64,000 nt of DNA, from the IMG/VR virus record IMGVR_UViG_3300042542_006078; one strand, given 5' to 3'. The notes under the pieces are model-generated. The model was not told the origin of the DNA. It worked only from the letters and a program-made list of their open reading frames with translations, and ran no database searches. The translations under genes were made by a program, and so were the position numbers. Positions within the stretch are counted from its first letter, which is position 1, and each line of letters opens with the position of its first letter. Shown piece by piece: positions 1-64,000 of the stretch. Source of the DNA: a virus. Lineage: Duplodnaviria > Caudoviricetes.

Positions 1-1
1 T

Positions 2-350
2 CGAATTCTATAACAGGACCATCTTCTTTTAAGAACATTTCCTCCAATTCTTTCTCAAGATCACGGATGCTCCTGCTTCCATTTAACCTTGACAGAGCAG
101 TGTCATGGTCACAGGAATCCACAATCATGATCAGTTTGACAAGGCTTCCTTTTTTATCAGTTTTGAAACAATGATATGCACCATTTTTACGCTTGAGCTT
201 GCCGCCATCTGGGCTGCACCACAAGTGAAAATCATCGTCTCCCGGTTCAAATATACTGTGTATCCTAATTTCTGGACTACGAACCAAAACATTTTCATCG
301 CCAAATCGATCTTTGGCCCATTTCTCAAAATGCTTGAAAGAAACACCCAT
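2..350 (-). CDS. 5' part of a probable DNA primase (Zn-binding N-terminal region); runs off the window edge
   Basis: Not in the ORF track. Manual translation from ATG at 350 gives MGVSFKHFEKWAKDRFGDENVLVRSPEIRIHSIFEPGDDDFHLWCSPDGGKLKRKNGAYHCFKTDKKGSLVKLIMIVDSCDHD..., open to the window edge. GGGAAG lies upstream. The H..C...HC..G.L pattern resembles primase Zn-binding domains. Confidence 0.55.
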   Translation of the reverse strand, partial: MGVSFKHFEKWAKDRFGDENVLVRSPEIRIHSIFEPGDDDFHLWCSPDGGKLKRKNGAYHCFKTDKKGSLVKLIMIVDSCDHDTALSRLNGSRSIRDLEKELEEMFLKEDGPVIEF

Positions 351-389
351 TTCACTTCCCTTTATCAAACAATAATACTAAAATATCAT

Positions 390-1166
390 ATGGAAGAAAA
401 TAAACTAATTTGCGAACATATCTCTGTTTCAAGGAAACAAACTTGGGACTCTTGCCAGTTGGCATATAAATATCGCTACCACCTCAAGCTTGTTTCCGAA
501 GAACCTGTGCAACCTTATTTCGGCTACGGAAAACTTGTCCATAAAATAGCAGAAGTTTATGTGGAAAATCAAGGCAAAAAACCAATTGAAGAAATCGCCT
601 CTTCATGCATAAAAGGCGAAATTGTTGTCGAAGAAGGAAAGCCTCCTTTTGTTTTAGACACTGAATATAAAAGAAAACTTCCCGAACACATTAGAAACAT
701 CAAAAAAATAAGCGATACTATAGGATTTGATGGAGAACTCGAATGGATGTTCAAATATGACATGAATCCACCTGACAATCACATGATTACTGGCGTGATA
801 GACAGACTGATTATTCGTGGCGACAAGTTTTTCATACTTGATTACAAAACAACTAAAAAAGGTAAGTGGCGTAAAAACGCAAGCACAATTGGAAAAGACT
901 TGCAACTAAGATGCTATGCAAGAGTAGTCAATAAGCATTTTGGAGCTAAACCAGAGAACATCCGAGCAGCCCTATACTATTTGGATGGTGGCGATCTTAT
1001 ATCGACTAGGTTTACAGAAGAAAGCATCATGACGGCAGAACAAGAACTTCATGAAACATACAAGCATATTCGCTCAACAAATCCAGATGACACATATGGA
1101 AAAGTTGGCGATCAATGCCGAAGATGCGACTGGAGAAAAATCTGTCCAGCATTTAGGACTTCATAA
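390..1166 (+). CDS. Cas4/RecB-like PD-(D/E)XK nuclease with Fe-S-type Cys motif
   Basis: GVIDRL...ILDYKT and QLxxY motifs; N-terminal Cys (DSCQLAYKY) plus C-terminal CRRCDWRKIC. Start moved from 105 to the ATG at 390 to avoid overlapping the primase gene. Confidence 0.8.
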   Translation: MEENKLICEHISVSRKQTWDSCQLAYKYRYHLKLVSEEPVQPYFGYGKLVHKIAEVYVENQGKKPIEEIASSCIKGEIVVEEGKPPFVLDTEYKRKLPEHIRNIKKISDTIGFDGELEWMFKYDMNPPDNHMITGVIDRLIIRGDKFFILDYKTTKKGKWRKNASTIGKDLQLRCYARVVNKHFGAKPENIRAALYYLDGGDLISTRFTEESIMTAEQELHETYKHIRSTNPDDTYGKVGDQCRRCDWRKICPAFRTS

Positions 1167-1170
1167 TTTT

Positions 1171-2067
1171 TCAGGGCAACAAAATATATTCTGGTCTGAA
1201 TTCCTCTTTTGAACCACTATGATCTTTGATTTTAATTTGCTTGGCATTTCCGCTTACTTGTTTTTGATTAAGTAGGAATTCATATCCTTTTTGTTTTGAC
1301 CAGAATTTATGAATTACAAACAATGGTGTAAAGTAACCTTTGCCAGTACCATCACGGTACTGGGTTCCCCAACATGTTCCTATATAACTACCATCATCAT
1401 CTATAAGTCCTCCGCCACTCCTTCCGGGCCTTGGTGAATTATTGCGGGTAACCAAATCGTCGCCATCTATGCCAAGCATTTCAATGTCATAATGCGCTGT
1501 TTCTGTTCCAGAATCACAACCAACAGAATGTGAATGCTGACCCTTTACATACCTGTAATCCGAAGGGCCAATAGGAAAAAAGTTTGGTTCCCAGTCTGGT
1601 TTGAATGTAATCAGACCTGTATCTTGGCCATTAATGTAGCTATAGAAAATAACATTTGCATCATAAGATTTAGGAGCATCTAGTTTTTGGTCGTTGTGAT
1701 ACCAAACAATTACTTTACATTTCAAATTGCGTTTTTTGCCTTCTTCTGCATTCATTATGCCTTGTTCCCACAAGTGGCCACATGTAGCAACATATGCTGT
1801 TTTTTTGAAATTATCGAAATGAATTATTGTTCCTGATCCTGATGCTCCACCTACCATGATCTTTACAGAAGGAGCCAAATATTTCCTGAACTCAGGACCA
1901 CGCCTAGCTATTGGTGCTGGATTTTCATTGCCGAACTTGTCTCTCTCAAGAATCGGCATCCTGTCAAGGGAATCAATATCAAAAAACCTTGGATTGTCTT
2001 GATATGAATTAACAGGAGTAATTGCAAAAATCCACAAAGCAAGAGAATAAATTAATTTTTTAAGCAT
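1171..2067 (-). CDS. Exported trypsin-like serine protease
   Basis: Triad motifs ATCGH, DTGL, PGRSGGGL; signal peptide MLKKLIYSLALWIFAITPVNS from the ATG at 2067. Confidence 0.8.
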   Translation of the reverse strand: MLKKLIYSLALWIFAITPVNSYQDNPRFFDIDSLDRMPILERDKFGNENPAPIARRGPEFRKYLAPSVKIMVGGASGSGTIIHFDNFKKTAYVATCGHLWEQGIMNAEEGKKRNLKCKVIVWYHNDQKLDAPKSYDANVIFYSYINGQDTGLITFKPDWEPNFFPIGPSDYRYVKGQHSHSVGCDSGTETAHYDIEMLGIDGDDLVTRNNSPRPGRSGGGLIDDDGSYIGTCWGTQYRDGTGKGYFTPLFVIHKFWSKQKGYEFLLNQKQVSGNAKQIKIKDHSGSKEEFRPEYILLP

Positions 2068-2118
2068 TTGAACTCCACAATAATTTGTGTAAAATATATA
2101 GTATTGGAGAAAACAATC

Positions 2119-2565
2119 ATGGCGACACTGACCGTTTCTCATCATCTTTACCTTACCAAGGAACAAAGATATGAACTGAATCAAGGCAAAGAAATAAAAA
2201 CAGTTGGAGTTTGCGTACCAGTATGGTTCCAAAAAGGAAACACATCAGAACCAGCACAGGAAATTTTTTGTAAATACAAAATTTATAATCCGAAAACTGG
2301 CGCAAACATTAAACAAGATGATGAAGGATTTGAGATTTGGATGCCAAGCATCAATAAAGATGAAGAATACATTGAAGGAGAAGGAAAAATTGCCATCCAA
2401 AAGAAAATAGGAACTTCGGAAAATTTGCTTGATTATAAAGATGGAGGAGAATCTAAATGCGATTTCAAATTATATCAAAAATTGTTAATCAATGATTCTT
2501 TGCACCACCTTGTGCATTTTATTGAAATAAAGCCTATTGAAATTCTGCTTGACACTATGGGTTAG
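2119..2565 (+). CDS. Hypothetical protein
   Basis: Open frame, GGAG RBS before the ATG at 2119, ATATATAG box upstream. Confidence 0.6.
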   Translation: MATLTVSHHLYLTKEQRYELNQGKEIKTVGVCVPVWFQKGNTSEPAQEIFCKYKIYNPKTGANIKQDDEGFEIWMPSINKDEEYIEGEGKIAIQKKIGTSENLLDYKDGGESKCDFKLYQKLLINDSLHHLVHFIEIKPIEILLDTMG

Positions 2566-3071
2566 GGGCAATCGTGTAGTTGCAATGACATTTTCAGGTT
2601 AACACTATCTCCGCTTGCCAATGTTATAGAAGAACTAAGTGGCGCAGATGAGACAAGTGTTCCTGTGTTGTCGGGAGTTGTGACCATGAAAAGATTTTTA
2701 ACAGGTCCGAATCCTGATGATGCTCCAGTATAAATCAGAGTTGGCGTTACTGCACGATAGATGCCTCCTATTGAAGTGATTGTGAATCCACTCGACGAAC
2801 TTATTGGAATTCTGGCATATCCTCCAGATACTGGCTCATCAATCAATGATGAAATTGTATCATTAATTGAAATTGTTGTTCTGTTATCGAGTCCAAAGTA
2901 ATAATTGTTTGGCAATATAGAGCCATCATTTGCAAAACATGCTGTTAAAAGAAACGCTTCACCCAATTGATGAAGAGTATTGTGAATATTACGGTCTTCC
3001 CAAATGACTTTGCCATTCCTAATATGTTGAATTGTTTCTATTTTCAATATTCCACGCCAATTATTTGTCAT
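2562..3071 (-). CDS. Probable virion/tail structural protein
   Basis: S/T/G-rich beta-type sequence (EPVSGGYARIPI, ITLASGDSVNLKMSL) of the kind seen in phage tail/baseplate proteins. Confidence 0.5.
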   Translation of the reverse strand: MTNNWRGILKIETIQHIRNGKVIWEDRNIHNTLHQLGEAFLLTACFANDGSILPNNYYFGLDNRTTISINDTISSLIDEPVSGGYARIPISSSSGFTITSIGGIYRAVTPTLIYTGASSGFGPVKNLFMVTTPDNTGTLVSSAPLSSSITLASGDSVNLKMSLQLHDCP

Positions 3072-3580
3072 TTGAAATCTCCAAGACTAAATTTTATTTG
3101 ATTTTCTGGAGAAGAATAAATTAATTCTCTCACATTGAAACTCTTACCGTTAAAGTATTTATTACCCAAGAATTTTTCTCCTATTCCTTTTTTCATGTAG
3201 CAAATTGTAACATGAGGAATAAAAAAAGAATAAAAATTATCGAAATCTATGTTTTTTGAAAGTTTTTTGTTTACATCTATTATATCGTTGTTTGTTATTT
3301 CAACATATAAAACATCAAACTTACTGTTTGTCGTAAATAATTTTATATCACCTAATATACAATTAAATAAACTTTCTTCTACAATAGATTGTTTTATATT
3401 TCTTATAGATTGTTTTTTCAAATTACTTAAAACAGTAACATGAACATCGTGAACTCTACCGTATTGATCTCCGTTGATATATAAACAACTATCTTCAACT
3501 TGATCATAACACCAAGAAATAATTTCATCTGAAATTAAATCTGGTAATTCAGCTATGATATAAGAATTATCCAAAAACAT
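3068..3580 (-). CDS. 2H phosphoesterase, T4 gp57B/Acb1-like
   Basis: Two HxT motifs (HVTV, PHVTI) about 75 aa apart, FDVLYVEI core and YMKKG tail, 170 aa. Confidence 0.75.
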   Translation of the reverse strand: MFLDNSYIIAELPDLISDEIISWCYDQVEDSCLYINGDQYGRVHDVHVTVLSNLKKQSIRNIKQSIVEESLFNCILGDIKLFTTNSKFDVLYVEITNNDIIDVNKKLSKNIDFDNFYSFFIPHVTICYMKKGIGEKFLGNKYFNGKSFNVRELIYSSPENQIKFSLGDFK

Positions 3581-3908
3581 TTTGTATTTCTCCGCTTTCT
3601 TCTTCTGGATAATCCAAGAGTTTTTTGGAATTTCGTTTATTTTTAATTTCTTCCAACTTTGTTTTCTCAGAATTAATTTCTTTGTCGATTACCTTTAGTG
3701 TGTTGAAATAATCATATTTTTTGACTGATAATTCTAATTTTCTTTTCTCTTGATTTGATTCACGAATTGATCTCTTTTTTTCTAAAGATTCCACAACATC
3801 CAATGCACGGACAATCAATGACTTGGCATCATTGAGAGCAAAGTCATCTGGAGCATTCAACAACGCTTGACGAAGTGAATTCTTGAGTGCTTCGGTATTA
3901 TTTTTCAT
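3567..3908 (-). CDS. Hypothetical coiled-coil protein
   Basis: 113-aa ORF coupled to both neighbours. Confidence 0.6.
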   Translation of the reverse strand: MKNNTEALKNSLRQALLNAPDDFALNDAKSLIVRALDVVESLEKKRSIRESNQEKRKLELSVKKYDYFNTLKVIDKEINSEKTKLEEIKNKRNSKKLLDYPEEESGEIQNVFG

Positions 3909-4881
3909 TTTGTCTCCTAAACAATTCTATCCATCTCAAATTAGATTCACCAATAATCTTGAATCCAGAAACATCTCCTTCTTGAAGAGACTTAAGAAGA
4001 TTTATTTTCTCTATTTTTACTTTCCATATATCTTGGTTTTCATCAATCGGAACATTCGTGAGGATTGTTCCTTTAGGAAGAAATGTTTTTATTCCCAAAG
4101 CTATTTGTTTTCTCTTATTTTCAAATAAGTCTCTATTCACTACAGGTTTCGACATGTACAAAGTTACCAATTGCTTAATTTTTGGGCTTTCCTTGAGTCT
4201 TTGCATTAAAGCCTGAATTTGATTCTTCATTCTTTCAGGCATTTCACTCAAAACAATATTTTCAATAACAAAACCATTTGTCTCTTTGAGTAAATCAAAA
4301 CTTGAAACAAATTGATTTCCTATTTCAACACGAGCTTTTTCAGCAATCCATTTATCAGAAGGCAAAGCTTTTATCATAATTGGATGATTATCCCATTCAA
4401 TTTTGCTCAATTCATTTTCTATTTTCAATACCATTTCTTCAAGGACAAATGTTGACTTATCAGTTAATGATTCGATTGCATAATCAACATCTTCAGGTTC
4501 TATTTCTTTTTTTAATATGTTTGATTGATAAAGCCAAAATTCAGATTCAATCAAATTGACAATTGATTCATCGAGAGAATTCTCAAAAATCCAATCTTCA
4601 ATTTTTTGTATATGGTTTAATATTTTTTTTGAATTGCCTTGTTCAAGGCAGATCATAAAGGATTCTATAAAAGGATAATCCGCTTCTTCCAATGCATTTT
4701 TTATTTTTTCACAGTCTATAGTTCTTCTTAGAGCATCACGGCTTTTATCATCGCTTTTCATTACAAGTCCAGATAGCGATGTTGTCAAATTCTCACGATA
4801 AAAATCAAGAGACATTCTAACAGTTGTAAGTTGAATTGATTTTTTTGAGATATAGTCTGATAAATTTTTATACATTTTCAA
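3898..4881 (-). CDS. Hypothetical protein
   Basis: 327-aa ORF overlapping the terminase stop. Confidence 0.7.
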   Translation of the reverse strand: MKMYKNLSDYISKKSIQLTTVRMSLDFYRENLTTSLSGLVMKSDDKSRDALRRTIDCEKIKNALEEADYPFIESFMICLEQGNSKKILNHIQKIEDWIFENSLDESIVNLIESEFWLYQSNILKKEIEPEDVDYAIESLTDKSTFVLEEMVLKIENELSKIEWDNHPIMIKALPSDKWIAEKARVEIGNQFVSSFDLLKETNGFVIENIVLSEMPERMKNQIQALMQRLKESPKIKQLVTLYMSKPVVNRDLFENKRKQIALGIKTFLPKGTILTNVPIDENQDIWKVKIEKINLLKSLQEGDVSGFKIIGESNLRWIELFRRQNEK

Positions 4882-6740
4882 AATCCAAATTCCCTGAGTA
4901 ATTTGTCATACTTTCTTTCAGGTATGTAAGTATAACCACCATAGTATGAATCTTTTTCTGGTGCTAGAATATCAATTTCATCATCGGCTAGCAAATCTTC
5001 TGGAGAACCTTCCAAAAGTTGTTTTTTAATTTCTTCATAAACAGCATTCTTGATTATCTGAACTGATTCTTTTGGTCTTTCTGCTCCCATAGGCAAATCA
5101 CGGAGAAGAGTATCACGAACATAAAGTGCTATGCACATTGCCATGATTGCATCATCGTGTTTGCCTTTTTGAGCCTGAGCCTTTCTTGTTACTTTATTAT
5201 ATTCAAAAGTTTGTAGCTCACAAACAAATCTCATACTGTTGATTCTGACTGTTTGATTAGTGAGCCTATTTTGCAAAGATTCAAGATAAAGTGATCTGTT
5301 AGATTGGCCTATCTTTATGCCCGGTTTCGCATTTGCGTTTTTGTTGTTTTCAAAATATAAGTTATCGTAATAAAGAGTGTGCTGCAAGGCGCTAAGAACA
5401 GCGGTGCCCGGACCCATATTCTCAACAACCACTAATGCGTTATTGTAAAATGTTGCAACCTCATTGATAACTTGGGAAAATTCGTGTGGGATGATTAGAT
5501 TGGAATAAAATTCCACAACCTGTTCAAGAGTCGCTGTGTCAATGATATGAAAAACGCTGCTATCATTGTTTTCAGCCTGACCTTCGGCACAGTCGGCGGA
5601 AAGAATATACTCATGACCTTCAACAGGTTCTTTCCAAATCCACATAGCTCCCTTGTTATCGTCGTTATCAAGTTGAGCAACTCTTCCAGCTTGGTTTGCC
5701 CATTTGGGAAATAACTTACGACTTGGATAATTACTTCTTGTTTGTTCGGTCAAGCCGTTGATGATCTTGGCACTAAAATAAGTTTCTCCTGATCCTTGAA
5801 ACTCACGCAAAACTTCTTGGCGAAAACCCTTTTCTCCAAGCTGCGCTTTTTGTTCAGATACCCAACTCTCATCGTTGTAGTCTGGATGTTCCCAATAATC
5901 GAGATCAATCACATGGAACTTGTTTAAGCGGTCTTTAGCTTCACGATAAGTTTGTTCATACCAGTTTCCCAAACCATTTACCGTTGAAATCAATGTGCAT
6001 GAACCACCTGTTGAAAGAATGGGCCACATGGCTTTCCAGTGCTTTTCCATGTCATCAATGAACGCACATTCGTCAACAATAAGGAATGTTACTGATTTAC
6101 CACGGGCAGCTTCTGGAGAGTAAAACTTCAAAGCAGAACCAGTATCAGTGAATTGCTTTAAGTGGTCGTTCCACTTTCCATCTTTCTTAGGCTTGAGCCA
6201 TTCTGGCAAGTTTTCGCAAGCACGGTCTGCCATCATGCCGATGTCGGTGGCTTCACGATCTGTTTTGGAAATAAGCATGATTTGCTGGTCTAACTGAAAC
6301 ATGCATCTCCACAAACCCCACAAAAGAGTTACGGTAGTCAAACCGCCCTGACGGAATTTTGAAATAATATTGAAACGATTGGTCTCGTAATCGTATATGG
6401 TTTTTCTTTGGTATTTGTAAAGCACAAAAGGAATTAATCCACGCATTGGGTGAAGAATTTTGACATACTTGTGACAAAAGTATGCAAAACTATCAGAGCA
6501 TTTTATCATTTCCTTTTTGCGTCTGATAGGATCATATTTTTCAATATTTTCTAAAGGTTCATCAGGATCTATTTGCAATTCAAATTTGTCGAAGTTGTAA
6601 TACTTTGGATCATACTGCAACCTTCCTATTTCTGGATCATAATTGCCTCCAGAACGGTAATAATCATCCAAGCTTTTGAAATTACTTCTCCAGACGGAAT
6701 CTTTTGCGCTTTTGAAATAACGGGTTTCTTCCATTTGCAT
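4878..6740 (-). CDS. terL: Terminase large subunit, T4 gp17-like
   Basis: KFRQGGLT Walker A-like motif, LIVDECAF Walker B, TVNG coupling motif, SADCAEG and GKHDDAIMA nuclease motifs. Confidence 0.95.
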   Translation of the reverse strand: MQMEETRYFKSAKDSVWRSNFKSLDDYYRSGGNYDPEIGRLQYDPKYYNFDKFELQIDPDEPLENIEKYDPIRRKKEMIKCSDSFAYFCHKYVKILHPMRGLIPFVLYKYQRKTIYDYETNRFNIISKFRQGGLTTVTLLWGLWRCMFQLDQQIMLISKTDREATDIGMMADRACENLPEWLKPKKDGKWNDHLKQFTDTGSALKFYSPEAARGKSVTFLIVDECAFIDDMEKHWKAMWPILSTGGSCTLISTVNGLGNWYEQTYREAKDRLNKFHVIDLDYWEHPDYNDESWVSEQKAQLGEKGFRQEVLREFQGSGETYFSAKIINGLTEQTRSNYPSRKLFPKWANQAGRVAQLDNDDNKGAMWIWKEPVEGHEYILSADCAEGQAENNDSSVFHIIDTATLEQVVEFYSNLIIPHEFSQVINEVATFYNNALVVVENMGPGTAVLSALQHTLYYDNLYFENNKNANAKPGIKIGQSNRSLYLESLQNRLTNQTVRINSMRFVCELQTFEYNKVTRKAQAQKGKHDDAIMAMCIALYVRDTLLRDLPMGAERPKESVQIIKNAVYEEIKKQLLEGSPEDLLADDEIDILAPEKDSYYGGYTYIPERKYDKLLREFGF

Positions 6741-6817
6741 CCAATTAATTTATAGTTTTTTTAAGACAAAACTAAGATAATGTATATAGTTTAGGCTATT
6801 CCAAAACAGAGGTCTAT

Positions 6818-7957
6818 ATGAAAAAGTTGCACATATGCGTGTTGGCTCTTGGCTTCTTACTGTTGGCAATACTGTTAAATAAGGAAAGAAATTCACAACA
6901 TGAACAAAATCATCCAGAAAGCCCCTTTGAAAATAAAGTAGAAAAGAAACCAGAAAAAAAAGAAGAACCTCCCAAATTAACAATTGCAGAGGCAATATCC
7001 AAAATCGACAGAATCGATTTGAGGACACATCTTGAATACCTTGCTTCAAATGAATTAGAAGGAAGAATGTCTGGCAAGAAGGGCAATAAAACTGCTGCTG
7101 AATACATCAAGAAGAAATTTGACGACAAAGGACTTTCAGCGGAATACGATAAATTCAACATCAAAAGAGTCAATCCCGGCCCCAAGAATGAAATTGGCGA
7201 TGATTTTACACAGAACATCTATGCAGTTCTAGAAGGAAACGATCCTGTCCTTAAGGATGAAGTAGTTGTGATTGGTGCCCACATGGACCATATAGGATAT
7301 GGTCCAACATACAGTCGCACAGGAGGAGGAAGGATTCATAATGGAGCAGACGATAATGCAAGTGGAACTGCGGCCTTGATTGAAATGGCAGAAGCATTGT
7401 CTGCTATGAAAGGGCAAAACAAAAGAACGATTGTTCTTATGGCATTCTCAGCAGAAGAAATGGGACTTCTTGGTAGTATCCATTATGTGAACAATCCCAA
7501 ATTCCCAAAAGGAAATCCAAATATCAAGAAACACATTTTCATGTTGAATATGGACATGATTGGTTATCTTGGCAAAAGCAAAACAGTTGCTTTTGATGAT
7601 GGATCAAGTTCGCCAGATATTGGCTTTATCATTAAGCAACTGACAGAAAAATATTCTTTTGCAAAAAATGTAACTTTGAGAGGCTCTGGTGGAAGTGATC
7701 ACGCACCCTTCTATAATAAAAGAGTGCCGATAGCGTTCCTTCATACTGGATTGCATGAATACTATCACACCCCCAGAGATACTGCTGACAAGATCAATTA
7801 TGAAGGTCTTGAAAAAGTTGCAAGATACGGTTTTGAATTGGCGTGGACCGTATGCAATGCAGTTGAAAGAGTCGAGTTTGACTATGGGTCATTCAAGGAA
7901 ATGGATTTGCTTCACGACCACGGTCAAAAAGACATGCCACTAGAGGAAATGCCATGA
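6818..7957 (+). CDS. M28-family aminopeptidase with N-terminal membrane anchor/signal
   Basis: GAHMDH, NGADDNASG, AEEMGLLGS, LNMDMIG, GSDHAPF, YHTPRDT motifs. Confidence 0.9.
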   Translation: MKKLHICVLALGFLLLAILLNKERNSQHEQNHPESPFENKVEKKPEKKEEPPKLTIAEAISKIDRIDLRTHLEYLASNELEGRMSGKKGNKTAAEYIKKKFDDKGLSAEYDKFNIKRVNPGPKNEIGDDFTQNIYAVLEGNDPVLKDEVVVIGAHMDHIGYGPTYSRTGGGRIHNGADDNASGTAALIEMAEALSAMKGQNKRTIVLMAFSAEEMGLLGSIHYVNNPKFPKGNPNIKKHIFMLNMDMIGYLGKSKTVAFDDGSSSPDIGFIIKQLTEKYSFAKNVTLRGSGGSDHAPFYNKRVPIAFLHTGLHEYYHTPRDTADKINYEGLEKVARYGFELAWTVCNAVERVEFDYGSFKEMDLLHDHGQKDMPLEEMP

Positions 7958-8382
7958 CTAAAGATGAAATGATCAAGCTGCTGAACGATGACCTTAAAAA
8001 TGAATGGATGCATCTGAAATTCTATCTTTTTCATGCTAGCCAAGTAACTGGACTGCATAGCGTTGAATACAAAGAAATGCTTATCGAACACGCAGCAAGT
8101 GAAATGAAGCATATTACTGAATTTTCAGATGTAATTGTTGGATTAGGAGGACATCCAACCGATGATTCAAATCAATTCTTCAAGTATTCAGAACCAAAAG
8201 AAATCATTCAATACGCTCTGGATATGGAGGCAAGAGTGGTTGAAAACTACACTCAAAGAATCAATCATGCCGAAGAACTGGGTGGAGTTGATGGCAAATG
8301 GCTTGAAATATTTTTGGAAAAACAGGTGGAACACAGTCGTCAAGATGTCGATCAATTCAGACAAATTCTGCGTGGGATATAA
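7954..8382 (+). CDS. bfr: Bacterioferritin-like protein
   Basis: Ferroxidase ligands NE..Y, SEMKH (heme-ligand Met position kept), DME and EH, in a 142-aa four-helix bundle. Confidence 0.75.
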   Translation: MTKDEMIKLLNDDLKNEWMHLKFYLFHASQVTGLHSVEYKEMLIEHAASEMKHITEFSDVIVGLGGHPTDDSNQFFKYSEPKEIIQYALDMEARVVENYTQRINHAEELGGVDGKWLEIFLEKQVEHSRQDVDQFRQILRGI

Positions 8383-8383
8383 C

Positions 8384-8412
8384 TTGATTGTTATCTTCTC
8401 GCTCTATACAAT
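8384..8412 (+). promoter_or_regulatory. Sigma70-type promoter
   Basis: TTGATT-N17-TACAAT upstream of the 8477 ORF. Confidence 0.65.
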
Positions 8413-8476
8413 TTAATGGATGAATTCTTCATAAATCCGTCACTTCATGAGAGTGCGGAACTAAGAGGGAATAAAC

Positions 8477-8779
8477 ATGAAGTATAATATTGTTTCTGAT
8501 TTGCCTGTTGCTCGTTTTTGGTACAAAGGCAACCATAGCCATCCTGTTCGCAGAACTATTTTGGTAACAACACAAGACAAGAATTCCATCACAGGTTATG
8601 AACTTCGTGAAGGAAGTAAAATTAGACCAGCTAAGTATGCTCCCGTAAAAACCTTTACAAGATCAAAAATTGCCAAGACAAATAACTTGAGACAAGATAA
8701 TCCACTTAGAAACAAAGGTCAAATTAAATCAACTCTTGTCCGAAAACCACTTATTGATCTTATCGAAAGTGGAATTTGA
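8477..8779 (+). CDS. Small hypothetical protein, possibly WYL-like
   Basis: FWY...RRT...GY...KTF...KI pattern loosely resembles WYL domains; GAGGG RBS. Confidence 0.45.
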   Translation: MKYNIVSDLPVARFWYKGNHSHPVRRTILVTTQDKNSITGYELREGSKIRPAKYAPVKTFTRSKIAKTNNLRQDNPLRNKGQIKSTLVRKPLIDLIESGI

Positions 8780-8803
8780 AGCAAATTCTGAATAAATGTC
8801 TTC

Positions 8804-8837
8804 AAGACACTACTAAATAAAGTAGTGTCTTTTTTTT
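8804..8837 (+). terminator. Intrinsic terminator
   Basis: 11-bp stem AAGACACTACT/AGTAGTGTCTT, 6-nt loop, T tract. Confidence 0.8.
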
Positions 8838-8909
8838 CGTGGTTTGATTTTCAATTCAAATCATTTAATTTTTTAGAAATCTGTCTTTAATGATAGTGGG
8901 GAAAGAAAA

Positions 8910-9914
8910 ATGTCTTTTTATTTGAACCCTTTTAGTGATTATTACGGCTACTATACAGTAGGCGATTCATCAAGTTATAAACTTACTTTTAAGGTTCCAG
9001 CCAATAAAAATATAGGCGAATTCTTTATCTGTTGGAATAGTGGACCTTTCAACCTTTCAGTAAATAGTGTATTGACATTTAATTATGCCTTCGATCCATC
9101 TTATAAGAATTGGTCTTCATTTAGTGTAAACATTGCTGGTGTAAATGCAGCAACAACGACATCTTACGAAATAGTTGGAATACTTAACTCAAATTCCAAT
9201 TTTTCATCTTGGTACATAGCAAGCGTTTACAACTCATCACAAATTGCAATTAGACAAAAAAGGCCTACTTCTTCATTTAGAACTTACATTTCCAATACAA
9301 GTGCTGAAATCGAACTAAGATTCAATAAGAAAATTGGAATTGCAGACATTCCTTCTTATTTCGACAAAGACACAATTGCTAATAGATTTTTGACCGATAC
9401 AGCGAACAACACGCTTATCAGGTTGGGAAAAATAATTACTGCAAATACCGTTAACAATCCAACTCAATGCACTTGTACAGGACATGGACTTTCAAACGGG
9501 GACTCAATTTATATTGCCAACAGCAATAGCACACCCTCTCTAAATGGTCTGCAAACTGTTACTTCTACAGGACCAAATACATTTACTATTCCAGTAAATG
9601 TTACAGTTGCAGGTACTTTTGCAGAATTCTTCACAGAAGATGAATACAATCTTCTCAACGATCTAAACATTGACTACACAAATCTTTTGAAAGATTATGA
9701 ACATCTAAAAGGAAGATGCGAATCATTCACATTTGCAGTTAATACTCTTGACGGATCAGGCAGAATTACCAAGCAAATCATATACGCAACAGGCGCTACA
9801 GCAGGCATGCTCGGAAAGAGAACTCTTTACACCTATTCTGGAGCAGCAACAACTCCTGTCACAGTAACAGAAATGCCGTATATTTTAACCGATTCTGACA
9901 TTCTTGACCCTTGA
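8910..9914 (+). CDS. Probable virion structural protein
   Basis: N/S/T-rich, contains a HGLSNGDSIYI...NG...VT...NTFT module typical of phage structural/fibre proteins. Confidence 0.6.
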   Translation: MSFYLNPFSDYYGYYTVGDSSSYKLTFKVPANKNIGEFFICWNSGPFNLSVNSVLTFNYAFDPSYKNWSSFSVNIAGVNAATTTSYEIVGILNSNSNFSSWYIASVYNSSQIAIRQKRPTSSFRTYISNTSAEIELRFNKKIGIADIPSYFDKDTIANRFLTDTANNTLIRLGKIITANTVNNPTQCTCTGHGLSNGDSIYIANSNSTPSLNGLQTVTSTGPNTFTIPVNVTVAGTFAEFFTEDEYNLLNDLNIDYTNLLKDYEHLKGRCESFTFAVNTLDGSGRITKQIIYATGATAGMLGKRTLYTYSGAATTPVTVTEMPYILTDSDILDP

Positions 9915-10013
9915 CATTTTTTCTTGAAAATCATACCAATTCCAAGTGGCTGCTGATTCTTGATAGCCACTTATGCTTATTGTCTGTGGTTTTTTAATTA
10001 TTTTTTCTTTGAC

Positions 10014-10047
10014 AAAAAAAGGCAGATTGTGAAGCACACAATCTGCC
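10014..10047 (-). terminator. Intrinsic terminator for the minus-strand operon
   Basis: 11-bp stem GGCAGATTGTG/CACAATCTGCC followed on the minus strand by T7. Confidence 0.8.
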
Positions 10048-10099
10048 CATTCATTATTAAGTAGTGAACGCCAGCCGTTGCTGGTCATATTACCTCATA

Positions 10100-10663
10100 T
10101 CACATAAAGAAAAGGATGTATCCAAGACCAACAACTTGTGATGCAATAACCACCAAAAGAATCTTATCCATCATTGACATACCATCTTTTTGAGGAATTT
10201 GCAATTTCTGGAACTCTTCTGCTAGTCCTTGAGCTTTCACACACTTCTTCTCAGCATGAGAAGCCAAAGACAACTCACGGTTTGCTTTGATAGCTGCAAC
10301 TATTGCATCAATCATCTCCTGCTTGGTAACAGGCTTGTTTTCGCCTAGATCAGATTGAGGATTGGATGATGCTGCAATGTGTTCAACAACTTGCATCGGA
10401 ACCTTTGATTCCAAAGATTCGATCTTTTGCTCAACAACATTTCCAGTATTAGGGTCGATTGTTTCTAGTTTTCGTTCATAAAGCATGGGTTTGCATTTTT
10501 CAACGACCCTTTGTTGTAGTTTCAAAGGGCGTTCGTCTTCAACCAATAATTCAACAACTTTTTCGCATTCTCCGTTGGAGTTTTTGATTTCAGTAACTCT
10601 GCGTTCAGCCCTGCGACCGTCTTCAAGAGTCCACTTTTCGATTTTCACATCGTCCATAATCAC
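10100..10663 (-). CDS. Hypothetical protein with C-terminal transmembrane helix
   Basis: Ends ILLVVIASQVVGLGYILFFM; alternative ATG start at 10657. Confidence 0.7.
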   Translation of the reverse strand: MIMDDVKIEKWTLEDGRRAERRVTEIKNSNGECEKVVELLVEDERPLKLQQRVVEKCKPMLYERKLETIDPNTGNVVEQKIESLESKVPMQVVEHIAASSNPQSDLGENKPVTKQEMIDAIVAAIKANRELSLASHAEKKCVKAQGLAEEFQKLQIPQKDGMSMMDKILLVVIASQVVGLGYILFFM

Positions 10664-10688
10664 CCCTTTTTTTAAGGAATTAGCTATA

Positions 10689-11051
10689 CTATTTACTCTT
10701 TAATCTCACTTTTATTTCAGAAATAATTACTTTTTGATTCTTGAAAAAATCTTCAACTTGTAATTTGGCAACTTCACATGCTTGTTCGTAGTTTTCTGAT
10801 TCAATAAAACTAAGGTTTTTATATTCAATGCCCAAACCCCTATTGTATCTAACCACACCAGACCATTTCAAAATCCTTGGTTTTTTCAACATTTCTATCG
10901 CAAACTCAATTGCTTGTCCATAACTGTCACATTCTTTTGCCTCGATTGTGAAGTTGCTTTCTGGAACGGCTTCTTTTTTAACAATAAATTTACCATTGCT
11001 TGGATAAACCAAAAATCCATTGAGAATGATGTCACGCAATTCTTCGCTCAT
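10689..11051 (-). CDS. Hypothetical protein
   Basis: 120-aa ORF with GGGGTG RBS. Confidence 0.65.
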   Translation of the reverse strand: MSEELRDIILNGFLVYPSNGKFIVKKEAVPESNFTIEAKECDSYGQAIEFAIEMLKKPRILKWSGVVRYNRGLGIEYKNLSFIESENYEQACEVAKLQVEDFFKNQKVIISEIKVRLKSK

Positions 11052-11060
11052 ACGACACCC

Positions 11061-11591
11061 CTATGTTAGGCCCCACTTTTGTTTGAACTCATTAAGCAAT
11101 TCTTGCCTTTTCTTGTTGGCAGCTTCTACCAACTTCTTTCTTTCTTGAGGTCTCTGTAATCTTTCTACTTTCTTGGCGTTATCATAAATTTTTTCCAACT
11201 GATTTTCCCAAGACTCGTGAGGCACATAAGATTCTAACTCGCCACCTATTTCCCAATAAACCTTTTGACCATTAAATTCGCAAATTATTTCACGATGATG
11301 AAAATGCACATAAACTGAAAGATTTATACCACGGGACAAACCATCATAATGCAAACCTATCTCATAACTGTGATCGTTCTCTCCTATAGTAGGCATTTCA
11401 TCGTCTTTTTCTAAGGCAAAAGGATCGCTCAGAAATGTCTGTTCAAATGATCGACTACCTTGTTGAATTATAGGTTGGCCTAGACGCTTGGCAATTACAG
11501 AGATTTTGCCCTCCATTCCCATATATCCTCGGCGCATAGCCTCAATTGTTCTTGCCTCACGAATCATTTGCTCACGATTCATCTTTGCCAC
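11061..11591 (-). CDS. Hypothetical protein
   Basis: 176-aa ORF with GAGGTG at the start region. Confidence 0.65.
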   Translation of the reverse strand: MAKMNREQMIREARTIEAMRRGYMGMEGKISVIAKRLGQPIIQQGSRSFEQTFLSDPFALEKDDEMPTIGENDHSYEIGLHYDGLSRGINLSVYVHFHHREIICEFNGQKVYWEIGGELESYVPHESWENQLEKIYDNAKKVERLQRPQERKKLVEAANKKRQELLNEFKQKWGLT

Positions 11592-11641
11592 CTCTGATCA
11601 CTATATATTCATGTCGTGAATAACTAACTCAAAGGAGCAAC

Positions 11642-13354
11642 ATGTTGCAAGGAATACTGAATTGGTTTAGACAAAACACTAGATTCATTTTTGAGAACGA
11701 TCCACTTGTTGATTCTCAAGCAATTCCAACAACAAAAAATAATCTCAACAAAACATACTTAATCGACGCTTCAGCACCATCTCTCGTAATCGAAAAATTA
11801 ATGCCAATATCAACGGCTTTACCAATGACTTCTCAAGGAGAATCTGGTGGAGGATATGCTCTTGGAACATCACAACAGCAAGCTGCTGGTCTAAAGCAAA
11901 TCGTGAATGAAGCACTTGTTTACATGATGGCAAAATCCCCCAAGAAAATTGTAAAATGGGCAGCTACATCAAATATTTCTCTCGTATCCAGAGCAGGAAC
12001 TGACATCAATGCCTTTTATGACAGAAAAGCTTTGAAGTTCTTTTACTTCACAGACAAATTAAGAAAAAAAACAGTATTTGCATGCGACTCAAGAACTGTA
12101 GTTTCACACGAATTTGGTCATGCTCTCCTCGATATTCTAAGACCTGATCTTTGGAACTTGGTTTCAGATGAGATTTGGGCATTTCATGAAGCATTTGGCG
12201 ATATGGTAGCCATGCTCAACAACCTTCAATATGAAGCATTAATCGATGCGGCTACAAAAGAAACTACAGACCTGACAAAATCAAGCGTCTTAACAAGACT
12301 TGCGGCAGACATGGGAATAGGACTATATGGTTTAACAAAAGGAACAAGCGGCGAATTGAATAATTGCCTTCGTGACATTTCACAAAAATTCCAATATGTT
12401 AGCCCATCAAGTCTCCCTAGTGATGGAAGAGATGATCAAATTATCAATGAGCCTCATAGCTTCAGTCGGGTTTTCTCAAGCATGTTTTGGTATATTCTCG
12501 TACAAGTTGCAAATTCATACATTTTAGTAGATAAACTCGCACCCAAAGCTGCTTTGGTGAAAGCAAGAGATACTATGTCAGTTTATTTACTTGTTGCTGT
12601 AAGCAGCGCATCAGCAAATAACAAGTTTTTTAGATCAGTGTGTCAAGAAATTATAATTGCAGATAAAAAAGCAGGAGGAAGATTCCAAAATCTTTTCATG
12701 TCAATATTTGTTGAATGGAAGATGTATGAATCTCCAATCAAAATGCTTAGTAAATTAACTTATGACGATGTCATTAAGAATATTGATCAGGATTTTGAAT
12801 ACCAAGACCACGGGACAATCAAAGCTTTACATGTAGGATCAAGTAAAACAATAAAACTTTCTGATTCTGTTGGTGTAGCCTCTTTGGCTATGAACCCATT
12901 GTTCTCAGCAGAAATAGAGGTTGCGGCAAAATCATCATATTACTTCGATGAAAACATGATACTTCAAGAAGCAATAGAATCTACTGAAGCAGAAATATTA
13001 CAGAGCGCAACAAACTGTCTTAACCTAATCGATAAGAAAAATTGGCTAGGCGAAAGTGACAAAGCACAATTTGAACTTGTTGATGGAAAACTTCAAAGAA
13101 CAAAGATTGCTGCATGCGGATGTAATAAACCTAATTATTGCATACCCGGATCACCCGAGTATCAAAAACCTTGGAAGCCTAAAAACAACGCTGGTTGTAT
13201 TAAATGCCGAAATCAAAACTGTTTGCCTAAATCATGTGATTGCACCAGCCCTACGCCTCCAGCACCACCTAAAACTGGATGTTATACAACATCATCAACA
13301 TGCAAAACAACAAGTATAAGAGTCGGCAATAAAACTTCAAGGAAGGTCTGTTAG
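11642..13354 (+). CDS. Gluzincin metallopeptidase (M4/M36-like) with Cys-rich C-terminal tail
   Basis: INAFYDR, HEFGH zinc motif, HEAFGD third ligand, EPH; 11 Cys in the last ~80 aa. Confidence 0.8.
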   Translation: MLQGILNWFRQNTRFIFENDPLVDSQAIPTTKNNLNKTYLIDASAPSLVIEKLMPISTALPMTSQGESGGGYALGTSQQQAAGLKQIVNEALVYMMAKSPKKIVKWAATSNISLVSRAGTDINAFYDRKALKFFYFTDKLRKKTVFACDSRTVVSHEFGHALLDILRPDLWNLVSDEIWAFHEAFGDMVAMLNNLQYEALIDAATKETTDLTKSSVLTRLAADMGIGLYGLTKGTSGELNNCLRDISQKFQYVSPSSLPSDGRDDQIINEPHSFSRVFSSMFWYILVQVANSYILVDKLAPKAALVKARDTMSVYLLVAVSSASANNKFFRSVCQEIIIADKKAGGRFQNLFMSIFVEWKMYESPIKMLSKLTYDDVIKNIDQDFEYQDHGTIKALHVGSSKTIKLSDSVGVASLAMNPLFSAEIEVAAKSSYYFDENMILQEAIESTEAEILQSATNCLNLIDKKNWLGESDKAQFELVDGKLQRTKIAACGCNKPNYCIPGSPEYQKPWKPKNNAGCIKCRNQNCLPKSCDCTSPTPPAPPKTGCYTTSSTCKTTSIRVGNKTSRKVC

Positions 13355-13774
13355 TATAACATTATATGTGTTTTTAACAGGTTGTCCTTTATCATTATAA
13401 AAAATCGTGTTTGTGTTCGCATCAATTTTTGTGTATAAAAGTTCAGCATATGGCTTGTCGCCCATCAAATTGATGCGAACAGACACTTCAACAATTTTAA
13501 GTTTAACTTGTCTTATTGTTATCTTGAATTTATTTTTTTCACCAGCAGTCAAAAAATAACCATCCTTAGTCTTTTCGTCACTATGAATTTGATGGTCCAG
13601 TTCTTTAAGGGAATTTTTTGTAGCCCTGTAAATGATCATCAAATCTTCGTTGTAATATTTTTTAGCCTCTCCTTGTTTCCACATTACAACCCCAGTTATA
13701 ATAGGACCAACTAGGAATGGAGCTACAGAGCAGCCGCAAACAAAAAAACTCAAAAACAATACTAATTTTTTCAT
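13337..13774 (-). CDS. Lipoprotein, DUF3568-like
   Basis: Lipobox-like FVCGC; GE...Y.A....L.EL ... V.VRI...GD..YA..LY.KI pattern. Confidence 0.6.
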   Translation of the reverse strand: MKKLVLFLSFFVCGCSVAPFLVGPIITGVVMWKQGEAKKYYNEDLMIIYRATKNSLKELDHQIHSDEKTKDGYFLTAGEKNKFKITIRQVKLKIVEVSVRINLMGDKPYAELLYTKIDANTNTIFYNDKGQPVKNTYNVILTDLP

Positions 13775-13860
13775 AGTCTTCTCCTATGATAGTTAGTATC
13801 GCAATATTTCATAAATCTGTTAAAATATAACAGATAACCTCAATATAAGGAGACCTAACC

Positions 13861-14232
13861 GTGAGTGATGAATTAAGAGAAATCTTTATGCTTTATTGCT
13901 TAGAAGAAGTTGAAAAATCATGGTCTTCATCGTTGTTCAGCAAAGTTGATTTTGATGAAGATGAAGACGACGAAGACGACGAAGACGACGAAGATGGTGA
14001 CGATGATGACGATGATGAAGACTATATTTGGAATGACAACGAAGACGAAGATGATGATGAAGACGATGAAGATGATTGGGACGACGACGAAGATGACGAT
14101 GATGACGAAGATGACGATGATGACGATGATGACGATGATTGGGACGACGACGAAGATGACGATGACGATGATGACGATGATGACGATGATGACTGGGATG
14201 ACGAAGATGAAGATGAAGAAGATAATTATTGA
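13861..14232 (+). CDS. Extremely acidic Asp/Glu-tract protein
   Basis: AAGGAG RBS and GTG start; the last 94 aa contain only 12 non-D/E residues; followed by a terminator. Confidence 0.75.
   Translation: MSDELREIFMLYCLEEVEKSWSSSLFSKVDFDEDEDDEDDEDDEDGDDDDDDEDYIWNDNEDEDDDEDDEDDWDDDEDDDDDEDDDDDDDDDDWDDDEDDDDDDDDDDDDDWDDEDEDEEDNY
13948..14223 (+). repeat. GAY/GAA low-complexity trinucleotide tract with repeated GATGATTGGGACGACGACGAAGATGAC unit
   Basis: Directly visible; encodes the acidic tract with periodic Trp. Confidence 0.9.
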
Positions 14233-14255
14233 TTAAAAAATAAAACAATAATTCC

Positions 14256-14289
14256 AAGGGAGTCCATGATAATATGGACTCCCTTTTTT
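14256..14289 (+). terminator. Intrinsic terminator
   Basis: 12-bp stem AAGGGAGTCCAT/ATGGACTCCCTT followed by a T tract. Confidence 0.8.
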
Positions 14290-14332
14290 GTTTATAAAGA
14301 CTCTATATATTTACAAAACCTATGAGGATTTT

Positions 14333-15073
14333 ATGGCAAGATTCTTTTGTTTGATGTTATTTTTTGCCACCAACTTCATGGTCTTGGCTGAAAAACCACC
14401 AATTCCATTTGAAGAAAGAACATTCCCTCAAAAACCAAGCATCAAACAATTCCCAAGCGTTTACCTTGCTGTCGATACAAATCCAATAGTCGCCTATGAC
14501 GGCGCTATTGACGAAGATCTTTCTGACCTCATGGTTCCCATACCAATGAGAGATCGAGTATTCAACAGAACAGGAATTCAATGCGTATGGGCATCAACAG
14601 AAGCACTGGGAAGATACGCAGAAGAACCAAAACTAATCAACCTCACAGACGACCCAGAATGTAAAAGCTACGCTGGACCAGCAAGTTATTCACGGAAAAT
14701 GAAAGAGCGTGGCGTAAAATACCAAATGACATATGATACAAGTGAAAGAAATTTAATTAAAAAGTCAGTCGTGCAAGAAAGAAGAGGATGTATGTTCTGC
14801 GTCCCCGGTCATGCAATGGTTATGGTTCATTACGATGAGAAAAAAGGAATTGTAAAATACTTCAATAACTCAGATAGATCATTGGCAATAAGAACTTGGA
14901 CAATGGCTGAATTCAATAAAAGATTTGAAGGATGGGTTTCAGTAATTTATGCCGATAATGATATAGTACCACAAAAATATTCACCTCAAATTCCACAATT
15001 ACCCATCATAGACAGAAATAGCCAACAAGGAATATACGACAAAGAATATATCTTGCAACCATCAAAGAATTGA
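14333..15073 (+). CDS. Exported papain-like (C39-like) cysteine peptidase
   Basis: Q-C motif (GIQCVWAS), GHAMV, YFNNSD; signal peptide MARFFCLMLFFATNFMVLA. Confidence 0.65.
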   Translation: MARFFCLMLFFATNFMVLAEKPPIPFEERTFPQKPSIKQFPSVYLAVDTNPIVAYDGAIDEDLSDLMVPIPMRDRVFNRTGIQCVWASTEALGRYAEEPKLINLTDDPECKSYAGPASYSRKMKERGVKYQMTYDTSERNLIKKSVVQERRGCMFCVPGHAMVMVHYDEKKGIVKYFNNSDRSLAIRTWTMAEFNKRFEGWVSVIYADNDIVPQKYSPQIPQLPIIDRNSQQGIYDKEYILQPSKN

Positions 15074-15768
15074 AAATGATAAAATTTCCAAAAAATCCAT
15101 TTATGATATTTGCTCATGCAAGGTGTGGATCAACACAATTGACAAAAATACTTAACACAAATGACATCAAAACCATGTACGAGCCATTCAGCAGAGGTTA
15201 TCACAAAGGTGTTTATCTGGAATCTTTCATTGAAAACGGAATGGATGATACATTAAAATCAATAATGTCATTGTGCCAAGGATTCAAACATGAGCGTGAC
15301 CATTTGGAATTTAATCAAAATGTAATATTGCTCAAAAAATTTCCAACAATTTTCATCTACAGAAAAAATATTGTCAACACAGCACTCAGTTTTTTGACAG
15401 CAAAACAAACAAAAATATGGTTTCCAGAACAAGTAAAAGAACAAATAGATTATGCAAAAAATGTAATTATAGATAAAGAAAATTTTTTGAACTATGTTCA
15501 AAAAATTGAGAATATGACAAAACTTTATCTTGTTGTGGAATCCAAATCCATCCAAATAACATACGAAGACTTGTACGGCGAAAATGGAATGGAACACTTG
15601 GAAAAATGTTTTGAATTCATCAAAGCAAAGATAATCAAACCCGAAGAGACAAAAAAACTTCTTCTTCCAGACAAAAAACTCAACAGACTTCCTTGGGAAC
15701 AAGTTATTTTCAACTGGCCCGAAATAGAACAAACTATTTTTGAAAATAATTTACAAATGCCTAGATGA
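15070..15768 (+). CDS. Sulfotransferase-like protein (Stf0 type)
   Basis: PSB-loop-like HARCGST, YEPF, YRKN..TALS, ITYEDL. Confidence 0.7.
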   Translation: MKMIKFPKNPFMIFAHARCGSTQLTKILNTNDIKTMYEPFSRGYHKGVYLESFIENGMDDTLKSIMSLCQGFKHERDHLEFNQNVILLKKFPTIFIYRKNIVNTALSFLTAKQTKIWFPEQVKEQIDYAKNVIIDKENFLNYVQKIENMTKLYLVVESKSIQITYEDLYGENGMEHLEKCFEFIKAKIIKPEETKKLLLPDKKLNRLPWEQVIFNWPEIEQTIFENNLQMPR

Positions 15769-15770
15769 AA

Positions 15771-15983
15771 TCACTTTTTATTCTTACAATTACAACCCTT
15801 TTTCATTTTTTTCATTTTATCTAAAATAGTAGGAGGCTTCTCATCAGACATATATGTGTTCATTGCAGTTGTAGGAACAGAAGAGCCAAATCCATCAGGC
15901 CCCGGTGACGCAAAAGAAGGCGCACCAGTCATTCCTCCATAATTTTCTCTTTTTTGTAACCAATTGAAAAAAGATCGCTCCAT
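15771..15983 (-). CDS. Small protein with CTS-like N-terminus
   Basis: Begins MERSFFNWLQKRE; TATATA 6 nt before the ATG. Confidence 0.55.
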   Translation of the reverse strand: MERSFFNWLQKRENYGGMTGAPSFASPGPDGFGSSVPTTAMNTYMSDEKPPTILDKMKKMKKGCNCKNKK

Positions 15984-16027
15984 AATCGATATATAGTTTG
16001 TCGGATTCTTTTATAACAAGGAGTGTT

Positions 16028-17092
16028 ATGAAAAATAGTCTTATTAAGACAATTGTCGTCCTTCTGCTTTCGGCAGCTATTTTTGCCACTTACAATAAAA
16101 AGTCTTCTTCTAAAATAATCATAAATTCCTCTCCAAAAGAGACGGAAGTAATTGAAATTCAATCAAAAGAAACAGAAAAATTAAAAACTTTTAATATTTC
16201 AACAAAAATACCAGAGTTTTTAACCTATCCGCAAACAGTAGAACAAATCAAAAAATGGAAAGAAGAAGCAAGCGAAATAGTTCAAGTAGAAAAATATGGA
16301 AAAACAAAAAAAGGAACAGACCTTTATTACATTCGTGTCAATTCTGATGAAAAAAAAGTAAAACCAAAAGTTCTAATTACTGCCTGCATTCATGGTAATG
16401 AACCTCTTGCATCTGGAATAGTCATGGCCTATATTGGCAATTTATTGGAACAATACAATAAAAACAGAGAAATAACCGATCTTGTCAAAACTAGAGATTT
16501 ATATTTTGTTCCAGTAGTATCTCCAGACAGCTATCCAGACTCAAGAATGGTTGACGGAGTTGATCCAAACAGAGATTTTTCAAGCCCTAAATTTCCAAAT
16601 CATCAAAGCAGCCCAAGCGTTGCTGCACTAATCGATCTTTACTGGAAAGTAAGACCATCAGCAGTAATTTCTGGGCATACATTTGGCAGACTTATTCTTA
16701 CTCCATACGGAGACAGATATGACAAATCATTTCACGAAAAAGATTACACAAGAATTGTTGGAAAAATGTCAGAAATGACAGGATATAAGAGAATTCATGC
16801 GGCAGAACTTTACAGCAGACCAATACAAGGAACAGAAGTTGATTGGTTCTACAGAAATGGATCAATGGCTGTCGTGATTGAATTCGGCACACATCAACAC
16901 AAACCATCTTTTTCAGACATTCTCAACGAGTTCAATAAAACAAAGGGCGCAATCTCGCTTTTCATCAACGAAGCACCTATTGTCCCATTCACAGTGGCCG
17001 ACGAAGAGATTGATTTTTCAAAAAATACAGGTATCGCTCATACTTATCGCAAGCCTGCGAACGGAGAACTGACCCCAGCAAGTCATCACTAA
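16028..17092 (+). CDS. Exported M14 zinc carboxypeptidase
   Basis: HGNE, DPNRDF, GHTF, IEFG motifs; signal peptide; AGGAG RBS before the ATG at 16028. Confidence 0.85.
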   Translation: MKNSLIKTIVVLLLSAAIFATYNKKSSSKIIINSSPKETEVIEIQSKETEKLKTFNISTKIPEFLTYPQTVEQIKKWKEEASEIVQVEKYGKTKKGTDLYYIRVNSDEKKVKPKVLITACIHGNEPLASGIVMAYIGNLLEQYNKNREITDLVKTRDLYFVPVVSPDSYPDSRMVDGVDPNRDFSSPKFPNHQSSPSVAALIDLYWKVRPSAVISGHTFGRLILTPYGDRYDKSFHEKDYTRIVGKMSEMTGYKRIHAAELYSRPIQGTEVDWFYRNGSMAVVIEFGTHQHKPSFSDILNEFNKTKGAISLFINEAPIVPFTVADEEIDFSKNTGIAHTYRKPANGELTPASHH

Positions 17093-17600
17093 CAGTATTT
17101 TTATAGACAGCAAAATTATTGGGGTTGAAATCAATTGGCTTTACTAATTCTAAGTAATCATTGATCAAATCAGCCCCTCTATCATTCAACAAATCATCAA
17201 AAGTCAACAAAACAGCACCGGGAGTATTTCTTGCCATTTCACAAATTCTTCTCAACCTAAATGTGTAATACCTCACAGCATTCAAAGGCCTATAACCAAA
17301 ATTAGAAATTATTTGCGGAATACATTGTTCTGGACTTCTCAATACATAAATAAACTTGCATGAAGAATAAACATTCTTAGTTGAAATTTGATAATTAAAA
17401 TTAATTTCATCCATGAAAATAGCCGAATTATTATTGGCTTTGTGTCTGCACGACATCAAATTTATAATATTCATACTTGATTCATAGTTGTTCAAATTTT
17501 TACTCTTGTATCCCTGAATGCGGGGATTTTGTTGCATGGCGGCATATAATTGATTGGAACCAGAAAATAAATGGCTACATATGAAAATAACTTTTTTCAT
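16989..17600 (-). CDS. Degenerate sulfotransferase-like protein
   Basis: SHLFSGSN PSB-like loop, VLRSP, LLTFDDL. Confidence 0.55.
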   Translation of the reverse strand: MKKVIFICSHLFSGSNQLYAAMQQNPRIQGYKSKNLNNYESSMNIINLMSCRHKANNNSAIFMDEINFNYQISTKNVYSSCKFIYVLRSPEQCIPQIISNFGYRPLNAVRYYTFRLRRICEMARNTPGAVLLTFDDLLNDRGADLINDYLELVKPIDFNPNNFAVYKNTVSDDLLGSVLRSQACDKYERYLYFLKNQSLRRPL

Positions 17601-17666
17601 TGGTCATCCGAGAGAAATATTAGAAAGAAAACTAACTATCCATATTAAGAGTTAAAGGTACACAGT

Positions 17667-20174
17667 ATGCCAATTTGGTCAGACTTTTTCAAAATTTTTA
17701 ACTTTTCGGCAGAACCAGACCCTTTGTCTCGCCGCAAAGACCCTAGGCAATTCATCTCGGCAGGAATTAGCCAACCAGAAGCATTAGGCGCAGATATCAA
17801 CAATGGTCAAGTAAGCGGCGGTATGTCCAGCTACCGTCAGACCAACGACATGATTGACACCACCACACTGTCAAATCGTGCCATGCGCTACAAAGAGTAC
17901 GAAAGACTCAGAAATGTGCCAGAAATTGAAATGTCAATGACAGTATATTCAGACGAAGCATGTATATCTGGAGATACTAAGATATCCACACCTTTTGGTT
18001 TCACAACTATTAAACATCTTGCTGAAACCAAAAAAGATGAGCGTTTTCTTGTCTATTGCTACGACTTTGAAAAGAAAGACTATACCCTAGGTTGGGCATA
18101 CGACCCAAGAATTGTTAAAACGGCACCAACTATAAAAATAACACTAGACAACGGATCAACCTATACCGCAACAGAAGATCATCGTGTCCTTCTCAAAAAT
18201 GGCGAATGGACAGAAACAGGAAAACTAAAGTTTGGCGACGAACTCATGCCATTCTACCGTGTTCCAGCACAAACACATATCACTAAAATAAAACATTCCC
18301 AATACCCAAGATTGTTTTCATTTGCCAAAGGATGGATTCACGAAAGACAATTTATTGATGATTGGAAAACTGGAAAAACAACCCGTGACTACCAAATTGT
18401 TAATCGTGCATGCCGCATGATAGCCGGTGGACTGACAACCAGACAAATATCACAACAAATAGAAATGGATTGGCACACAATAGAAGACAGAATGCACAAA
18501 GAAGGATTTTCTTACAAAGAAGTCAAAAGATTGCACGGACTTGGAGAATCAAGAAGAGTAGTTGGAGTATCACCCGGACCAGAACAAGAAGTATACGACC
18601 TTTCAGTAGAAAAACACAAGTGCTTCGCCACAGATTCAGTCATTCTTCATAACTGCCAAAGAGATGAAAGCGGCAATATCCTCAAAGTGACATCTGAAAA
18701 CATGGATGTCAAAGAAGAAATTGAATTCCTTTTCCTCAACAGAAGGATGCTAAATCTAAATCGTCATGGCTGGACTTGGTTCAAAAACCTTTGCATATTT
18801 GGTGACTTCTTCGTTGAAATTATAATAAATCCCGACAATCCAAAAGAAGGCATCTACAGATGTCTACCATTACCTGTCGAAACAATGTATCGAATCGAAA
18901 CAGTAAAAGGAAGAGTAATCGAATACCAACAATCAAAAGAAGGACCAGATTATCAAGCAATAGTTAGAGGATCACCAGTAGAACTCACCGATACCGAACT
19001 AAACCAAACGACAGCAATCAGATTCGCTCCAAGCCAAGTTGTTCATTTCCGAATTGGAGATGATAGAAAAACTTTTTATCCATACGGCCAAAGCCTTATA
19101 GAACCAGCAAGAGCCCCAGCACATAGCCTCAGATTACTAGAAGATGCTATGGTCGTTTACAGATTGACTCGAGCGCCGGAAAGGCGTGTTTTCTACATAG
19201 ATGTAGGTCAATTACCTCCATTCAAAGCCGAAGCATTTATGGATCGCATGAAGGATCAATTCCGCAAAAGAAAGGTCGCTAATAGTAGTGGTGGTGTTGG
19301 CGCAAATGCCGTCGATGAAAGATGGATGCCACCAGCGCAAGATGAAGATTATTGGTTGCCTGTCAGGCCAAATAGTGGAACAAGAATCGATACTCTTCCC
19401 GGTGCTGAGAATCTTGGTGAAATTGATGATGCTGTATATTTCCGAAACAAACTTCTGACAGCACTTAATTTTCCAAAGAATTATTTTAACAATGAAGACC
19501 CCGGTGCAACTAGGATTACACTTTCATCGCAAGATGTCAAATTTGCAAGAATGATTGAAAGACTACAAAGTCACTTTGAAGACGGACTTCTTGAATTGGC
19601 AGAAAGGCATCTTGCTTTAAGAGGTTTCCCACAAGAAAACTATCGTGACCTTCGTGTCAAAATGACTCCTCCAAGCGATTGGAGAGAACTTTCTCGTGCC
19701 GAAGTTGTTAATGCCCGTTATGGAAATGCTGGTACTCTCAAAAGTAGTCAGCTTATGTCAGACTATGACATCATGACTAAGATACTCAAGTATCACAATG
19801 ATGAAGCAGATGAAATGCTCGCAAGACTCAAGATTCAAAAGCTTGAAGATCTCAAGCTTCAAGTATTGGCCCAAAACCCACAACTTTTGGGTGTCGGTAT
19901 TCCCGGTCAAGAAGAAGGCCAAGATCAGCCAGAATTGGGATCTACACCGGGAGGCCCATCACCGATGCCCGGTCCAGAAGGAGAACAGCCTCCTATGCCT
20001 CCAGAAGGATTGCCATCACCTCCAGAAGGCGGAGAATCCCCTAAACAAGCTGGATCTGAACCAACGATCTTGCCTGAACCAAGCAGCGATGATGTCAAAA
20101 AATTTGATCTTGAACTACAAGATTATGAATCAGAGTCCGATATAGAAGACATCGATTATAGCGTAGGTGAATAA
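17667..20174 (+). CDS. gp20: Portal protein (T4 gp20-like) containing an intein
   Basis: LEDAMVVYRLTRAPERRVFYIDVG, EDYWLP, TRIDTLPG, KFARMIERLQ are gp20 signatures. Confidence 0.95.
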   Translation: MPIWSDFFKIFNFSAEPDPLSRRKDPRQFISAGISQPEALGADINNGQVSGGMSSYRQTNDMIDTTTLSNRAMRYKEYERLRNVPEIEMSMTVYSDEACISGDTKISTPFGFTTIKHLAETKKDERFLVYCYDFEKKDYTLGWAYDPRIVKTAPTIKITLDNGSTYTATEDHRVLLKNGEWTETGKLKFGDELMPFYRVPAQTHITKIKHSQYPRLFSFAKGWIHERQFIDDWKTGKTTRDYQIVNRACRMIAGGLTTRQISQQIEMDWHTIEDRMHKEGFSYKEVKRLHGLGESRRVVGVSPGPEQEVYDLSVEKHKCFATDSVILHNCQRDESGNILKVTSENMDVKEEIEFLFLNRRMLNLNRHGWTWFKNLCIFGDFFVEIIINPDNPKEGIYRCLPLPVETMYRIETVKGRVIEYQQSKEGPDYQAIVRGSPVELTDTELNQTTAIRFAPSQVVHFRIGDDRKTFYPYGQSLIEPARAPAHSLRLLEDAMVVYRLTRAPERRVFYIDVGQLPPFKAEAFMDRMKDQFRKRKVANSSGGVGANAVDERWMPPAQDEDYWLPVRPNSGTRIDTLPGAENLGEIDDAVYFRNKLLTALNFPKNYFNNEDPGATRITLSSQDVKFARMIERLQSHFEDGLLELAERHLALRGFPQENYRDLRVKMTPPSDWRELSRAEVVNARYGNAGTLKSSQLMSDYDIMTKILKYHNDEADEMLARLKIQKLEDLKLQVLAQNPQLLGVGIPGQEEGQDQPELGSTPGGPSPMPGPEGEQPPMPPEGLPSPPEGGESPKQAGSEPTILPEPSSDDVKKFDLELQDYESESDIEDIDYSVGE
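17961..18653 (+). mobile_element. Intein (231 aa) without a LAGLIDADG endonuclease
   Basis: Block A CISGDTKI, block B TATEDHRVL, block F VYDLSV, block G ILHN followed by Cys+1. Confidence 0.92.
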
Positions 20175-20431
20175 TGATTAAAATTAGTGTTTCCCAATTG
20201 CCAACAGTCACGATGAAAAATCGTGCAATAGTTGAATCATCTAAACAAGCTGGATGCATGTATTGTGGAAAAATTTTTCAAATTAGTGAAATAAAATCTT
20301 ACACAGATAATCAAAAAACATGCTTATGCCCTCATTGCAATGTCGATGCAGTGATTGGCGATAATTCAGGTTACGAAATTACAGATAAGTCATTGCAAGA
20401 AGCAAATAAATTTTGGTTCACAAAAAAATGA
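20174..20431 (+). CDS. Small Zn-finger-like hypothetical protein
   Basis: GCMYCGKIF ... CLCPHCNVDAVIGD. Confidence 0.7.
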   Translation: MIKISVSQLPTVTMKNRAIVESSKQAGCMYCGKIFQISEIKSYTDNQKTCLCPHCNVDAVIGDNSGYEITDKSLQEANKFWFTKK

Positions 20432-20490
20432 ATTTTCTTAAAAAAAAAAAATGAAGAATAAATAATTCATCCCCTTAATTCAGGAGAAGT

Positions 20491-20772
20491 ATGAACAAGA
20501 AAATTGCAAGCAAATTAAAGGCACAGTATCTGTGCGGAATCATCACAGAAGCACAGTATCACGAAGCTCTTATGACTGGTGGTCCTAATAGATTTGATCC
20601 AACTGGAAAAGCCGCACCTTATTCATCTCATGGCACTCATGAGCTTGGAGAGGTTCACGCAGTAATTCATGGCAGTGAATTAATTCTTTCTTCAAAGGGC
20701 GCAATGGTGCATATTAAACTAAGTCAACAACAAATTGAAGAAATTCTCACCGATCTTGGCGAAAAATATTAA
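20491..20772 (+). CDS. Hypothetical protein
   Basis: 93-aa ORF with AGGAG RBS. Confidence 0.6.
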   Translation: MNKKIASKLKAQYLCGIITEAQYHEALMTGGPNRFDPTGKAAPYSSHGTHELGEVHAVIHGSELILSSKGAMVHIKLSQQQIEEILTDLGEKY

Positions 20773-20802
20773 ATTATAAGAATTTCAAATCTTAAAAAAT
20801 CA

Positions 20803-20837
20803 AAAAAACACCCAACTCAAAAAGTTGGGTGTTTTTT
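20803..20837. terminator. Bidirectional intrinsic terminator between convergent genes
   Basis: AAAAAACACCCAACT/AGTTGGGTGTTTTTT inverted repeat. Confidence 0.85.
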
Positions 20838-21486
20838 ATTTGACTGGATATTTCAAGACACATTCAGTCAAGTTACTTGCCCTCATTCCTTTTTTTTCAT
20901 TTCCAACAATTGAAATTGGAATTTTGGTGGGTAATGATGCTCCAGAAAAAATCTTAGTGAAAAAGTTTCCGCCCAAAATCATGTAATAAAACCACCAAGG
21001 AACAATATCCTTCAACAAATATGAACCACCCAAATCATATCCGCATTTTCCATATATCCACTTTACAGATTCAGTGCAATAAAAATTTGAAGAATCATTA
21101 AAATTAAAATCATAACTTGGATCTTCTTCCAAAAATTTATAAATATTTTTCTTAAAACACTCATCATCCAAAAATGATCTATTCTTCAAACGATAAACAC
21201 AAAATTCAGTCATTTGCCAATCATCAAACCAGTCTATCAAACGCAATTTTCTTGTTCCCCAATCTGATACATCAACTGCATATGTTTCACCTTCTTCGAC
21301 AAGAATGCAAGTTCCATGTGAATATGGTGAATTTGTAAAATATTGAATCAGTTTAGAAAATGGTATTCCGAATGGACCGGGAACATTAGCGGCGTTGTAT
21401 ACGATGTCTCCATTTTTAAGTGGCAAAGATTTCAATAAACTAACTATTTCTTTTCTTTTTTCGTAAAGAGGACCAAGTTTAATCAT
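20836..21486 (-). CDS. Permuted papain-like amidase (YiiX/YebB, NlpC/P60 superfamily)
   Basis: LKNGDIV, YSHGT, YDFNF, FYCTES in the permuted His-before-Cys order. Confidence 0.8.
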   Translation of the reverse strand: MIKLGPLYEKRKEIVSLLKSLPLKNGDIVYNAANVPGPFGIPFSKLIQYFTNSPYSHGTCILVEEGETYAVDVSDWGTRKLRLIDWFDDWQMTEFCVYRLKNRSFLDDECFKKNIYKFLEEDPSYDFNFNDSSNFYCTESVKWIYGKCGYDLGGSYLLKDIVPWWFYYMILGGNFFTKIFSGASLPTKIPISIVGNEKKGMRASNLTECVLKYPVK

Positions 21487-21495
21487 ATTAATCTC

Positions 21496-21858
21496 TCAGT
21501 GAGCCGTATAGCCATCTGCTGCGTTTGGATATAACTCATCATCATTCGGCTTTATACCGTCAAAATTGCCCAAACCTTTATCATCATTCATACCACCATG
21601 ATGTTTTCTACCTATATTTTGAAAAGAATCCAGCTTGTAATCATTCAAAATTTCTTTTATTTCAGGATCATTCCTATGCTGATTCAAAAAAGCGACCAAT
21701 TCTTGAGGTTTGATTTCCATGATCTTCTTAATAGCCCTTTTGACAACCTCTAAAGAAGCCAATGAATTTTGATCCATGTCATTTTTCTTGTTGTGAATTG
21801 GTTCGTGATCGTAGGAGGCAATCTCCTTTATATTCAAATATTGCTGAAATGTTTTCAT
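21496..21858 (-). CDS. Small protein with CTS-like N-terminus
   Basis: Begins MKTFQQYLNIKE. Confidence 0.65.
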   Translation of the reverse strand: MKTFQQYLNIKEIASYDHEPIHNKKNDMDQNSLASLEVVKRAIKKIMEIKPQELVAFLNQHRNDPEIKEILNDYKLDSFQNIGRKHHGGMNDDKGLGNFDGIKPNDDELYPNAADGYTAH

Positions 21859-22089
21859 TTATTTGTCCAATTTTACAAGTTGTTGCATACTTATATATGA
21901 TGTTGGATTAGTAATCTGTCACAAGGTGATAGAGTGAAAATAAAAACAATTATGCGGTTCAAAATTTAAGCATGAAGTATACATACTCTCATCGGAAAGA
22001 GCCGAACCGCATGAAATGTTTTGTAATCCGTTGAATTATAACGGATAAGTAGAGGGAGTCAGGTGGTCTAAGAAACCGGAGAAATCAAT

Positions 22090-24114
22090 ATGAAGAGAAA
22101 ACTTATTTCTTACGATGTCTTCAAGAATCTTGAAGAAAGCTCATTGACACATGTGGAAAAGGAACTCATTGAAGCTGAAGAATTACTTGCGGCAAGCCTC
22201 GGACTTGACGAAGTACAACTTCACGCATTTGGTGAATCTGATGTTACTTATAAGACATCAGACGACAATTTTATTCATGCCACCTATACTGTCTCCGACA
22301 ATCAGGTGATTCTTGAAAACATTGAACTCCTTGTTGTTGAAGAAGAAAGCGCAAAGTCAGCAGCCCGCCAAACAATCAGCGTTATGATCGACAAGCTTCT
22401 TGAGAACGACAACAACGCAGCAAGTGAACTTTTCGAGTCTTACATGTCAATGCCTTCAGTTAAGAGGGAAATGTCTGTAAACGAAGCAGTTAAGATCGGA
22501 AAGAAGAAATCACCTCTCGCAGGCAAGAAGCAAAGCCCTGCAACAATTCTTAAGAGAAAGCTTGCTCGCAACGCAAAAATTTCCAGAATGTCGCCAGCAG
22601 AAAGAGCAGCAAAGCTAGGTCGCCCCAAGGGCAAAAAAAGCGGCAAGGCAAAGTTCTATGCATCAAAGCTCAAGCCTAAAACCATGAAGGAATGGGCAAG
22701 AATGTGCGAGAATGTTCTTGGATACATCAATTTTGTTGAAAATGGATCAGTACTCAGCGAAACAGCAGTCAAGTCTGATGATAATGGCAATGTAAGCGCA
22801 GTGGCCATGCCTTCAAGCAAAAACCGTAAAGAAGGAAAAGTTCTAAGCATGGGATTCAAGACCATGGACACAGAACTAAAAGTTCTCCGTGGAAACATGA
22901 AGAATATCAGTGAAGATCAAACTTTCGTCAAGGCCATGTCTGATCTGAAGCGTTACAACAATATCAGCGATAACAGGGCTCTTGAAGAAACCCTTGAGGC
23001 AATAGTTTCCAGATGGCCAGACATTCTTTACATCAGCGAAACAGAACTTGCACAGCAGATTGACTCAGCTTTGTCTTCAGCAAGCGTCAGCAATTACGAT
23101 GACGATACTTGCTCATTCATGGCAGAAGCAATTCTTCGCACAGCACACAATGTGTTCACCGATAGAGTTCGCAAGATTGCACACCTCGCTGGATACGGCA
23201 AGGATGTAAGCAGCGACTGCAATGACTGCGAAGACGCTTATCGTGAATTTTCAAGCGTTTCACAGAATTTGTTCAACCAGCTTGATGAAAACCACAACAA
23301 CGAAGTTCGCATCTTTGGCGACCTTTACAGCGCACTCAACGACATCTACCGCATCGCAAACGAAAGCGGAGATGAAGCAACAAGAGTCGAAGTTGCCGAT
23401 ATGATGCGTGAATGTTATGCAATTATGAACTCAACCAGACTTCCAGACATGGAACTCGCTGAATCAATCGCTGACTTCCTCGCAGAACTCATCGAGAGCG
23501 AAGGTGGAGATCATTCACAAAAAGGATGGGATCAAGGTGTCGAAATTGACGCTCTTGGCGACAACTCAATGACCAAGTGGAACGCAAAGCAGTATGCTGT
23601 TCCTTCTAACAATAGCGGCGACTGGAGAGATGCCGCTCCTGTTAGCGATGGCAAGTCTTATCACGGCAACTCAAATGAAATGGGACACAACGCCCTTGCA
23701 AACTATGGCAAAGACACTTGGCCAAATGTTCAAAATCCATTCACGCCAAAATCATTATTCGCAAAAATGAAAGAAAAAAGTGTAATCGATGATGAAGGTC
23801 TTGGAAGTTTCCAGAAGGATACTTGGCCAAACCTCCACAACCCAATGGCTCCAAAGCCAGTTATGCCAAAAATGGTTGAAGGATACGGACAATCATTCGA
23901 TGGAACAAAATACGGAAAAGTAGATAATTCTAGTCAGATCGCCATTCCAAGACAAATGATCAATGATGCTGAAATACAAATTAACTCAGCACGAAGAAAA
24001 GGCGATAAAGAGTTAGCCTTTAGACTTGCAAGAAAACTCAAGGATGATCTAACACAGTTTGGCTACGCTTGGCAAAGAGATCCTCACGCAACTGATTTAA
24101 TTCAACAAAAATAA
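22090..24114 (+). CDS. Large prohead-core-like protein (gp67/gp68 position)
   Basis: First gene of the head operon; acidic, with a basic RMSPAERAAK segment reminiscent of gp68; the call rests partly on position. Confidence 0.55.
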   Translation: MKRKLISYDVFKNLEESSLTHVEKELIEAEELLAASLGLDEVQLHAFGESDVTYKTSDDNFIHATYTVSDNQVILENIELLVVEEESAKSAARQTISVMIDKLLENDNNAASELFESYMSMPSVKREMSVNEAVKIGKKKSPLAGKKQSPATILKRKLARNAKISRMSPAERAAKLGRPKGKKSGKAKFYASKLKPKTMKEWARMCENVLGYINFVENGSVLSETAVKSDDNGNVSAVAMPSSKNRKEGKVLSMGFKTMDTELKVLRGNMKNISEDQTFVKAMSDLKRYNNISDNRALEETLEAIVSRWPDILYISETELAQQIDSALSSASVSNYDDDTCSFMAEAILRTAHNVFTDRVRKIAHLAGYGKDVSSDCNDCEDAYREFSSVSQNLFNQLDENHNNEVRIFGDLYSALNDIYRIANESGDEATRVEVADMMRECYAIMNSTRLPDMELAESIADFLAELIESEGGDHSQKGWDQGVEIDALGDNSMTKWNAKQYAVPSNNSGDWRDAAPVSDGKSYHGNSNEMGHNALANYGKDTWPNVQNPFTPKSLFAKMKEKSVIDDEGLGSFQKDTWPNLHNPMAPKPVMPKMVEGYGQSFDGTKYGKVDNSSQIAIPRQMINDAEIQINSARRKGDKELAFRLARKLKDDLTQFGYAWQRDPHATDLIQQK

Positions 24115-24124
24115 AGGAGTATAA

Positions 24125-24811
24125 ATGGAAAATCAATTCCTTCTAGTTGATTGCTGCAACAACGGAGGATTTACCATGAGTCTTAACGAGTCAGTCTCCG
24201 ATAGGGGACTGACTAAGTTCAAAGGTAAATTCCAAGAAGCAGAAGCAATCAATAAAAATAAAAGAATCTATCCATACGGAGTTCTTGACGAAAATGTTAA
24301 GAAACTTCTGCCGATTATCCAAAACCGTGGCCTGATCGGAGAACTCGATCACCCAACCGATTCTATAATCCACTTTGAAAAATGCTCTCACATTGTTACT
24401 AAACTATGGTGGGAAGGCAACAACCTAATGGGAGAGGGAGAAATCCTCAATACACCACATGGGAAAATTCTAAAGGCCCTACTGAACGATGGAGTTCGTG
24501 TGGGGATATCAAGCCGTGGAGTAGGAAACGGAAGAAGCGACGAGAATGGAATCCTTGTGATTGGTGAAAGCTACAAACTCATTACCTTCGATGCTGTAGC
24601 AGATCCAAGCACACACTCAGCATTTCAGGAGAAAGTGTCGAGTGGTAAGAAAGAAAGTTATGCCCCAACTGCAAATAATGCAGAAATTTCTAAAAATGCG
24701 GTTAAAAACGAAAGTAGCCGCATACATAATGTCAGAAAAGATGCATTGTTGGCTTGTTTGGGCGGAATAATCGAACAACAAACACGAAACATTACAGCGA
24801 GGTTAGGCTAA
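24125..24811 (+). CDS. gp21: Prohead core protease, T4 gp21-like
   Basis: NKNKRIYP, GELDHP, GISSRGVG, FDAVADPS. Confidence 0.95.
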   Translation: MENQFLLVDCCNNGGFTMSLNESVSDRGLTKFKGKFQEAEAINKNKRIYPYGVLDENVKKLLPIIQNRGLIGELDHPTDSIIHFEKCSHIVTKLWWEGNNLMGEGEILNTPHGKILKALLNDGVRVGISSRGVGNGRSDENGILVIGESYKLITFDAVADPSTHSAFQEKVSSGKKESYAPTANNAEISKNAVKNESSRIHNVRKDALLACLGGIIEQQTRNITARLG

Positions 24812-25710
24812 TGGACAAGATCGTAGAAGCATTGAAGAATCTCCTACCGGAGAATGAAGTTAATGAAGTCGCTAACGCCGTTGGCGAACTACTTGAGCAG
24901 GCCAAGGAATCCCTTGAATTTGAGTATAATCAGAAACTTGAGGAAGCCTATGCCGAACTCACCAGCGAACTAGCTGAGGCTGAAAAGATTGCAGAACAAG
25001 GCTATGAAGAAGCCTACTCAATAATTGGAGACCTCAGAAATCGCCTTGAAGTTCAAGGTCAGGAATATAACTCCGCTCTCGAAGAAGGATATGAAGAAGC
25101 ATACCAGATGCTTAAATCTGAAAGAGCTAAGAACGAAAACCTTGAAGTCGATATGTATGAAGAATACGACCATAAACTGGCCGAGATGAAAGAATACATC
25201 GTTGACAAGGTCGATCAGTTCCTCCAGATCAAGGGCAGCGAAATCTACGAACAAGCCCGCCGTGATGTTCTCACAGACCCAAGACTTGCAGAACACAAGG
25301 TCGCTCTCGACAAGATCGTTAATATCGCCTCAAACTACATCAGCAATGATGAATACGGTGTAAGCGGCGAAAGACTTGAAGAAGCTACCCGTGAAGTTGA
25401 AGCTATGAGGGGCCAAATGAGAATCCTTGAAGCAAGAAACATTCGTATCAGCACCGAAAACACCAAGCTGAACGAAGCAGTTCGTCAAGCTAATGACCTC
25501 ATCACCGAAAGCCGCAGATTTGTGGCCAAGGAAAGGAAGTCAGCAGTTATTTCCGAACAGAATGAAAGAGCGCAGAAAGCAAAGAATGTATCGGGGAGAG
25601 GAAGCATTTCCAGCGATAATGTTGTTATTTCGGAACATAACAACTCCTCTGCTGGAGGTTCTGACATGGACCAATTGTTGGTCCTGTCGGGTCTGAAACA
25701 AACTAAGTAA
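24811..25710 (+). CDS. gp22: Prohead scaffold, T4 gp22-like
   Basis: Glu-rich coiled coil between protease and MCP; TAATG coupling at 24809-24813. Confidence 0.85.
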   Translation: MDKIVEALKNLLPENEVNEVANAVGELLEQAKESLEFEYNQKLEEAYAELTSELAEAEKIAEQGYEEAYSIIGDLRNRLEVQGQEYNSALEEGYEEAYQMLKSERAKNENLEVDMYEEYDHKLAEMKEYIVDKVDQFLQIKGSEIYEQARRDVLTDPRLAEHKVALDKIVNIASNYISNDEYGVSGERLEEATREVEAMRGQMRILEARNIRISTENTKLNEAVRQANDLITESRRFVAKERKSAVISEQNERAQKAKNVSGRGSISSDNVVISEHNNSSAGGSDMDQLLVLSGLKQTK

Positions 25711-25741
25711 CTCCTTTTAGCTTAAAGAATAGGAAAAACAT

Positions 25742-27178
25742 ATGAACGCTAATTCTAGATTTTTGAACGAGGCTAGGGAGCTAGAAACTCGTTGGAAGCA
25801 GACCGGACTCCTTGAAGGCATTCAAGATCGTTATGTCCGCTCCGCTACCGCAGTTCTGCTCGAAAACCAGAGACTCATGAACGAAGTCTCAACCGATACT
25901 GGAGATGTCGCACAGTTCAAGAGGATTTCAATTCCACTTGTTCGTCGTATCTACCCACAGCTTATCGCAAATAAGATCGTTTCCGTACAGCCTCTCCTTG
26001 GCCCAACCGGCTTGGTCTACTATCTCCGCTTCCGTTATTCAAGCAACAAGGGCGCTACCCGTGGTGCTGACAATAACGGCGGATTCCCCGGCGACGATGC
26101 CAACTCACTCATGCAGAGAGCCGATGGTACTGCCAATCTCGACATCTTCTATTCCAGCCAGTTCATCCAGAATGAAACAACCAGCACTGATGCTGGCGCT
26201 GGTGTTGTAAGCGTGTTCGCTCCTCTTGAACACACGCCAATCCTTGCCGGAACAATAACAGGCACTATCTATGATGGCGCTACTGCTATTCAAACATTCA
26301 CCGTGTCTGCTAGCGGAACTTTCACCTTCTCAGATATCGGCTCTCCTTCACCAAAGGTTACATCTGGTACTCTTCAGACAACCACAGGCGAACTCACCCT
26401 TACTTGGAACGGCGCTCCCGGCTCAAACAACGCAGTTTTGAGCTACGAATACAACATGGAGTGCAACCAAGATCTTCCTGAAATCAATCTCGTAATTGAA
26501 TCAGAAGAAATCGCTGCTAAGACCCGTAAGCTCAAGGCTGTATGGTCTTATGAAGCACAGCAGGATCTTCGCTCACAGCACAATCTTGACGCTGAAGCTG
26601 AACTCACCGCTGTTCTCGCTCAGGAAATCAACCTCGAAATCGACCGTGAAGTTCTCACCGATCTTCGCAACAACGCAGGTACTGTCTCAGCTTGGGACTT
26701 CAACACTGCACTCGGCGAAACGATCAAGGAAAAGTACGAAAGCCTTTATGTTAAGGTTGTCGAAATTTCCAATGTCATCCACAGAAAGACCCTTCGTGGT
26801 GGCGCAAACTTCATCGTGACCTCACCTGAAGTTGCTTCAATCTTTGAAACAGCAACAGCCGGTTTCGCTCCTGCACCTTCTGAAACCTTCACAAGCTCAC
26901 TCGGCATCCAGTATGTCGGCACCGTGAACAATCGCTGGAGACTCTACAAAGATCCTCTCTTCCCAAGCAATCAGTTGTTGATGGGTTACAAGGGCGACTC
27001 TTACATGGACAGCGGATACTTCTACTGCCCATATGTTCCATTGACCCAGACACCAGTTGTTCTCGATCCAGAGAGCTTCTGCCCACGCAAGGGAATTCTC
27101 ACTCGCTATGGAAAAAAGCTGCTTCGTGAGGGGGCAAAATTTTACGCACGCCTCAGTATTGCTAATTTCGTCATCTGA
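25742..27178 (+). CDS. gp23: Major capsid protein, T4 gp23-like
   Basis: IPLVRRIYP, VQPLLGPTG, KTRKLKAVWS.EAQQDL, EINLEIDRE, FYCPYVPL, TRYG. Confidence 0.97.
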   Translation: MNANSRFLNEARELETRWKQTGLLEGIQDRYVRSATAVLLENQRLMNEVSTDTGDVAQFKRISIPLVRRIYPQLIANKIVSVQPLLGPTGLVYYLRFRYSSNKGATRGADNNGGFPGDDANSLMQRADGTANLDIFYSSQFIQNETTSTDAGAGVVSVFAPLEHTPILAGTITGTIYDGATAIQTFTVSASGTFTFSDIGSPSPKVTSGTLQTTTGELTLTWNGAPGSNNAVLSYEYNMECNQDLPEINLVIESEEIAAKTRKLKAVWSYEAQQDLRSQHNLDAEAELTAVLAQEINLEIDREVLTDLRNNAGTVSAWDFNTALGETIKEKYESLYVKVVEISNVIHRKTLRGGANFIVTSPEVASIFETATAGFAPAPSETFTSSLGIQYVGTVNNRWRLYKDPLFPSNQLLMGYKGDSYMDSGYFYCPYVPLTQTPVVLDPESFCPRKGILTRYGKKLLREGAKFYARLSIANFVI

Positions 27179-27210
27179 TTTTTATGCACGATTTACTATC
27201 GCAAACCCAA

Positions 27211-27244
27211 GAAAACCCCGGAAAAACCGGGGTTTTCCCTTTTT
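27211..27244 (+). terminator. Intrinsic terminator after the MCP gene
   Basis: GAAAACCCCGG/CCGGGGTTTTC stem followed by CCTTTTT. Confidence 0.75.
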
Positions 27245-27285
27245 ACAAGCATCTAAATATTTTCTTAAAATTGCTGAAAAAATCC

Positions 27286-27313
27286 TTGATTTCTAAAATT
27301 TGCTTACTATAAT
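27286..27313 (+). promoter_or_regulatory. Sigma70-type promoter
   Basis: TTGATT-N16-TATAAT upstream of the ATG at 27348. Confidence 0.6.
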
Positions 27314-27347
27314 ACCTTTGCGGGGCAATAAGAAAAAGAGGTGTTAC

Positions 27348-36336: not shown

Positions 36337-37349
36337 AATTAAATAATTCCGACATATATGTTTTCTATCCATCTGTAAATTATTGGGTCGATAGATTAAA
36401 GAATAATTCTTATTTTTCATATTCAAAATTATGCCATGCTTTTTGGAATGTTGCTGTTGGCATGGATCGTCAATTAAAAATGTTCAAAAAAATACACAAT
36501 GAAAATTTCATTAACGAATGTATTGGCATGCTATGTGCGATACCAGTTGATGGTAATTATTTTCAAGGAATTTCCATATGCGAATCAAATTGCGAACATC
36601 AATCGATAGATGAAATGTGTAATGCAGTAAAAAATCATTTACACAACAAAGAATTGTATTACGGTCTTATTTGGAAAAAATATTGTTTGAATGGTGTTGT
36701 TAAAAATTTCATTTACGAAGTAAGAAATAAACATGTTGTTTTTGTGGGAATGCCTCATATTGCTAATGTTCCATTGACATGGGGACTTGATAATTATGAA
36801 TTTTTGTCTGTAAATATTCTTGATGCAACTGAAAAGAGATATGAAATTTTGAATATTTTGAAAAATAAAAAAAATTCTGTTATTATTTTTCAATGTGGTG
36901 AGATGTTATCATTTTGGTTAATAAATAAATTGCATGAATTGAAAAGCGACAATTTTTTAATTGACATGGGCAGATCTTTAGATGTTTTTTGCAATATGGA
37001 CAATGTAGGAGAAGACACATTGAAATTTTTCCCAAATGTTGCAAAACCATATTGGAGTAGACAAAGTGATAATTTCAATAAATTCAATTCATATGAAAAA
37101 ATAATAGTTCCATATAACAATAATTATTTTCAAAACATACTAATCAAAAAAATAAAAATTGCAACTGGATTTGATGTCGTGGAAAATGATACTGACAATA
37201 CAAAAGTGATTATCAAGTTGCGTGAAGGAGAAAAAATAACTAGATACACACCATTAACTTGTTATGCTTTAACCTACAAATGCGATGATTTTTTTCTTAT
37301 GCCAAAATTTGAATGTTTATTTGATATAAATAAAACCATTAAATTGTGA
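36324..37349 (+). CDS. Hypothetical protein, possibly GT-D-fold glycosyltransferase-like
   Basis: VVFVG ... IIFQCG ... LIDMGRSLD pattern and glycan-island context. Confidence 0.4.
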   Translation: MDKIKLNNSDIYVFYPSVNYWVDRLKNNSYFSYSKLCHAFWNVAVGMDRQLKMFKKIHNENFINECIGMLCAIPVDGNYFQGISICESNCEHQSIDEMCNAVKNHLHNKELYYGLIWKKYCLNGVVKNFIYEVRNKHVVFVGMPHIANVPLTWGLDNYEFLSVNILDATEKRYEILNILKNKKNSVIIFQCGEMLSFWLINKLHELKSDNFLIDMGRSLDVFCNMDNVGEDTLKFFPNVAKPYWSRQSDNFNKFNSYEKIIVPYNNNYFQNILIKKIKIATGFDVVENDTDNTKVIIKLREGEKITRYTPLTCYALTYKCDDFFLMPKFECLFDINKTIKL

Positions 37350-37368
37350 AAATAAGTTTTATTGTTTT

Positions 37369-38067
37369 TCAATCATTAGTTCTGTTTTTTGGATAACCAC
37401 TATTTATGTATGATTTTTCAGCAAGGTCATTATACCTTAAATGTGCTGTCAATCTTATCTGATCTGTTGAATTGATTCCACTTCTGTGAATGGTTAGATT
37501 ATGAAAAACAAGCACATCTCCCATTTCCATTTTTATGGGAGAAAAGTGCCAATCTTGTTTTTTTAGAACGGGAACACCATGGAAGTCCTCTTGCTCTAAT
37601 GGGCCTAAATGGTGGCTTCCTTCTACGACTTCTAGAAATCCCAATTCACTGGTTATTGGTACAAGAGGAATCCAACAAGTAACCCCGTTTTTGCTTCCCA
37701 AGTTGCTATGATAATCTTGGTGTGCTGGCAGTTTCCAATATGATTCATCAATGCTTGTTCTTGGAGAACTAAATGCAAGACATGGCTTAGTGTTGAAAGA
37801 GGGTTTTGATATTTCACATAGATTTTTCAATTCTGATAGTAGCTTGTCATCTGTGCCTAAAGAGTACAGTGAAATAAGTTTTTGTGTGGCAAGAGCGCAA
37901 GATTTGAATCCTTGCAAATCATTTGAAAAAAGTTCAAATATATTTTGATTTATTTTCTTTTCTTCGCAATAAGAATTGAATACTGAAAAAATATCATTTC
38001 TAACTAACTCAATTCTTTTTGGACAGAATAATTTTTTTAATAGAATATGACTGTTTTCCATAATCAA
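37369..38067 (-). CDS. 2OG-Fe(II) dioxygenase, PhyH family
   Basis: PAHQDY, TCWIPL, G.LEVV.GSH, GDVLVFH.LTIHRS...R. Confidence 0.9.
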   Translation of the reverse strand: MIMENSHILLKKLFCPKRIELVRNDIFSVFNSYCEEKKINQNIFELFSNDLQGFKSCALATQKLISLYSLGTDDKLLSELKNLCEISKPSFNTKPCLAFSSPRTSIDESYWKLPAHQDYHSNLGSKNGVTCWIPLVPITSELGFLEVVEGSHHLGPLEQEDFHGVPVLKKQDWHFSPIKMEMGDVLVFHNLTIHRSGINSTDQIRLTAHLRYNDLAEKSYINSGYPKNRTND

Positions 38068-38093
38068 TAAGAGTTAAAAAACATATATAATTT

Positions 38094-38693
38094 ATGCCTT
38101 TGTGTCATGACAAAAAAATCTGTCACATACACATCCCTAAAACTGGCGGGACAAGTGTTATAAATTATTTTCGCATGCCAAAAAATTTAGATAGTATGTT
38201 CGGCATGGACGGAAATAGTGAAAGAAGTCATTTCAGCCAATTAGAAATACAAGAAATTTGTGATATATCAGATTATTTCAAGTTTGTATTTATAAGAAAC
38301 CCTTGGGACAGATTGGCTTCAGAATTTGCGTGGAGAATGGCCGCAAGACCAAACAAGCATGGAATTCTAAACGATTTTAATGAATTCAATGAATTTGTTT
38401 CTGGATTAGAAGCAATTTTCGATGATATTGTAAATAAAAAATATCCACACAGAATATGCAATCACTTTTTTCCTCAAAATTGGTTTTTTTATTCTGTGGA
38501 TTTCGTTGGCAGATATGAGACATTCAGAGAAGATTTGGAAAAACTTGGAAAAATGTTCAATATAGATCGTCTAATACCTCATGATAACAAGGCTAAAACG
38601 GTTGATTACAGAATTTTGTATAATGAAAATTCTATTGAGATAGTTAAAAAATTGTATCATGATGATATAAAACTTTTTGGCTATGATTTTTAG
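38094..38693 (+). CDS. Sulfotransferase family 2
   Basis: HIPKTGGTS, RNPWDRLAS, HFFPQ, GRYE, Y.DD..LFGY.F. Confidence 0.88.
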   Translation: MPLCHDKKICHIHIPKTGGTSVINYFRMPKNLDSMFGMDGNSERSHFSQLEIQEICDISDYFKFVFIRNPWDRLASEFAWRMAARPNKHGILNDFNEFNEFVSGLEAIFDDIVNKKYPHRICNHFFPQNWFFYSVDFVGRYETFREDLEKLGKMFNIDRLIPHDNKAKTVDYRILYNENSIEIVKKLYHDDIKLFGYDF

Positions 38694-38694
38694 T

Positions 38695-39492
38695 TTAGTT
38701 GAATAACATGAAAATTCCCGTGGAACCATATCCATTACCGTTATAAAGCATATATTTTTCTTTCCTGCCATTTAGTTGAAATAGATATGGATAGCATTGC
38801 ATATCTTGGTCCAGTTCATTTTTTGGAATGAATGGTTTAATTAATTTATTTTCATTTATAGAAAAAATTTCATAATTACTGTTTAGTTTTTTAATTGAGA
38901 AGTAAGATATTCCATCGTGAATGCAACAGCGAGAAATGGCATCATTTTCACAGTTGGTTTTGAAATATTCTTGATCGTCAATAAAGTTGAAATTTGAGCT
39001 AGAAGTTGCGATTCGCAAATGATAGCAGGGTTTATCTTGATCCCAATGAGTACCGGCACAGTATATCATTTTGGTTTTATTGTCTTCTGAATAAACAAAT
39101 GGAGAATTGACGAGGCATGGAGCATTTTTATTTGTTGAGAAAACTGGGCCTGAATAAATTCTTTCAAGTTTTTCGTTTTCGTTTATCTGACAAACTCCTA
39201 TGGCATGCGAATAAGGAACAGATTTTCTGAGATGCCATCCAGAGTAAAACAAATAATTTTCAAAGATGCAAGATGGCATCACGCCGCTGTCATCAAAGCT
39301 GCCCCTTTCTCCGGGCAATAGTGCATAAGGATCGTCATCAAGTAAACTGAAATTATAATCGAACTTTAGTTTGCCGATGTGGCTTATTCCATCTTTTCTC
39401 CAACTATAGAAAATTAAAATGTATGAATCTTTAACGAATGGAGTTGGCAATTGTCCTTGCTTGTCATAAATTAATTTTTTATTTTTCCACAT
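38695..39492 (-). CDS. Five-bladed beta-propeller glycoside-hydrolase-like protein
   Basis: GERGSFDDSGVMPS, CYPY, MLYNGNGYG.TG. Confidence 0.65.
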   Translation of the reverse strand: MWKNKKLIYDKQGQLPTPFVKDSYILIFYSWRKDGISHIGKLKFDYNFSLLDDDPYALLPGERGSFDDSGVMPSCIFENYLFYSGWHLRKSVPYSHAIGVCQINENEKLERIYSGPVFSTNKNAPCLVNSPFVYSEDNKTKMIYCAGTHWDQDKPCYHLRIATSSSNFNFIDDQEYFKTNCENDAISRCCIHDGISYFSIKKLNSNYEIFSINENKLIKPFIPKNELDQDMQCYPYLFQLNGRKEKYMLYNGNGYGSTGIFMLFN

Positions 39493-39524
39493 TGTTGTGA
39501 ATTTTTGCTAGATTGCCAATTTGT

Positions 39525-40205
39525 TCAAAATTTAATTTCGCTGCTTTCTTTTACTCTTTTTGCCGGAATTCCAACCCAAACACCGCCTTCTGGCTCTAAA
39601 TCACAAACCACAGAAGCATCTTGGCCAACAAATGTGCTAGAAGAAATATGTGTATCATTTTTAGTACTACAATTTGTCCCAAGAAAACAAAAATCATCAA
39701 TTCGGTTGTGACCAGCTATCACTACATTGCCAGAAATAAAATTATTGTTGCCAACTTTTGTGTGATGACCAATATGGCTAAAACTCCATATAACCAAGTT
39801 ATCACCAACCTCACAAAAAGGTTGTATGTTGCATCCTTCAAAAATAAATGCATTTTTGCCTATTTTTGCATTCCAAGTGTAAGCCTTGCTGCTAATGTAG
39901 CTTGCAAAGTTGTACCCCTTTTTTTCAATTTTATCACATATTTCGGCTTTCAATTTGTTCATCTTTGATGCATATATTGGCGCACTAAATAAAAATTTAT
40001 CTGGAGGATATTCTTTTTCAATGTCTTCAAAAGCGATGACTGGCAAATCATTAAAACGAGATTCTTTCAAATAAGCACCATCCACACAAAATGCGACAGG
40101 GACATAATTAGAATCATTTCTGAAATAAAAACAAGCTAACTCGGCCATATCTTTATTGCCAAATATAATTATCTTATTGGTGTTAGTATTCAAAAATTCC
40201 TCCAC
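39525..40205 (-). CDS. Sugar O/N-acetyltransferase (NeuD/PglD family)
   Basis: IIIFG Rossmann N-domain, hexapeptide repeats, IGHH, VWVGIPAK. Confidence 0.88.
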   Translation of the reverse strand: MEEFLNTNTNKIIIFGNKDMAELACFYFRNDSNYVPVAFCVDGAYLKESRFNDLPVIAFEDIEKEYPPDKFLFSAPIYASKMNKLKAEICDKIEKKGYNFASYISSKAYTWNAKIGKNAFIFEGCNIQPFCEVGDNLVIWSFSHIGHHTKVGNNNFISGNVVIAGHNRIDDFCFLGTNCSTKNDTHISSSTFVGQDASVVCDLEPEGGVWVGIPAKRVKESSEIKF

Positions 40206-40223
40206 TCTTGATTTCCAGCAAAG

Positions 40224-40952
40224 CTATGAAAACATTTTCATCCAAATTCGCTCAAAGAAAAATCCATATACTTCATATTTGTTGATAAAGCTATAACAAT
40301 TGAAGTAGAAGTTTAGGTCATGTTTTCTGATCGATTCTTTCTTGGTTGCAAATATACCAGAATAGACGAAATTAAAAAAATCTGTACCATAGTCTTCGTC
40401 TGGAAGTCCTATCATGTTGCAGAAGTGATGAATTACATCATCTCCGTGCTGCAATTCTTCGTGTTCTGACAAATAGGCAAAATAAACACCCTTAATTCCA
40501 TCATCCCAATGTTTAACAGGACCAAGAGTATATCGACTTGCAGTTTCTACATAGTAAAGATCAAGATTGTTGTTTGTAACCTTCGGAGGAGGTAATTCAT
40601 CCTTTCTCCAATAAACACTCATAGGCAAAAATTTAGAATCAAGACCCTCATTCAACATTTTATAAGTAAGTAAAGCAAAGTTTGGCGCATGTTCAAGAGG
40701 ATTGCCTTGCGTAAATATTGTGATATCACTTAAATTATCATATTCTTTCAAAATATATCTAATATAAGTTTCTGATTCTCTTCCTGTGTTGTTGCATCCA
40801 TTGTGAACTATGACATTAGGATGTTTAAGTTCTTTAGGATTGATGATATCTTTGCCTTTATTGAATACCTCGATTTTGATTTGTTTTGGCATTAGTTCAA
40901 ACCAACTCAAATCTTCTTGGTATCTTGCAACGATCATTTTTATATCATGCAT
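40224..40952 (-). CDS. DUF3431-like protein
   Basis: VARYQEDLSW, NTGRES.TY..YI...YDNL.D.TIF.QG, F...K..I. Confidence 0.75.
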   Translation of the reverse strand: MHDIKMIVARYQEDLSWFELMPKQIKIEVFNKGKDIINPKELKHPNVIVHNGCNNTGRESETYIRYILKEYDNLSDITIFTQGNPLEHAPNFALLTYKMLNEGLDSKFLPMSVYWRKDELPPPKVTNNNLDLYYVETASRYTLGPVKHWDDGIKGVYFAYLSEHEELQHGDDVIHHFCNMIGLPDEDYGTDFFNFVYSGIFATKKESIRKHDLNFYFNCYSFINKYEVYGFFFERIWMKMFS

Positions 40953-40964
40953 TCAATATAAGAA

Positions 40965-41831
40965 TTACTTTTTTCTTTTTTTAATTTCAAGAATCAGATT
41001 CTGCATTAGTTTTGTTGCTTTGTCGATTAGATTGCTTTTCTTGACATCGATATTATTTTGGCTGTATTTTTCCTTGTATCCAAAAACAGTGCCTTCAATG
41101 CAGTTTTCTGGCACAAAGATACCTGAATAACGACATTGATTTACAATTGGCATGATTGCTTCTTTGGGGTTAATATAACTATTTTGCTTGCAGTCAACCA
41201 TGGATAGTGGTATTTTCCTGTTCACATAATCATCTGCTCCATCATCTCCGTGAATGAAAAATGCAGCGACTTTTCCTTCGTAATGGTTTTTCAGTAGGTC
41301 ACGATATTTTCCGCTTTGTTCTGCTGCTATGGTCAGCTTTGGGTTTTTTATGTCTTTTCCATAGATTTCTTTTGCTTGTTCTTGAGTAAGAGTGAGGTTG
41401 ACGCAGACAAGTCTGTCAAATAAGGCTTTGACTTGACTACTTGGTCCAGACCAATGAACAGGAGTGAAGACTACAAATCCATCGGCTTTTTTTAATTTTT
41501 TATAAACATCTTTTTCGTGCATAAGATCATTTGTTCCATCACCTTTATCATAACAATCACAAGGATAATGGCAATGAAAACCATTGCTTGTTCCGATGCA
41601 ACCTTTACATGGTCTAATTTGAGGATCAGTATCCATGACCTTTAGATCGATAAGAGTGATCTTCACTTCTTTGGTGATTTTTTGAATGGCTTCATTTAGA
41701 AGAAAACTTGTCTTGCTATTTCCTCCAGAACACGAGTCTTTTGTTCTGGGGCTACCCTGAAATGCAACAATATTGATTTTGTCGTTATTATTGCCTGTTG
41801 CTTCTGCTAAATACTCAATAAAGCTAATCAT
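40965..41831 (-). CDS. Multimeric flavodoxin / iron-sulfur flavoprotein with CTS-like N-terminus
   Basis: GSPR...NS, PCKGC...CHYPCDC, ADG.V..TPVHW...S..KA.FDR; begins MISFIEYLAE. Confidence 0.8.
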   Translation of the reverse strand: MISFIEYLAEATGNNNDKINIVAFQGSPRTKDSCSGGNSKTSFLLNEAIQKITKEVKITLIDLKVMDTDPQIRPCKGCIGTSNGFHCHYPCDCYDKGDGTNDLMHEKDVYKKLKKADGFVVFTPVHWSGPSSQVKALFDRLVCVNLTLTQEQAKEIYGKDIKNPKLTIAAEQSGKYRDLLKNHYEGKVAAFFIHGDDGADDYVNRKIPLSMVDCKQNSYINPKEAIMPIVNQCRYSGIFVPENCIEGTVFGYKEKYSQNNIDVKKSNLIDKATKLMQNLILEIKKRKK

Positions 41832-41885
41832 ATTACTTCCAATTATAGTTTTTCTAATATATATATTTCGAGGAGATCAATAAAG

Positions 41886-42215
41886 ATGAGAAGTTACAAA
41901 GAGTTTCTTGCAGAAAAATATACAATTCGAGATTCTGGCGAGATTAATGAAGCAGTTGCCAAGAAAAAGGAAACTTCCAAGAAGAAGGAATCTGCCAAGA
42001 AAGACAAAAGCACAGACAAGATTAATTGCATGCAGGAAATTGTAGCTGAGTTGAAAAATACATTTAAGCATTACAGTCTTACGACAAGAAAATATGTGTG
42101 GGAAAAATTAATTTCTACGAAAGGTAAAGAGCTTGTTGGCAAGTTGGTTCATGATCCAATGATCTATCGTACAACCAGTCCATTTACTCAATTGGTTACT
42201 GACACCAAAAAATAA
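41886..42215 (+). CDS. Small basic protein with CTS-like N-terminus
   Basis: Begins MRSYKEFLAE; GAGGAG RBS. Confidence 0.7.
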   Translation: MRSYKEFLAEKYTIRDSGEINEAVAKKKETSKKKESAKKDKSTDKINCMQEIVAELKNTFKHYSLTTRKYVWEKLISTKGKELVGKLVHDPMIYRTTSPFTQLVTDTKK

Positions 42216-42216
42216 T

Positions 42217-42245
42217 TTGACATGAGCATGATGTTTTGGAATAAT
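42217..42245 (+). promoter_or_regulatory. Sigma70-type promoter with extended -10, followed by a 9-bp leader hairpin
   Basis: TTGACA-N17-AATAAT with TG at -14/-15; AATACGCAC/GTGCGTATT hairpin just downstream. Confidence 0.65.
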
Positions 42246-42283
42246 TGAATACGCACAACCCGTGCGTATTTATGGAGATTGAA

Positions 42284-42574
42284 ATGAAGAAGATTATGTT
42301 TTTGGCGATTGCTGGCATTGGATTCTTCGGACTTGATGCCAATGCTGGCATTTTCAACAAGAAGAGCAAAACATGTTCTAATGGATCTTGCTCATCTAGC
42401 CAGACAAGTAGAGTTAGAACTGTTGTTGCGGCCCCATCTAAGGCACAAGCGCCAACTGCGCCTCAAAAGAAGGTGGAAGCTCCATCTCCTGTAAAAGCAC
42501 AAGAAAGCAAGCCGGGACAGGCTCCCGCTCCTGTTAAGGCCCCTTCCAAGAAGGTTGCTGCTCCTCAGCAGTAA
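42284..42574 (+). CDS. Small exported Pro/Ala/Lys-rich protein
   Basis: Signal peptide MKKIMFLAIAGIGFFGLDANA; CSNGSC; GGAG RBS. Confidence 0.7.
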   Translation: MKKIMFLAIAGIGFFGLDANAGIFNKKSKTCSNGSCSSSQTSRVRTVVAAPSKAQAPTAPQKKVEAPSPVKAQESKPGQAPAPVKAPSKKVAAPQQ

Positions 42575-42580
42575 TTTTAA

Positions 42581-42847
42581 TTAAGGTTTAGCTTGTGGTG
42601 CAGCAGGCGCAGGCCCGGCAGCGGGTGCTGCGCCTCCACCACCTCCCCCTCCGCCATCGCATGGTCCCGCTCCTCCTCCTTGACCACAAATGCGAATTTC
42701 CCCTGCCAAAGACCTAGGGGTTGGGTCTTTTGGGCTTGGTTTTGGTTTTTGGGGTGGATTGTCTCTTGGACCCGGTTTGAATGGATGACCTTTTCCTTTG
42801 CTGGAATACATTTCTTCTATTTGATTTAGCCAGTTCTTGAAATTCAT
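42581..42847 (-). CDS. Small Gly/Pro-rich protein with CTS-like N-terminus
   Basis: Begins MNFKNWLNQIEE; TAAATA 4 nt before the ATG. Confidence 0.6.
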   Translation of the reverse strand: MNFKNWLNQIEEMYSSKGKGHPFKPGPRDNPPQKPKPSPKDPTPRSLAGEIRICGQGGGAGPCDGGGGGGGGAAPAAGPAPAAPQAKP

Positions 42848-42903
42848 GTTATATTTACGCTAACTTAACATAAATAATATAAACTTTTTATCTTAGGAAT
42901 TGC

Positions 42904-43479
42904 ATGAGCGAATCATTTCATGAATATGTTAACAACAGAGAAGATCGTCATTTGTTTGAACAAACTGACATTCCTATGAAGTTGATTACAGAAGCGATTG
43001 TGAGCGAAGGATTAAAGTATCACTTGGAAAATAATTTATCCCTTTCCAACACCGTGTTCCGATATGGAAGCGAAGCGTATTATACTTTGGTCAACGAAGT
43101 TCGTGATCTTTATCGCAATAGACTTATAGAAATCAATGCTCATGATAAGTTTTTCATAGATACGGATTTGGGATGTGAAGCTGTTTATCATGGTCAGAGT
43201 GTAAAGCTTGATAGTCCTATGCGTTCATCTGGTCCTAAAAAGTATCAGGTTTTTGTGAACTCTGGCAGGAAAAATGCTCAAGGTGAAACGATTGCCAAAA
43301 AGGTTACATTTGGATACAGAGGTCTTAGTGTAAAAAATTACTCCGATGCAAGAAGAAAATCATTTCTTGCAAGACATAAATGCAATGAAAAGAAAGATAG
43401 GACAACTCCCGGTTATTGGGCTTGCAATGTAGGCAGATATGCTAAGAAATTAGGTTTGAGTTCATCAAAGAGATGGTAG
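42904..43479 (+). CDS. Conserved phage protein (SFLARHKC...YWAC type) with CTS-like N-terminus
   Basis: KKVTFG, RKSFLARHKC, TPGYWAC. Confidence 0.7.
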   Translation: MSESFHEYVNNREDRHLFEQTDIPMKLITEAIVSEGLKYHLENNLSLSNTVFRYGSEAYYTLVNEVRDLYRNRLIEINAHDKFFIDTDLGCEAVYHGQSVKLDSPMRSSGPKKYQVFVNSGRKNAQGETIAKKVTFGYRGLSVKNYSDARRKSFLARHKCNEKKDRTTPGYWACNVGRYAKKLGLSSSKRW

Positions 43480-43751
43480 ACAACAGTCACATTCCAGCAA
43501 AACAAGAAATCAATGATGGTGTCATTTATCGTTGTTTCAGCAAAGATGTTGATTCAGACGAGTTGAAATGGCATTGGGATGAAAAAGATCGTTTGGTTAA
43601 AGTCTTAAATGAAAATGATTGGCTATATCAATCAGATAACAATTTTCCAATTGTTTTGAAAAAAAATACAGAAATTTTCATTAAAGCTGGAGAATGGCAC
43701 AGGGTAATTAAAGGATCGACTGATTTGGAAGTTCGTGTTATTGAAAGTTAG
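43473..43751 (+). CDS. Small cupin-like protein
   Basis: LKWHWDEKDR, WLYQ.D, IKAGEWHRVIKG. Confidence 0.65.
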   Translation: MVDNSHIPAKQEINDGVIYRCFSKDVDSDELKWHWDEKDRLVKVLNENDWLYQSDNNFPIVLKKNTEIFIKAGEWHRVIKGSTDLEVRVIES

Positions 43752-44152
43752 TTGCGACTAGGGATAATTTCCTCACATGAATCAAATAATCCTTTAACCG
43801 TATATTGTATTCTTTTATTTTCTATATCATCTTTACTGATAATTTCAGATAAAATAAAATCGTGAAATATACATTTACTTTTTCCTTCTTGAATAATGAC
43901 GCAGAATTTTTTTGATATAAGATTTACACTAGATAATTTATCAATGGCGAATTTATCATCAAAGCACATTGTGAGATTCTCTTCTGGGCATTCAGAAGGG
44001 AGTTTGGTATCGTATTTAATTAACTTAAACTCTGGTAAAATAATTTCCCAAGTGGCAGAAAGATGCCACTTAGCCGTTGTGTGAAAAAGTTCTCTTTGAA
44101 ATGTCATCATGAGGAGACTATAAAAAATTATTCGTAAAATTGCAACATGCAA
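43748..44152 (-). CDS. Hypothetical protein
   Basis: 134-aa ORF; true start uncertain. Confidence 0.45.
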   Translation of the reverse strand: MHVAILRIIFYSLLMMTFQRELFHTTAKWHLSATWEIILPEFKLIKYDTKLPSECPEENLTMCFDDKFAIDKLSSVNLISKKFCVIIQEGKSKCIFHDFILSEIISKDDIENKRIQYTVKGLFDSCEEIIPSRN

Positions 44153-44700
44153 GTTGGTATTTTTGGTGCAACATACTTTAGAAACTCAAATGCGCCCTTG
44201 TTTGAAAAGACTATTTCATTCCTGTCTCTTGCTGTGCGTACTTCACAGTCGCAATCCAAAGAATTAAAATAATTTGCTATAACTTGACTGCCTTCTGCTC
44301 CAAACTTATGAGTTCTGAGGTAAGATTTTCTTTTGCTTTTTTTGCCAGCATCGAGAAACCAAGTCATCCATGCCTCATCTGATAAAATGTCGAGCATTTC
44401 TTTTGTGATGATCTTTTTCCCGTCCTTGTAAAAAATCCTGTAAACTTGGTTGAAAACAGGATAGGCTATGCTATAGCAGCGGAATGTATTTTTGTCTTTT
44501 TTAACAGTTTGATCATCAATTTTGAAAAAATCAGACAAAACTTCAATTTTATAATCTAGCCAAAGTTTGTTGCTATCCCTCATAGCAAGGTAGCAGTTTT
44601 TACCCCTATCGGGTTTGATTATGGAAGAACCACCCAATATTGTTCCGTACAGAGTTTGTTTCTGCGATTCCTTAAGTTGAGGTCCAGATTGGTATGTCAT
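44128..44700 (-). CDS. LAGLIDADG_2-type endonuclease homolog with altered catalytic motifs
   Basis: QKQTLYGTILGGSS and WFLDAG where GxLLGDG and WFxDDG are expected; LRTHKF. Confidence 0.7.
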   Translation of the reverse strand: MTYQSGPQLKESQKQTLYGTILGGSSIIKPDRGKNCYLAMRDSNKLWLDYKIEVLSDFFKIDDQTVKKDKNTFRCYSIAYPVFNQVYRIFYKDGKKIITKEMLDILSDEAWMTWFLDAGKKSKRKSYLRTHKFGAEGSQVIANYFNSLDCDCEVRTARDRNEIVFSNKGAFEFLKYVAPKIPTCMLQFYE

Positions 44701-44821
44701 AATTTACCTCTAATTATATACTTTTTTCGCAAGATTTTTTCCGAAAAATGATTATAAGTTTCAACAAAATAAGGCAGCAACAATAAATATAATGTTCTTT
44801 TCTTTATAAGGAGAAATATAA

Positions 44822-45385
44822 ATGGCAGCTACAACTACACAAGGGACCGGACCCGGTTCCGCTTCCAATATTAAGCCATTGATTATCAATGGTACTGTAA
44901 AAACATTAAATCTCGAATCAAACGCTGTTACCGCACCGAAGCTTGATAACAACGCACTATCAAAAGCGCCAGTAGTTCTTAACACAGCAACTCAAACACT
45001 TAACTCCAGCTATGCTGGTATTCCTTTGGTTTTCGATAGAGCGGCTGGTGTTGTTGTAACTCTTCCAGAAGCAACTGGTACTGGCGATATCTATAAGTTT
45101 TATGTAAACACCACTGTAACTAGCAATAGTTATAAGATTCAAGTTGAAAATGCAACTGATGTTATTTGCGGCCTTGCTTTTGGTGATGATGGTGATGGCG
45201 AACCAGCTAATGCTTGGGCTTCAGGTGCTTCTTCTGACACCATCACAATGGATGGCAGCACACAGGGCGGCATTAAAGGCGACAGCGTTGAAATTACTGA
45301 CATTGCGTCTGGTCTTTTCTCTTGCAAGGTATTCATTACCCAAAGTGGTACTGAAGCTACTCCTTTCAGCGCAGCAGTTTCTTAA
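44822..45385 (+). CDS. Probable head fibre/decoration protein (MGASSVTG family)
   Basis: MAATTTQGTGPG; VVVTLPEATGTGDIYKFYV ... GGIKGD; AAGGAG RBS. Confidence 0.6.
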   Translation: MAATTTQGTGPGSASNIKPLIINGTVKTLNLESNAVTAPKLDNNALSKAPVVLNTATQTLNSSYAGIPLVFDRAAGVVVTLPEATGTGDIYKFYVNTTVTSNSYKIQVENATDVICGLAFGDDGDGEPANAWASGASSDTITMDGSTQGGIKGDSVEITDIASGLFSCKVFITQSGTEATPFSAAVS

Positions 45386-45397
45386 CACTGAGGTATT

Positions 45398-45724
45398 ATG
45401 GGGGCTACGACCACAGAAGGTACAGGTCCGGGGATTGCAAAAAGAGACACCAAGGGAAGACTATCCCTTGGTGTCTCTTCGTTAATTGGTCCCAAAATAG
45501 TTGCATCTGGGATCACAACTTTGAATGGCACATCTGAATATATTTACATACCTCAACAGATTGGATTAGTTAGCGATTACTGCGTTATTTTAACAAACAA
45601 CTCTTCTAATCATCCATACATTTCAAACGCTTTGTTGCCCATTTCTGGGTCAAATGAATGGAGATTCCAGATAACTGCTGGAAATAATGATGTCGTTCAC
45701 TATCTTGTAGTTAAAATAGGTTAA
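45398..45724 (+). CDS. Probable virion protein (MGASSVTG family)
   Basis: MGATTTEGTGPG N-terminus. Confidence 0.55.
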   Translation: MGATTTEGTGPGIAKRDTKGRLSLGVSSLIGPKIVASGITTLNGTSEYIYIPQQIGLVSDYCVILTNNSSNHPYISNALLPISGSNEWRFQITAGNNDVVHYLVVKIG

Positions 45725-45745
45725 GGAAAAATTCAAAATTTTTTA

Positions 45746-46117
45746 ATGCAACAAAAAAAATGTAAAAAATGCAAATTTGATAAGCCTATAGAATCATTTA
45801 GAATTTGCCGTTTGTATAAAGGAATGGAGCAAGGCAGTTATAGGCGATCTGAATGTATTGACTGTGAGAAAAAAAGTTCTGATCAATTGAGAAAAATAAA
45901 ACATACTGTTCCAGAAAAGCCTAAAAAGTGTGATTGTTGTCAAGAAATTACTGAAAATTTTGTTCCAGATCACAATCATGAAACTGGTAATTTTCGTGGT
46001 TGGTTATGCAGGAATTGTAATCAGGGAATTGGTAAATTAGGTGATAACTTAGAAGGATTGTTGAGGGCTGTGAGTTACATTATGAAAAACGATTTTACTC
46101 ATCGTCCTTTGGTTTGA
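45746..46117 (+). CDS. Endonuclease VII-like (His-Me finger) putative homing endonuclease
   Basis: CKKC...C..C, CDCC...VPDHNHETG.FRGWLCRNCNQGIG. Confidence 0.85.
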   Translation: MQQKKCKKCKFDKPIESFRICRLYKGMEQGSYRRSECIDCEKKSSDQLRKIKHTVPEKPKKCDCCQEITENFVPDHNHETGNFRGWLCRNCNQGIGKLGDNLEGLLRAVSYIMKNDFTHRPLV

Positions 46118-46658
46118 AGAATTTAATGTTTTTATCGGCCCATTCTATTGCCATGTGGGCTCCTCTGTTGAGAAGTCCTACAAGTTGAGTTGGGTTTCCG
46201 CTTCCTTCAATTGCGATGTTATCTCTTTCTGCGTTTTCGATCCAAACAAGTGCAAAAACAAGGCCATTTCTTTGTTTAAGTTCTGATGCCATTTGTCTTA
46301 TTGTAAGAAGTGACATGTCTGGAAGTCCTAATTCCTTTTGTTTGGCTTTTTTTAGGTCTCCATTTGATTCAAGAACATTAGCCAGTTTCTTTTGAAGCAT
46401 TTTGATTGTTTCAAATTTTTTTGTTTGTTCTATAACAATTTGATATGAAAAATCTTTTGGGTCACTTTGATTTGCAAGAACGAGCAAATTACAAGGGTAG
46501 TTTTCTTTTATTTCCGTTATTTGTACAGATAGTGCTGTAAGGGTTGCTTCTTTATTAATTTTGAAGTGAATCCAAGAATATTCCGTACTAGTGTCGATTA
46601 TTGATATTCCCTCATATTTATTGAGAGTCTTTACAAGAGACTCGAATTCCTTTTCCAT
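46095..46658 (-). CDS. Hypothetical protein
   Basis: 187-aa ORF. Confidence 0.65.
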   Translation of the reverse strand: MEKEFESLVKTLNKYEGISIIDTSTEYSWIHFKINKEATLTALSVQITEIKENYPCNLLVLANQSDPKDFSYQIVIEQTKKFETIKMLQKKLANVLESNGDLKKAKQKELGLPDMSLLTIRQMASELKQRNGLVFALVWIENAERDNIAIEGSGNPTQLVGLLNRGAHMAIEWADKNIKFFKPKDDE

Positions 46659-47191
46659 TAATCCTCCAAAATTCCATTATTGTCTAGAGAACGCACAAGT
46701 TGCATAAGATGTTTGCACATTCCCGGTAATTTACGAGGATTCGCAGAACCGGGATTTATTTTCGCTTCGTACTTTCTTTTCTTTCTGCCATACAAAGATC
46801 GGTCGATATGATCTTCGTAGTTGAAGCGCCAATAAAAATCTTGACACCCGCAACGAAGAACAACATCCTGATTTGTATTCAGTCTTTCAAAAAAATACTT
46901 GCTTCCATTACTTGTGGATAACTCGGCCAAATGTGGATTTTTAGAATCGTAATACCTCACATTCTTGAAAAGAATCATAGGGTTATATTCTGTACCTTTT
47001 AGCTCATTCCTTGCCAAGCCTTTCACAAATAAAGTTCTAACACCTAGGAATGGAACGAATGATAAATTTGTAATACTTATTTCGTTAACCGAATTTTGCC
47101 TTTTCCTTGTGTTTGGAAAGGCATTTACGGCACTCGTATACAATCCTTGTAGGCTTGATTCATTGAGTTCGAGCCAATTGTGGAACTTCAT
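46658..47191 (-). CDS. SWIM-type Zn-finger protein with CTS-like N-terminus
   Basis: CGCQDF ... GMCKHL; ATG at 47191 (MKFHNWLELNE) with TAAATA 5 nt upstream. Confidence 0.65.
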   Translation of the reverse strand: MKFHNWLELNESSLQGLYTSAVNAFPNTRKRQNSVNEISITNLSFVPFLGVRTLFVKGLARNELKGTEYNPMILFKNVRYYDSKNPHLAELSTSNGSKYFFERLNTNQDVVLRCGCQDFYWRFNYEDHIDRSLYGRKKRKYEAKINPGSANPRKLPGMCKHLMQLVRSLDNNGILED

Positions 47192-47284
47192 ACATATATT
47201 TATCGGATATTCAAATTTTTCATTCAAAGTAAACTAATATATCCATAGATTTTCGGCAATCTGTAAAAAATGACGAAGTGATTT

Positions 47285-47611
47285 ATGTCAGACAATAATC
47301 AAGATAACCTTCCAGACAAATCGTCACTAGCTGACGAGGATTTTATTGCATTTGACATGAAGCGTTTTGAGGTCAGGACTCGCCCAGCAAAGGGAGGAGG
47401 CTTAGAGAACGCCATTTTCATTGGAGGAGAGTTGCTTGATTGGACTGTTGATCTAAACAGTCTAATGGAAGCAGCAAAAATGGGGCCTCAATATATTCGT
47501 GAAGTTCAAAAGGATATAGAAAAACACTTTGCCAATTCTGTTTCTGATTTCCTCGGCAGGAAGGTTACAATTGAGGAAATCCAAAAAGCCACCAAAACTG
47601 GTTGGATTTAA
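47285..47611 (+). CDS. Hypothetical protein
   Basis: 108-aa ORF. Confidence 0.65.
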   Translation: MSDNNQDNLPDKSSLADEDFIAFDMKRFEVRTRPAKGGGLENAIFIGGELLDWTVDLNSLMEAAKMGPQYIREVQKDIEKHFANSVSDFLGRKVTIEEIQKATKTGWI

Positions 47612-47669
47612 TTTCATTTGATTTTTAACCCTGATGGGAGGTGATTCAGCTTAAAAAATCAAATGAAAT
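47611..47669. other. Long intergenic hairpin with GGAGGTGAT in the loop
   Basis: ATTTCATTTGATTTTTAA (47611-47628) pairs with 47651-47669 (one bulge); inner CTGA/TCAG stem. Confidence 0.75.
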
Positions 47670-47671
47670 AG

Positions 47672-47710
47672 AAAAGGGCTGTTAGGTTGTTCCTAACAGC
47701 CCTTTTTTTT
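47672..47710. terminator. Bidirectional intrinsic terminator
   Basis: 15-bp stem AAAAGGGCTGTTAGG/CCTAACAGCCCTTTT with a long T tract on +. Confidence 0.88.
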
Positions 47711-49188
47711 TAGTTCAACCAAGTTTTCTTAGGATCGTTCATTCTACCAAAAATTGATTCAAGAAATTTTTTGTCTTTATTTTGAATTTTTGAACTTTCT
47801 CCAGTCATTCCGCTATGCATGCTTTCCTCTTCTTCTTTTTGTCTTGCAAGTTTAGCAGCATCTTGAGCAGATTTTTGCGCCAAAGCTGATTGAAAAGGAG
47901 TGCGTCCAGTAGGAGCAGTAGGAGCAGTAGGAGCAGTAGGAGCGGTAGGAGCAGTAGGAGCTACAGGAGAAGTAGGTTTTGGTTGCGCTTGTTGCTTTTT
48001 AAGTTCTTGCATGCCTTTTTCCCAAGAACTCAATGGCTTTTCTGGTTGTGCAGCGGCAACTGGTTGTGCGGCTTGCTGCTGAATTTCCTTTGCAACTTTT
48101 TGCCTTGTTTGCTGTCCAAATTTCATGTGTTGCTTTAATGCTGTTGCAAACTGAGCAAATTCTTCTGTAGGCAGAACACCATGTCTAGCCAAAATATTTT
48201 CATACGCACTTAGCTTATCTTGAACACTCTTAATGATTGGCTCATCACGCTTTTGATCCCAAAGTTCTTGAGAAACATCTCCACCTTGGTATCCTCGACC
48301 AGCAAACCAGTTTGTCAGATTAGTTTTTTGACGACCCAACCAGTCGCCAACTGCCCTGAAAAGGCTTTCATCGATTCTTCCCCTCAATGTTCTGTGATAA
48401 GATTCAATAACATCATCAGGATTGATTCCATTGCTCATGAAATCAACAATGTGGCTTCTTATTTCATTGAAATTTCTTACTTTTTCGCCTGAAAAAACAC
48501 AATTTCTAATGTATGGATTTTGAATTGATTCTCTTTTAGGTGCGCTTGTAGTAAAGGCATCAGATGGTTCTGGCACAGTCAGAATAGGTGATTTTGATTG
48601 TTGACTGAATTGATAAGGAGTTGACACACCTGCAAATGTTGGATCTTCTATGTTATATGTACTTGGATCAGCTTCTGGAACACTAGATGGCTCGCCTTGT
48701 CGGCGGCGTGTTTGGAATTCTGGTCTATTTTCAGGATTTGCCTCGGGGGCAAGATCTTGTCCGGTTTCATCGCCAGTTTCATATTCAGGTTCAGACATTG
48801 GTTTTTGGAAATCGCCAAAATAATTCTTAAACTCTGGATGATCGTATTGTCCTTGTGGTTGTTGTGAGTTAAATCTCAAACTAGTGATAAGTTCAAGAAT
48901 GTCATGGCTGAATCCTGAAGACGAGAATATCTTTTGCATATAAGCAGAACTTTGATAACGATTTGAAAGATCGCTTAATGCCTGCTGCAACTCCATGGTT
49001 GCTCTTTGAATTTCCCTGTCACTATTCTGTTCTTCAATAACCCAAACACTGAATGATTCTTGGAAATATTCGTTGTTGGACAACCAACTTACAAATTTCT
49101 TCGGGCTTACACCATTGAGTGCCAATAGATGCATGGCTTCTTTAACAAGTTCCATGTTTTTTAATGTTGTTCTTGATGGTCTAATCAT
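47710..49188 (-). CDS. Large Q/E/P-rich hypothetical protein with (PTA)n tract
   Basis: GAGG RBS before the ATG at 49188; 9-bp repeat array near 47905-47965. Confidence 0.7.
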   Translation of the reverse strand: MIRPSRTTLKNMELVKEAMHLLALNGVSPKKFVSWLSNNEYFQESFSVWVIEEQNSDREIQRATMELQQALSDLSNRYQSSAYMQKIFSSSGFSHDILELITSLRFNSQQPQGQYDHPEFKNYFGDFQKPMSEPEYETGDETGQDLAPEANPENRPEFQTRRRQGEPSSVPEADPSTYNIEDPTFAGVSTPYQFSQQSKSPILTVPEPSDAFTTSAPKRESIQNPYIRNCVFSGEKVRNFNEIRSHIVDFMSNGINPDDVIESYHRTLRGRIDESLFRAVGDWLGRQKTNLTNWFAGRGYQGGDVSQELWDQKRDEPIIKSVQDKLSAYENILARHGVLPTEEFAQFATALKQHMKFGQQTRQKVAKEIQQQAAQPVAAAQPEKPLSSWEKGMQELKKQQAQPKPTSPVAPTAPTAPTAPTAPTAPTGRTPFQSALAQKSAQDAAKLARQKEEEESMHSGMTGESSKIQNKDKKFLESIFGRMNDPKKTWLN

Positions 49189-49198
49189 AATACCTCTT

Positions 49199-49987
49199 TC
49201 ATTCAGGTAGCTTATATTTATATTTTTGCAAGTCCATTTTAACAAATGGTAACTTTGGCAATTCTCTCTTTTCTGTATATATTGGCTCCAAACCATTATC
49301 TAGTTCTTCGTTCCAATTTTTGAGCATTTTTATGTCGGTGAAATAAGATTGATGGTTCATCAGTTGTTCTTTGTGCTTTCTAATAGCCCTACACACTCCG
49401 ATTACCTTGAGATCATCATTTTGAAACAAAGGTCCACCACTGTCTCCAACCATACAATATGCATTTGTTCTAATAAGACCTTTGAATATATTTGGGTTGT
49501 ATGTCTTGGTTTGTGTGATTTGGCCATAATCAATTCTTGCATCATCCATCATCCCAAATCCTATGTGGAATATATTTGAACCCATGAATATTTTATGGTC
49601 GAAATTAATTTGCACTGTCGGCAATTTCTCATCTGACTCAAAAACACCTATTGCCAAATCTTCTTTTGGTTCCAAGGCATAAATGAACATAGGATAAGTT
49701 TTTTCTGATTCGATTTCTGCGTGTTTTTTGTATTTGAATATTTTTACAAAGAATGGACCGTTACTTTCCGCTATGTGTTCTGCTGTAATAATAGCGTTGC
49801 GATACTTGTTGCCGTTTTTGGTTGATCTGACTATGAAGCCGCTTCCTCCAGTTTCATTTTTTGTATCAGTTATGCATACAGTTGGATAAAGACAAGATGA
49901 ATAAATATTATCTGGAACTTTTTGTGCAAATCCAGTTGTAATACTAATCATTAAAATAAAAAAAGACGATAATATGAATTTTTTCAT
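49199..49987 (-). CDS. Exported trypsin-like serine protease
   Basis: GGSGF, TAEHI, EDLAI, GDSGGPLF; signal peptide MKKFILSSFFILMISITTGFA. Confidence 0.88.
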   Translation of the reverse strand: MKKFILSSFFILMISITTGFAQKVPDNIYSSCLYPTVCITDTKNETGGSGFIVRSTKNGNKYRNAIITAEHIAESNGPFFVKIFKYKKHAEIESEKTYPMFIYALEPKEDLAIGVFESDEKLPTVQINFDHKIFMGSNIFHIGFGMMDDARIDYGQITQTKTYNPNIFKGLIRTNAYCMVGDSGGPLFQNDDLKVIGVCRAIRKHKEQLMNHQSYFTDIKMLKNWNEELDNGLEPIYTEKRELPKLPFVKMDLQKYKYKLPE

Positions 49988-50016
49988 AGTTCCTCATTTT
50001 TATTTAGATTAGAAAC

Positions 50017-50048
50017 AAAAAAACACCTGTCTAAGATAGACAGGTGTT
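50017..50048 (-). terminator. Intrinsic terminator
   Basis: 12-bp stem AACACCTGTCTA/TAGACAGGTGTT with a T tract on the minus strand. Confidence 0.8.
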
Positions 50049-50071
50049 CGATAATTTTATTTTTAATTAAA

Positions 50072-50305
50072 TCAACCGTTAATCCAAGTGCCACCAGAGC
50101 CGTTGGTATAATCTTCAATATTCTGAGTAACATCGGTGAAAACTTCACCATCGATGAGTTCAAGAACTTTGCGATCAGTACCAGAGACAGTTTCGATGTA
50201 GCCGGTACGCTGAACTGAAACACCGTTAACAACTGAGGTGTCGAGTGAACCTTCGGTGCCGAGGTTTCTTAAGGTCGGGGTGAGAGCAAGAGTGTATGTT
50301 GCCAT
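50072..50305 (-). CDS. Small probable virion protein
   Basis: T/G/V-rich, own promoter-like box, AAGGGA RBS and terminator. Confidence 0.6.
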   Translation of the reverse strand: MATYTLALTPTLRNLGTEGSLDTSVVNGVSVQRTGYIETVSGTDRKVLELIDGEVFTDVTQNIEDYTNGSGGTWING

Positions 50306-50370
50306 AGTCATTTCCCTTTATAAAAGATAAAAGAGGTTACAATCTATATATGCTTCAAATTATAAATTAT

Positions 50371-50706
50371 TCAATTGGTTAATGGTTGAAGCGTAAAATT
50401 CAAGCGTCTTATGCCTGAATTGGCAGAAATGTCTACGCAAACCTTTCTGCTCATTGAGTCAAAAGATACTATTGTCCAATTTGGGTTTGTCAGAAACATC
50501 CTTCTTGGCAGCAATAGTTCGTAATAAACCCAAGTACCATTATTTATGTTGGAGTTTATAATATTTTGAGATAGATTTGAAATACTAATCACCTGTCCTG
50601 TTTCAATAACTATCGCTTTGCTCTTATCAAGATTGCTATTTAGCATGGCGAGCAAAGTTGCTTTTGGTAATGTTGCTAAATTTGTGCAAGGCTGTGAAAT
50701 AATCAT
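50371..50706 (-). CDS. Hypothetical protein
   Basis: 111-aa ORF, CATAAATA upstream. Confidence 0.55.
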   Translation of the reverse strand: MIISQPCTNLATLPKATLLAMLNSNLDKSKAIVIETGQVISISNLSQNIINSNINNGTWVYYELLLPRRMFLTNPNWTIVSFDSMSRKVCVDISANSGIRRLNFTLQPLTN

Positions 50707-50726
50707 AGGTTTTTTCTCTATTACTC

Positions 50727-50972
50727 TTGATATTTATGGAAAACACTCAGCAAAAAGAAAACTGTTATTTTTATACTGACTGTTCATTGCCTGTGAGTGA
50801 GCAGATTATTCAGGTCATGTGCATGAATTGTCATGAAAAAAACCCAGAAATGGGCTGGTTTTGGGAAGGCTCAAGGCTCGGTTACGGTCCATTTGATTTT
50901 ATTTGCAATTTGTGTGGTCATGCTGTTCATGAAAAGAGGAGTAATGATGAAAGTCAGTCGTCCAGCAATTAA
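50727..50972 (+). CDS. Small Cys-rich hypothetical protein
   Basis: CMNC ... CNLCGH Zn-ribbon pattern; alternative start at 50736. Confidence 0.55.
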   Translation: MIFMENTQQKENCYFYTDCSLPVSEQIIQVMCMNCHEKNPEMGWFWEGSRLGYGPFDFICNLCGHAVHEKRSNDESQSSSN

Positions 50973-51702
50973 ATTAATGAATGATAAATGGTCGGTTAAA
51001 GATTGGATACTCTCAAATTTCCCAGAAGATTATGAGAACATGACTTATGTTGAGCCATATGGAGGTGGAGCAAATCTGCTTTTTTGCAAAAATAAGTCAA
51101 AGTTTGAAGTCATCAATGATATAAATTTTGATTTAATTGACATTTTCAGAGCAATGAGAGATGATCCTAGCGAACTTGTAAAAAGACTGACTGGTCAAAA
51201 ATGCACTCAGGAAAACTTTGATAAAGCATCAATCAGAAAAGACTTTGATGATTACATGGATCACGCCGTTAATGATCTTTTTCTTCGGAAGACAAGTGCG
51301 AATGGATTAAAAGATAAATTCAGCAAGCCTTCTAGCCTTGAAACATGGAAGAAGAGTGTCAAGGAAATTTTTGAATATGCGAATAGAATCAAAGATGTAT
51401 ATATCTTGAATAAGCAGGCCTTAGATATTATTGAAAAGTTCAATATAGAAGATTCTTTTATTTATTGCGATCCTCCCTACCTTCATGAAAACAAGGTTTC
51501 CAAGGTTGTTTACAGTAGTGAAATGACACCAGAATGTCACATGAAGCTCTACCAAATTCTCGATAAATTTAAGGGCAAGGCAATAATAAGTGGATATATG
51601 TCGCCATTATATAAAAGAATATACAAAAATTGGAATATTGAAAAAAACACAATAAATAAAGGCAATTCCCGTGAAGTGGAAATTATATGGAAAAATTTTT
51701 AG
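50947..51702 (+). CDS. dam: DNA adenine methyltransferase (Dam/D12 class)
   Basis: YVEPYGGG, EVINDIN, IYCDPPY, ISGY; GAGGAG RBS. Confidence 0.85.
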   Translation: MKVSRPAIKLMNDKWSVKDWILSNFPEDYENMTYVEPYGGGANLLFCKNKSKFEVINDINFDLIDIFRAMRDDPSELVKRLTGQKCTQENFDKASIRKDFDDYMDHAVNDLFLRKTSANGLKDKFSKPSSLETWKKSVKEIFEYANRIKDVYILNKQALDIIEKFNIEDSFIYCDPPYLHENKVSKVVYSSEMTPECHMKLYQILDKFKGKAIISGYMSPLYKRIYKNWNIEKNTINKGNSREVEIIWKNF

Positions 51703-51711
51703 GTGGTTGTC

Positions 51712-51948
51712 ATGAAATGTGAAATGCCAAATTGCGACAATGAAAGTACAAAAAAAATAAAAAACAGCGGTGTTTTTTATGGCATTTATGTAGAAGATGC
51801 CGAGATTGATGTTTGTGATCAACATCCAATTGCCGATATACAAAATATAATAAATGAAGTCTCTGTTGATAGCTGCATGGATTCACAATTGTGCAATCCA
51901 TTTGATGACATGGAAATGCTTAGAAAACAGAAAATTATGTCTAAATAA
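51712..51948 (+). CDS. Small hypothetical protein
   Basis: CEMPNC...C..H; AGGTGG RBS. Confidence 0.55.
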   Translation: MKCEMPNCDNESTKKIKNSGVFYGIYVEDAEIDVCDQHPIADIQNIINEVSVDSCMDSQLCNPFDDMEMLRKQKIMSK

Positions 51949-51951
51949 TGC

Positions 51952-52146
51952 ATGGTACTTAATTTCAAAGAATTCATGTCTTTGTCGAAAGATTCTCCAC
52001 AAGGGACATCCGACCTAAAATCAGATGGTTTGACTGTTACTTTTTCAGGGGAAAGCTCGAAAAATAAAACGCCAAAACCTAAAAAATTGTCAGGTTTAGA
52101 TCCAGAAAAAATGTATGGAAAGATAAAAAAAAATGAACTTCCGTAA
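51952..52146 (+). CDS. Small protein with CTS-like N-terminus
   Basis: Begins MVLNFKEFMSLS. Confidence 0.55.
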   Translation: MVLNFKEFMSLSKDSPQGTSDLKSDGLTVTFSGESSKNKTPKPKKLSGLDPEKMYGKIKKNELP

Positions 52147-52474
52147 ATTATGGGAAAACATGAAATACGCCAAAGATCAAGGTTCGGAATCTCCCGAAAT
52201 TGATCCTATGGCAGTTACAGCTATAAGAACAGGATTAGGAATTGGCGAATCATTTTGGGATGATTTTATTCAAATTCTCAACAATTCCGAAGGACTCTCT
52301 GCTTTGTTGGATATTTCAGTCGATGAAATTTCAACATGGAGGAAGAAGATAGAGGATGCCTTGTCGCAAGTTGGTGAGGAAGATGGTGATTTGGATGTTG
52401 GAAAAAACAAGAAACTAGTCAAAACTGGACAACCGGAAGAACCAGAAGATGATGAAGATTTCTCAGGAGCATAA
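52133..52474 (+). CDS. Acidic small protein with CTS-like N-terminus
   Basis: Begins MNFRKLWEN. Confidence 0.6.
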   Translation: MNFRKLWENMKYAKDQGSESPEIDPMAVTAIRTGLGIGESFWDDFIQILNNSEGLSALLDISVDEISTWRKKIEDALSQVGEEDGDLDVGKNKKLVKTGQPEEPEDDEDFSGA

Positions 52475-52477
52475 TAA

Positions 52478-52861
52478 ATGAAGACTTTTCTGCAATATAT
52501 CAAAGAACAAGGTGACGGCGAAGAAATGCAAACAGTTGCTCCTCCCGGCGACATGCCATTGGATAAAGAGTCTGGTGACGGTGACAAACCAATCGTCCCC
52601 GGAGATGGCCATTCTGAAAGACACAAGGAAAAGTTGAAGAATGCATTTAACAGATTCCTTAATGAAAAAATGCTTGTAGCGGTCAAACATGGAAAAATAT
52701 CTAAAGAAGACGCTCTAATGTTGTTGAAAACTGAAATATCGGCTTTCTCCAATATGATTGGCGCTGATGCAAATAGCGCAGGCACAGAAGGGAAGAATGC
52801 CATGGCAACCAATTCCGAACCTAGGTCGCCAATTCCAAATCAACCAACAGCGAGTGGCTAA
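52478..52861 (+). CDS. Small protein with CTS-like N-terminus
   Basis: Begins MKTFLQYIKE. Confidence 0.65.
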   Translation: MKTFLQYIKEQGDGEEMQTVAPPGDMPLDKESGDGDKPIVPGDGHSERHKEKLKNAFNRFLNEKMLVAVKHGKISKEDALMLLKTEISAFSNMIGADANSAGTEGKNAMATNSEPRSPIPNQPTASG

Positions 52862-52862
52862 A

Positions 52863-54020
52863 ATGAGGCGTGGAAGAATTGTTTCTAGTGATATTACAAG
52901 AAAAAAAATACAAGAAGCTCTTAAAAACAAGCCTTCTATAAACGACAATGCTCCTACTCCGCAGCAAATCAACGATTCCAGAAAGAACATTAAAAAAAAC
53001 CATTCAAATAAAAATGTAGTTACAAATAAAGTAATAAGACATAGAAATCAACCTGTAAAAAGGGCTACTACTCAATTTTTGACAAATGCGGCAAGTAAAA
53101 CTACAAAACTTATTCTTCCCGAGCGTGGCAGTTTCAATGCTGGAATTCTTGATTTGGGAAATAAGATTCTTTGTGTTTATAGGCCAGACGAAATTCAACT
53201 CGTTGCCTGTTTTTTGAATTATGATTACAGCGTAATACCTGATTCATTTTATAGATTCAGCTTATTGCTTGCAGCCGATCCAAGGCTAATTCTCACTCCA
53301 GACAATAAAGTTTTAATGTCATATTCAAAATATGAATCAAATAGTTCAAAAGAACATATTGATGGCAATATAATCATGGACTTGAATAAGTCAGACAACA
53401 AAATATTTTTAAGTGAAACAATAAGAATAAGCCCCGAGTGGATGAAAAACAGGCAAAAAAATTGGATGCCTTTCATTCATGAGGAAAAACTATATTTCAT
53501 ATCAACAGTTTGTCCTCATGCAATTTATAATGTAGACTGGAATGGTAAAACACAATCTTCTTTAGTGCATAGCACTAATTGGGAAAATAATTGGTTTTGC
53601 AAAGAACCACTGAGAGGAAACACCAATGCCATTTTGATGAATGATGGCAATTATATTTGCACATTTCATACTGCTTCAAGATTGGAAAATTGCCACTTTT
53701 ACGATAATGGAGCCTATATTTTTGAAGGACATCCTCCTTTCAAACCTTTGTTTGCTGCCAATAGAACATATCTTCGTGCAGAGGCTGCTAGAGAACCACA
53801 CTACAGAAAAGAAGGTCTAATTGTTTGTACATTTCCGATAGGCATGATGATGCGTGATGAGAAATTAATTATAAGTTATGGCGACAATGATTCTTGTGTT
53901 AAAATTATGGAAACCACATTGGAAGAAATGAAAAAAACCATGATGCCAGTAAAAAATGTTTCTACGAGCGTTAAGTTTAATCAATCTGACAATATGTCAG
54001 AAAATGTTCCAATGATATGA
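52863..54020 (+). CDS. GH130-like beta-propeller glycosidase/phosphorylase with basic N-terminal extension
   Basis: FNAGI, DPRL, QKNWMPF, LRG.T, FP.G, ISYGDND. Confidence 0.7.
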   Translation: MRRGRIVSSDITRKKIQEALKNKPSINDNAPTPQQINDSRKNIKKNHSNKNVVTNKVIRHRNQPVKRATTQFLTNAASKTTKLILPERGSFNAGILDLGNKILCVYRPDEIQLVACFLNYDYSVIPDSFYRFSLLLAADPRLILTPDNKVLMSYSKYESNSSKEHIDGNIIMDLNKSDNKIFLSETIRISPEWMKNRQKNWMPFIHEEKLYFISTVCPHAIYNVDWNGKTQSSLVHSTNWENNWFCKEPLRGNTNAILMNDGNYICTFHTASRLENCHFYDNGAYIFEGHPPFKPLFAANRTYLRAEAAREPHYRKEGLIVCTFPIGMMMRDEKLIISYGDNDSCVKIMETTLEEMKKTMMPVKNVSTSVKFNQSDNMSENVPMI

Positions 54021-54037
54021 ATTAGAGGAAAGATTAT

Positions 54038-55123
54038 ATGCATTATGTTCATCGTATGACTTTGATGATTCACACAGCTTCTTGCGATAATTTTTTAGAA
54101 TCGCAGGGAATACCAAGTTATTATGAGGCTTTGCTGAGAAATTTAAGCAGACAATCTTTGCGTGAATTTGAACTTGTTTATGTTGATAGTTTTTACGAAG
54201 AAAACAGAGAGAAATTTGATAGATTGCTATCAGGATTAAATTTCATAGCAAAGCATGTTCCTATTCATAAGGACCACAGATATTGGTTTGATAAAGGCTA
54301 TTGTTATATTGCTGCTGCAAAAAATACAGGTATTTTGCATGCCGATGGCGAATTGCTTGTTACATGTGATGATGGAGAGTTTTTCCCAGACGATTTTTTA
54401 CAGCGTTACTGGAGTCATTATAAATCAGGTCATTATATGCTGGGCATGCATAATAGACTCAGGTCTATCAAGACAGAAAACGGAATACCTGTTTTCCCTA
54501 TACAAGGTGAAATTTATATAAACGACAATAGATTTAATCAACTTTACATTAACGCCAGCCCATCTTCAAAAAGCAATAATATTTTTCAACATAATAATGG
54601 GAGTTGGGCCTATGCTGGCACTAGTTTCTCTTTGCTAGATGCTCTTGAACTCAATGGTTTCAACGAAAGGATGGATGGATGTAAAAGTCTTGATGATTGT
54701 GATTTTGGTAACCGTTTACAAATTCTAGGAAGAAAATTTGTACAAGACAAAAAAGGCATATTTTATATATTGGATCATCCTAGCTATGCAGACATGACTC
54801 CAGCAAACTGGGAAGTTGGATTGGACGGTCAATCAAATCAACTTCCTCCTCCCACAAGAAGGAAAAAGATTGATAATTTAATTGCAGTTGAAAATTATGG
54901 CACATTGCGCTGTTCAGTTGAGCTTAAGGAAATAAAAGCGAATGTAAAACCATTAACTGACAATCATTTGAATATAATTCAAAGAGAAACCATACACTAT
55001 AGAAAATTTGACCCATTGGCACCAGAAAATGCTGAAAAGTTCTCAATATGGAAAGGTGTACCAACATTTGATTTGGTCAAACAAAGACAAGAACTGAGAA
55101 CATCAAAAGAATGGAGATGGTAA
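54038..55123 (+). CDS. GT-A fold (GT2/GT7-like) glycosyltransferase
   Basis: VYVD, AAKNTGI.HA.GE.L..CDDG, NGFNE.MDG...DD.DF..R. Confidence 0.75.
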   Translation: MHYVHRMTLMIHTASCDNFLESQGIPSYYEALLRNLSRQSLREFELVYVDSFYEENREKFDRLLSGLNFIAKHVPIHKDHRYWFDKGYCYIAAAKNTGILHADGELLVTCDDGEFFPDDFLQRYWSHYKSGHYMLGMHNRLRSIKTENGIPVFPIQGEIYINDNRFNQLYINASPSSKSNNIFQHNNGSWAYAGTSFSLLDALELNGFNERMDGCKSLDDCDFGNRLQILGRKFVQDKKGIFYILDHPSYADMTPANWEVGLDGQSNQLPPPTRRKKIDNLIAVENYGTLRCSVELKEIKANVKPLTDNHLNIIQRETIHYRKFDPLAPENAEKFSIWKGVPTFDLVKQRQELRTSKEWRW

Positions 55124-55746
55124 TGGATATTACAAGTTTTTTAGATATACATCTTGGCACCATTGATGGATGGTGCGAAAAAGACAAGGCCAAGAAGCTC
55201 TATGAAATAATTTGTGAAATAAAGCCTAGTTTGTGCGTTGAGATTGGTGTTTTTGGAGGCTCATCTTTGCTTCCTCAGGCTCTTGCCATCAAGCATAATA
55301 CAAAAGGTGTTATAGTTGGCATTGATCCTTGGAGCAATTCTTGTGCTATAGAGGCTATGGAGAATAAAGCCAATAAAAATTGGTGGGGAAATGTTGATCT
55401 TGAATCAGTATACAAGAAATTTTTACAAAAAATTAAATTATATGAAGTTGAAGATTTTGTTCAAGTATATCGTAATAAATCCTCGGAAGTTGTAAATCGT
55501 TTTGATGACAATAGCATTGATGTTCTACACATTGATGGTAATCATTGCGAAAAAATTTCTTATGCGGATGCAATTAATTATTATCCAAAAGTCAAAATAG
55601 GTGGTTATATTTTCTTTGACGACATCAACTGGAGCGAGAACATGAAAGATATTTCTACTGAAAAGGGATTAAAATATCTCTTGCAATTCTCTGAAGAGAT
55701 GGGCGTTTTTGGCAAAGACTGCTTGTTGATGAAAAAAGTAAAGTGA
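55111..55746 (+). CDS. Class I SAM-dependent methyltransferase (Methyltransf_24-like)
   Basis: VEIGVFGGSS, GIDPW, IDVLHIDGNH, K.GGYI.FDD. Confidence 0.88.
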   Translation: MEMVMDITSFLDIHLGTIDGWCEKDKAKKLYEIICEIKPSLCVEIGVFGGSSLLPQALAIKHNTKGVIVGIDPWSNSCAIEAMENKANKNWWGNVDLESVYKKFLQKIKLYEVEDFVQVYRNKSSEVVNRFDDNSIDVLHIDGNHCEKISYADAINYYPKVKIGGYIFFDDINWSENMKDISTEKGLKYLLQFSEEMGVFGKDCLLMKKVK

Positions 55747-55788
55747 AGATAATATTCCTCCTAAGCCATAAATAGCAATAGGGGGCAT

Positions 55789-56217
55789 ATGAATCAAAAT
55801 TTTACTACAGATCAGGTTCAAGAACAGCTTGTGCAATTACAAGTTTTTTTAGAAGAAGCCAAGCAAAAGTGGGATTCAGAAAATCCACAACCAAAATCAT
55901 GGTTCGATAAGAACAAGGCATATATTGTTAAAACAACTATTTTTTTGATAGGAATAACTGATAATCTTATCAATTTAGTTGAAACATTTTTGCTTAAAGG
56001 GCCGGATAAAAAGATTGCTGTTTTAGCAATTGCCACGCAACTTTTTGACTATGTTGCTTCAAAAGCATTTCCAATATGGATTTCTCCATTTGTTCCAGTT
56101 ATCAAGCAAATAGTAATATCAATAATAATCAGCAATATGATTGAATTCATAGTTTCTAAATACAAAGAAGGTGCTTGGAAATGGGAGAATAAAACAGATG
56201 CCTCTAGAACAGTGTGA
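55789..56217 (+). CDS. Small membrane-associated protein, possibly holin-like
   Basis: LVE....G.DKK..V pattern and hydrophobic C-terminal half; CATAAATA upstream. Confidence 0.4.
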   Translation: MNQNFTTDQVQEQLVQLQVFLEEAKQKWDSENPQPKSWFDKNKAYIVKTTIFLIGITDNLINLVETFLLKGPDKKIAVLAIATQLFDYVASKAFPIWISPFVPVIKQIVISIIISNMIEFIVSKYKEGAWKWENKTDASRTV

Positions 56218-57145
56218 TATTATCAATTTACTTCCTTTTGTTCGTGAAGACATTGCGACAGTGCAAGATGTCCAACAAAGAGCAGGATGGGAAATTACTG
56301 CTTTCAATCTTTTGGATACTTGGTCTTTGACACAGGGAGAAGGCGTTGTTGTCGCAGTCCTCGATACAGGTTGTGATTTGAATCACGATGACCTCAAGGG
56401 AAATCTTTTAGAAGGCAGAAATTTTGTAAAAAAAGGCATGCCTCCAATAGATGATCAAGGCCATGGAAGCCATGTGGCGGGAACTATTTGCGCTTTGAAC
56501 AATGATTTTGGAGTAGTTGGAGTTGCGCCAAAAGCGAAAGTCATGCCTGTCAAAGTTTTGGACAGCAAAGGAGCAGGTAATCTGTCAGTTGTGGCAGAAG
56601 GGATCAAATGGTCTGCTGATCAAGGTGTTGATTTTATCGTAATGTCTCTTGGTTCTCCGACACCTACACCTGTGATTTATGATGCAATTAAATATGCAGA
56701 ATCAAAAGGTGTTGTAACTTGGTGTGCAGCAGGCAACGCTGGCAAGACAAGACAGATATTTTATCCAGCCGCTTATCCAGAAGTTATTGGAATAGGCGCT
56801 ATTGATGAGAATTTGCATCGTGCCAACTTTAGTTGCACAGGCCCAGATCTTGATTTTTTGGCACCGGGTGTTGGAATTTTAAGTACAGTGCCTGATAATT
56901 GGTATGCAATTTTATCTGGCACATCTATGTCAACTCCTTTCGCAGCAGGAGTTGGTTGCTTGCTTCTTTCTCATAAAAGAAAAATACAACTTGGAATCAA
57001 TCTTAAAACAGCAAAAGATTATATTGATGTTTTGAGAAATTATACTATTCCAACAACCGATCCTAAATTCGCAAATCAAAATTTTTTAGAGGGATTTGGA
57101 ATTATTGATCCACGCAAAGTTACAGAATGGATGCAGCGCAACTAA
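56198..57145 (+). CDS. Subtilisin-like S8 serine peptidase
   Basis: VLDTG, HGSHVAG, AAGN, SGTSMSTP; no signal peptide or long prodomain. Confidence 0.95.
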   Translation: MPLEQCDIINLLPFVREDIATVQDVQQRAGWEITAFNLLDTWSLTQGEGVVVAVLDTGCDLNHDDLKGNLLEGRNFVKKGMPPIDDQGHGSHVAGTICALNNDFGVVGVAPKAKVMPVKVLDSKGAGNLSVVAEGIKWSADQGVDFIVMSLGSPTPTPVIYDAIKYAESKGVVTWCAAGNAGKTRQIFYPAAYPEVIGIGAIDENLHRANFSCTGPDLDFLAPGVGILSTVPDNWYAILSGTSMSTPFAAGVGCLLLSHKRKIQLGINLKTAKDYIDVLRNYTIPTTDPKFANQNFLEGFGIIDPRKVTEWMQRN

Positions 57146-57729
57146 TCTTTTGAAGGCAATACTGCTGGAGGGAGATCATAAAATATAAAATCTTGTTCGC
57201 TGCTCAAGCTGCCATATCCTTTTTGGCCTTCTTTTCCACCTTTTGCCTGACTTTGTACTTTTCCATCTTTTTCTCCTGATCCTTTCTTTTCTCCAATAAC
57301 TCCTTTTCCTTGAGCTATTTGCTGCATTGCTTTTGCAAGTTTTTGGTGCATTTGTTCCGAGTATGGTAATTTATAAACTCTTGGTTCTTTTCTTTTCTTA
57401 ATCTTGAAAGGAAACAAGTGGTTTTCATTTTGTTCTTCTTCTTCGATGCTTGATGCCCAAATCAATATGCTGCCAGAATCTGCTGTTTTTAATTTTGATG
57501 GTTCTTTAACCAAAGACCAATGAACCGTGAATTTTTCTGGCATAACTTGTTCTGTCGGCCATCCTGACAAACTACTTACAGAGTGCCAAAGACCTAAACT
57601 AAAGTAAAGTACTACCGAAACCACAATTGCTTTGAGCCACCAATATCCTTTGCCGAGAATGATATACCATAAACACATAGCAGAAATAATCACAAATGTG
57701 ATTGAAATCCCGATGATTGTGTTGTCCAT
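57142..57729 (-). CDS. Membrane protein (two N-terminal TM helices)
   Basis: Hydrophobic N-terminus then GWPT ... IWA ... PRVYKLPY. Confidence 0.7.
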   Translation of the reverse strand: MDNTIIGISITFVIISAMCLWYIILGKGYWWLKAIVVSVVLYFSLGLWHSVSSLSGWPTEQVMPEKFTVHWSLVKEPSKLKTADSGSILIWASSIEEEEQNENHLFPFKIKKRKEPRVYKLPYSEQMHQKLAKAMQQIAQGKGVIGEKKGSGEKDGKVQSQAKGGKEGQKGYGSLSSEQDFIFYDLPPAVLPSKD

Positions 57730-57737
57730 TTTTTTCC

Positions 57738-58373
57738 TTACGGTGCTGATGGCACCTCAAATGTGTTCTGCTTTGTCCTTCCAATCATCTTTTTCTGAAT
57801 TGTGTTTGATGATTCTATTTCGCCATTTTTGTTTAATTTGAAACGAAGAGCAGTTTTTTCATCACCTTGTGAATCCAAAACCACTTGACTTATCATCATT
57901 GTTTTAAGTTTTGGATTTACTTTGTCGATCTGAATAGTGACAGGGCATGGTCTTTTATCATTCATTTTATAAGCATGAACATTAACGCAATACTCACCAA
58001 CATGGAATCCACGGAATGTGATAATCTCTCGATTGTAGGGATATTTCATAGGCCCTTGAGGGGTTTCCACCATGTCGTTTCGGAATCCCAAATCGTCACG
58101 GTCAAGGTGCATAAGTCCAACCTCTCTGCTCCTGAAAAAAACAAGATTGCCAAGAGGGTCTTCGACATATATGTCTATATCGTTGTCCATATCATCTGGC
58201 CATGTCATAGTGACGATTAACTCTGCCTTAACTTCGACAGATGATTTGCTTTGATCTTTATTTTGGTTTATGAGAGCAAACGACAATACGAAAAGAGCCG
58301 TAAATGCAAGAAGCATATTAAAAAGCAAATCCAAAAAAGATGTATTGCAACTATAGTGCTTTCTATTGATCAT
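57738..58373 (-). CDS. ExbD/MotB-like single-pass protein with soluble Ig-like (DUF2135-like) domain
   Basis: TM segment SFLDLLFNMLLAF with an intramembrane Asp; MTWP...NDIDIYVEDP; ATGA overlap with the upstream gene. Confidence 0.65.
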   Translation of the reverse strand: MINRKHYSCNTSFLDLLFNMLLAFTALFVLSFALINQNKDQSKSSVEVKAELIVTMTWPDDMDNDIDIYVEDPLGNLVFFRSREVGLMHLDRDDLGFRNDMVETPQGPMKYPYNREIITFRGFHVGEYCVNVHAYKMNDKRPCPVTIQIDKVNPKLKTMMISQVVLDSQGDEKTALRFKLNKNGEIESSNTIQKKMIGRTKQNTFEVPSAP

Positions 58374-58879
58374 TTTGCTTCCTGTTTTTGCGCTATTTTG
58401 TTCAGATGCAAACCAAGAATCAATGCTTGCATTTTTAGACATTGTCCGCAGATCAAACCAACTAGTGTCGTATACAAAGCAGTTGCCATGCTCTTTCCTA
58501 GTTCTGACAAAAGTCCCTGAATGGTTTGTTGGTTTGATATATCGAGGTTTTCAAAACCTGCCAACATCATGCAGAATCCCACTATTGTTCCCAACATCCC
58601 AAGATTGAGGCAAAGCTCACTTGTGAACCAGATTGTTTCTTCTCTTCTTGCAAAAGATTCGATCTTTTCTTTGGTAATATTGTTTTCATTTTCAGTCAAG
58701 AAGATATCTCTGCCACATTTAATGCTCATAATGTAAAATATAACTATGGTAGCAATGCTTAAGTAGCTTGCATCTTTTTCCCAGAGTACTTTTACGAATC
58801 CAAGGTAAAAGGAAAAGACTGTTGCCACAATGAATAATGTGAACAAAAGCCACCATTTAAGAAATGATTCAAATTTCAT
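58370..58879 (-). CDS. MotA/TolQ/ExbB proton-channel family protein
   Basis: LGMLGTIVGF...L ... MATALYTTLVGL. Confidence 0.88.
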   Translation of the reverse strand: MKFESFLKWWLLFTLFIVATVFSFYLGFVKVLWEKDASYLSIATIVIFYIMSIKCGRDIFLTENENNITKEKIESFARREETIWFTSELCLNLGMLGTIVGFCMMLAGFENLDISNQQTIQGLLSELGKSMATALYTTLVGLICGQCLKMQALILGLHLNKIAQKQEAK

Positions 58880-59384
58880 TTTGAGCCTTTTTGTTTTTGA
58901 GTTTATCTACTTTCTGCTTCAATTCATTCGCCAATTCGTAATTTTCTTCAGAAATTGCCAATTGCATTTTGGATTGCAATATGACAATTTCATCTTCTGT
59001 GTTTAGATAAAATCCTGTCGTATCATGTTTTTTTGGTCTTTTGCCAATATGTTTGTATCCAACCTGACATTTTGTAATCATTGCCAGAATCTTGTCTCTG
59101 AATGATTCGTAGCACATGTCGCATCCAAGTCTTGATTTTTTGACAATGTCTTCAAAGCAACAATTGCATTGAGAACACTTTTTTATATCTTTTTGATATT
59201 TATCTGTTATATTTTCAATGATGCCCATAAGTTCTTCAAGGGCTTCCACGCTATTTTTTTTGTATTGTAAATAAGCGCACTTTTCGCAAACCATTTTTTG
59301 CACAAATTCGCCGCCATCAGAAACTAGTATCTGATAAGACTTCGAGTTTGGACAAGGCGTTCCATTAAGAGGACAGTTTTCCAT
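58869..59384 (-). CDS. mcsA: McsA-like protein (Zn fingers plus UvrB/C motif)
   Basis: CEKC, CSQC...F......RLGCDMCYESF, HIGKRP, L..AI.EE.YE.A..LK. Confidence 0.85.
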   Translation of the reverse strand: MENCPLNGTPCPNSKSYQILVSDGGEFVQKMVCEKCAYLQYKKNSVEALEELMGIIENITDKYQKDIKKCSQCNCCFEDIVKKSRLGCDMCYESFRDKILAMITKCQVGYKHIGKRPKKHDTTGFYLNTEDEIVILQSKMQLAISEENYELANELKQKVDKLKNKKAQNEI

Positions 59385-59386
59385 AT

Positions 59387-59917
59387 TCAATCCTTGTTTT
59401 CAGATGCGACGATCTTCTTCAAATCATCCAACTTTTTGTAAATTATTTTCTTTTCATCATCTGTGATTTCATCCTTGAAATCCATTAACATTTTACGGGC
59501 AAAGGAATCATATTTCTTGGAAAATCCAATTCTTATTTCCAATAATTCTTTGCTGTATTTAACAACATCTTCTTTTTTGGCGATGCTCGGATTATCAGAT
59601 TCATAATCCTTTTCCGAAAATTTATTGATTTCTTGTTTCCATGCTGATTGCAGCTTTTCTGACTCTTGGCCTATCTGTTGCGAAAAAACAAGTATAAATG
59701 TATGTTTTTCAATTGGCTTCAAAATTGAAAAACTTTTAACATCATTTGTTTTCTTGTCTATTATCTCAATTTTATTCCAATACTGTTGCGAAAAAGTAGA
59801 ATCGTTAAAATTTTTGTAAACTGAAATGGCATTTTTATAATCATTATGAGTCGCCTTTGCCTTTGCTGGTTCATCGTAGCCAACAAAAGCAAGCAAAATA
59901 ATCAAAATTATTTTCAT
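59387..59917 (-). CDS. Exported or membrane-anchored hypothetical protein
   Basis: MKIILIILLAFVG after an AAGGGA RBS. Confidence 0.6.
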   Translation of the reverse strand: MKIILIILLAFVGYDEPAKAKATHNDYKNAISVYKNFNDSTFSQQYWNKIEIIDKKTNDVKSFSILKPIEKHTFILVFSQQIGQESEKLQSAWKQEINKFSEKDYESDNPSIAKKEDVVKYSKELLEIRIGFSKKYDSFARKMLMDFKDEITDDEKKIIYKKLDDLKKIVASENKD

Positions 59918-59924
59918 TTTTCCC

Positions 59925-60755
59925 TTAAATAAATACCGCATCGCCTTTTATTCGCAAGCTGAAACCGTCAACCTCAAGAGATTGCGAATTTGCTGCTACA
60001 GTTCTCTTTATCCATACTGGTATTACATCCAAATTGCGAAAAGTACCCAAAGAATATGAGGATGTAGAAAATACTACGCTTGTTGGTGGTGTGGTTTCAA
60101 CATCAATTAAGGTTGCTTCTTTATTGATTGGAGAGCCATTGACAGATTTGACTATTGAAACATTTGGAGCAGAACCAGAATAAGTAAGAGAATTGGATTG
60201 TAATATGAGCAGTTCTTGATACCTCGCCCCAGAATCTCCTAAAAAATTTACTTCAAAAGAAAGAGTGTTGCTTCCTGCATCATAACTTGCTGATACTGTA
60301 ACTCCTGTCAGATAATCCAACAAATTAATTGCGGTTTGGAAATTACTTGCAAAAGTGTTGACATCAACATCATAAGAAAAATTAAAGTTATGTGTTGTTG
60401 TATCGGTATAAGTTAAGGTAATTGTACCTCCAGTAACACTACTGAAGTTGCTGATGTTCACATATTGTCTGTCATTTAGAATCTCAAATCCAATCTCCAT
60501 TTCGGCACCACTAGTTGGATCGTATAGGATGTATATTTCAGAATTATACAAAATTTCAGATGCGCTATCGTTGCTTATATAAAGGCACCTGTAGTCTATC
60601 ATTCCTAATGATGCTTCTGAATTTGTGACATTATCAAACAAAGTGTTGTTATTTACTGAATAAATTGATGGCGCACCACCCAAAGATAAGTTGGGGTTGT
60701 TGTTTGAAGAACCCCCAGAGTATAAGTAAGAAATATCGCCGGGTACAATTGGCAT
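59925..60755 (-). CDS. Probable virion structural protein
   Basis: S/T/N-rich; YSGG...SLGG, LFDNV..EA..G..DYRC.YI.N, VWIKR.V pattern of phage tail-region proteins. Confidence 0.6.
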   Translation of the reverse strand: MPIVPGDISYLYSGGSSNNNPNLSLGGAPSIYSVNNNTLFDNVTNSEASLGMIDYRCLYISNDSASEILYNSEIYILYDPTSGAEMEIGFEILNDRQYVNISNFSSVTGGTITLTYTDTTTHNFNFSYDVDVNTFASNFQTAINLLDYLTGVTVSASYDAGSNTLSFEVNFLGDSGARYQELLILQSNSLTYSGSAPNVSIVKSVNGSPINKEATLIDVETTPPTSVVFSTSSYSLGTFRNLDVIPVWIKRTVAANSQSLEVDGFSLRIKGDAVFI

Positions 60756-60878
60756 CTTAACCTCAAATTTTGAACTATAATATCTATAAGTAAGTATATT
60801 TTTTTACCATTTTGGTTGATTTGAATTTTCTAGGCACTTATAATAGATGGCAAGATTGTTTCGGAAACCTGTCAAAAG

Positions 60879-61733
60879 ATGACGGACTCGGAAATAACGA
60901 AGCAAAACATGCAAGAACACAAAGATCATTACAGGCTAGATTCATCTAATCCTAGAAGGATTAATGGAAAGCGTGTAATTTGGTCTAACTTCCAAACCAA
61001 TCTTAAAATATTACAAATATACAACAAAGGTCTGGAATACTCCGTACTTTCCGATAAGTATGAAACTTGCAATCCATTGGTTTGGTGTAAAGATTTTCTT
61101 CACGATGTTGTACATTCGTCTTTAGCAAAAAGATCTTTTGAAATATATCGTCTTCGATATGATCCTTCCATAAATCCCAAGCCTTGTATTAAACAAACAA
61201 GAATATTGGTTGCAAATAGTCGTGATATCAGGATGGTAAAAAAGATACCATCATGTCTTGATTTCATTAATCAAATTGAAGACAAGCTCAATATTTCTCA
61301 CACTATTGTTCGTCCATGTATCAATCCACCAGTTGGTTATACAAAAGATAATGTTTTCATTTTCCAAGGACACAAAAGGTGGCTTTTTGCTCCTGCAATG
61401 TTGTCTTTATACACACTTTTGATAAGAGTTGGATTTTCGCATTTTCTTGGAAAAGATTATAAATCCACAATATTAGGACTTAAAGAGGGATTGATTAAAC
61501 AGTATCAATCCAAAGATGCAAGATGGATTAAAGAAATAGAACCAGCTTTTGAAAAAATCATTAGAATTGGCGACCGTAAAATTTTTTATCGTGATATCAA
61601 ACTCAATTATCCCGCTCACATGTCAACAGACATTATGCATAATAGAATGGGCATTGTTGCTTTCGCAAATGATATTAGGGCCAAGCATGCAGGACTATCT
61701 GTGGTTATGCCTTATTGGCACCTAATCAACTAA
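60879..61733 (+). CDS. Hypothetical protein upstream of the amide ligase
   Basis: 284-aa ORF; start uncertain. Confidence 0.6.
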   Translation: MTDSEITKQNMQEHKDHYRLDSSNPRRINGKRVIWSNFQTNLKILQIYNKGLEYSVLSDKYETCNPLVWCKDFLHDVVHSSLAKRSFEIYRLRYDPSINPKPCIKQTRILVANSRDIRMVKKIPSCLDFINQIEDKLNISHTIVRPCINPPVGYTKDNVFIFQGHKRWLFAPAMLSLYTLLIRVGFSHFLGKDYKSTILGLKEGLIKQYQSKDARWIKEIEPAFEKIIRIGDRKIFYRDIKLNYPAHMSTDIMHNRMGIVAFANDIRAKHAGLSVVMPYWHLIN

Positions 61734-61756
61734 CCTTTCTTTTGGAGGAGCGGGAC

Positions 61757-62674
61757 ATGGAATTTACTTTTGGTTGTGATCCAGAATTCATGCTGAATCG
61801 ATGGGAAGAACTGCAAAGTGCTATTCCATTGTTGCCCAAAAAAGAAAAGGCTGTTTTGAAAAACGGAAATGGTTTTTATTTTGACAATGTGTTGGCAGAA
61901 ATTGCGGTTAAACCTTCAAAAACAAAAAAAGAATTATTCACAAATATACAAAATGCTTTGCTTCATCTTGCAAAGTTAATTAAGCCTTGCAGATTCACGA
62001 TTCGCTCTTCTGCTAGGTATCCAAGCAAGCAGCTTGATGATAAGGAAGCAAAAATTGCTGGCTGCAATCCAGAATGGAATGTTTATACCTTAAAATGTAT
62101 TTTGCCTCCAGAGGAGGTCATTTCTAAGACGACATTCAGAACTGCTGGTGGTCATATCCATGTGGGGGCCAAAGGACTAGATGATCCAATTAAATCATTC
62201 GATGTGATTAGAATGATGGATTTGTTTATTGGAATACCATCTTTGTTTATGGATACCGATCCAACATCCAAAGACAGAAGAAAGATTTATGGGCATGCTG
62301 GCAGTCATCGCATGACTGATTATGGATTTGAATATAGAAGTCTTGGCAATTTCTGGTTTTCTTCACCAGAACATGTTAGTTTAATTTATGACTTAGTTGC
62401 ATTTGTTCTTGATTTTGTTGAAAACGAAAACCACAAAAAGTTCTGGTCTGTTAATGAAAAAATGCTACAAGGCAATGATCCTAGCCGTGCTTATACTTGT
62501 ATTGGCTATGATGCAAAACTTCTTTGCAAGTCAATTAATTCTTGTGACAAGAATCAAGCTGAAAAATTCATGCTTTTTATTCACAATTATTTGACAGATG
62601 ATCTTGCGAATAGAATTGAAAAACTTTCAGAAAAACCTTTACCGAATCCCTATGAATCTTGGGAACTCATGTGA
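61757..62674 (+). CDS. phiEco32-like COOH-NH2 ligase type 2
   Basis: FGCDPEF, DN..AE, AGCNP, RTAGGHIHVG, RRKIYG.AG..R, G.EYR.L.N.W. Confidence 0.85.
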   Translation: MEFTFGCDPEFMLNRWEELQSAIPLLPKKEKAVLKNGNGFYFDNVLAEIAVKPSKTKKELFTNIQNALLHLAKLIKPCRFTIRSSARYPSKQLDDKEAKIAGCNPEWNVYTLKCILPPEEVISKTTFRTAGGHIHVGAKGLDDPIKSFDVIRMMDLFIGIPSLFMDTDPTSKDRRKIYGHAGSHRMTDYGFEYRSLGNFWFSSPEHVSLIYDLVAFVLDFVENENHKKFWSVNEKMLQGNDPSRAYTCIGYDAKLLCKSINSCDKNQAEKFMLFIHNYLTDDLANRIEKLSEKPLPNPYESWELM

Positions 62675-63294
62675 TGCCAATCAATAAATGCGTAATCCAA
62701 CATTCCCACATTTGTCTTGATAAACCAGATCAAGCCATTATTTTGCTTCCCGGCAGGGGATGCTCTGCCGAAATGATGATGGGTTTGTTTTCCCAAATTT
62801 TGGAAATCCCCAAATTAATTGTTTTTTCAATTGAGCCAGAAAAAGAATGGTATCCAATGCCGAATGGTGCATTGGATCAAAATGATGCTTTGTCAGGTCT
62901 TACTGAAAATTTACCAATCATAAAAAATTATATTGATGAATTGCTCGCAGAATCAGAAATCAATGTTGAATCTACAAGTTTGATTGGATTTTCAGCAGGT
63001 GCAGTCATTGCTTTATCTCTTGCAACAAATTATCAAACTCCATATAAAATAATTATTTCACATAGCGGTGCAATTCTTGATCCAGAAAATATCAAGCCAT
63101 GTGAAATATCGACAAAAATAGTCTTGATACATCGACAAGATGATTCTTGTTTTGAATGGCATGAGCGATACTTGCCCATGCGTGACTCATTAATTAAATT
63201 AGGATATGCTGTCTCTCCAGTAGAAAGACAACTTGGAAACCATCTCATTTACAAAGATGATGTGGATTACATTAAAGAAATTATCTGTCAATAA
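62674..63294 (+). CDS. Alpha/beta hydrolase (phospholipase/carboxylesterase family)
   Basis: LPGRG, GFSAG, IH..DD, GNH. Confidence 0.8.
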   Translation: MPINKCVIQHSHICLDKPDQAIILLPGRGCSAEMMMGLFSQILEIPKLIVFSIEPEKEWYPMPNGALDQNDALSGLTENLPIIKNYIDELLAESEINVESTSLIGFSAGAVIALSLATNYQTPYKIIISHSGAILDPENIKPCEISTKIVLIHRQDDSCFEWHERYLPMRDSLIKLGYAVSPVERQLGNHLIYKDDVDYIKEIICQ

Positions 63295-63979
63295 TCTTCC
63301 TGATTTTTCTGCAATCTTCCCTCACATCGATGGATTTGCAATTTCTGCAAAGCCATGGTAGTCCATGAATTTTGAAAGCCCTCACCTCAAGCATCAATCT
63401 CGTCCTGTTTACATGAAACTGCTTTTTACAGCGATTGCAATGAGTGCGTAAGCATCCACTTTTATGCTTGGCTGGAGGTGGTTTTTGTTTTTCAGATTTG
63501 CTTTTGCGTATTGCTTTGTTTTGAAAATAAAATCTTTTCAATTCATCGGGCATTTCTGGAATGGGGAAAAACGAACTAGAAAGCCATTGATATTTGCTTC
63601 CATCTTCGTGGCAACTTGGAGGAACTACTGATTGGTGAAGGTTTCCACGAAATTCTATACCGTCAACAACAATTCTTGTGAGTGATGGGTCTGGGCTGAT
63701 GAACAGATTATGAATCGATTTACTGCTGCGAAATCTAGGTCTTTGGTAACCATCTATGATTCTTTCAAGTAGATCATTTGCTTCCTCGGAGTCTGCTTCG
63801 ACATCGACTATTTCACCAAGCAAAATTCCCATATTGTAGTCACCCGAGGCAAAAAGATGTCTCCATCTTTCCACACTCCAGTTCTTGTTCCATGCGGATT
63901 CTATTGGTGTTTTAGTTTTCTTGTAAATTGGTATGGGTTTCAAACCTAGTTCGACATACTTATCAAAGAATTGAATCAT
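63281..63979 (-). CDS. Bifunctional DNA primase/polymerase (Prim-Pol) N-terminal domain protein with Zn ribbon
   Basis: K.P....W, NMGILLG..VDVEAD, H..F, IEFRG....VVPPS.H..G..Y.W; C-terminal C..C...C..C. Confidence 0.8.
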   Translation of the reverse strand: MIQFFDKYVELGLKPIPIYKKTKTPIESAWNKNWSVERWRHLFASGDYNMGILLGEIVDVEADSEEANDLLERIIDGYQRPRFRSSKSIHNLFISPDPSLTRIVVDGIEFRGNLHQSVVPPSCHEDGSKYQWLSSSFFPIPEMPDELKRFYFQNKAIRKSKSEKQKPPPAKHKSGCLRTHCNRCKKQFHVNRTRLMLEVRAFKIHGLPWLCRNCKSIDVREDCRKIRKIIDR

Positions 63980-64000
63980 CCGAGAATCTCCTCGAAAGCA

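Follow-up and report, generated by a model that had tools for sequence, protein, structure and literature searches.

Capsid-targeting-like leaders on unrelated proteins of a huge lake phage suggest that co-packed proteins may be readable from sequence

Which of the many proteins encoded by a huge phage are packed together with its DNA? Phage proteins injected with the DNA act ahead of phage gene expression and are a main route of counter-defence, as when IPI* of T4 counters GmrSD, and for uncultured huge phages we know of no present way to tell which of the hundreds of genes encode injected proteins. The question was raised by a 64,000-nt stretch of DNA (the window, meaning here the whole stretch that was analyzed) from an uncultured phage of a lake, whose genome spans at least 434 kb, in which an initial annotation had singled out 12 dispersed genes as a putative set of packaged and injected cargo. 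A 434,573-bp contig carries a flavoprotein identical to that encoded at 40965..41831 of the window. LR756511, from a related 595-kb phage and the nearest complete genome, served as the main comparison. The analysis suggests, from sequence comparison, that proteins co-packed with phage DNA may be recognizable from their genes.

All 12 N-termini lie where they had been annotated and read as quoted. Nine of them fit the pattern M-x(1-3)-[FYW]-x-x-[FYW]-[LIV]-x(0-5)-E, and the remaining three (51952+, 52133+, and 31558+) are marginal. The nine tagged genes, named below by start coordinate and strand, are as follows.

28971..29843, plus strand: candidate cargo 1, Ntn hydrolase precursor, 290 aa; leader MEFRNFIENASLNE (nt 28971-29012)
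40965..41831, minus strand (start 41831-): candidate cargo 2, FMN-reductase-like flavoprotein with a Cys cluster, 288 aa; leader MISFIEYLAE (nt 41802-41831)
41886..42215, plus strand: candidate cargo 3, small basic protein, 109 aa, mature pI 9.7; leader MRSYKEFLAE
21496..21858, minus strand (start 21858-): candidate cargo 4, 120 aa, no Pfam or PHROG match; leader MKTFQQYLNIKE, matrix score 9.7
42581..42847, minus strand (start 42847-): candidate cargo 5, 88 aa, basic, Pro/Gly-rich; leader MNFKNWLNQIEE, matrix score 10.3
42904..43479, plus strand: candidate cargo 6, 191 aa, viral family phrog_7595; leader MSESFHEYVNNRE, matrix score 10.4
46658..47191, minus strand (start 47191-): candidate cargo 7, 177 aa, viral family; leader MKFHNWLELNE
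52478..52861, plus strand: candidate cargo 8, 127 aa, acidic; leader MKTFLQYIKE
15771..15983, minus strand (start 15983-): candidate cargo 9, 70 aa; leader MERSFFNWLQKRE, matrix score 4.8

The tag is enriched well beyond chance: when residues 2-16 were shuffled 1000 times, 0.54 matches arose on average and never more than three, against the nine observed, and a loose regular expression matched 9-10 of the 88 crude gene calls in the window but none of 350 internal Met positions. A position matrix trained solely on LR756511 tags selected the same window proteins as the motif, with eight N-termini scoring at least 7.2; among 18,126 internal positions, only 4 did so. With a score of only 4.8, 15983- has the weakest tag of the set, and 52478+, next to the plus-strand gene 52133+, had been missed by the crude gene caller because of a spurious minus-strand ORF. 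Beyond residue 15, no pair of tagged proteins showed a BLASTP E < 0.25, in agreement with their description as mutually unrelated. Tags run to 10-14 residues, since the aromatic pair and the Glu lie a varying number of residues apart, and seven of the nine end in [LIVMF]-x-E, compared with 13 of the 81 other window N-termini; in 15983- and 42904+, P3 is not [LIV]. Most mature forms are basic, as the T4 internal proteins are (pI of at least 8.9 in 7/9, against 27% of window proteins), and several are of low complexity and Lys- or Pro-rich. With a strict regular expression, match rates were 21/999 in LR756511, 3/245 in T4 (IPII and IPIII among the three), and 2/559 in XacN1, where two to three tags were counted overall.

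PHROGs and Pfam returned no function for six of the nine proteins, and LR756511 orthologues were found for only 2 of 14 tagged-protein queries. The LR756511 orthologue of the 47191- protein (53% identity) retains both the tag and a TAAATA sequence, and among eight relatives of the 41886+ protein L8, A9, and E10 are invariant, the Lys-rich linker is variable, and the C-terminal domain is conserved. The enzymes proposed as cargo fared unequally. The Ntn hydrolase fold and the FMN-reductase-like flavoprotein with its Cys cluster stood, but no GNAT-like protein was found among those tagged, and the GNAT/Mom-like gene at 27348-28877 has no tag. A SWIM finger, also proposed, is based only on 12-16% of the members of the Atlas clusters related to the 47191- protein, which are 94-100% viral. 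Two of the marginal genes are the following.

51952-52146, plus strand: MVLNFKEFMS, two aromatics with no Glu after them; TAAATA at 51942-51947
52133-52474, plus strand: MNFRKLWE, variant aromatic spacing i/i+4

The i/i+4 spacing of 52133+ is kept in its LR756511 orthologue, and 31558+ is a weak tag candidate. Two other matches to the regular expression were rejected, 63979- because a Prim-Pol domain begins at residue 7, and 49296- because its start is probably 49188, behind TATAAATA and a Shine-Dalgarno site.

The likeness of these tags to the T4 capsid-targeting sequence (CTS), MKTYQEFIAE (bioRxiv 10.1101/2021.01.19.427310), was borne out by MRSYKEFLAE, MKTFLQYIKE, and MKTFQQYLNIKE, among others, the first of which (41886+) is the closest in the window. 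This sequence occurs exactly in T4 IPII and IPIII, both recovered by the tag regular expression. The known T4 system comprises these two proteins together with IPI and Alt, and the CTS is removed by gp21 (PMC9026906, PMC9958956, and PMC3012670, which review the original work of Mullaney and Black 1996), cleavage occurring after L/I-x-E (PMC9026906). The initial annotation's account of T4 cargo as a few small proteins omits the packaged enzyme Alt as well as enzymes loaded through fusion to a CTS (PMC9026906). Of the T4 core proteins, only IPII and IPIII conserve the CTS (PMC9958956); packaging in another phage therefore does not require the motif, nor is the motif proven to suffice for it.

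In the flavoprotein (41831-), the Pfam FMN_red match (E 7e-14) starts at residue 20. All homologues down to ~50% identity carry the tag and none at 49% or below does, so the leader is a module joined to enzyme cores, as had been surmised. Across 34 non-redundant homologues, the low-entropy positions were F4, Y7, L8, and E10 within the tag and 11 and 12 after it, with positions 2, 3, 5, 6, and 9 varying freely. In T4 IPIII, targeting depends on residues 4 and 7 and processing on residues 8 and 10 (PMC9026906); the conserved flavoprotein tag positions 4, 7, 8, and 10 are those found critical by experiment in IPIII, a coincidence that speaks to conservation and not to function.

The 28971+ product is predicted to be a Cys-Ntn hydrolase of the AAT/choloylglycine hydrolase fold, with C15 opening the first strand. 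Its catalytic Cys15 directly follows the leader, E14 and C15 are invariant in the alignment, and the AF2 model (pLDDT 83.8) shows a disordered leader, with strand one running from residue 16. The best Foldseek matches of this model in the PDB were isopenicillin N acyltransferase 2x1c (E 2e-9), bile salt hydrolases, and penicillin V acylases, with a probability of 1.00 to 2x1c, 3gvz, 3hbc, and others; the Pfam AAT match fell below the cut-off (18.4 vs. 23.2 bits). Close relatives invariably have Glu at P1 (118/118) and I/L/V/M/F at P3 (118/118), with the catalytic Cys next, and their leaders split into several unrelated classes. Distant representatives have a junction of [LIVMF]-x-E followed by C (43 proteins), of [K/R]-x-A followed by C (45 proteins, many within proteins of 500-2800 aa), or of M followed by C with no leader (18 proteins). 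The junction code is thus swapped as a block between lineages, which points to lineage-specific maturation proteases and not to self-processing. Strong comparative evidence therefore indicates that at least the Ntn hydrolase leader is probably cut after Glu by a phage maturation protease. On a freshwater contig (L053), the Ntn hydrolase has no leader, though neighboring genes carry another tag, so packaging is not obligatory for this enzyme; on a 277-kb contig (L051) with a [K/R]-x-A-class homologue, no common tag was found within 20 kb.

A protease of the gp21 kind, together with other head genes, is encoded in the window itself.

17667..20174, plus strand: portal protein, gp20 type, with intein; Portal_T4 E 5e-75, residues 353-717
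24125..24811, plus strand: prohead protease, gp21 homologue, 228 aa; Pfam PF03420, T4 gp21 tblastn 30.5% identity
24811..25710, plus strand: putative scaffold in the gp22 position, 299 aa, 21% Asp+Glu, between the protease and capsid genes
25742..27178, plus strand: major capsid protein, gp23 type, 478 aa; Pfam Gp23 E 4.4e-87, match from residue 56

The gp21 homologue annotated at 24125 was confirmed by Pfam Peptidase_S77 (E 4.7e-25; 88.7 bits against a curated cut-off of 27; profile positions 46-188 of 198) and by tblastn with T4 gp21 (E 1e-19), and the T4-type head machinery of the window also includes the gp23-type capsid protein, recognized both by Pfam and by tblastn with T4 proteins, and the gp20-type portal protein, the latter with an intein at residues 114-329 (Intein_splicing, E 2e-10). 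A cut is predicted in the capsid protein after M-N-E at residue 48, giving a propeptide encoded by nt 25742-25885; in the alignment, LMNE followed by V shares a column with FLTE followed by A of T4 gp23, which ends at residue 65. The gene at 24811-25710, whose start overlaps the protease stop by 1 nt, matched nothing in Pfam or PHROGs. It is taken as a putative scaffold from its synteny with T4 genes 21-22-23 and from its [LIVM]-x-E sites, which are denser than in any other window protein (67 per 1000 aa vs. a mean of 19). The LR756511-trained tag matrix found no high-scoring segment in it, and a complex prediction of the scaffold with residues 1-40 of the 41886+ protein scored 0.00, which gives no verdict either way. 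Its segment YEEYDHKLAE resembles the tag with a three-residue insertion and was not counted. Against positions 24001-44000, the RNA-library contigs X18, X19, and X20 matched perfectly only on the protease, scaffold, and capsid genes, X20 matching at only 90-95%, and these sequences may be DNA carry-over; over the same interval, they gave no usable cover of tagged genes and no readable transcript ends.

We give a probability of about 0.7 to the reading that these N-termini are T4-type capsid-targeting propeptides, removed in the prohead. Tagged genes would be expressed late, often from a TAAATA box abutting the start codon. Residues 1 to 10-14 would form a short amphipathic segment, whose aromatics at ~4 and 7 may dock the protein on the scaffolding core during prohead assembly. 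The S77 protease (24125-24811), activated in the finished prohead, would then cut after the Glu of [L/I/V/M]-x-E at the end of the tag, and the mature protein would remain in the head with the DNA, ejection into the next host being probable. For the Ntn hydrolase, the same cut would expose the required N-terminal Cys, so that the enzyme would gain activity only within the head. Late timing, core docking, presence in the virion, and ejection are steps that we infer.

The same tag could load the proteins and be cut from them, the proteins then being internal head components that act in DNA condensation, in assembly, or as enzymes in or on the capsid and not an injected toolkit. Mature forms that are mostly basic, several of them Lys- or Pro-rich, are as expected of DNA-associated internal proteins, and the 21858- gene adjoins the head operon, from which it is transcribed away. 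We nevertheless consider this unlikely, as T4 proteins loaded by a CTS, even foreign fusions, reach the host (PMC9026906), and the Ntn amidohydrolase and the flavoprotein have no obvious role in a DNA-filled head. Ejection itself would require a 30-kDa flavoprotein and its cofactors to pass a narrow portal and tail channel, the T4 portal channel being ~30 Å (PMC9026906), which speaks against the capsid-targeting reading.

The sequence context upstream of the tagged genes bears on their timing and on a further alternative. TAAATA is found 4-6 nt before the ATG of five window genes, three to four of them tagged.

28961..28966, plus strand: TAAATA box, 4 nt before the Ntn hydrolase ATG, a T4-late-promoter-like core
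42852-42857: TAAATA box, 4 nt before the ATG of 42847-
47197-47202: TAAATA box, 5 nt before the ATG of 47191-

T4 late promoters (TATAAATA) are recognized by gp55 acting together with gp33 and the sliding clamp, and by analogy the tagged genes would be expressed late. Two observations weigh against late timing: a tblastn search with T4 ORFs at E 1e-5, a weak search, found no gp55 homologue in the window or LR756511, and one of the genes preceded by TAAATA in this way encodes a DnaB helicase. In LR756511, the spacing from TAAATA to ATG peaks sharply at 4-5 nt (28 genes), and tag and box are associated (odds ratio 18, p 6e-11). With the box adjoining the ATG and no Shine-Dalgarno site between them, the sequences imply mRNAs that would be leaderless or nearly so. 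The shared N-terminus might have another purpose, such as helping to translate leaderless late mRNAs, protecting the protein end or setting its turnover, or sending the protein elsewhere than to the capsid, its likeness to the T4 CTS being convergent; the box placed 4-5 nt before the ATG in many tagged genes and the structureless Ntn leader in the AF2 model would fit. We regard this as improbable. Tag and box are separable, with 26 of 40 tagged LR756511 genes lacking the box and 28 boxed genes lacking the tag, including structural genes (baseplate wedge, tail lysin-like protein, sheath stabilizer, and head-tail adaptor among the untagged). What is conserved is the residue class (F/Y/W, L/I/V, E) and not the codon, at the four positions critical in T4 (PMC9026906), and the Glu-Cys junction of the Ntn family demands that the cut fall precisely where the leader stops.

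Self-processing is known for isopenicillin N acyltransferase and other Ntn hydrolases of this fold, and both precursor and mature forms are among the PDB matches, yet it is very unlikely that the Ntn leader is the enzyme's own self-cleaved propeptide and the other N-termini alike by chance or descent, given a P1 Glu and P3 I/L/V fixed throughout the 118 relatives and swapped en bloc for [K/R]-x-A elsewhere, the exclusion of chance by the shuffles and the independent matrix, and the exclusion of descent by the unrelated mature parts.

Returning to the capsid-targeting reading, use of the CTS by T4-like phages to load varied proteins has already been published (PMC9026906), and our literature search found no paper on CTS expansion in huge phages. 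A broader proposal, to which we assign somewhat less than even odds, is that the packaged proteome of huge T4-related phages is readable from sequence, about one gene in 10-20 having a portable cassette of ATG-abutting late promoter and CTS tag that makes acquired proteins cargo; some cargo, such as the Ntn hydrolase, would be zymogens armed by the prohead protease in the head and delivered ready, and lineages would differ in the tag and cut codes placed on the same cores. Should the label do in this phage what it does in T4, the cargo could be listed from sequence alone, also for many tagged relatives, and the Ntn hydrolase family offers a clean biochemical case, with one defined bond and one defined protease.

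Comparison with XacN1 gave a single, loose case, in that mass spectrometry detected its chitinase ORF272 in virions (PMC5852040), and the reading frame of this ORF can be extended upstream by MKNNPFIKWFE, preceded by TAAATA-N5; the two clear XacN1 tags, on ORF314 and ORF352, go unmentioned in the main text on that virion proteome. Like the Cys-Ntn hydrolases 2x1c, 3hbc, and 2iwm, the window enzyme has a four-layer fold in the model, a Cys that starts the first strand, and an N-R-D motif that follows. Identity is only 10-17%, however, and the window propeptide ends in a phage-protease motif, unlike the typical self-processing junctions of those enzymes. As with T4 late promoters, a TAAATA core lies upstream of tagged, tail, and connector genes, but the box is here only 4-6 nt from the ATG without an intervening Shine-Dalgarno site, and the spacing of 4-5 nt is not seen in T4.

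In phiKZ, 201phi2-1, and SPN3US, head and ejection proteins are cut at S/A-x-E by gp21-related proteases (PMC5694885, PMC9026906). The phiKZ-like phages process many head-internal proteins after Glu, among them enzymes such as the virion RNA polymerase, and a role in targeting has been proposed for the propeptides. Most of these exceed 100 residues, they have no common short tag, and cleavage is at S/A-x-E, in contrast to the L/I-x-E, T4-type capsid, and short tag found here. The resemblance to T4 extends to a leader of 10-14 residues that has aromatics at ~4 and 7 with an aliphatic residue following at 8 and that closes with the Glu of L/I-x-E, to its placement on otherwise unrelated, mostly basic proteins, and to the gp21-type protease, gp23-type capsid, and gp20-type portal in the same genome. 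Unlike T4, where 2-3 of 245 genes are tagged, ~9 of ~90 genes carry the tag here, the distance from aromatics to Glu is variable, and the predicted cargo includes enzyme cores with tagless homologues.

Nine proteins of the window share a short N-terminal leader that resembles the T4 capsid-targeting sequence (CTS). The initial annotation had listed twelve such N-termini, all of which are present as quoted. Nine fit one motif, M-x(1-3)-aromatic-x-x-aromatic-[L/I/V] followed by Glu within five residues (genes starting at 15983-, 21858-, 28971+, 41831-, 41886+, 42847-, 42904+, 47191- and 52478+), while those at 51952+, 52133+ and 31558+ are marginal. Against these nine, 1000 shuffles of residues 2-16 gave a mean of 0.54 and a maximum of 3, and none of 350 internal Met positions carried the motif. 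With a position matrix trained only on tags of the related phage LR756511, eight window N-termini scored at least 7.2, a value reached by 4 of 18,126 internal positions. A chance origin of the motif is ruled out. The same regular expression recovers T4 IPII and IPIII, in agreement with the proposed CTS resemblance, and after residue 15 the tagged proteins are without mutual relatedness. Under the strict expression, rates were 3/245 ORFs in T4, 2/559 in the cultured jumbo phage XacN1 and 21/999 in LR756511, the loose expression giving 40/999 in the last. Two looser matches in the window were discarded: at 63979- a Prim-Pol domain begins at residue 7, and at 49296- the true start is probably 108 nt inward, after TATAAATA and a ribosome-binding site.

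Homologs of the flavoprotein at 41831- bear on whether the leader is a separate module, as had been suggested. About 100 homologs carry the tag down to approximately 50% identity, whereas those at 49% identity or less lack it and open straight into strand one of the flavodoxin-like fold; the tag is thus an added module. Across 34 nonredundant tagged flavoproteins, entropy was low at F4, Y7, L8, E10, A11, and T12, and high in the linker and at positions 2, 3, 5, 6, and 9. For T4 IPIII, amber-suppressor experiments assigned residues 4 and 7 to targeting and residues 8 and 10 to processing (PMC9026906). Judged from the entropy profile, these four critical positions are those under selection in the flavoprotein tag. 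In the family of the small basic protein at 41886+, L-A-E is invariant and the C-terminal domain conserved, with a variable Lys-rich linker between them.

The window belongs to a huge uncultured phage whose head genes are of the T4 type; in the window these are as follows.

4878-6740 (-), large terminase
17667-20174 (+), gp20-type portal protein with an intein (Intein_splicing at residues 114-329, then the Portal_T4 domain at residues 353-717; Pfam)
24125-24811 (+), Peptidase_S77 protease (Pfam; T4 gp21 tblastn), confirming the gp21 homolog previously placed here
25742-27178 (+), gp23-type capsid protein (Pfam; T4 tblastn)

The closest record, LR756511.1, is a 595-kb "uncultured phage" entry without annotation, and its capsid protein shares 81% identity with that of the window; a 434,573-bp contig encodes a protein identical to one of the window's, and many lake-water metagenomes contain DNA near-identical to the window. 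Between the protease and capsid genes, overlapping the protease stop by 1 base, lies a gene whose product has an acidic fraction of 21%, the highest [LIVM]-x-E density in the window (67 per 1000 residues; mean 19) and no profile match in Pfam or PHROG. It fits a putative scaffold degraded like T4 gp22. The T4 gp23 propeptide comprises 65 residues (PMC9958956), and the cut after L-T-E (residue 65) aligns with M-N-E|V in the window capsid protein (residue 48), with F-N-E|I occupying the same column in LR756511. Two freshwater metatranscriptome libraries (X18 and X19) contain contigs that agree with the protease, scaffold, and capsid genes (24225-26420) apart from 0 to 2 differences, consistent with expression in nature, DNA carry-over being another possible source. 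Directly 3' of the capsid gene, 27348-28877 (+) encodes a 509-aa protein in which a Mom/GNAT-like domain is joined to a TnsA-like endonuclease N-terminal domain and to a Cys-rich C terminus resembling endonuclease VII; PHROGs groups the first part with homing and HNH endonucleases. This gene looks like a homing-endonuclease fusion and is possibly a mobile element within the head operon.

At 28971+ the tag precedes a Cys-Ntn hydrolase, and structure comparison of its AF2 model (pLDDT 83.8) revealed resemblance to isopenicillin N acyltransferase, bile salt hydrolases, and penicillin V acylases. In the model, the first strand starts directly after Cys15, behind a leader that is disordered. Enzymes of the Cys-Ntn fold require Cys as residue 1 of the mature chain. 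In all 118 close relatives, many from contigs of 100 to 326 kb, Glu immediately precedes this Cys and I/L/V/M/F lies two residues before the Glu, matching the L/I-x-E cleavage motif of T4 gp21 (PMC9026906). Ahead of this junction stand leaders of several unrelated classes (MEFKEF-like, MKNLIRxIL-like, MNLQESI-like, and MxKSIIITESQL-like), the mature domains staying at approximately 50% identity. Among cluster representatives, the junction read [LIVMF]-x-E|C in 43, [K/R]-x-A|C in 45, many of these inside proteins of 500 to 2800 residues, and leaderless M|C in 18. Such replacement of the whole junction code between lineages is expected from lineage-specific maturation proteases and not from self-processing. 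On the freshwater metagenome contig L053, the Ntn hydrolase has no leader and neighboring genes bear another tag; four adjacent genes there (14280-16127) start MITLKSII, MIKLKDIL, VIKLKDLL, and MIKLTKIV, a shared tag class that is also found ahead of Glu-Cys in some relatives of the enzyme.

Five window genes, three or four of them tagged, have TAAATA 4 to 6 nt upstream of ATG and no ribosome-binding site. In LR756511 the spacing peaks sharply at 4 to 5 nt (28 genes), and the arrangement was found in 14/40 tagged versus 28/959 untagged genes (odds ratio 18, p 6e-11); near-miss tags were present on several of the boxed "untagged" genes. Among the untagged genes with the box are those for a baseplate wedge, a sheath stabilizer, a head-tail adaptor, and a tail lysin-like protein, as well as one for a DnaB helicase. 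By analogy, the box may be a T4-late-type promoter giving leaderless mRNAs, common to virion and tagged genes. No T4 gene has TAAATA at this spacing, and tblastn with T4 ORFs (E 1e-5) found no gp55 homolog in the window or LR756511. Because tag and box can occur apart, leaderless translation does not account for the tag.

As putative cargo, the nine comprise the Ntn hydrolase, an FMN-reductase-like flavoprotein with a Cys cluster, three small proteins that are basic or Pro/Gly-rich, two members of virus-only families with no assigned function, and two small proteins for which no relatives were found. Predicted mature pI was at least 8.9 in seven of the nine compared with 27% of window proteins. 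The GNAT-like cargo that had been anticipated was not borne out, as no tagged protein is GNAT-like and the Mom/GNAT-like gene at 27348-28877 lacks the tag. In XacN1, the chitinase ORF272 was detected in virions by mass spectrometry (PMC5852040). Its gene (AP018399.1 162627-163334, -) has an unannotated in-frame ATG extension, MKNNPFIKWFE, with TAAATA-N5 upstream, and from this sequence context the true start probably lies 72 nt upstream of the annotated one. ORF272 thereby offers a loose link, the sole experimental one, between a tag-like leader and virion presence.

A second shared N terminus (MGASSVTG(T/V)G.GA, MAATTTQGTGPG, MGATTTEGTGPG) occurs in four genes with no match in Pfam or PHROG, most of them downstream of a TAAATA box, with or without a ribosome-binding site. 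These four, and other genes interspersed with the tagged ones, are listed here.

30315-30941 (+), second shared N terminus
31207-31554 (+), second shared N terminus
44822-45385 (+), second shared N terminus
45398-45724 (+), second shared N terminus
44128-44700 (-), LAGLIDADG homing endonuclease
45746-46117 (+), endonuclease VII
49199-49987 (-), trypsin-like peptidase with a signal peptide-like N terminus
50833-51702 (+), Dam-type methyltransferase

The region 32415-41000, of lower GC (0.30-0.33), carries sugar-modification-type genes, encoding two Sulfotransfer_2 proteins, a xylose isomerase-like TIM barrel, a short DegT-type aminotransferase (195 aa), WbqC, and a leucine-rich-repeat protein. 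At 31928-32386 (+), a 152-aa acidic repeat-rich protein weakly matches a PARP-like repeat. The RNA-contig depth, very high at 32005-32671, was rejected as phage signal, its source being short low-complexity matches and not this phage.

In the literature searched, we found no description of CTS expansion in huge phages, of a leaderless promoter arrangement with TAAATA abutting ATG, or of the activation of an Ntn hydrolase by a prohead protease. The T4 CTS, and the view that T4-like phages can use it to load varied proteins, are established (PMC9026906); new here are the analysis of the Ntn junction and the match of tag conservation to the T4 mutational map.

What the first reader, a model, noticed from the sequence alone, without database searches (positions are those of the whole stretch)
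57142..58879. Phage-encoded ExbB/ExbD-like ion-motor module with a third membrane subunit
Three coupled genes encode a MotA/TolQ/ExbB channel, a single-pass partner with the essential intramembrane Asp (FLDLLF) but an Ig-like domain in place of the ExbD or OmpA-type periplasmic domain, and a 2-TM protein. This is the architecture of PMF-driven motors (Ton, Tol, Mot, and ZorAB of Zorya). In a lytic phage it could energise export or uptake, jam host Ton/Tol to exclude superinfecting phage, or sense membrane breach. No ZorC/D/E-like genes are adjacent.
Basis: partly seen in the sequence, partly recalled or inferred. Interest (0 to 1): 0.7.

Follow-up and report, generated by a model that had tools for sequence, protein, structure and literature searches.

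The report
Phage MotA/ExbB-like three-gene membrane motor
A phage carries three coupled membrane genes that look like a stripped-down proton-driven motor of the Ton/Tol/Mot kind; the same unstudied cassette occurs in many phages, including cultured Rhizobium phages, and in hundreds of bacterial species, so what it drives can be tested.

Summary
Three translationally coupled minus-strand genes sit in a real phage (terminase, portal and capsid genes lie in the window).

- **A (169 aa)** passes Pfam's MotA_ExbB threshold. Its profile aligns with TolQ TM2-TM3.
- **B (211 aa; true start 58373, ATGA overlap with A)** is single-pass with an Asp that is invariant in 146 of 146 relatives. Its periplasmic part is a beta-sandwich, closest to Ca-binding TerD, not an ExbD or OmpA domain.
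- **C (195 aa)** is a TM hairpin plus a small conserved domain that is predicted to be periplasmic.

New here: the trio is a self-contained, widespread cassette.

- The B family has about 2,100 clusters at 50% identity.
- A-B-C is kept in all 80 viral loci fetched and about 80 bacterial loci (at least 556 stretches matched in species-representative genomes).
- It is present, annotated only as hypothetical, in 29 Rhizobium and Sinorhizobium phage records, including 16-3 and RHph_N34.
- Bacterial copies often add a lipoprotein gene. In two distant lineages they sit beside PedA1A2BC-type (lanthanide/PQQ-dehydrogenase) ABC transporter genes.

Almost all soluble mass is predicted to be periplasmic, so the output should be Ton/Tol-like. 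It is not Zorya: A has no tail and there are no ZorC/D genes. The phage role is unknown. I found no paper that describes it.

The parts
58370..58879 (-). Gene A: minimal MotA/TolQ/ExbB-family channel subunit, 169 aa. Four predicted TM helices (about 11-29, 37-55, 89-107, 139-157), N-in and C-in. The cytoplasmic loop is only about 33 aa and the tail 12 aa.
   Evidence: Pfam PF01618 scores 32 bits, above the gathering score of 22.9. hhalign against TolQ gives 82%, E 1e-5. PDB profile hits are MotA, PomA and TolQ. Family alignment A2 has invariant D36, G94, G97, G101, F102, A134, T138, G141 and Q151.
57738..58373 (-). Gene B: single-pass partner, 211 aa. Short cytoplasmic N-terminus, TM helix with invariant Asp15 (FLDLLFN), then a periplasmic beta-sandwich with an invariant acidic and basic cluster (D65, D67, R92, D93, D94, E116, R121, N131).
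   Evidence: ATGA start/stop overlap with A. Alignment A1. Invariance counted in 146 sequences. Model pLDDT 74.7. TerD is the top fold match at Z 7.8 and 7.1, and Foldseek probabilities for TerD entries are 0.92-0.98. Family size is 2,104 clusters.
57142..57729 (-). Gene C: two-TM hairpin (3-25, 30-54), then a small alpha/beta domain (66-148), a disordered G/K/E-rich linker and a conserved C-terminal F..LPP..LP.K strand. The soluble part is predicted to be periplasmic.
   Evidence: Alignment A3. Model pLDDT 79.4. Positive-inside count: the inter-TM loop averages 2.1 K+R and 0 D+E, and the N-terminus 0 K+R. No family or fold match. It follows B in 156 of 162 loci.
58869..59390 (-). Upstream co-directional gene overlapping A's start by 11 nt: a McsA-like zinc-finger and UVR-motif protein. 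Lineage-specific, not part of the general cassette.
   Evidence: Pfam UVR 24.6 bits. NCBIfam McsA 54 bits, below the cut-off of 210. It is found only in the 6 closest loci.
59387..59941 (-). Upstream co-directional gene, 184 aa, with an N-terminal signal or TM segment, probably exported. Lineage-specific.
   Evidence: only the 6 closest loci.
59925..60755 (-). First gene of the co-directional string, 276 aa, matching phrog_13135 of unknown function. Lineage-specific.
56171..57145 (+). Convergent neighbour: S8 subtilase whose end overlaps C's end by 4 nt. Kept only in the closest relatives.
   Evidence: Pfam Peptidase_S8 at 2e-52. phrog_3677 protease. Distribution.

Best explanation
A, B and C form one inner-membrane complex of the MotA/ExbB/TolQ '5:2 motor' kind.

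Proposed mechanism:
- A forms the ion-conducting ring.
- B is the central axle-type subunit. Its invariant intramembrane Asp takes up and releases the coupling ion.
- C is a membrane-anchored accessory or transducer.

A has almost no cytoplasmic mass, and both B's beta-sandwich and C's domain are predicted to face the periplasm. Ion flow is therefore converted into movement or conformational work in the periplasm, as in Ton and Tol. It does not produce cytoplasmic torque as in Mot, and it does not signal to the cytoplasm as in Zorya.

The phage makes the complex in the infected cell's inner membrane, as the last three genes of a six-gene co-directional string. It would power or retune an envelope process that helps the phage. 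The phage version is the minimal form (A-B-C only) of a cassette that is common in Pseudomonadota.

Shown here: gene structure, homology of A, invariance of the Asp, the folds, the conservation of the trio and its distribution.
Inferred: complex formation, stoichiometry, ion coupling, periplasmic orientation and any phage benefit.
For: - A belongs to MotA/TolQ/ExbB.
- A and B overlap by ATGA, and B and C are 8 nt apart behind a ribosome-binding site.
- D15 of B is invariant in 146 of 146 sequences and lies at the cytoplasmic end of the single TM helix.
- There is a weak ZorB1 hit over B's TM region.
- A-B-C keep the same order in 148-156 of 162 loci from viruses and bacteria, while the flanking genes differ.
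- The charge distribution places the soluble domains of B and C in the periplasm, and leaves A with only a loop of about 35 aa and short tails in the cytoplasm.
- B's domain is a beta-sandwich with a strictly conserved acidic cluster, closest in fold to Ca-binding TerD.
- The same trio is found in cultured phages: RHph_N34 gp145-147 and 16-3 p038, p040 and p042.
Against: - B has no significant similarity to TolR, and its profile finds no solved MotB, ExbD or TolR chain.
- C has no similarity to TolA or TonB.
- Stoichiometry and assembly could not be modelled, because no multimer prediction was available.
- A's similarity to the family covers only the last two TM helices.
- No output partner is encoded next to the phage copy.
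- No experiment or paper bears on the function.
Confidence: 0.6

Rival explanations
1. Auxiliary host-function module. The bacterial cassette works with the PedA1A2BC-type ABC system (lanthanide or Ca supply to periplasmic PQQ dehydrogenases), and B's acidic beta-sandwich binds the metal. Phages carry a copy to keep or boost that uptake or handling step during infection.
For: The four Ped-type genes lie next to the trio in Pelagibacterales-like loci, on the divergent strand, and in Sphaerotilaceae, upstream on the same strand. They are TIGR03861 PedC (370 and 354 bits), TIGR03864, TIGR03866 (479 bits) and TIGR03863. A PqqB-like gene sits directly upstream of A in other Sphaerotilaceae. The PedA1A2BC gene set matches the published one and is needed for growth at low La3+ (PMC6839425). 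The Pelagibacterales-like clade is sister to the phage clade. B carries an invariant D/E cluster and has a TerD-like Ca-binding fold.
Against: No Ped-type gene or lipoprotein D is found in the window or in any of the 80 viral loci. The linkage is seen in about 21-22 of 80 bacterial loci, in two lineages only. Metal binding is untested. The Rhizobium phage contexts are DNA-metabolism and early regions.
Confidence: 0.15
2. Superinfection exclusion or defence device. The complex senses or blocks incoming phage at the envelope (Zorya-like sensing), or it poisons host Ton/Tol motors that rival phages and colicins use for entry.
For: The best NCBIfam and PADLOC hits of A and B are to the TM regions of ZorA and ZorB. 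The cassette is patchy in bacteria, in 30 of 301 genomes of the order that holds the Bauldia locus L115, and it moves between phages and bacteria. A temperate phage, 16-3, carries it near its immunity region.
Against: The scores are far below the family cut-offs (34 against 500 bits). A lacks the long ZorA tail, and no ZorC/D or other effector gene is adjacent. Bacterial copies sit in ordinary metabolic neighbourhoods, not in defence islands.
Confidence: 0.1
3. A gated ion leak rather than a motor. The complex dissipates or tunes membrane potential, for example for lysis timing or host shut-off, with no mechanical output.
For: The A subunit is minimal, with no cytoplasmic interface. No obvious output partner is encoded in phages.
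Against: The periplasmic domains of B and C are strongly conserved down to single residues across about 2,000 clusters, which argues for specific periplasmic interactions. No lysis genes are linked to the cassette.
Confidence: 0.1

Closest known systems
TolQ-TolR-TolA (Tol-Pal) and ExbB-ExbD-TonB (Ton) motors
   Same: The gene order is channel, then Asp-bearing single-pass protein, then a third membrane-anchored periplasmic protein. A is homologous to TolQ and ExbB over the two pore-lining helices. The Asp lies at the cytoplasmic end of B's TM helix. The output is predicted to be periplasmic.
   Different: A has four TM helices and almost no cytoplasmic domain. B's periplasmic domain is a TerD-like beta-sandwich, not the ExbD/TolR fold. 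C has two TM helices, no SHLS-type His motif, no Pro-rich or long helical spacer and no TonB or TolA C-terminal domain.
MotAB / PomAB flagellar stators
   Same: A has a four-TM topology. The best solved-structure sequence hits are MotA (8gqy) and PomA. The partner carries an Asp.
   Different: A has no torque-generating cytoplasmic domain. B has no plug and no OmpA-like peptidoglycan-binding domain. No flagellar context is present.
ZorAB of Zorya anti-phage systems
   Same: The TM cores of A and B give their best defence-library hits to ZorA and ZorB.
   Different: The hits are far below threshold. A lacks the long ZorA C-terminal tail, there are no ZorC/D/E genes, and a third subunit C is present.
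TerD-family Ca2+-binding beta-sandwich proteins, and DUF2135
   Same: B's periplasmic domain gives its best fold matches to TerD proteins: 2qz7 at Z 7.8 over 126 aa and 2kxt at Z 7.1. UniRef labels a Polynucleobacter homologue as DUF2135.
   Different: B gives no TerD Pfam hit. DUF2135 scores only 11-13 bits against a gathering score of 22. Z values below 8 are within the range of unrelated sandwiches. TerD proteins are soluble and cytoplasmic, whereas B's domain is tethered to the membrane and predicted to be periplasmic.

Membership tests
MotA/TolQ/ExbB proton channel family (PF01618), tested on A | Sequence match above Pfam's gathering score | tested here: met
   32 bits against 22.9, residues 72-147. 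hhalign against TolQ gives 82%, E 1e-5.
MotA/TolQ/ExbB proton channel family (PF01618), tested on A | Conserved pore-lining helices with G-T and T-T/G motifs facing the partner's Asp | tested here: met
   LGMxGTVIGF and MSTALYTTLxGL are conserved, and G94, G97, G101, T138 and G141 are invariant. They align to the MotA and TolQ motifs.
MotA/TolQ/ExbB proton channel family (PF01618), tested on A | Pentamer around a dimer of the partner (5:2 assembly) | not testable with these tools
   No multimer prediction was available.
ExbD/TolR, tested on B | Single N-terminal TM helix with a conserved Asp near the cytoplasmic end, encoded next to the channel gene | tested here: met
   D15 is invariant in 146 of 146 sequences. 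The TM helix spans 9-42 in the model. B's start overlaps A's stop by ATGA.
ExbD/TolR, tested on B | ExbD/TolR periplasmic domain, or sequence homology to the family | tested here: not met
   No Pfam hit. hhalign against E. coli TolR gives 1.7% probability. The profile finds no solved ExbD or TolR chain. The modelled fold is a beta-sandwich.
MotB / ZorB (OmpA-like anchor), tested on B | C-terminal OmpA-like peptidoglycan-binding domain | tested here: not met
   No OmpA hit in Pfam or NCBIfam. The only match is a weak ZorB1 hit over the TM region, E 5e-4.
Zorya (ZorA, ZorB and ZorC/D or ZorE) | ZorA long C-terminal tail and adjacent ZorC/D/E effector genes | tested here: not met
   A is 169 aa with a 12-aa tail. 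NCBIfam ZorA_4 scores 34 bits against a cut-off of 500. The neighbours give no PADLOC hits, and no partner gene is conserved across loci.
TonB / TolA force transducers, tested on C | Single TM helix with a His motif, an extended spacer and a TonB/TolA C-terminal domain | tested here: not met
   C has two TM helices. hhalign against TolA gives 0.4%. No Pfam or PDB hit. Fold searches are uninformative for the soluble part.
TerD family, tested on B's periplasmic domain | TerD beta-sandwich fold with Ca2+-binding acidic motifs | tested here: inconclusive
   TerD is the top fold match at Z 7.8 and 7.1. Foldseek probabilities are 0.92-0.98 but E-values are above 0.02. There is no Pfam TerD hit. An invariant acidic cluster is present.
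DUF2135 (PF09906), tested on B | Pfam match above the gathering score | tested here: not met
   Bacterial homologues score 11-13.5 bits against 22, and the window protein gives no hit. The UniRef label is recorded.

The most novel reading that the evidence does not exclude
The A-B-C trio is a previously unrecognised class of proton-driven periplasmic motor. Its axle subunit carries a metal-binding (Ca2+ or lanthanide) beta-sandwich. In bacteria it works with the PedA1A2BC lanthanide and PQQ-dehydrogenase uptake system and a dedicated lipoprotein. Phages of Alphaproteobacteria and marine jumbo phages captured it long ago as a minimal three-gene version to control the infected cell's envelope or metal supply.
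Probability: 0.12. Interest if true: 0.85.

Novelty: new variant of a known kind. Interest (0 to 1): 0.66.

Why it matters
Ion-driven 5:2 motors (Mot, Ton, Tol, Gld, Zorya) are few in number, and each one opened a field of study. This trio would add a very small and very widespread member, with about 2,100 sequence clusters. Its axle subunit carries a new periplasmic domain, and it has a new third subunit.

It is shared by bacteria, including streamlined marine Alphaproteobacteria, and by many phages. I found no paper that describes it. Phage-encoded motors of this family appear to be undescribed.

The cassette is present in cultured, genetically tractable Rhizobium and Sinorhizobium phages (16-3, RHph_N34, P10VF). 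Its role in infection can therefore be tested directly. The link to PedA1A2BC genes also gives a concrete hypothesis for the bacterial copies.

Tried and rejected
**Searches that found nothing useful**
- Nucleotide similarity of 55000-62000 to GenBank phages: no match.
- tblastn of A against phages: only one marginal hit. B was the useful probe.
- No whole genome is held for the window.
- No tRNA genes in the window.
- Literature searches found no description of the cassette or of phage-encoded MotA/ExbB homologues.

**Readings rejected**
- Zorya membership.
- Prophage origin of the bacterial copies. Their neighbours are housekeeping or metabolic genes such as SufBC, aspartate dehydrogenase, DegP-like protease and cytochrome b561.
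- B as an ExbD/TolR homologue.
- C as TolA or TonB.
- A fused, longer form of C: none found, which is weak evidence.

**Uninformative or limited results**
- The C fold search was dominated by the helical hairpin. Foldseek gave only insignificant OB-like hits for its soluble part.
- Promoter and terminator scans gave no more sites than shuffled sequence.
- Among plasmids, only Azospirillum chromids carry B.
- The first motif regex for B was too narrow. It was replaced by BLAST-anchored trimming.
Full report
**Setting.** The window is phage DNA. It holds a large terminase (4878-6740), a portal (17667-20174) and a major head protein (25742-27178) with strong PHROG matches. An identical 43-kb IMG/VR contig exists, as does a relative on a 225-kb viral contig whose B protein is 82% identical. 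The phage is therefore probably a jumbo phage. No similar cultured phage exists at the nucleotide level.

**The genes.** Six genes run head to tail on the minus strand from 60755 to 57142. The last three are the finding.
- A (58370-58879) overlaps the end of the preceding McsA-like gene by 11 nt.
- B's annotated ORF starts at 58442. An ATG at 58373 overlaps A's stop as ATGA and follows an AGGAAG motif. All relatives begin there, so B is 211 aa.
- C starts 8 nt after B's stop.
- Promoter and terminator scans were no better than shuffled sequence.

**A.**
- It passes Pfam's MotA_ExbB threshold (32 against 22.9 bits).
- A 27-sequence family profile hits solved MotA, PomA and TolQ weakly.
- The same profile aligns to E. 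coli TolQ residues 135-209 at 82% probability, E 1e-5.
- The conserved LGMxGTVIGF and MSTALYTTLxGL helices correspond to the pore-lining helices of the family.
- A has four hydrophobic segments. Its charge pattern fits an N-in, C-in topology with a cytoplasmic loop of about 35 aa and a 12-aa tail. It is therefore a minimal family member without a cytoplasmic working surface.

**B.**
- The single TM helix carries FLDLLFN.
- D15 is invariant in 146 of 146 non-identical relatives. So are W58, D65, D67, L90, R92, D93, D94, E116, R121, G126 and N131.
- The AlphaFold model (pLDDT 74.7) shows a long helix and then a beta-sandwich.
- Foldseek finds nothing at E<=0.001 in the PDB, but its high-probability hits are four TerD-family entries.
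- The exhaustive aligner also puts TerD first, at Z 7.8 over 126 residues and Z 7.1. Next come Ca-binding jelly-roll domains of subtilases and many Ig-like pilin domains near Z 5.
- In the viral structure library, the best match is a 713-aa protein of Cellulophaga phage phi4:1 (E 3.5e-6). A 'tellurium resistant like' phage protein also appears.
- B shows no homology to TolR or to any solved chain. It has only a weak ZorB1 hit over the TM part.
- UniRef calls a Polynucleobacter homologue 'DUF2135', but that Pfam model scores 11-13 bits against a threshold of 22.

**C.**
- The model (pLDDT 79.4) has a TM hairpin, a small alpha/beta domain, a disordered G/K/E-rich linker and a conserved C-terminal strand carrying F..LPP..LP.K.
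- Across the family, the loop between the helices is positive (2.1 K+R, 0 D+E) and the N-terminus has no K or R. By the positive-inside rule the soluble part should be periplasmic. This is an inference.
- Nothing known matches C.

**Distribution.**
- B has more than 800 relatives among 90% clusters.
- It has 2,104 clusters at 50% identity with E<=0.001, and 1,564 with E<=1e-10. The 150 best listed are mostly about 200 aa.
- A degenerate-pattern scan found 183 viral stretches and at least 556 stretches in species-representative bacterial genomes. These are mostly Alpha-, Beta- and Gammaproteobacteria, plus Desulfobacterales.
- In the 162 loci fetched, A lies directly upstream of B in 148 and C directly downstream in 156. 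No other gene is generally conserved.
- 30 of 301 sampled genomes of the order that holds the Bauldia locus L115 carry B.
- Bacterial copies sit among ordinary chromosomal genes, not in prophages.
- On a FastTree of B, most viral sequences form one large, deep clade. A Pelagibacterales-like group is its sister and the main bacterial clade is separate. The virus/bacterium label needs about 6 changes. The support values are local ones only, and several long branches are unreliable.

**Cultured phages.**
- tblastn of B finds 29 GenBank phage records. All are Rhizobium or Sinorhizobium phages, and all annotate the genes as hypothetical.
- Profile comparisons confirm the trio in RHph_N34 and in temperate phage 16-3.
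  - RHph_N34: gp145 matches A at 97.4% and gp147 matches C at 81%. gp146 is B, by the tblastn match.
  - 16-3: p038 matches A at 95.3% and p042 matches C at 95.4%. p040 is B, by the tblastn match.

**Leads from bacterial context.**
- In 42 of 80 bacterial loci, a lipoprotein gene of about 240 aa with no family match follows C.
- The trio adjoins four genes in the Pelagibacterales-like loci (divergent strand) and in many Sphaerotilaceae (same strand, upstream). They match NCBIfam TIGR03861 (PedC permease), TIGR03864 (ATPase), TIGR03866 (beta-propeller) and TIGR03863 (binding protein).
- This is the gene set of PedA1A2BC, which Pseudomonas putida needs to grow on 2-phenylethanol at low lanthanum (PMC6839425).
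- A PqqB-like gene sits directly upstream of A in other Sphaerotilaceae.
- None of these partners occurs in the window or in the viral loci.

**Reading.** The best-supported picture is a minimal ion-driven motor of the MotA/ExbB/TolQ kind whose working parts face the periplasm.
- It works like Ton or Tol in layout, but only A is a demonstrable family member.
- B and C are new partners.
- It is not Zorya.
- What the phage gains is unknown. Candidate roles are supporting a host uptake or envelope function, exclusion of rivals, or control of membrane potential. All are rated low.
- The literature held here does not describe the cassette.

Noticed in passing
window 58869-59390 (-): A phage gene resembles the protein-arginine kinase activator McsA. 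It has zinc-finger cysteines and a UVR motif (Pfam UVR 24.6 bits; NCBIfam McsA 54 bits, below cut-off). It overlaps the start of gene A by 11 nt and is kept only in the closest relatives.
   Followed up: partly
window 56171-57145 (+): An S8 subtilase (Pfam 2e-52, phrog_3677) lies convergent with gene C and overlaps it by 4 nt. Periplasmic-type serine proteases also lie near the cassette in phage 16-3 (p036) and in Polynucleobacter (a DegP-like gene in L121). This may be coincidence.
   Followed up: no
L121:6122-6841, L139:6114-6893 and 40 further bacterial loci: An uncharacterised lipoprotein gene of about 240 aa (lipobox LLSC in L121) follows gene C in 42 of 80 bacterial loci. It appears to occur in two to three tandem copies in L106 and two in L113. 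It matches no Pfam or NCBIfam family and is absent from all phage loci.
   Followed up: partly
L085-L091 and L118-L158 (bacterial loci): PedA1A2BC-type ABC transporter genes (TIGR03861, 03863, 03864, 03866) lie next to the cassette in two distant lineages, in different orientations. A PqqB-like MBL gene lies directly upstream of A in other Sphaerotilaceae.
   Followed up: partly
G001:C2:369280-370501 (Bauldia sp.): Two B-like matches sit side by side in G001, and three other genomes (G004, G009, G286) hold a second, unlinked match. Whether the G001 pair reflects a B duplication or a whole-cassette duplication was not checked.
   Followed up: no
window 27300-28877 (+): A 525-aa ORF right after the major head protein gene combines HNH/homing-endonuclease, Mom-like and endonuclease VII-like PHROG matches. 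It is probably a mobile endonuclease inserted in the structural module.
   Followed up: no
L163 (phage 16-3) 4726-5016 and 5546-5731: In phage 16-3, small ORFs p039 (96 aa) and p041 (61 aa) lie between the A-like, B-like and C-like genes. p041 may encode the TM hairpin of a split or mis-annotated C.
   Followed up: no
viral structure library hit S0A5K4 (Cellulophaga phage phi4:1, 713 aa); phrog_1735: B's beta-sandwich domain recurs inside much larger uncharacterised phage proteins (Foldseek E 3.5e-6; phrog_1735 at 8.7e-5). The domain is therefore not restricted to the motor cassette.
   Followed up: no
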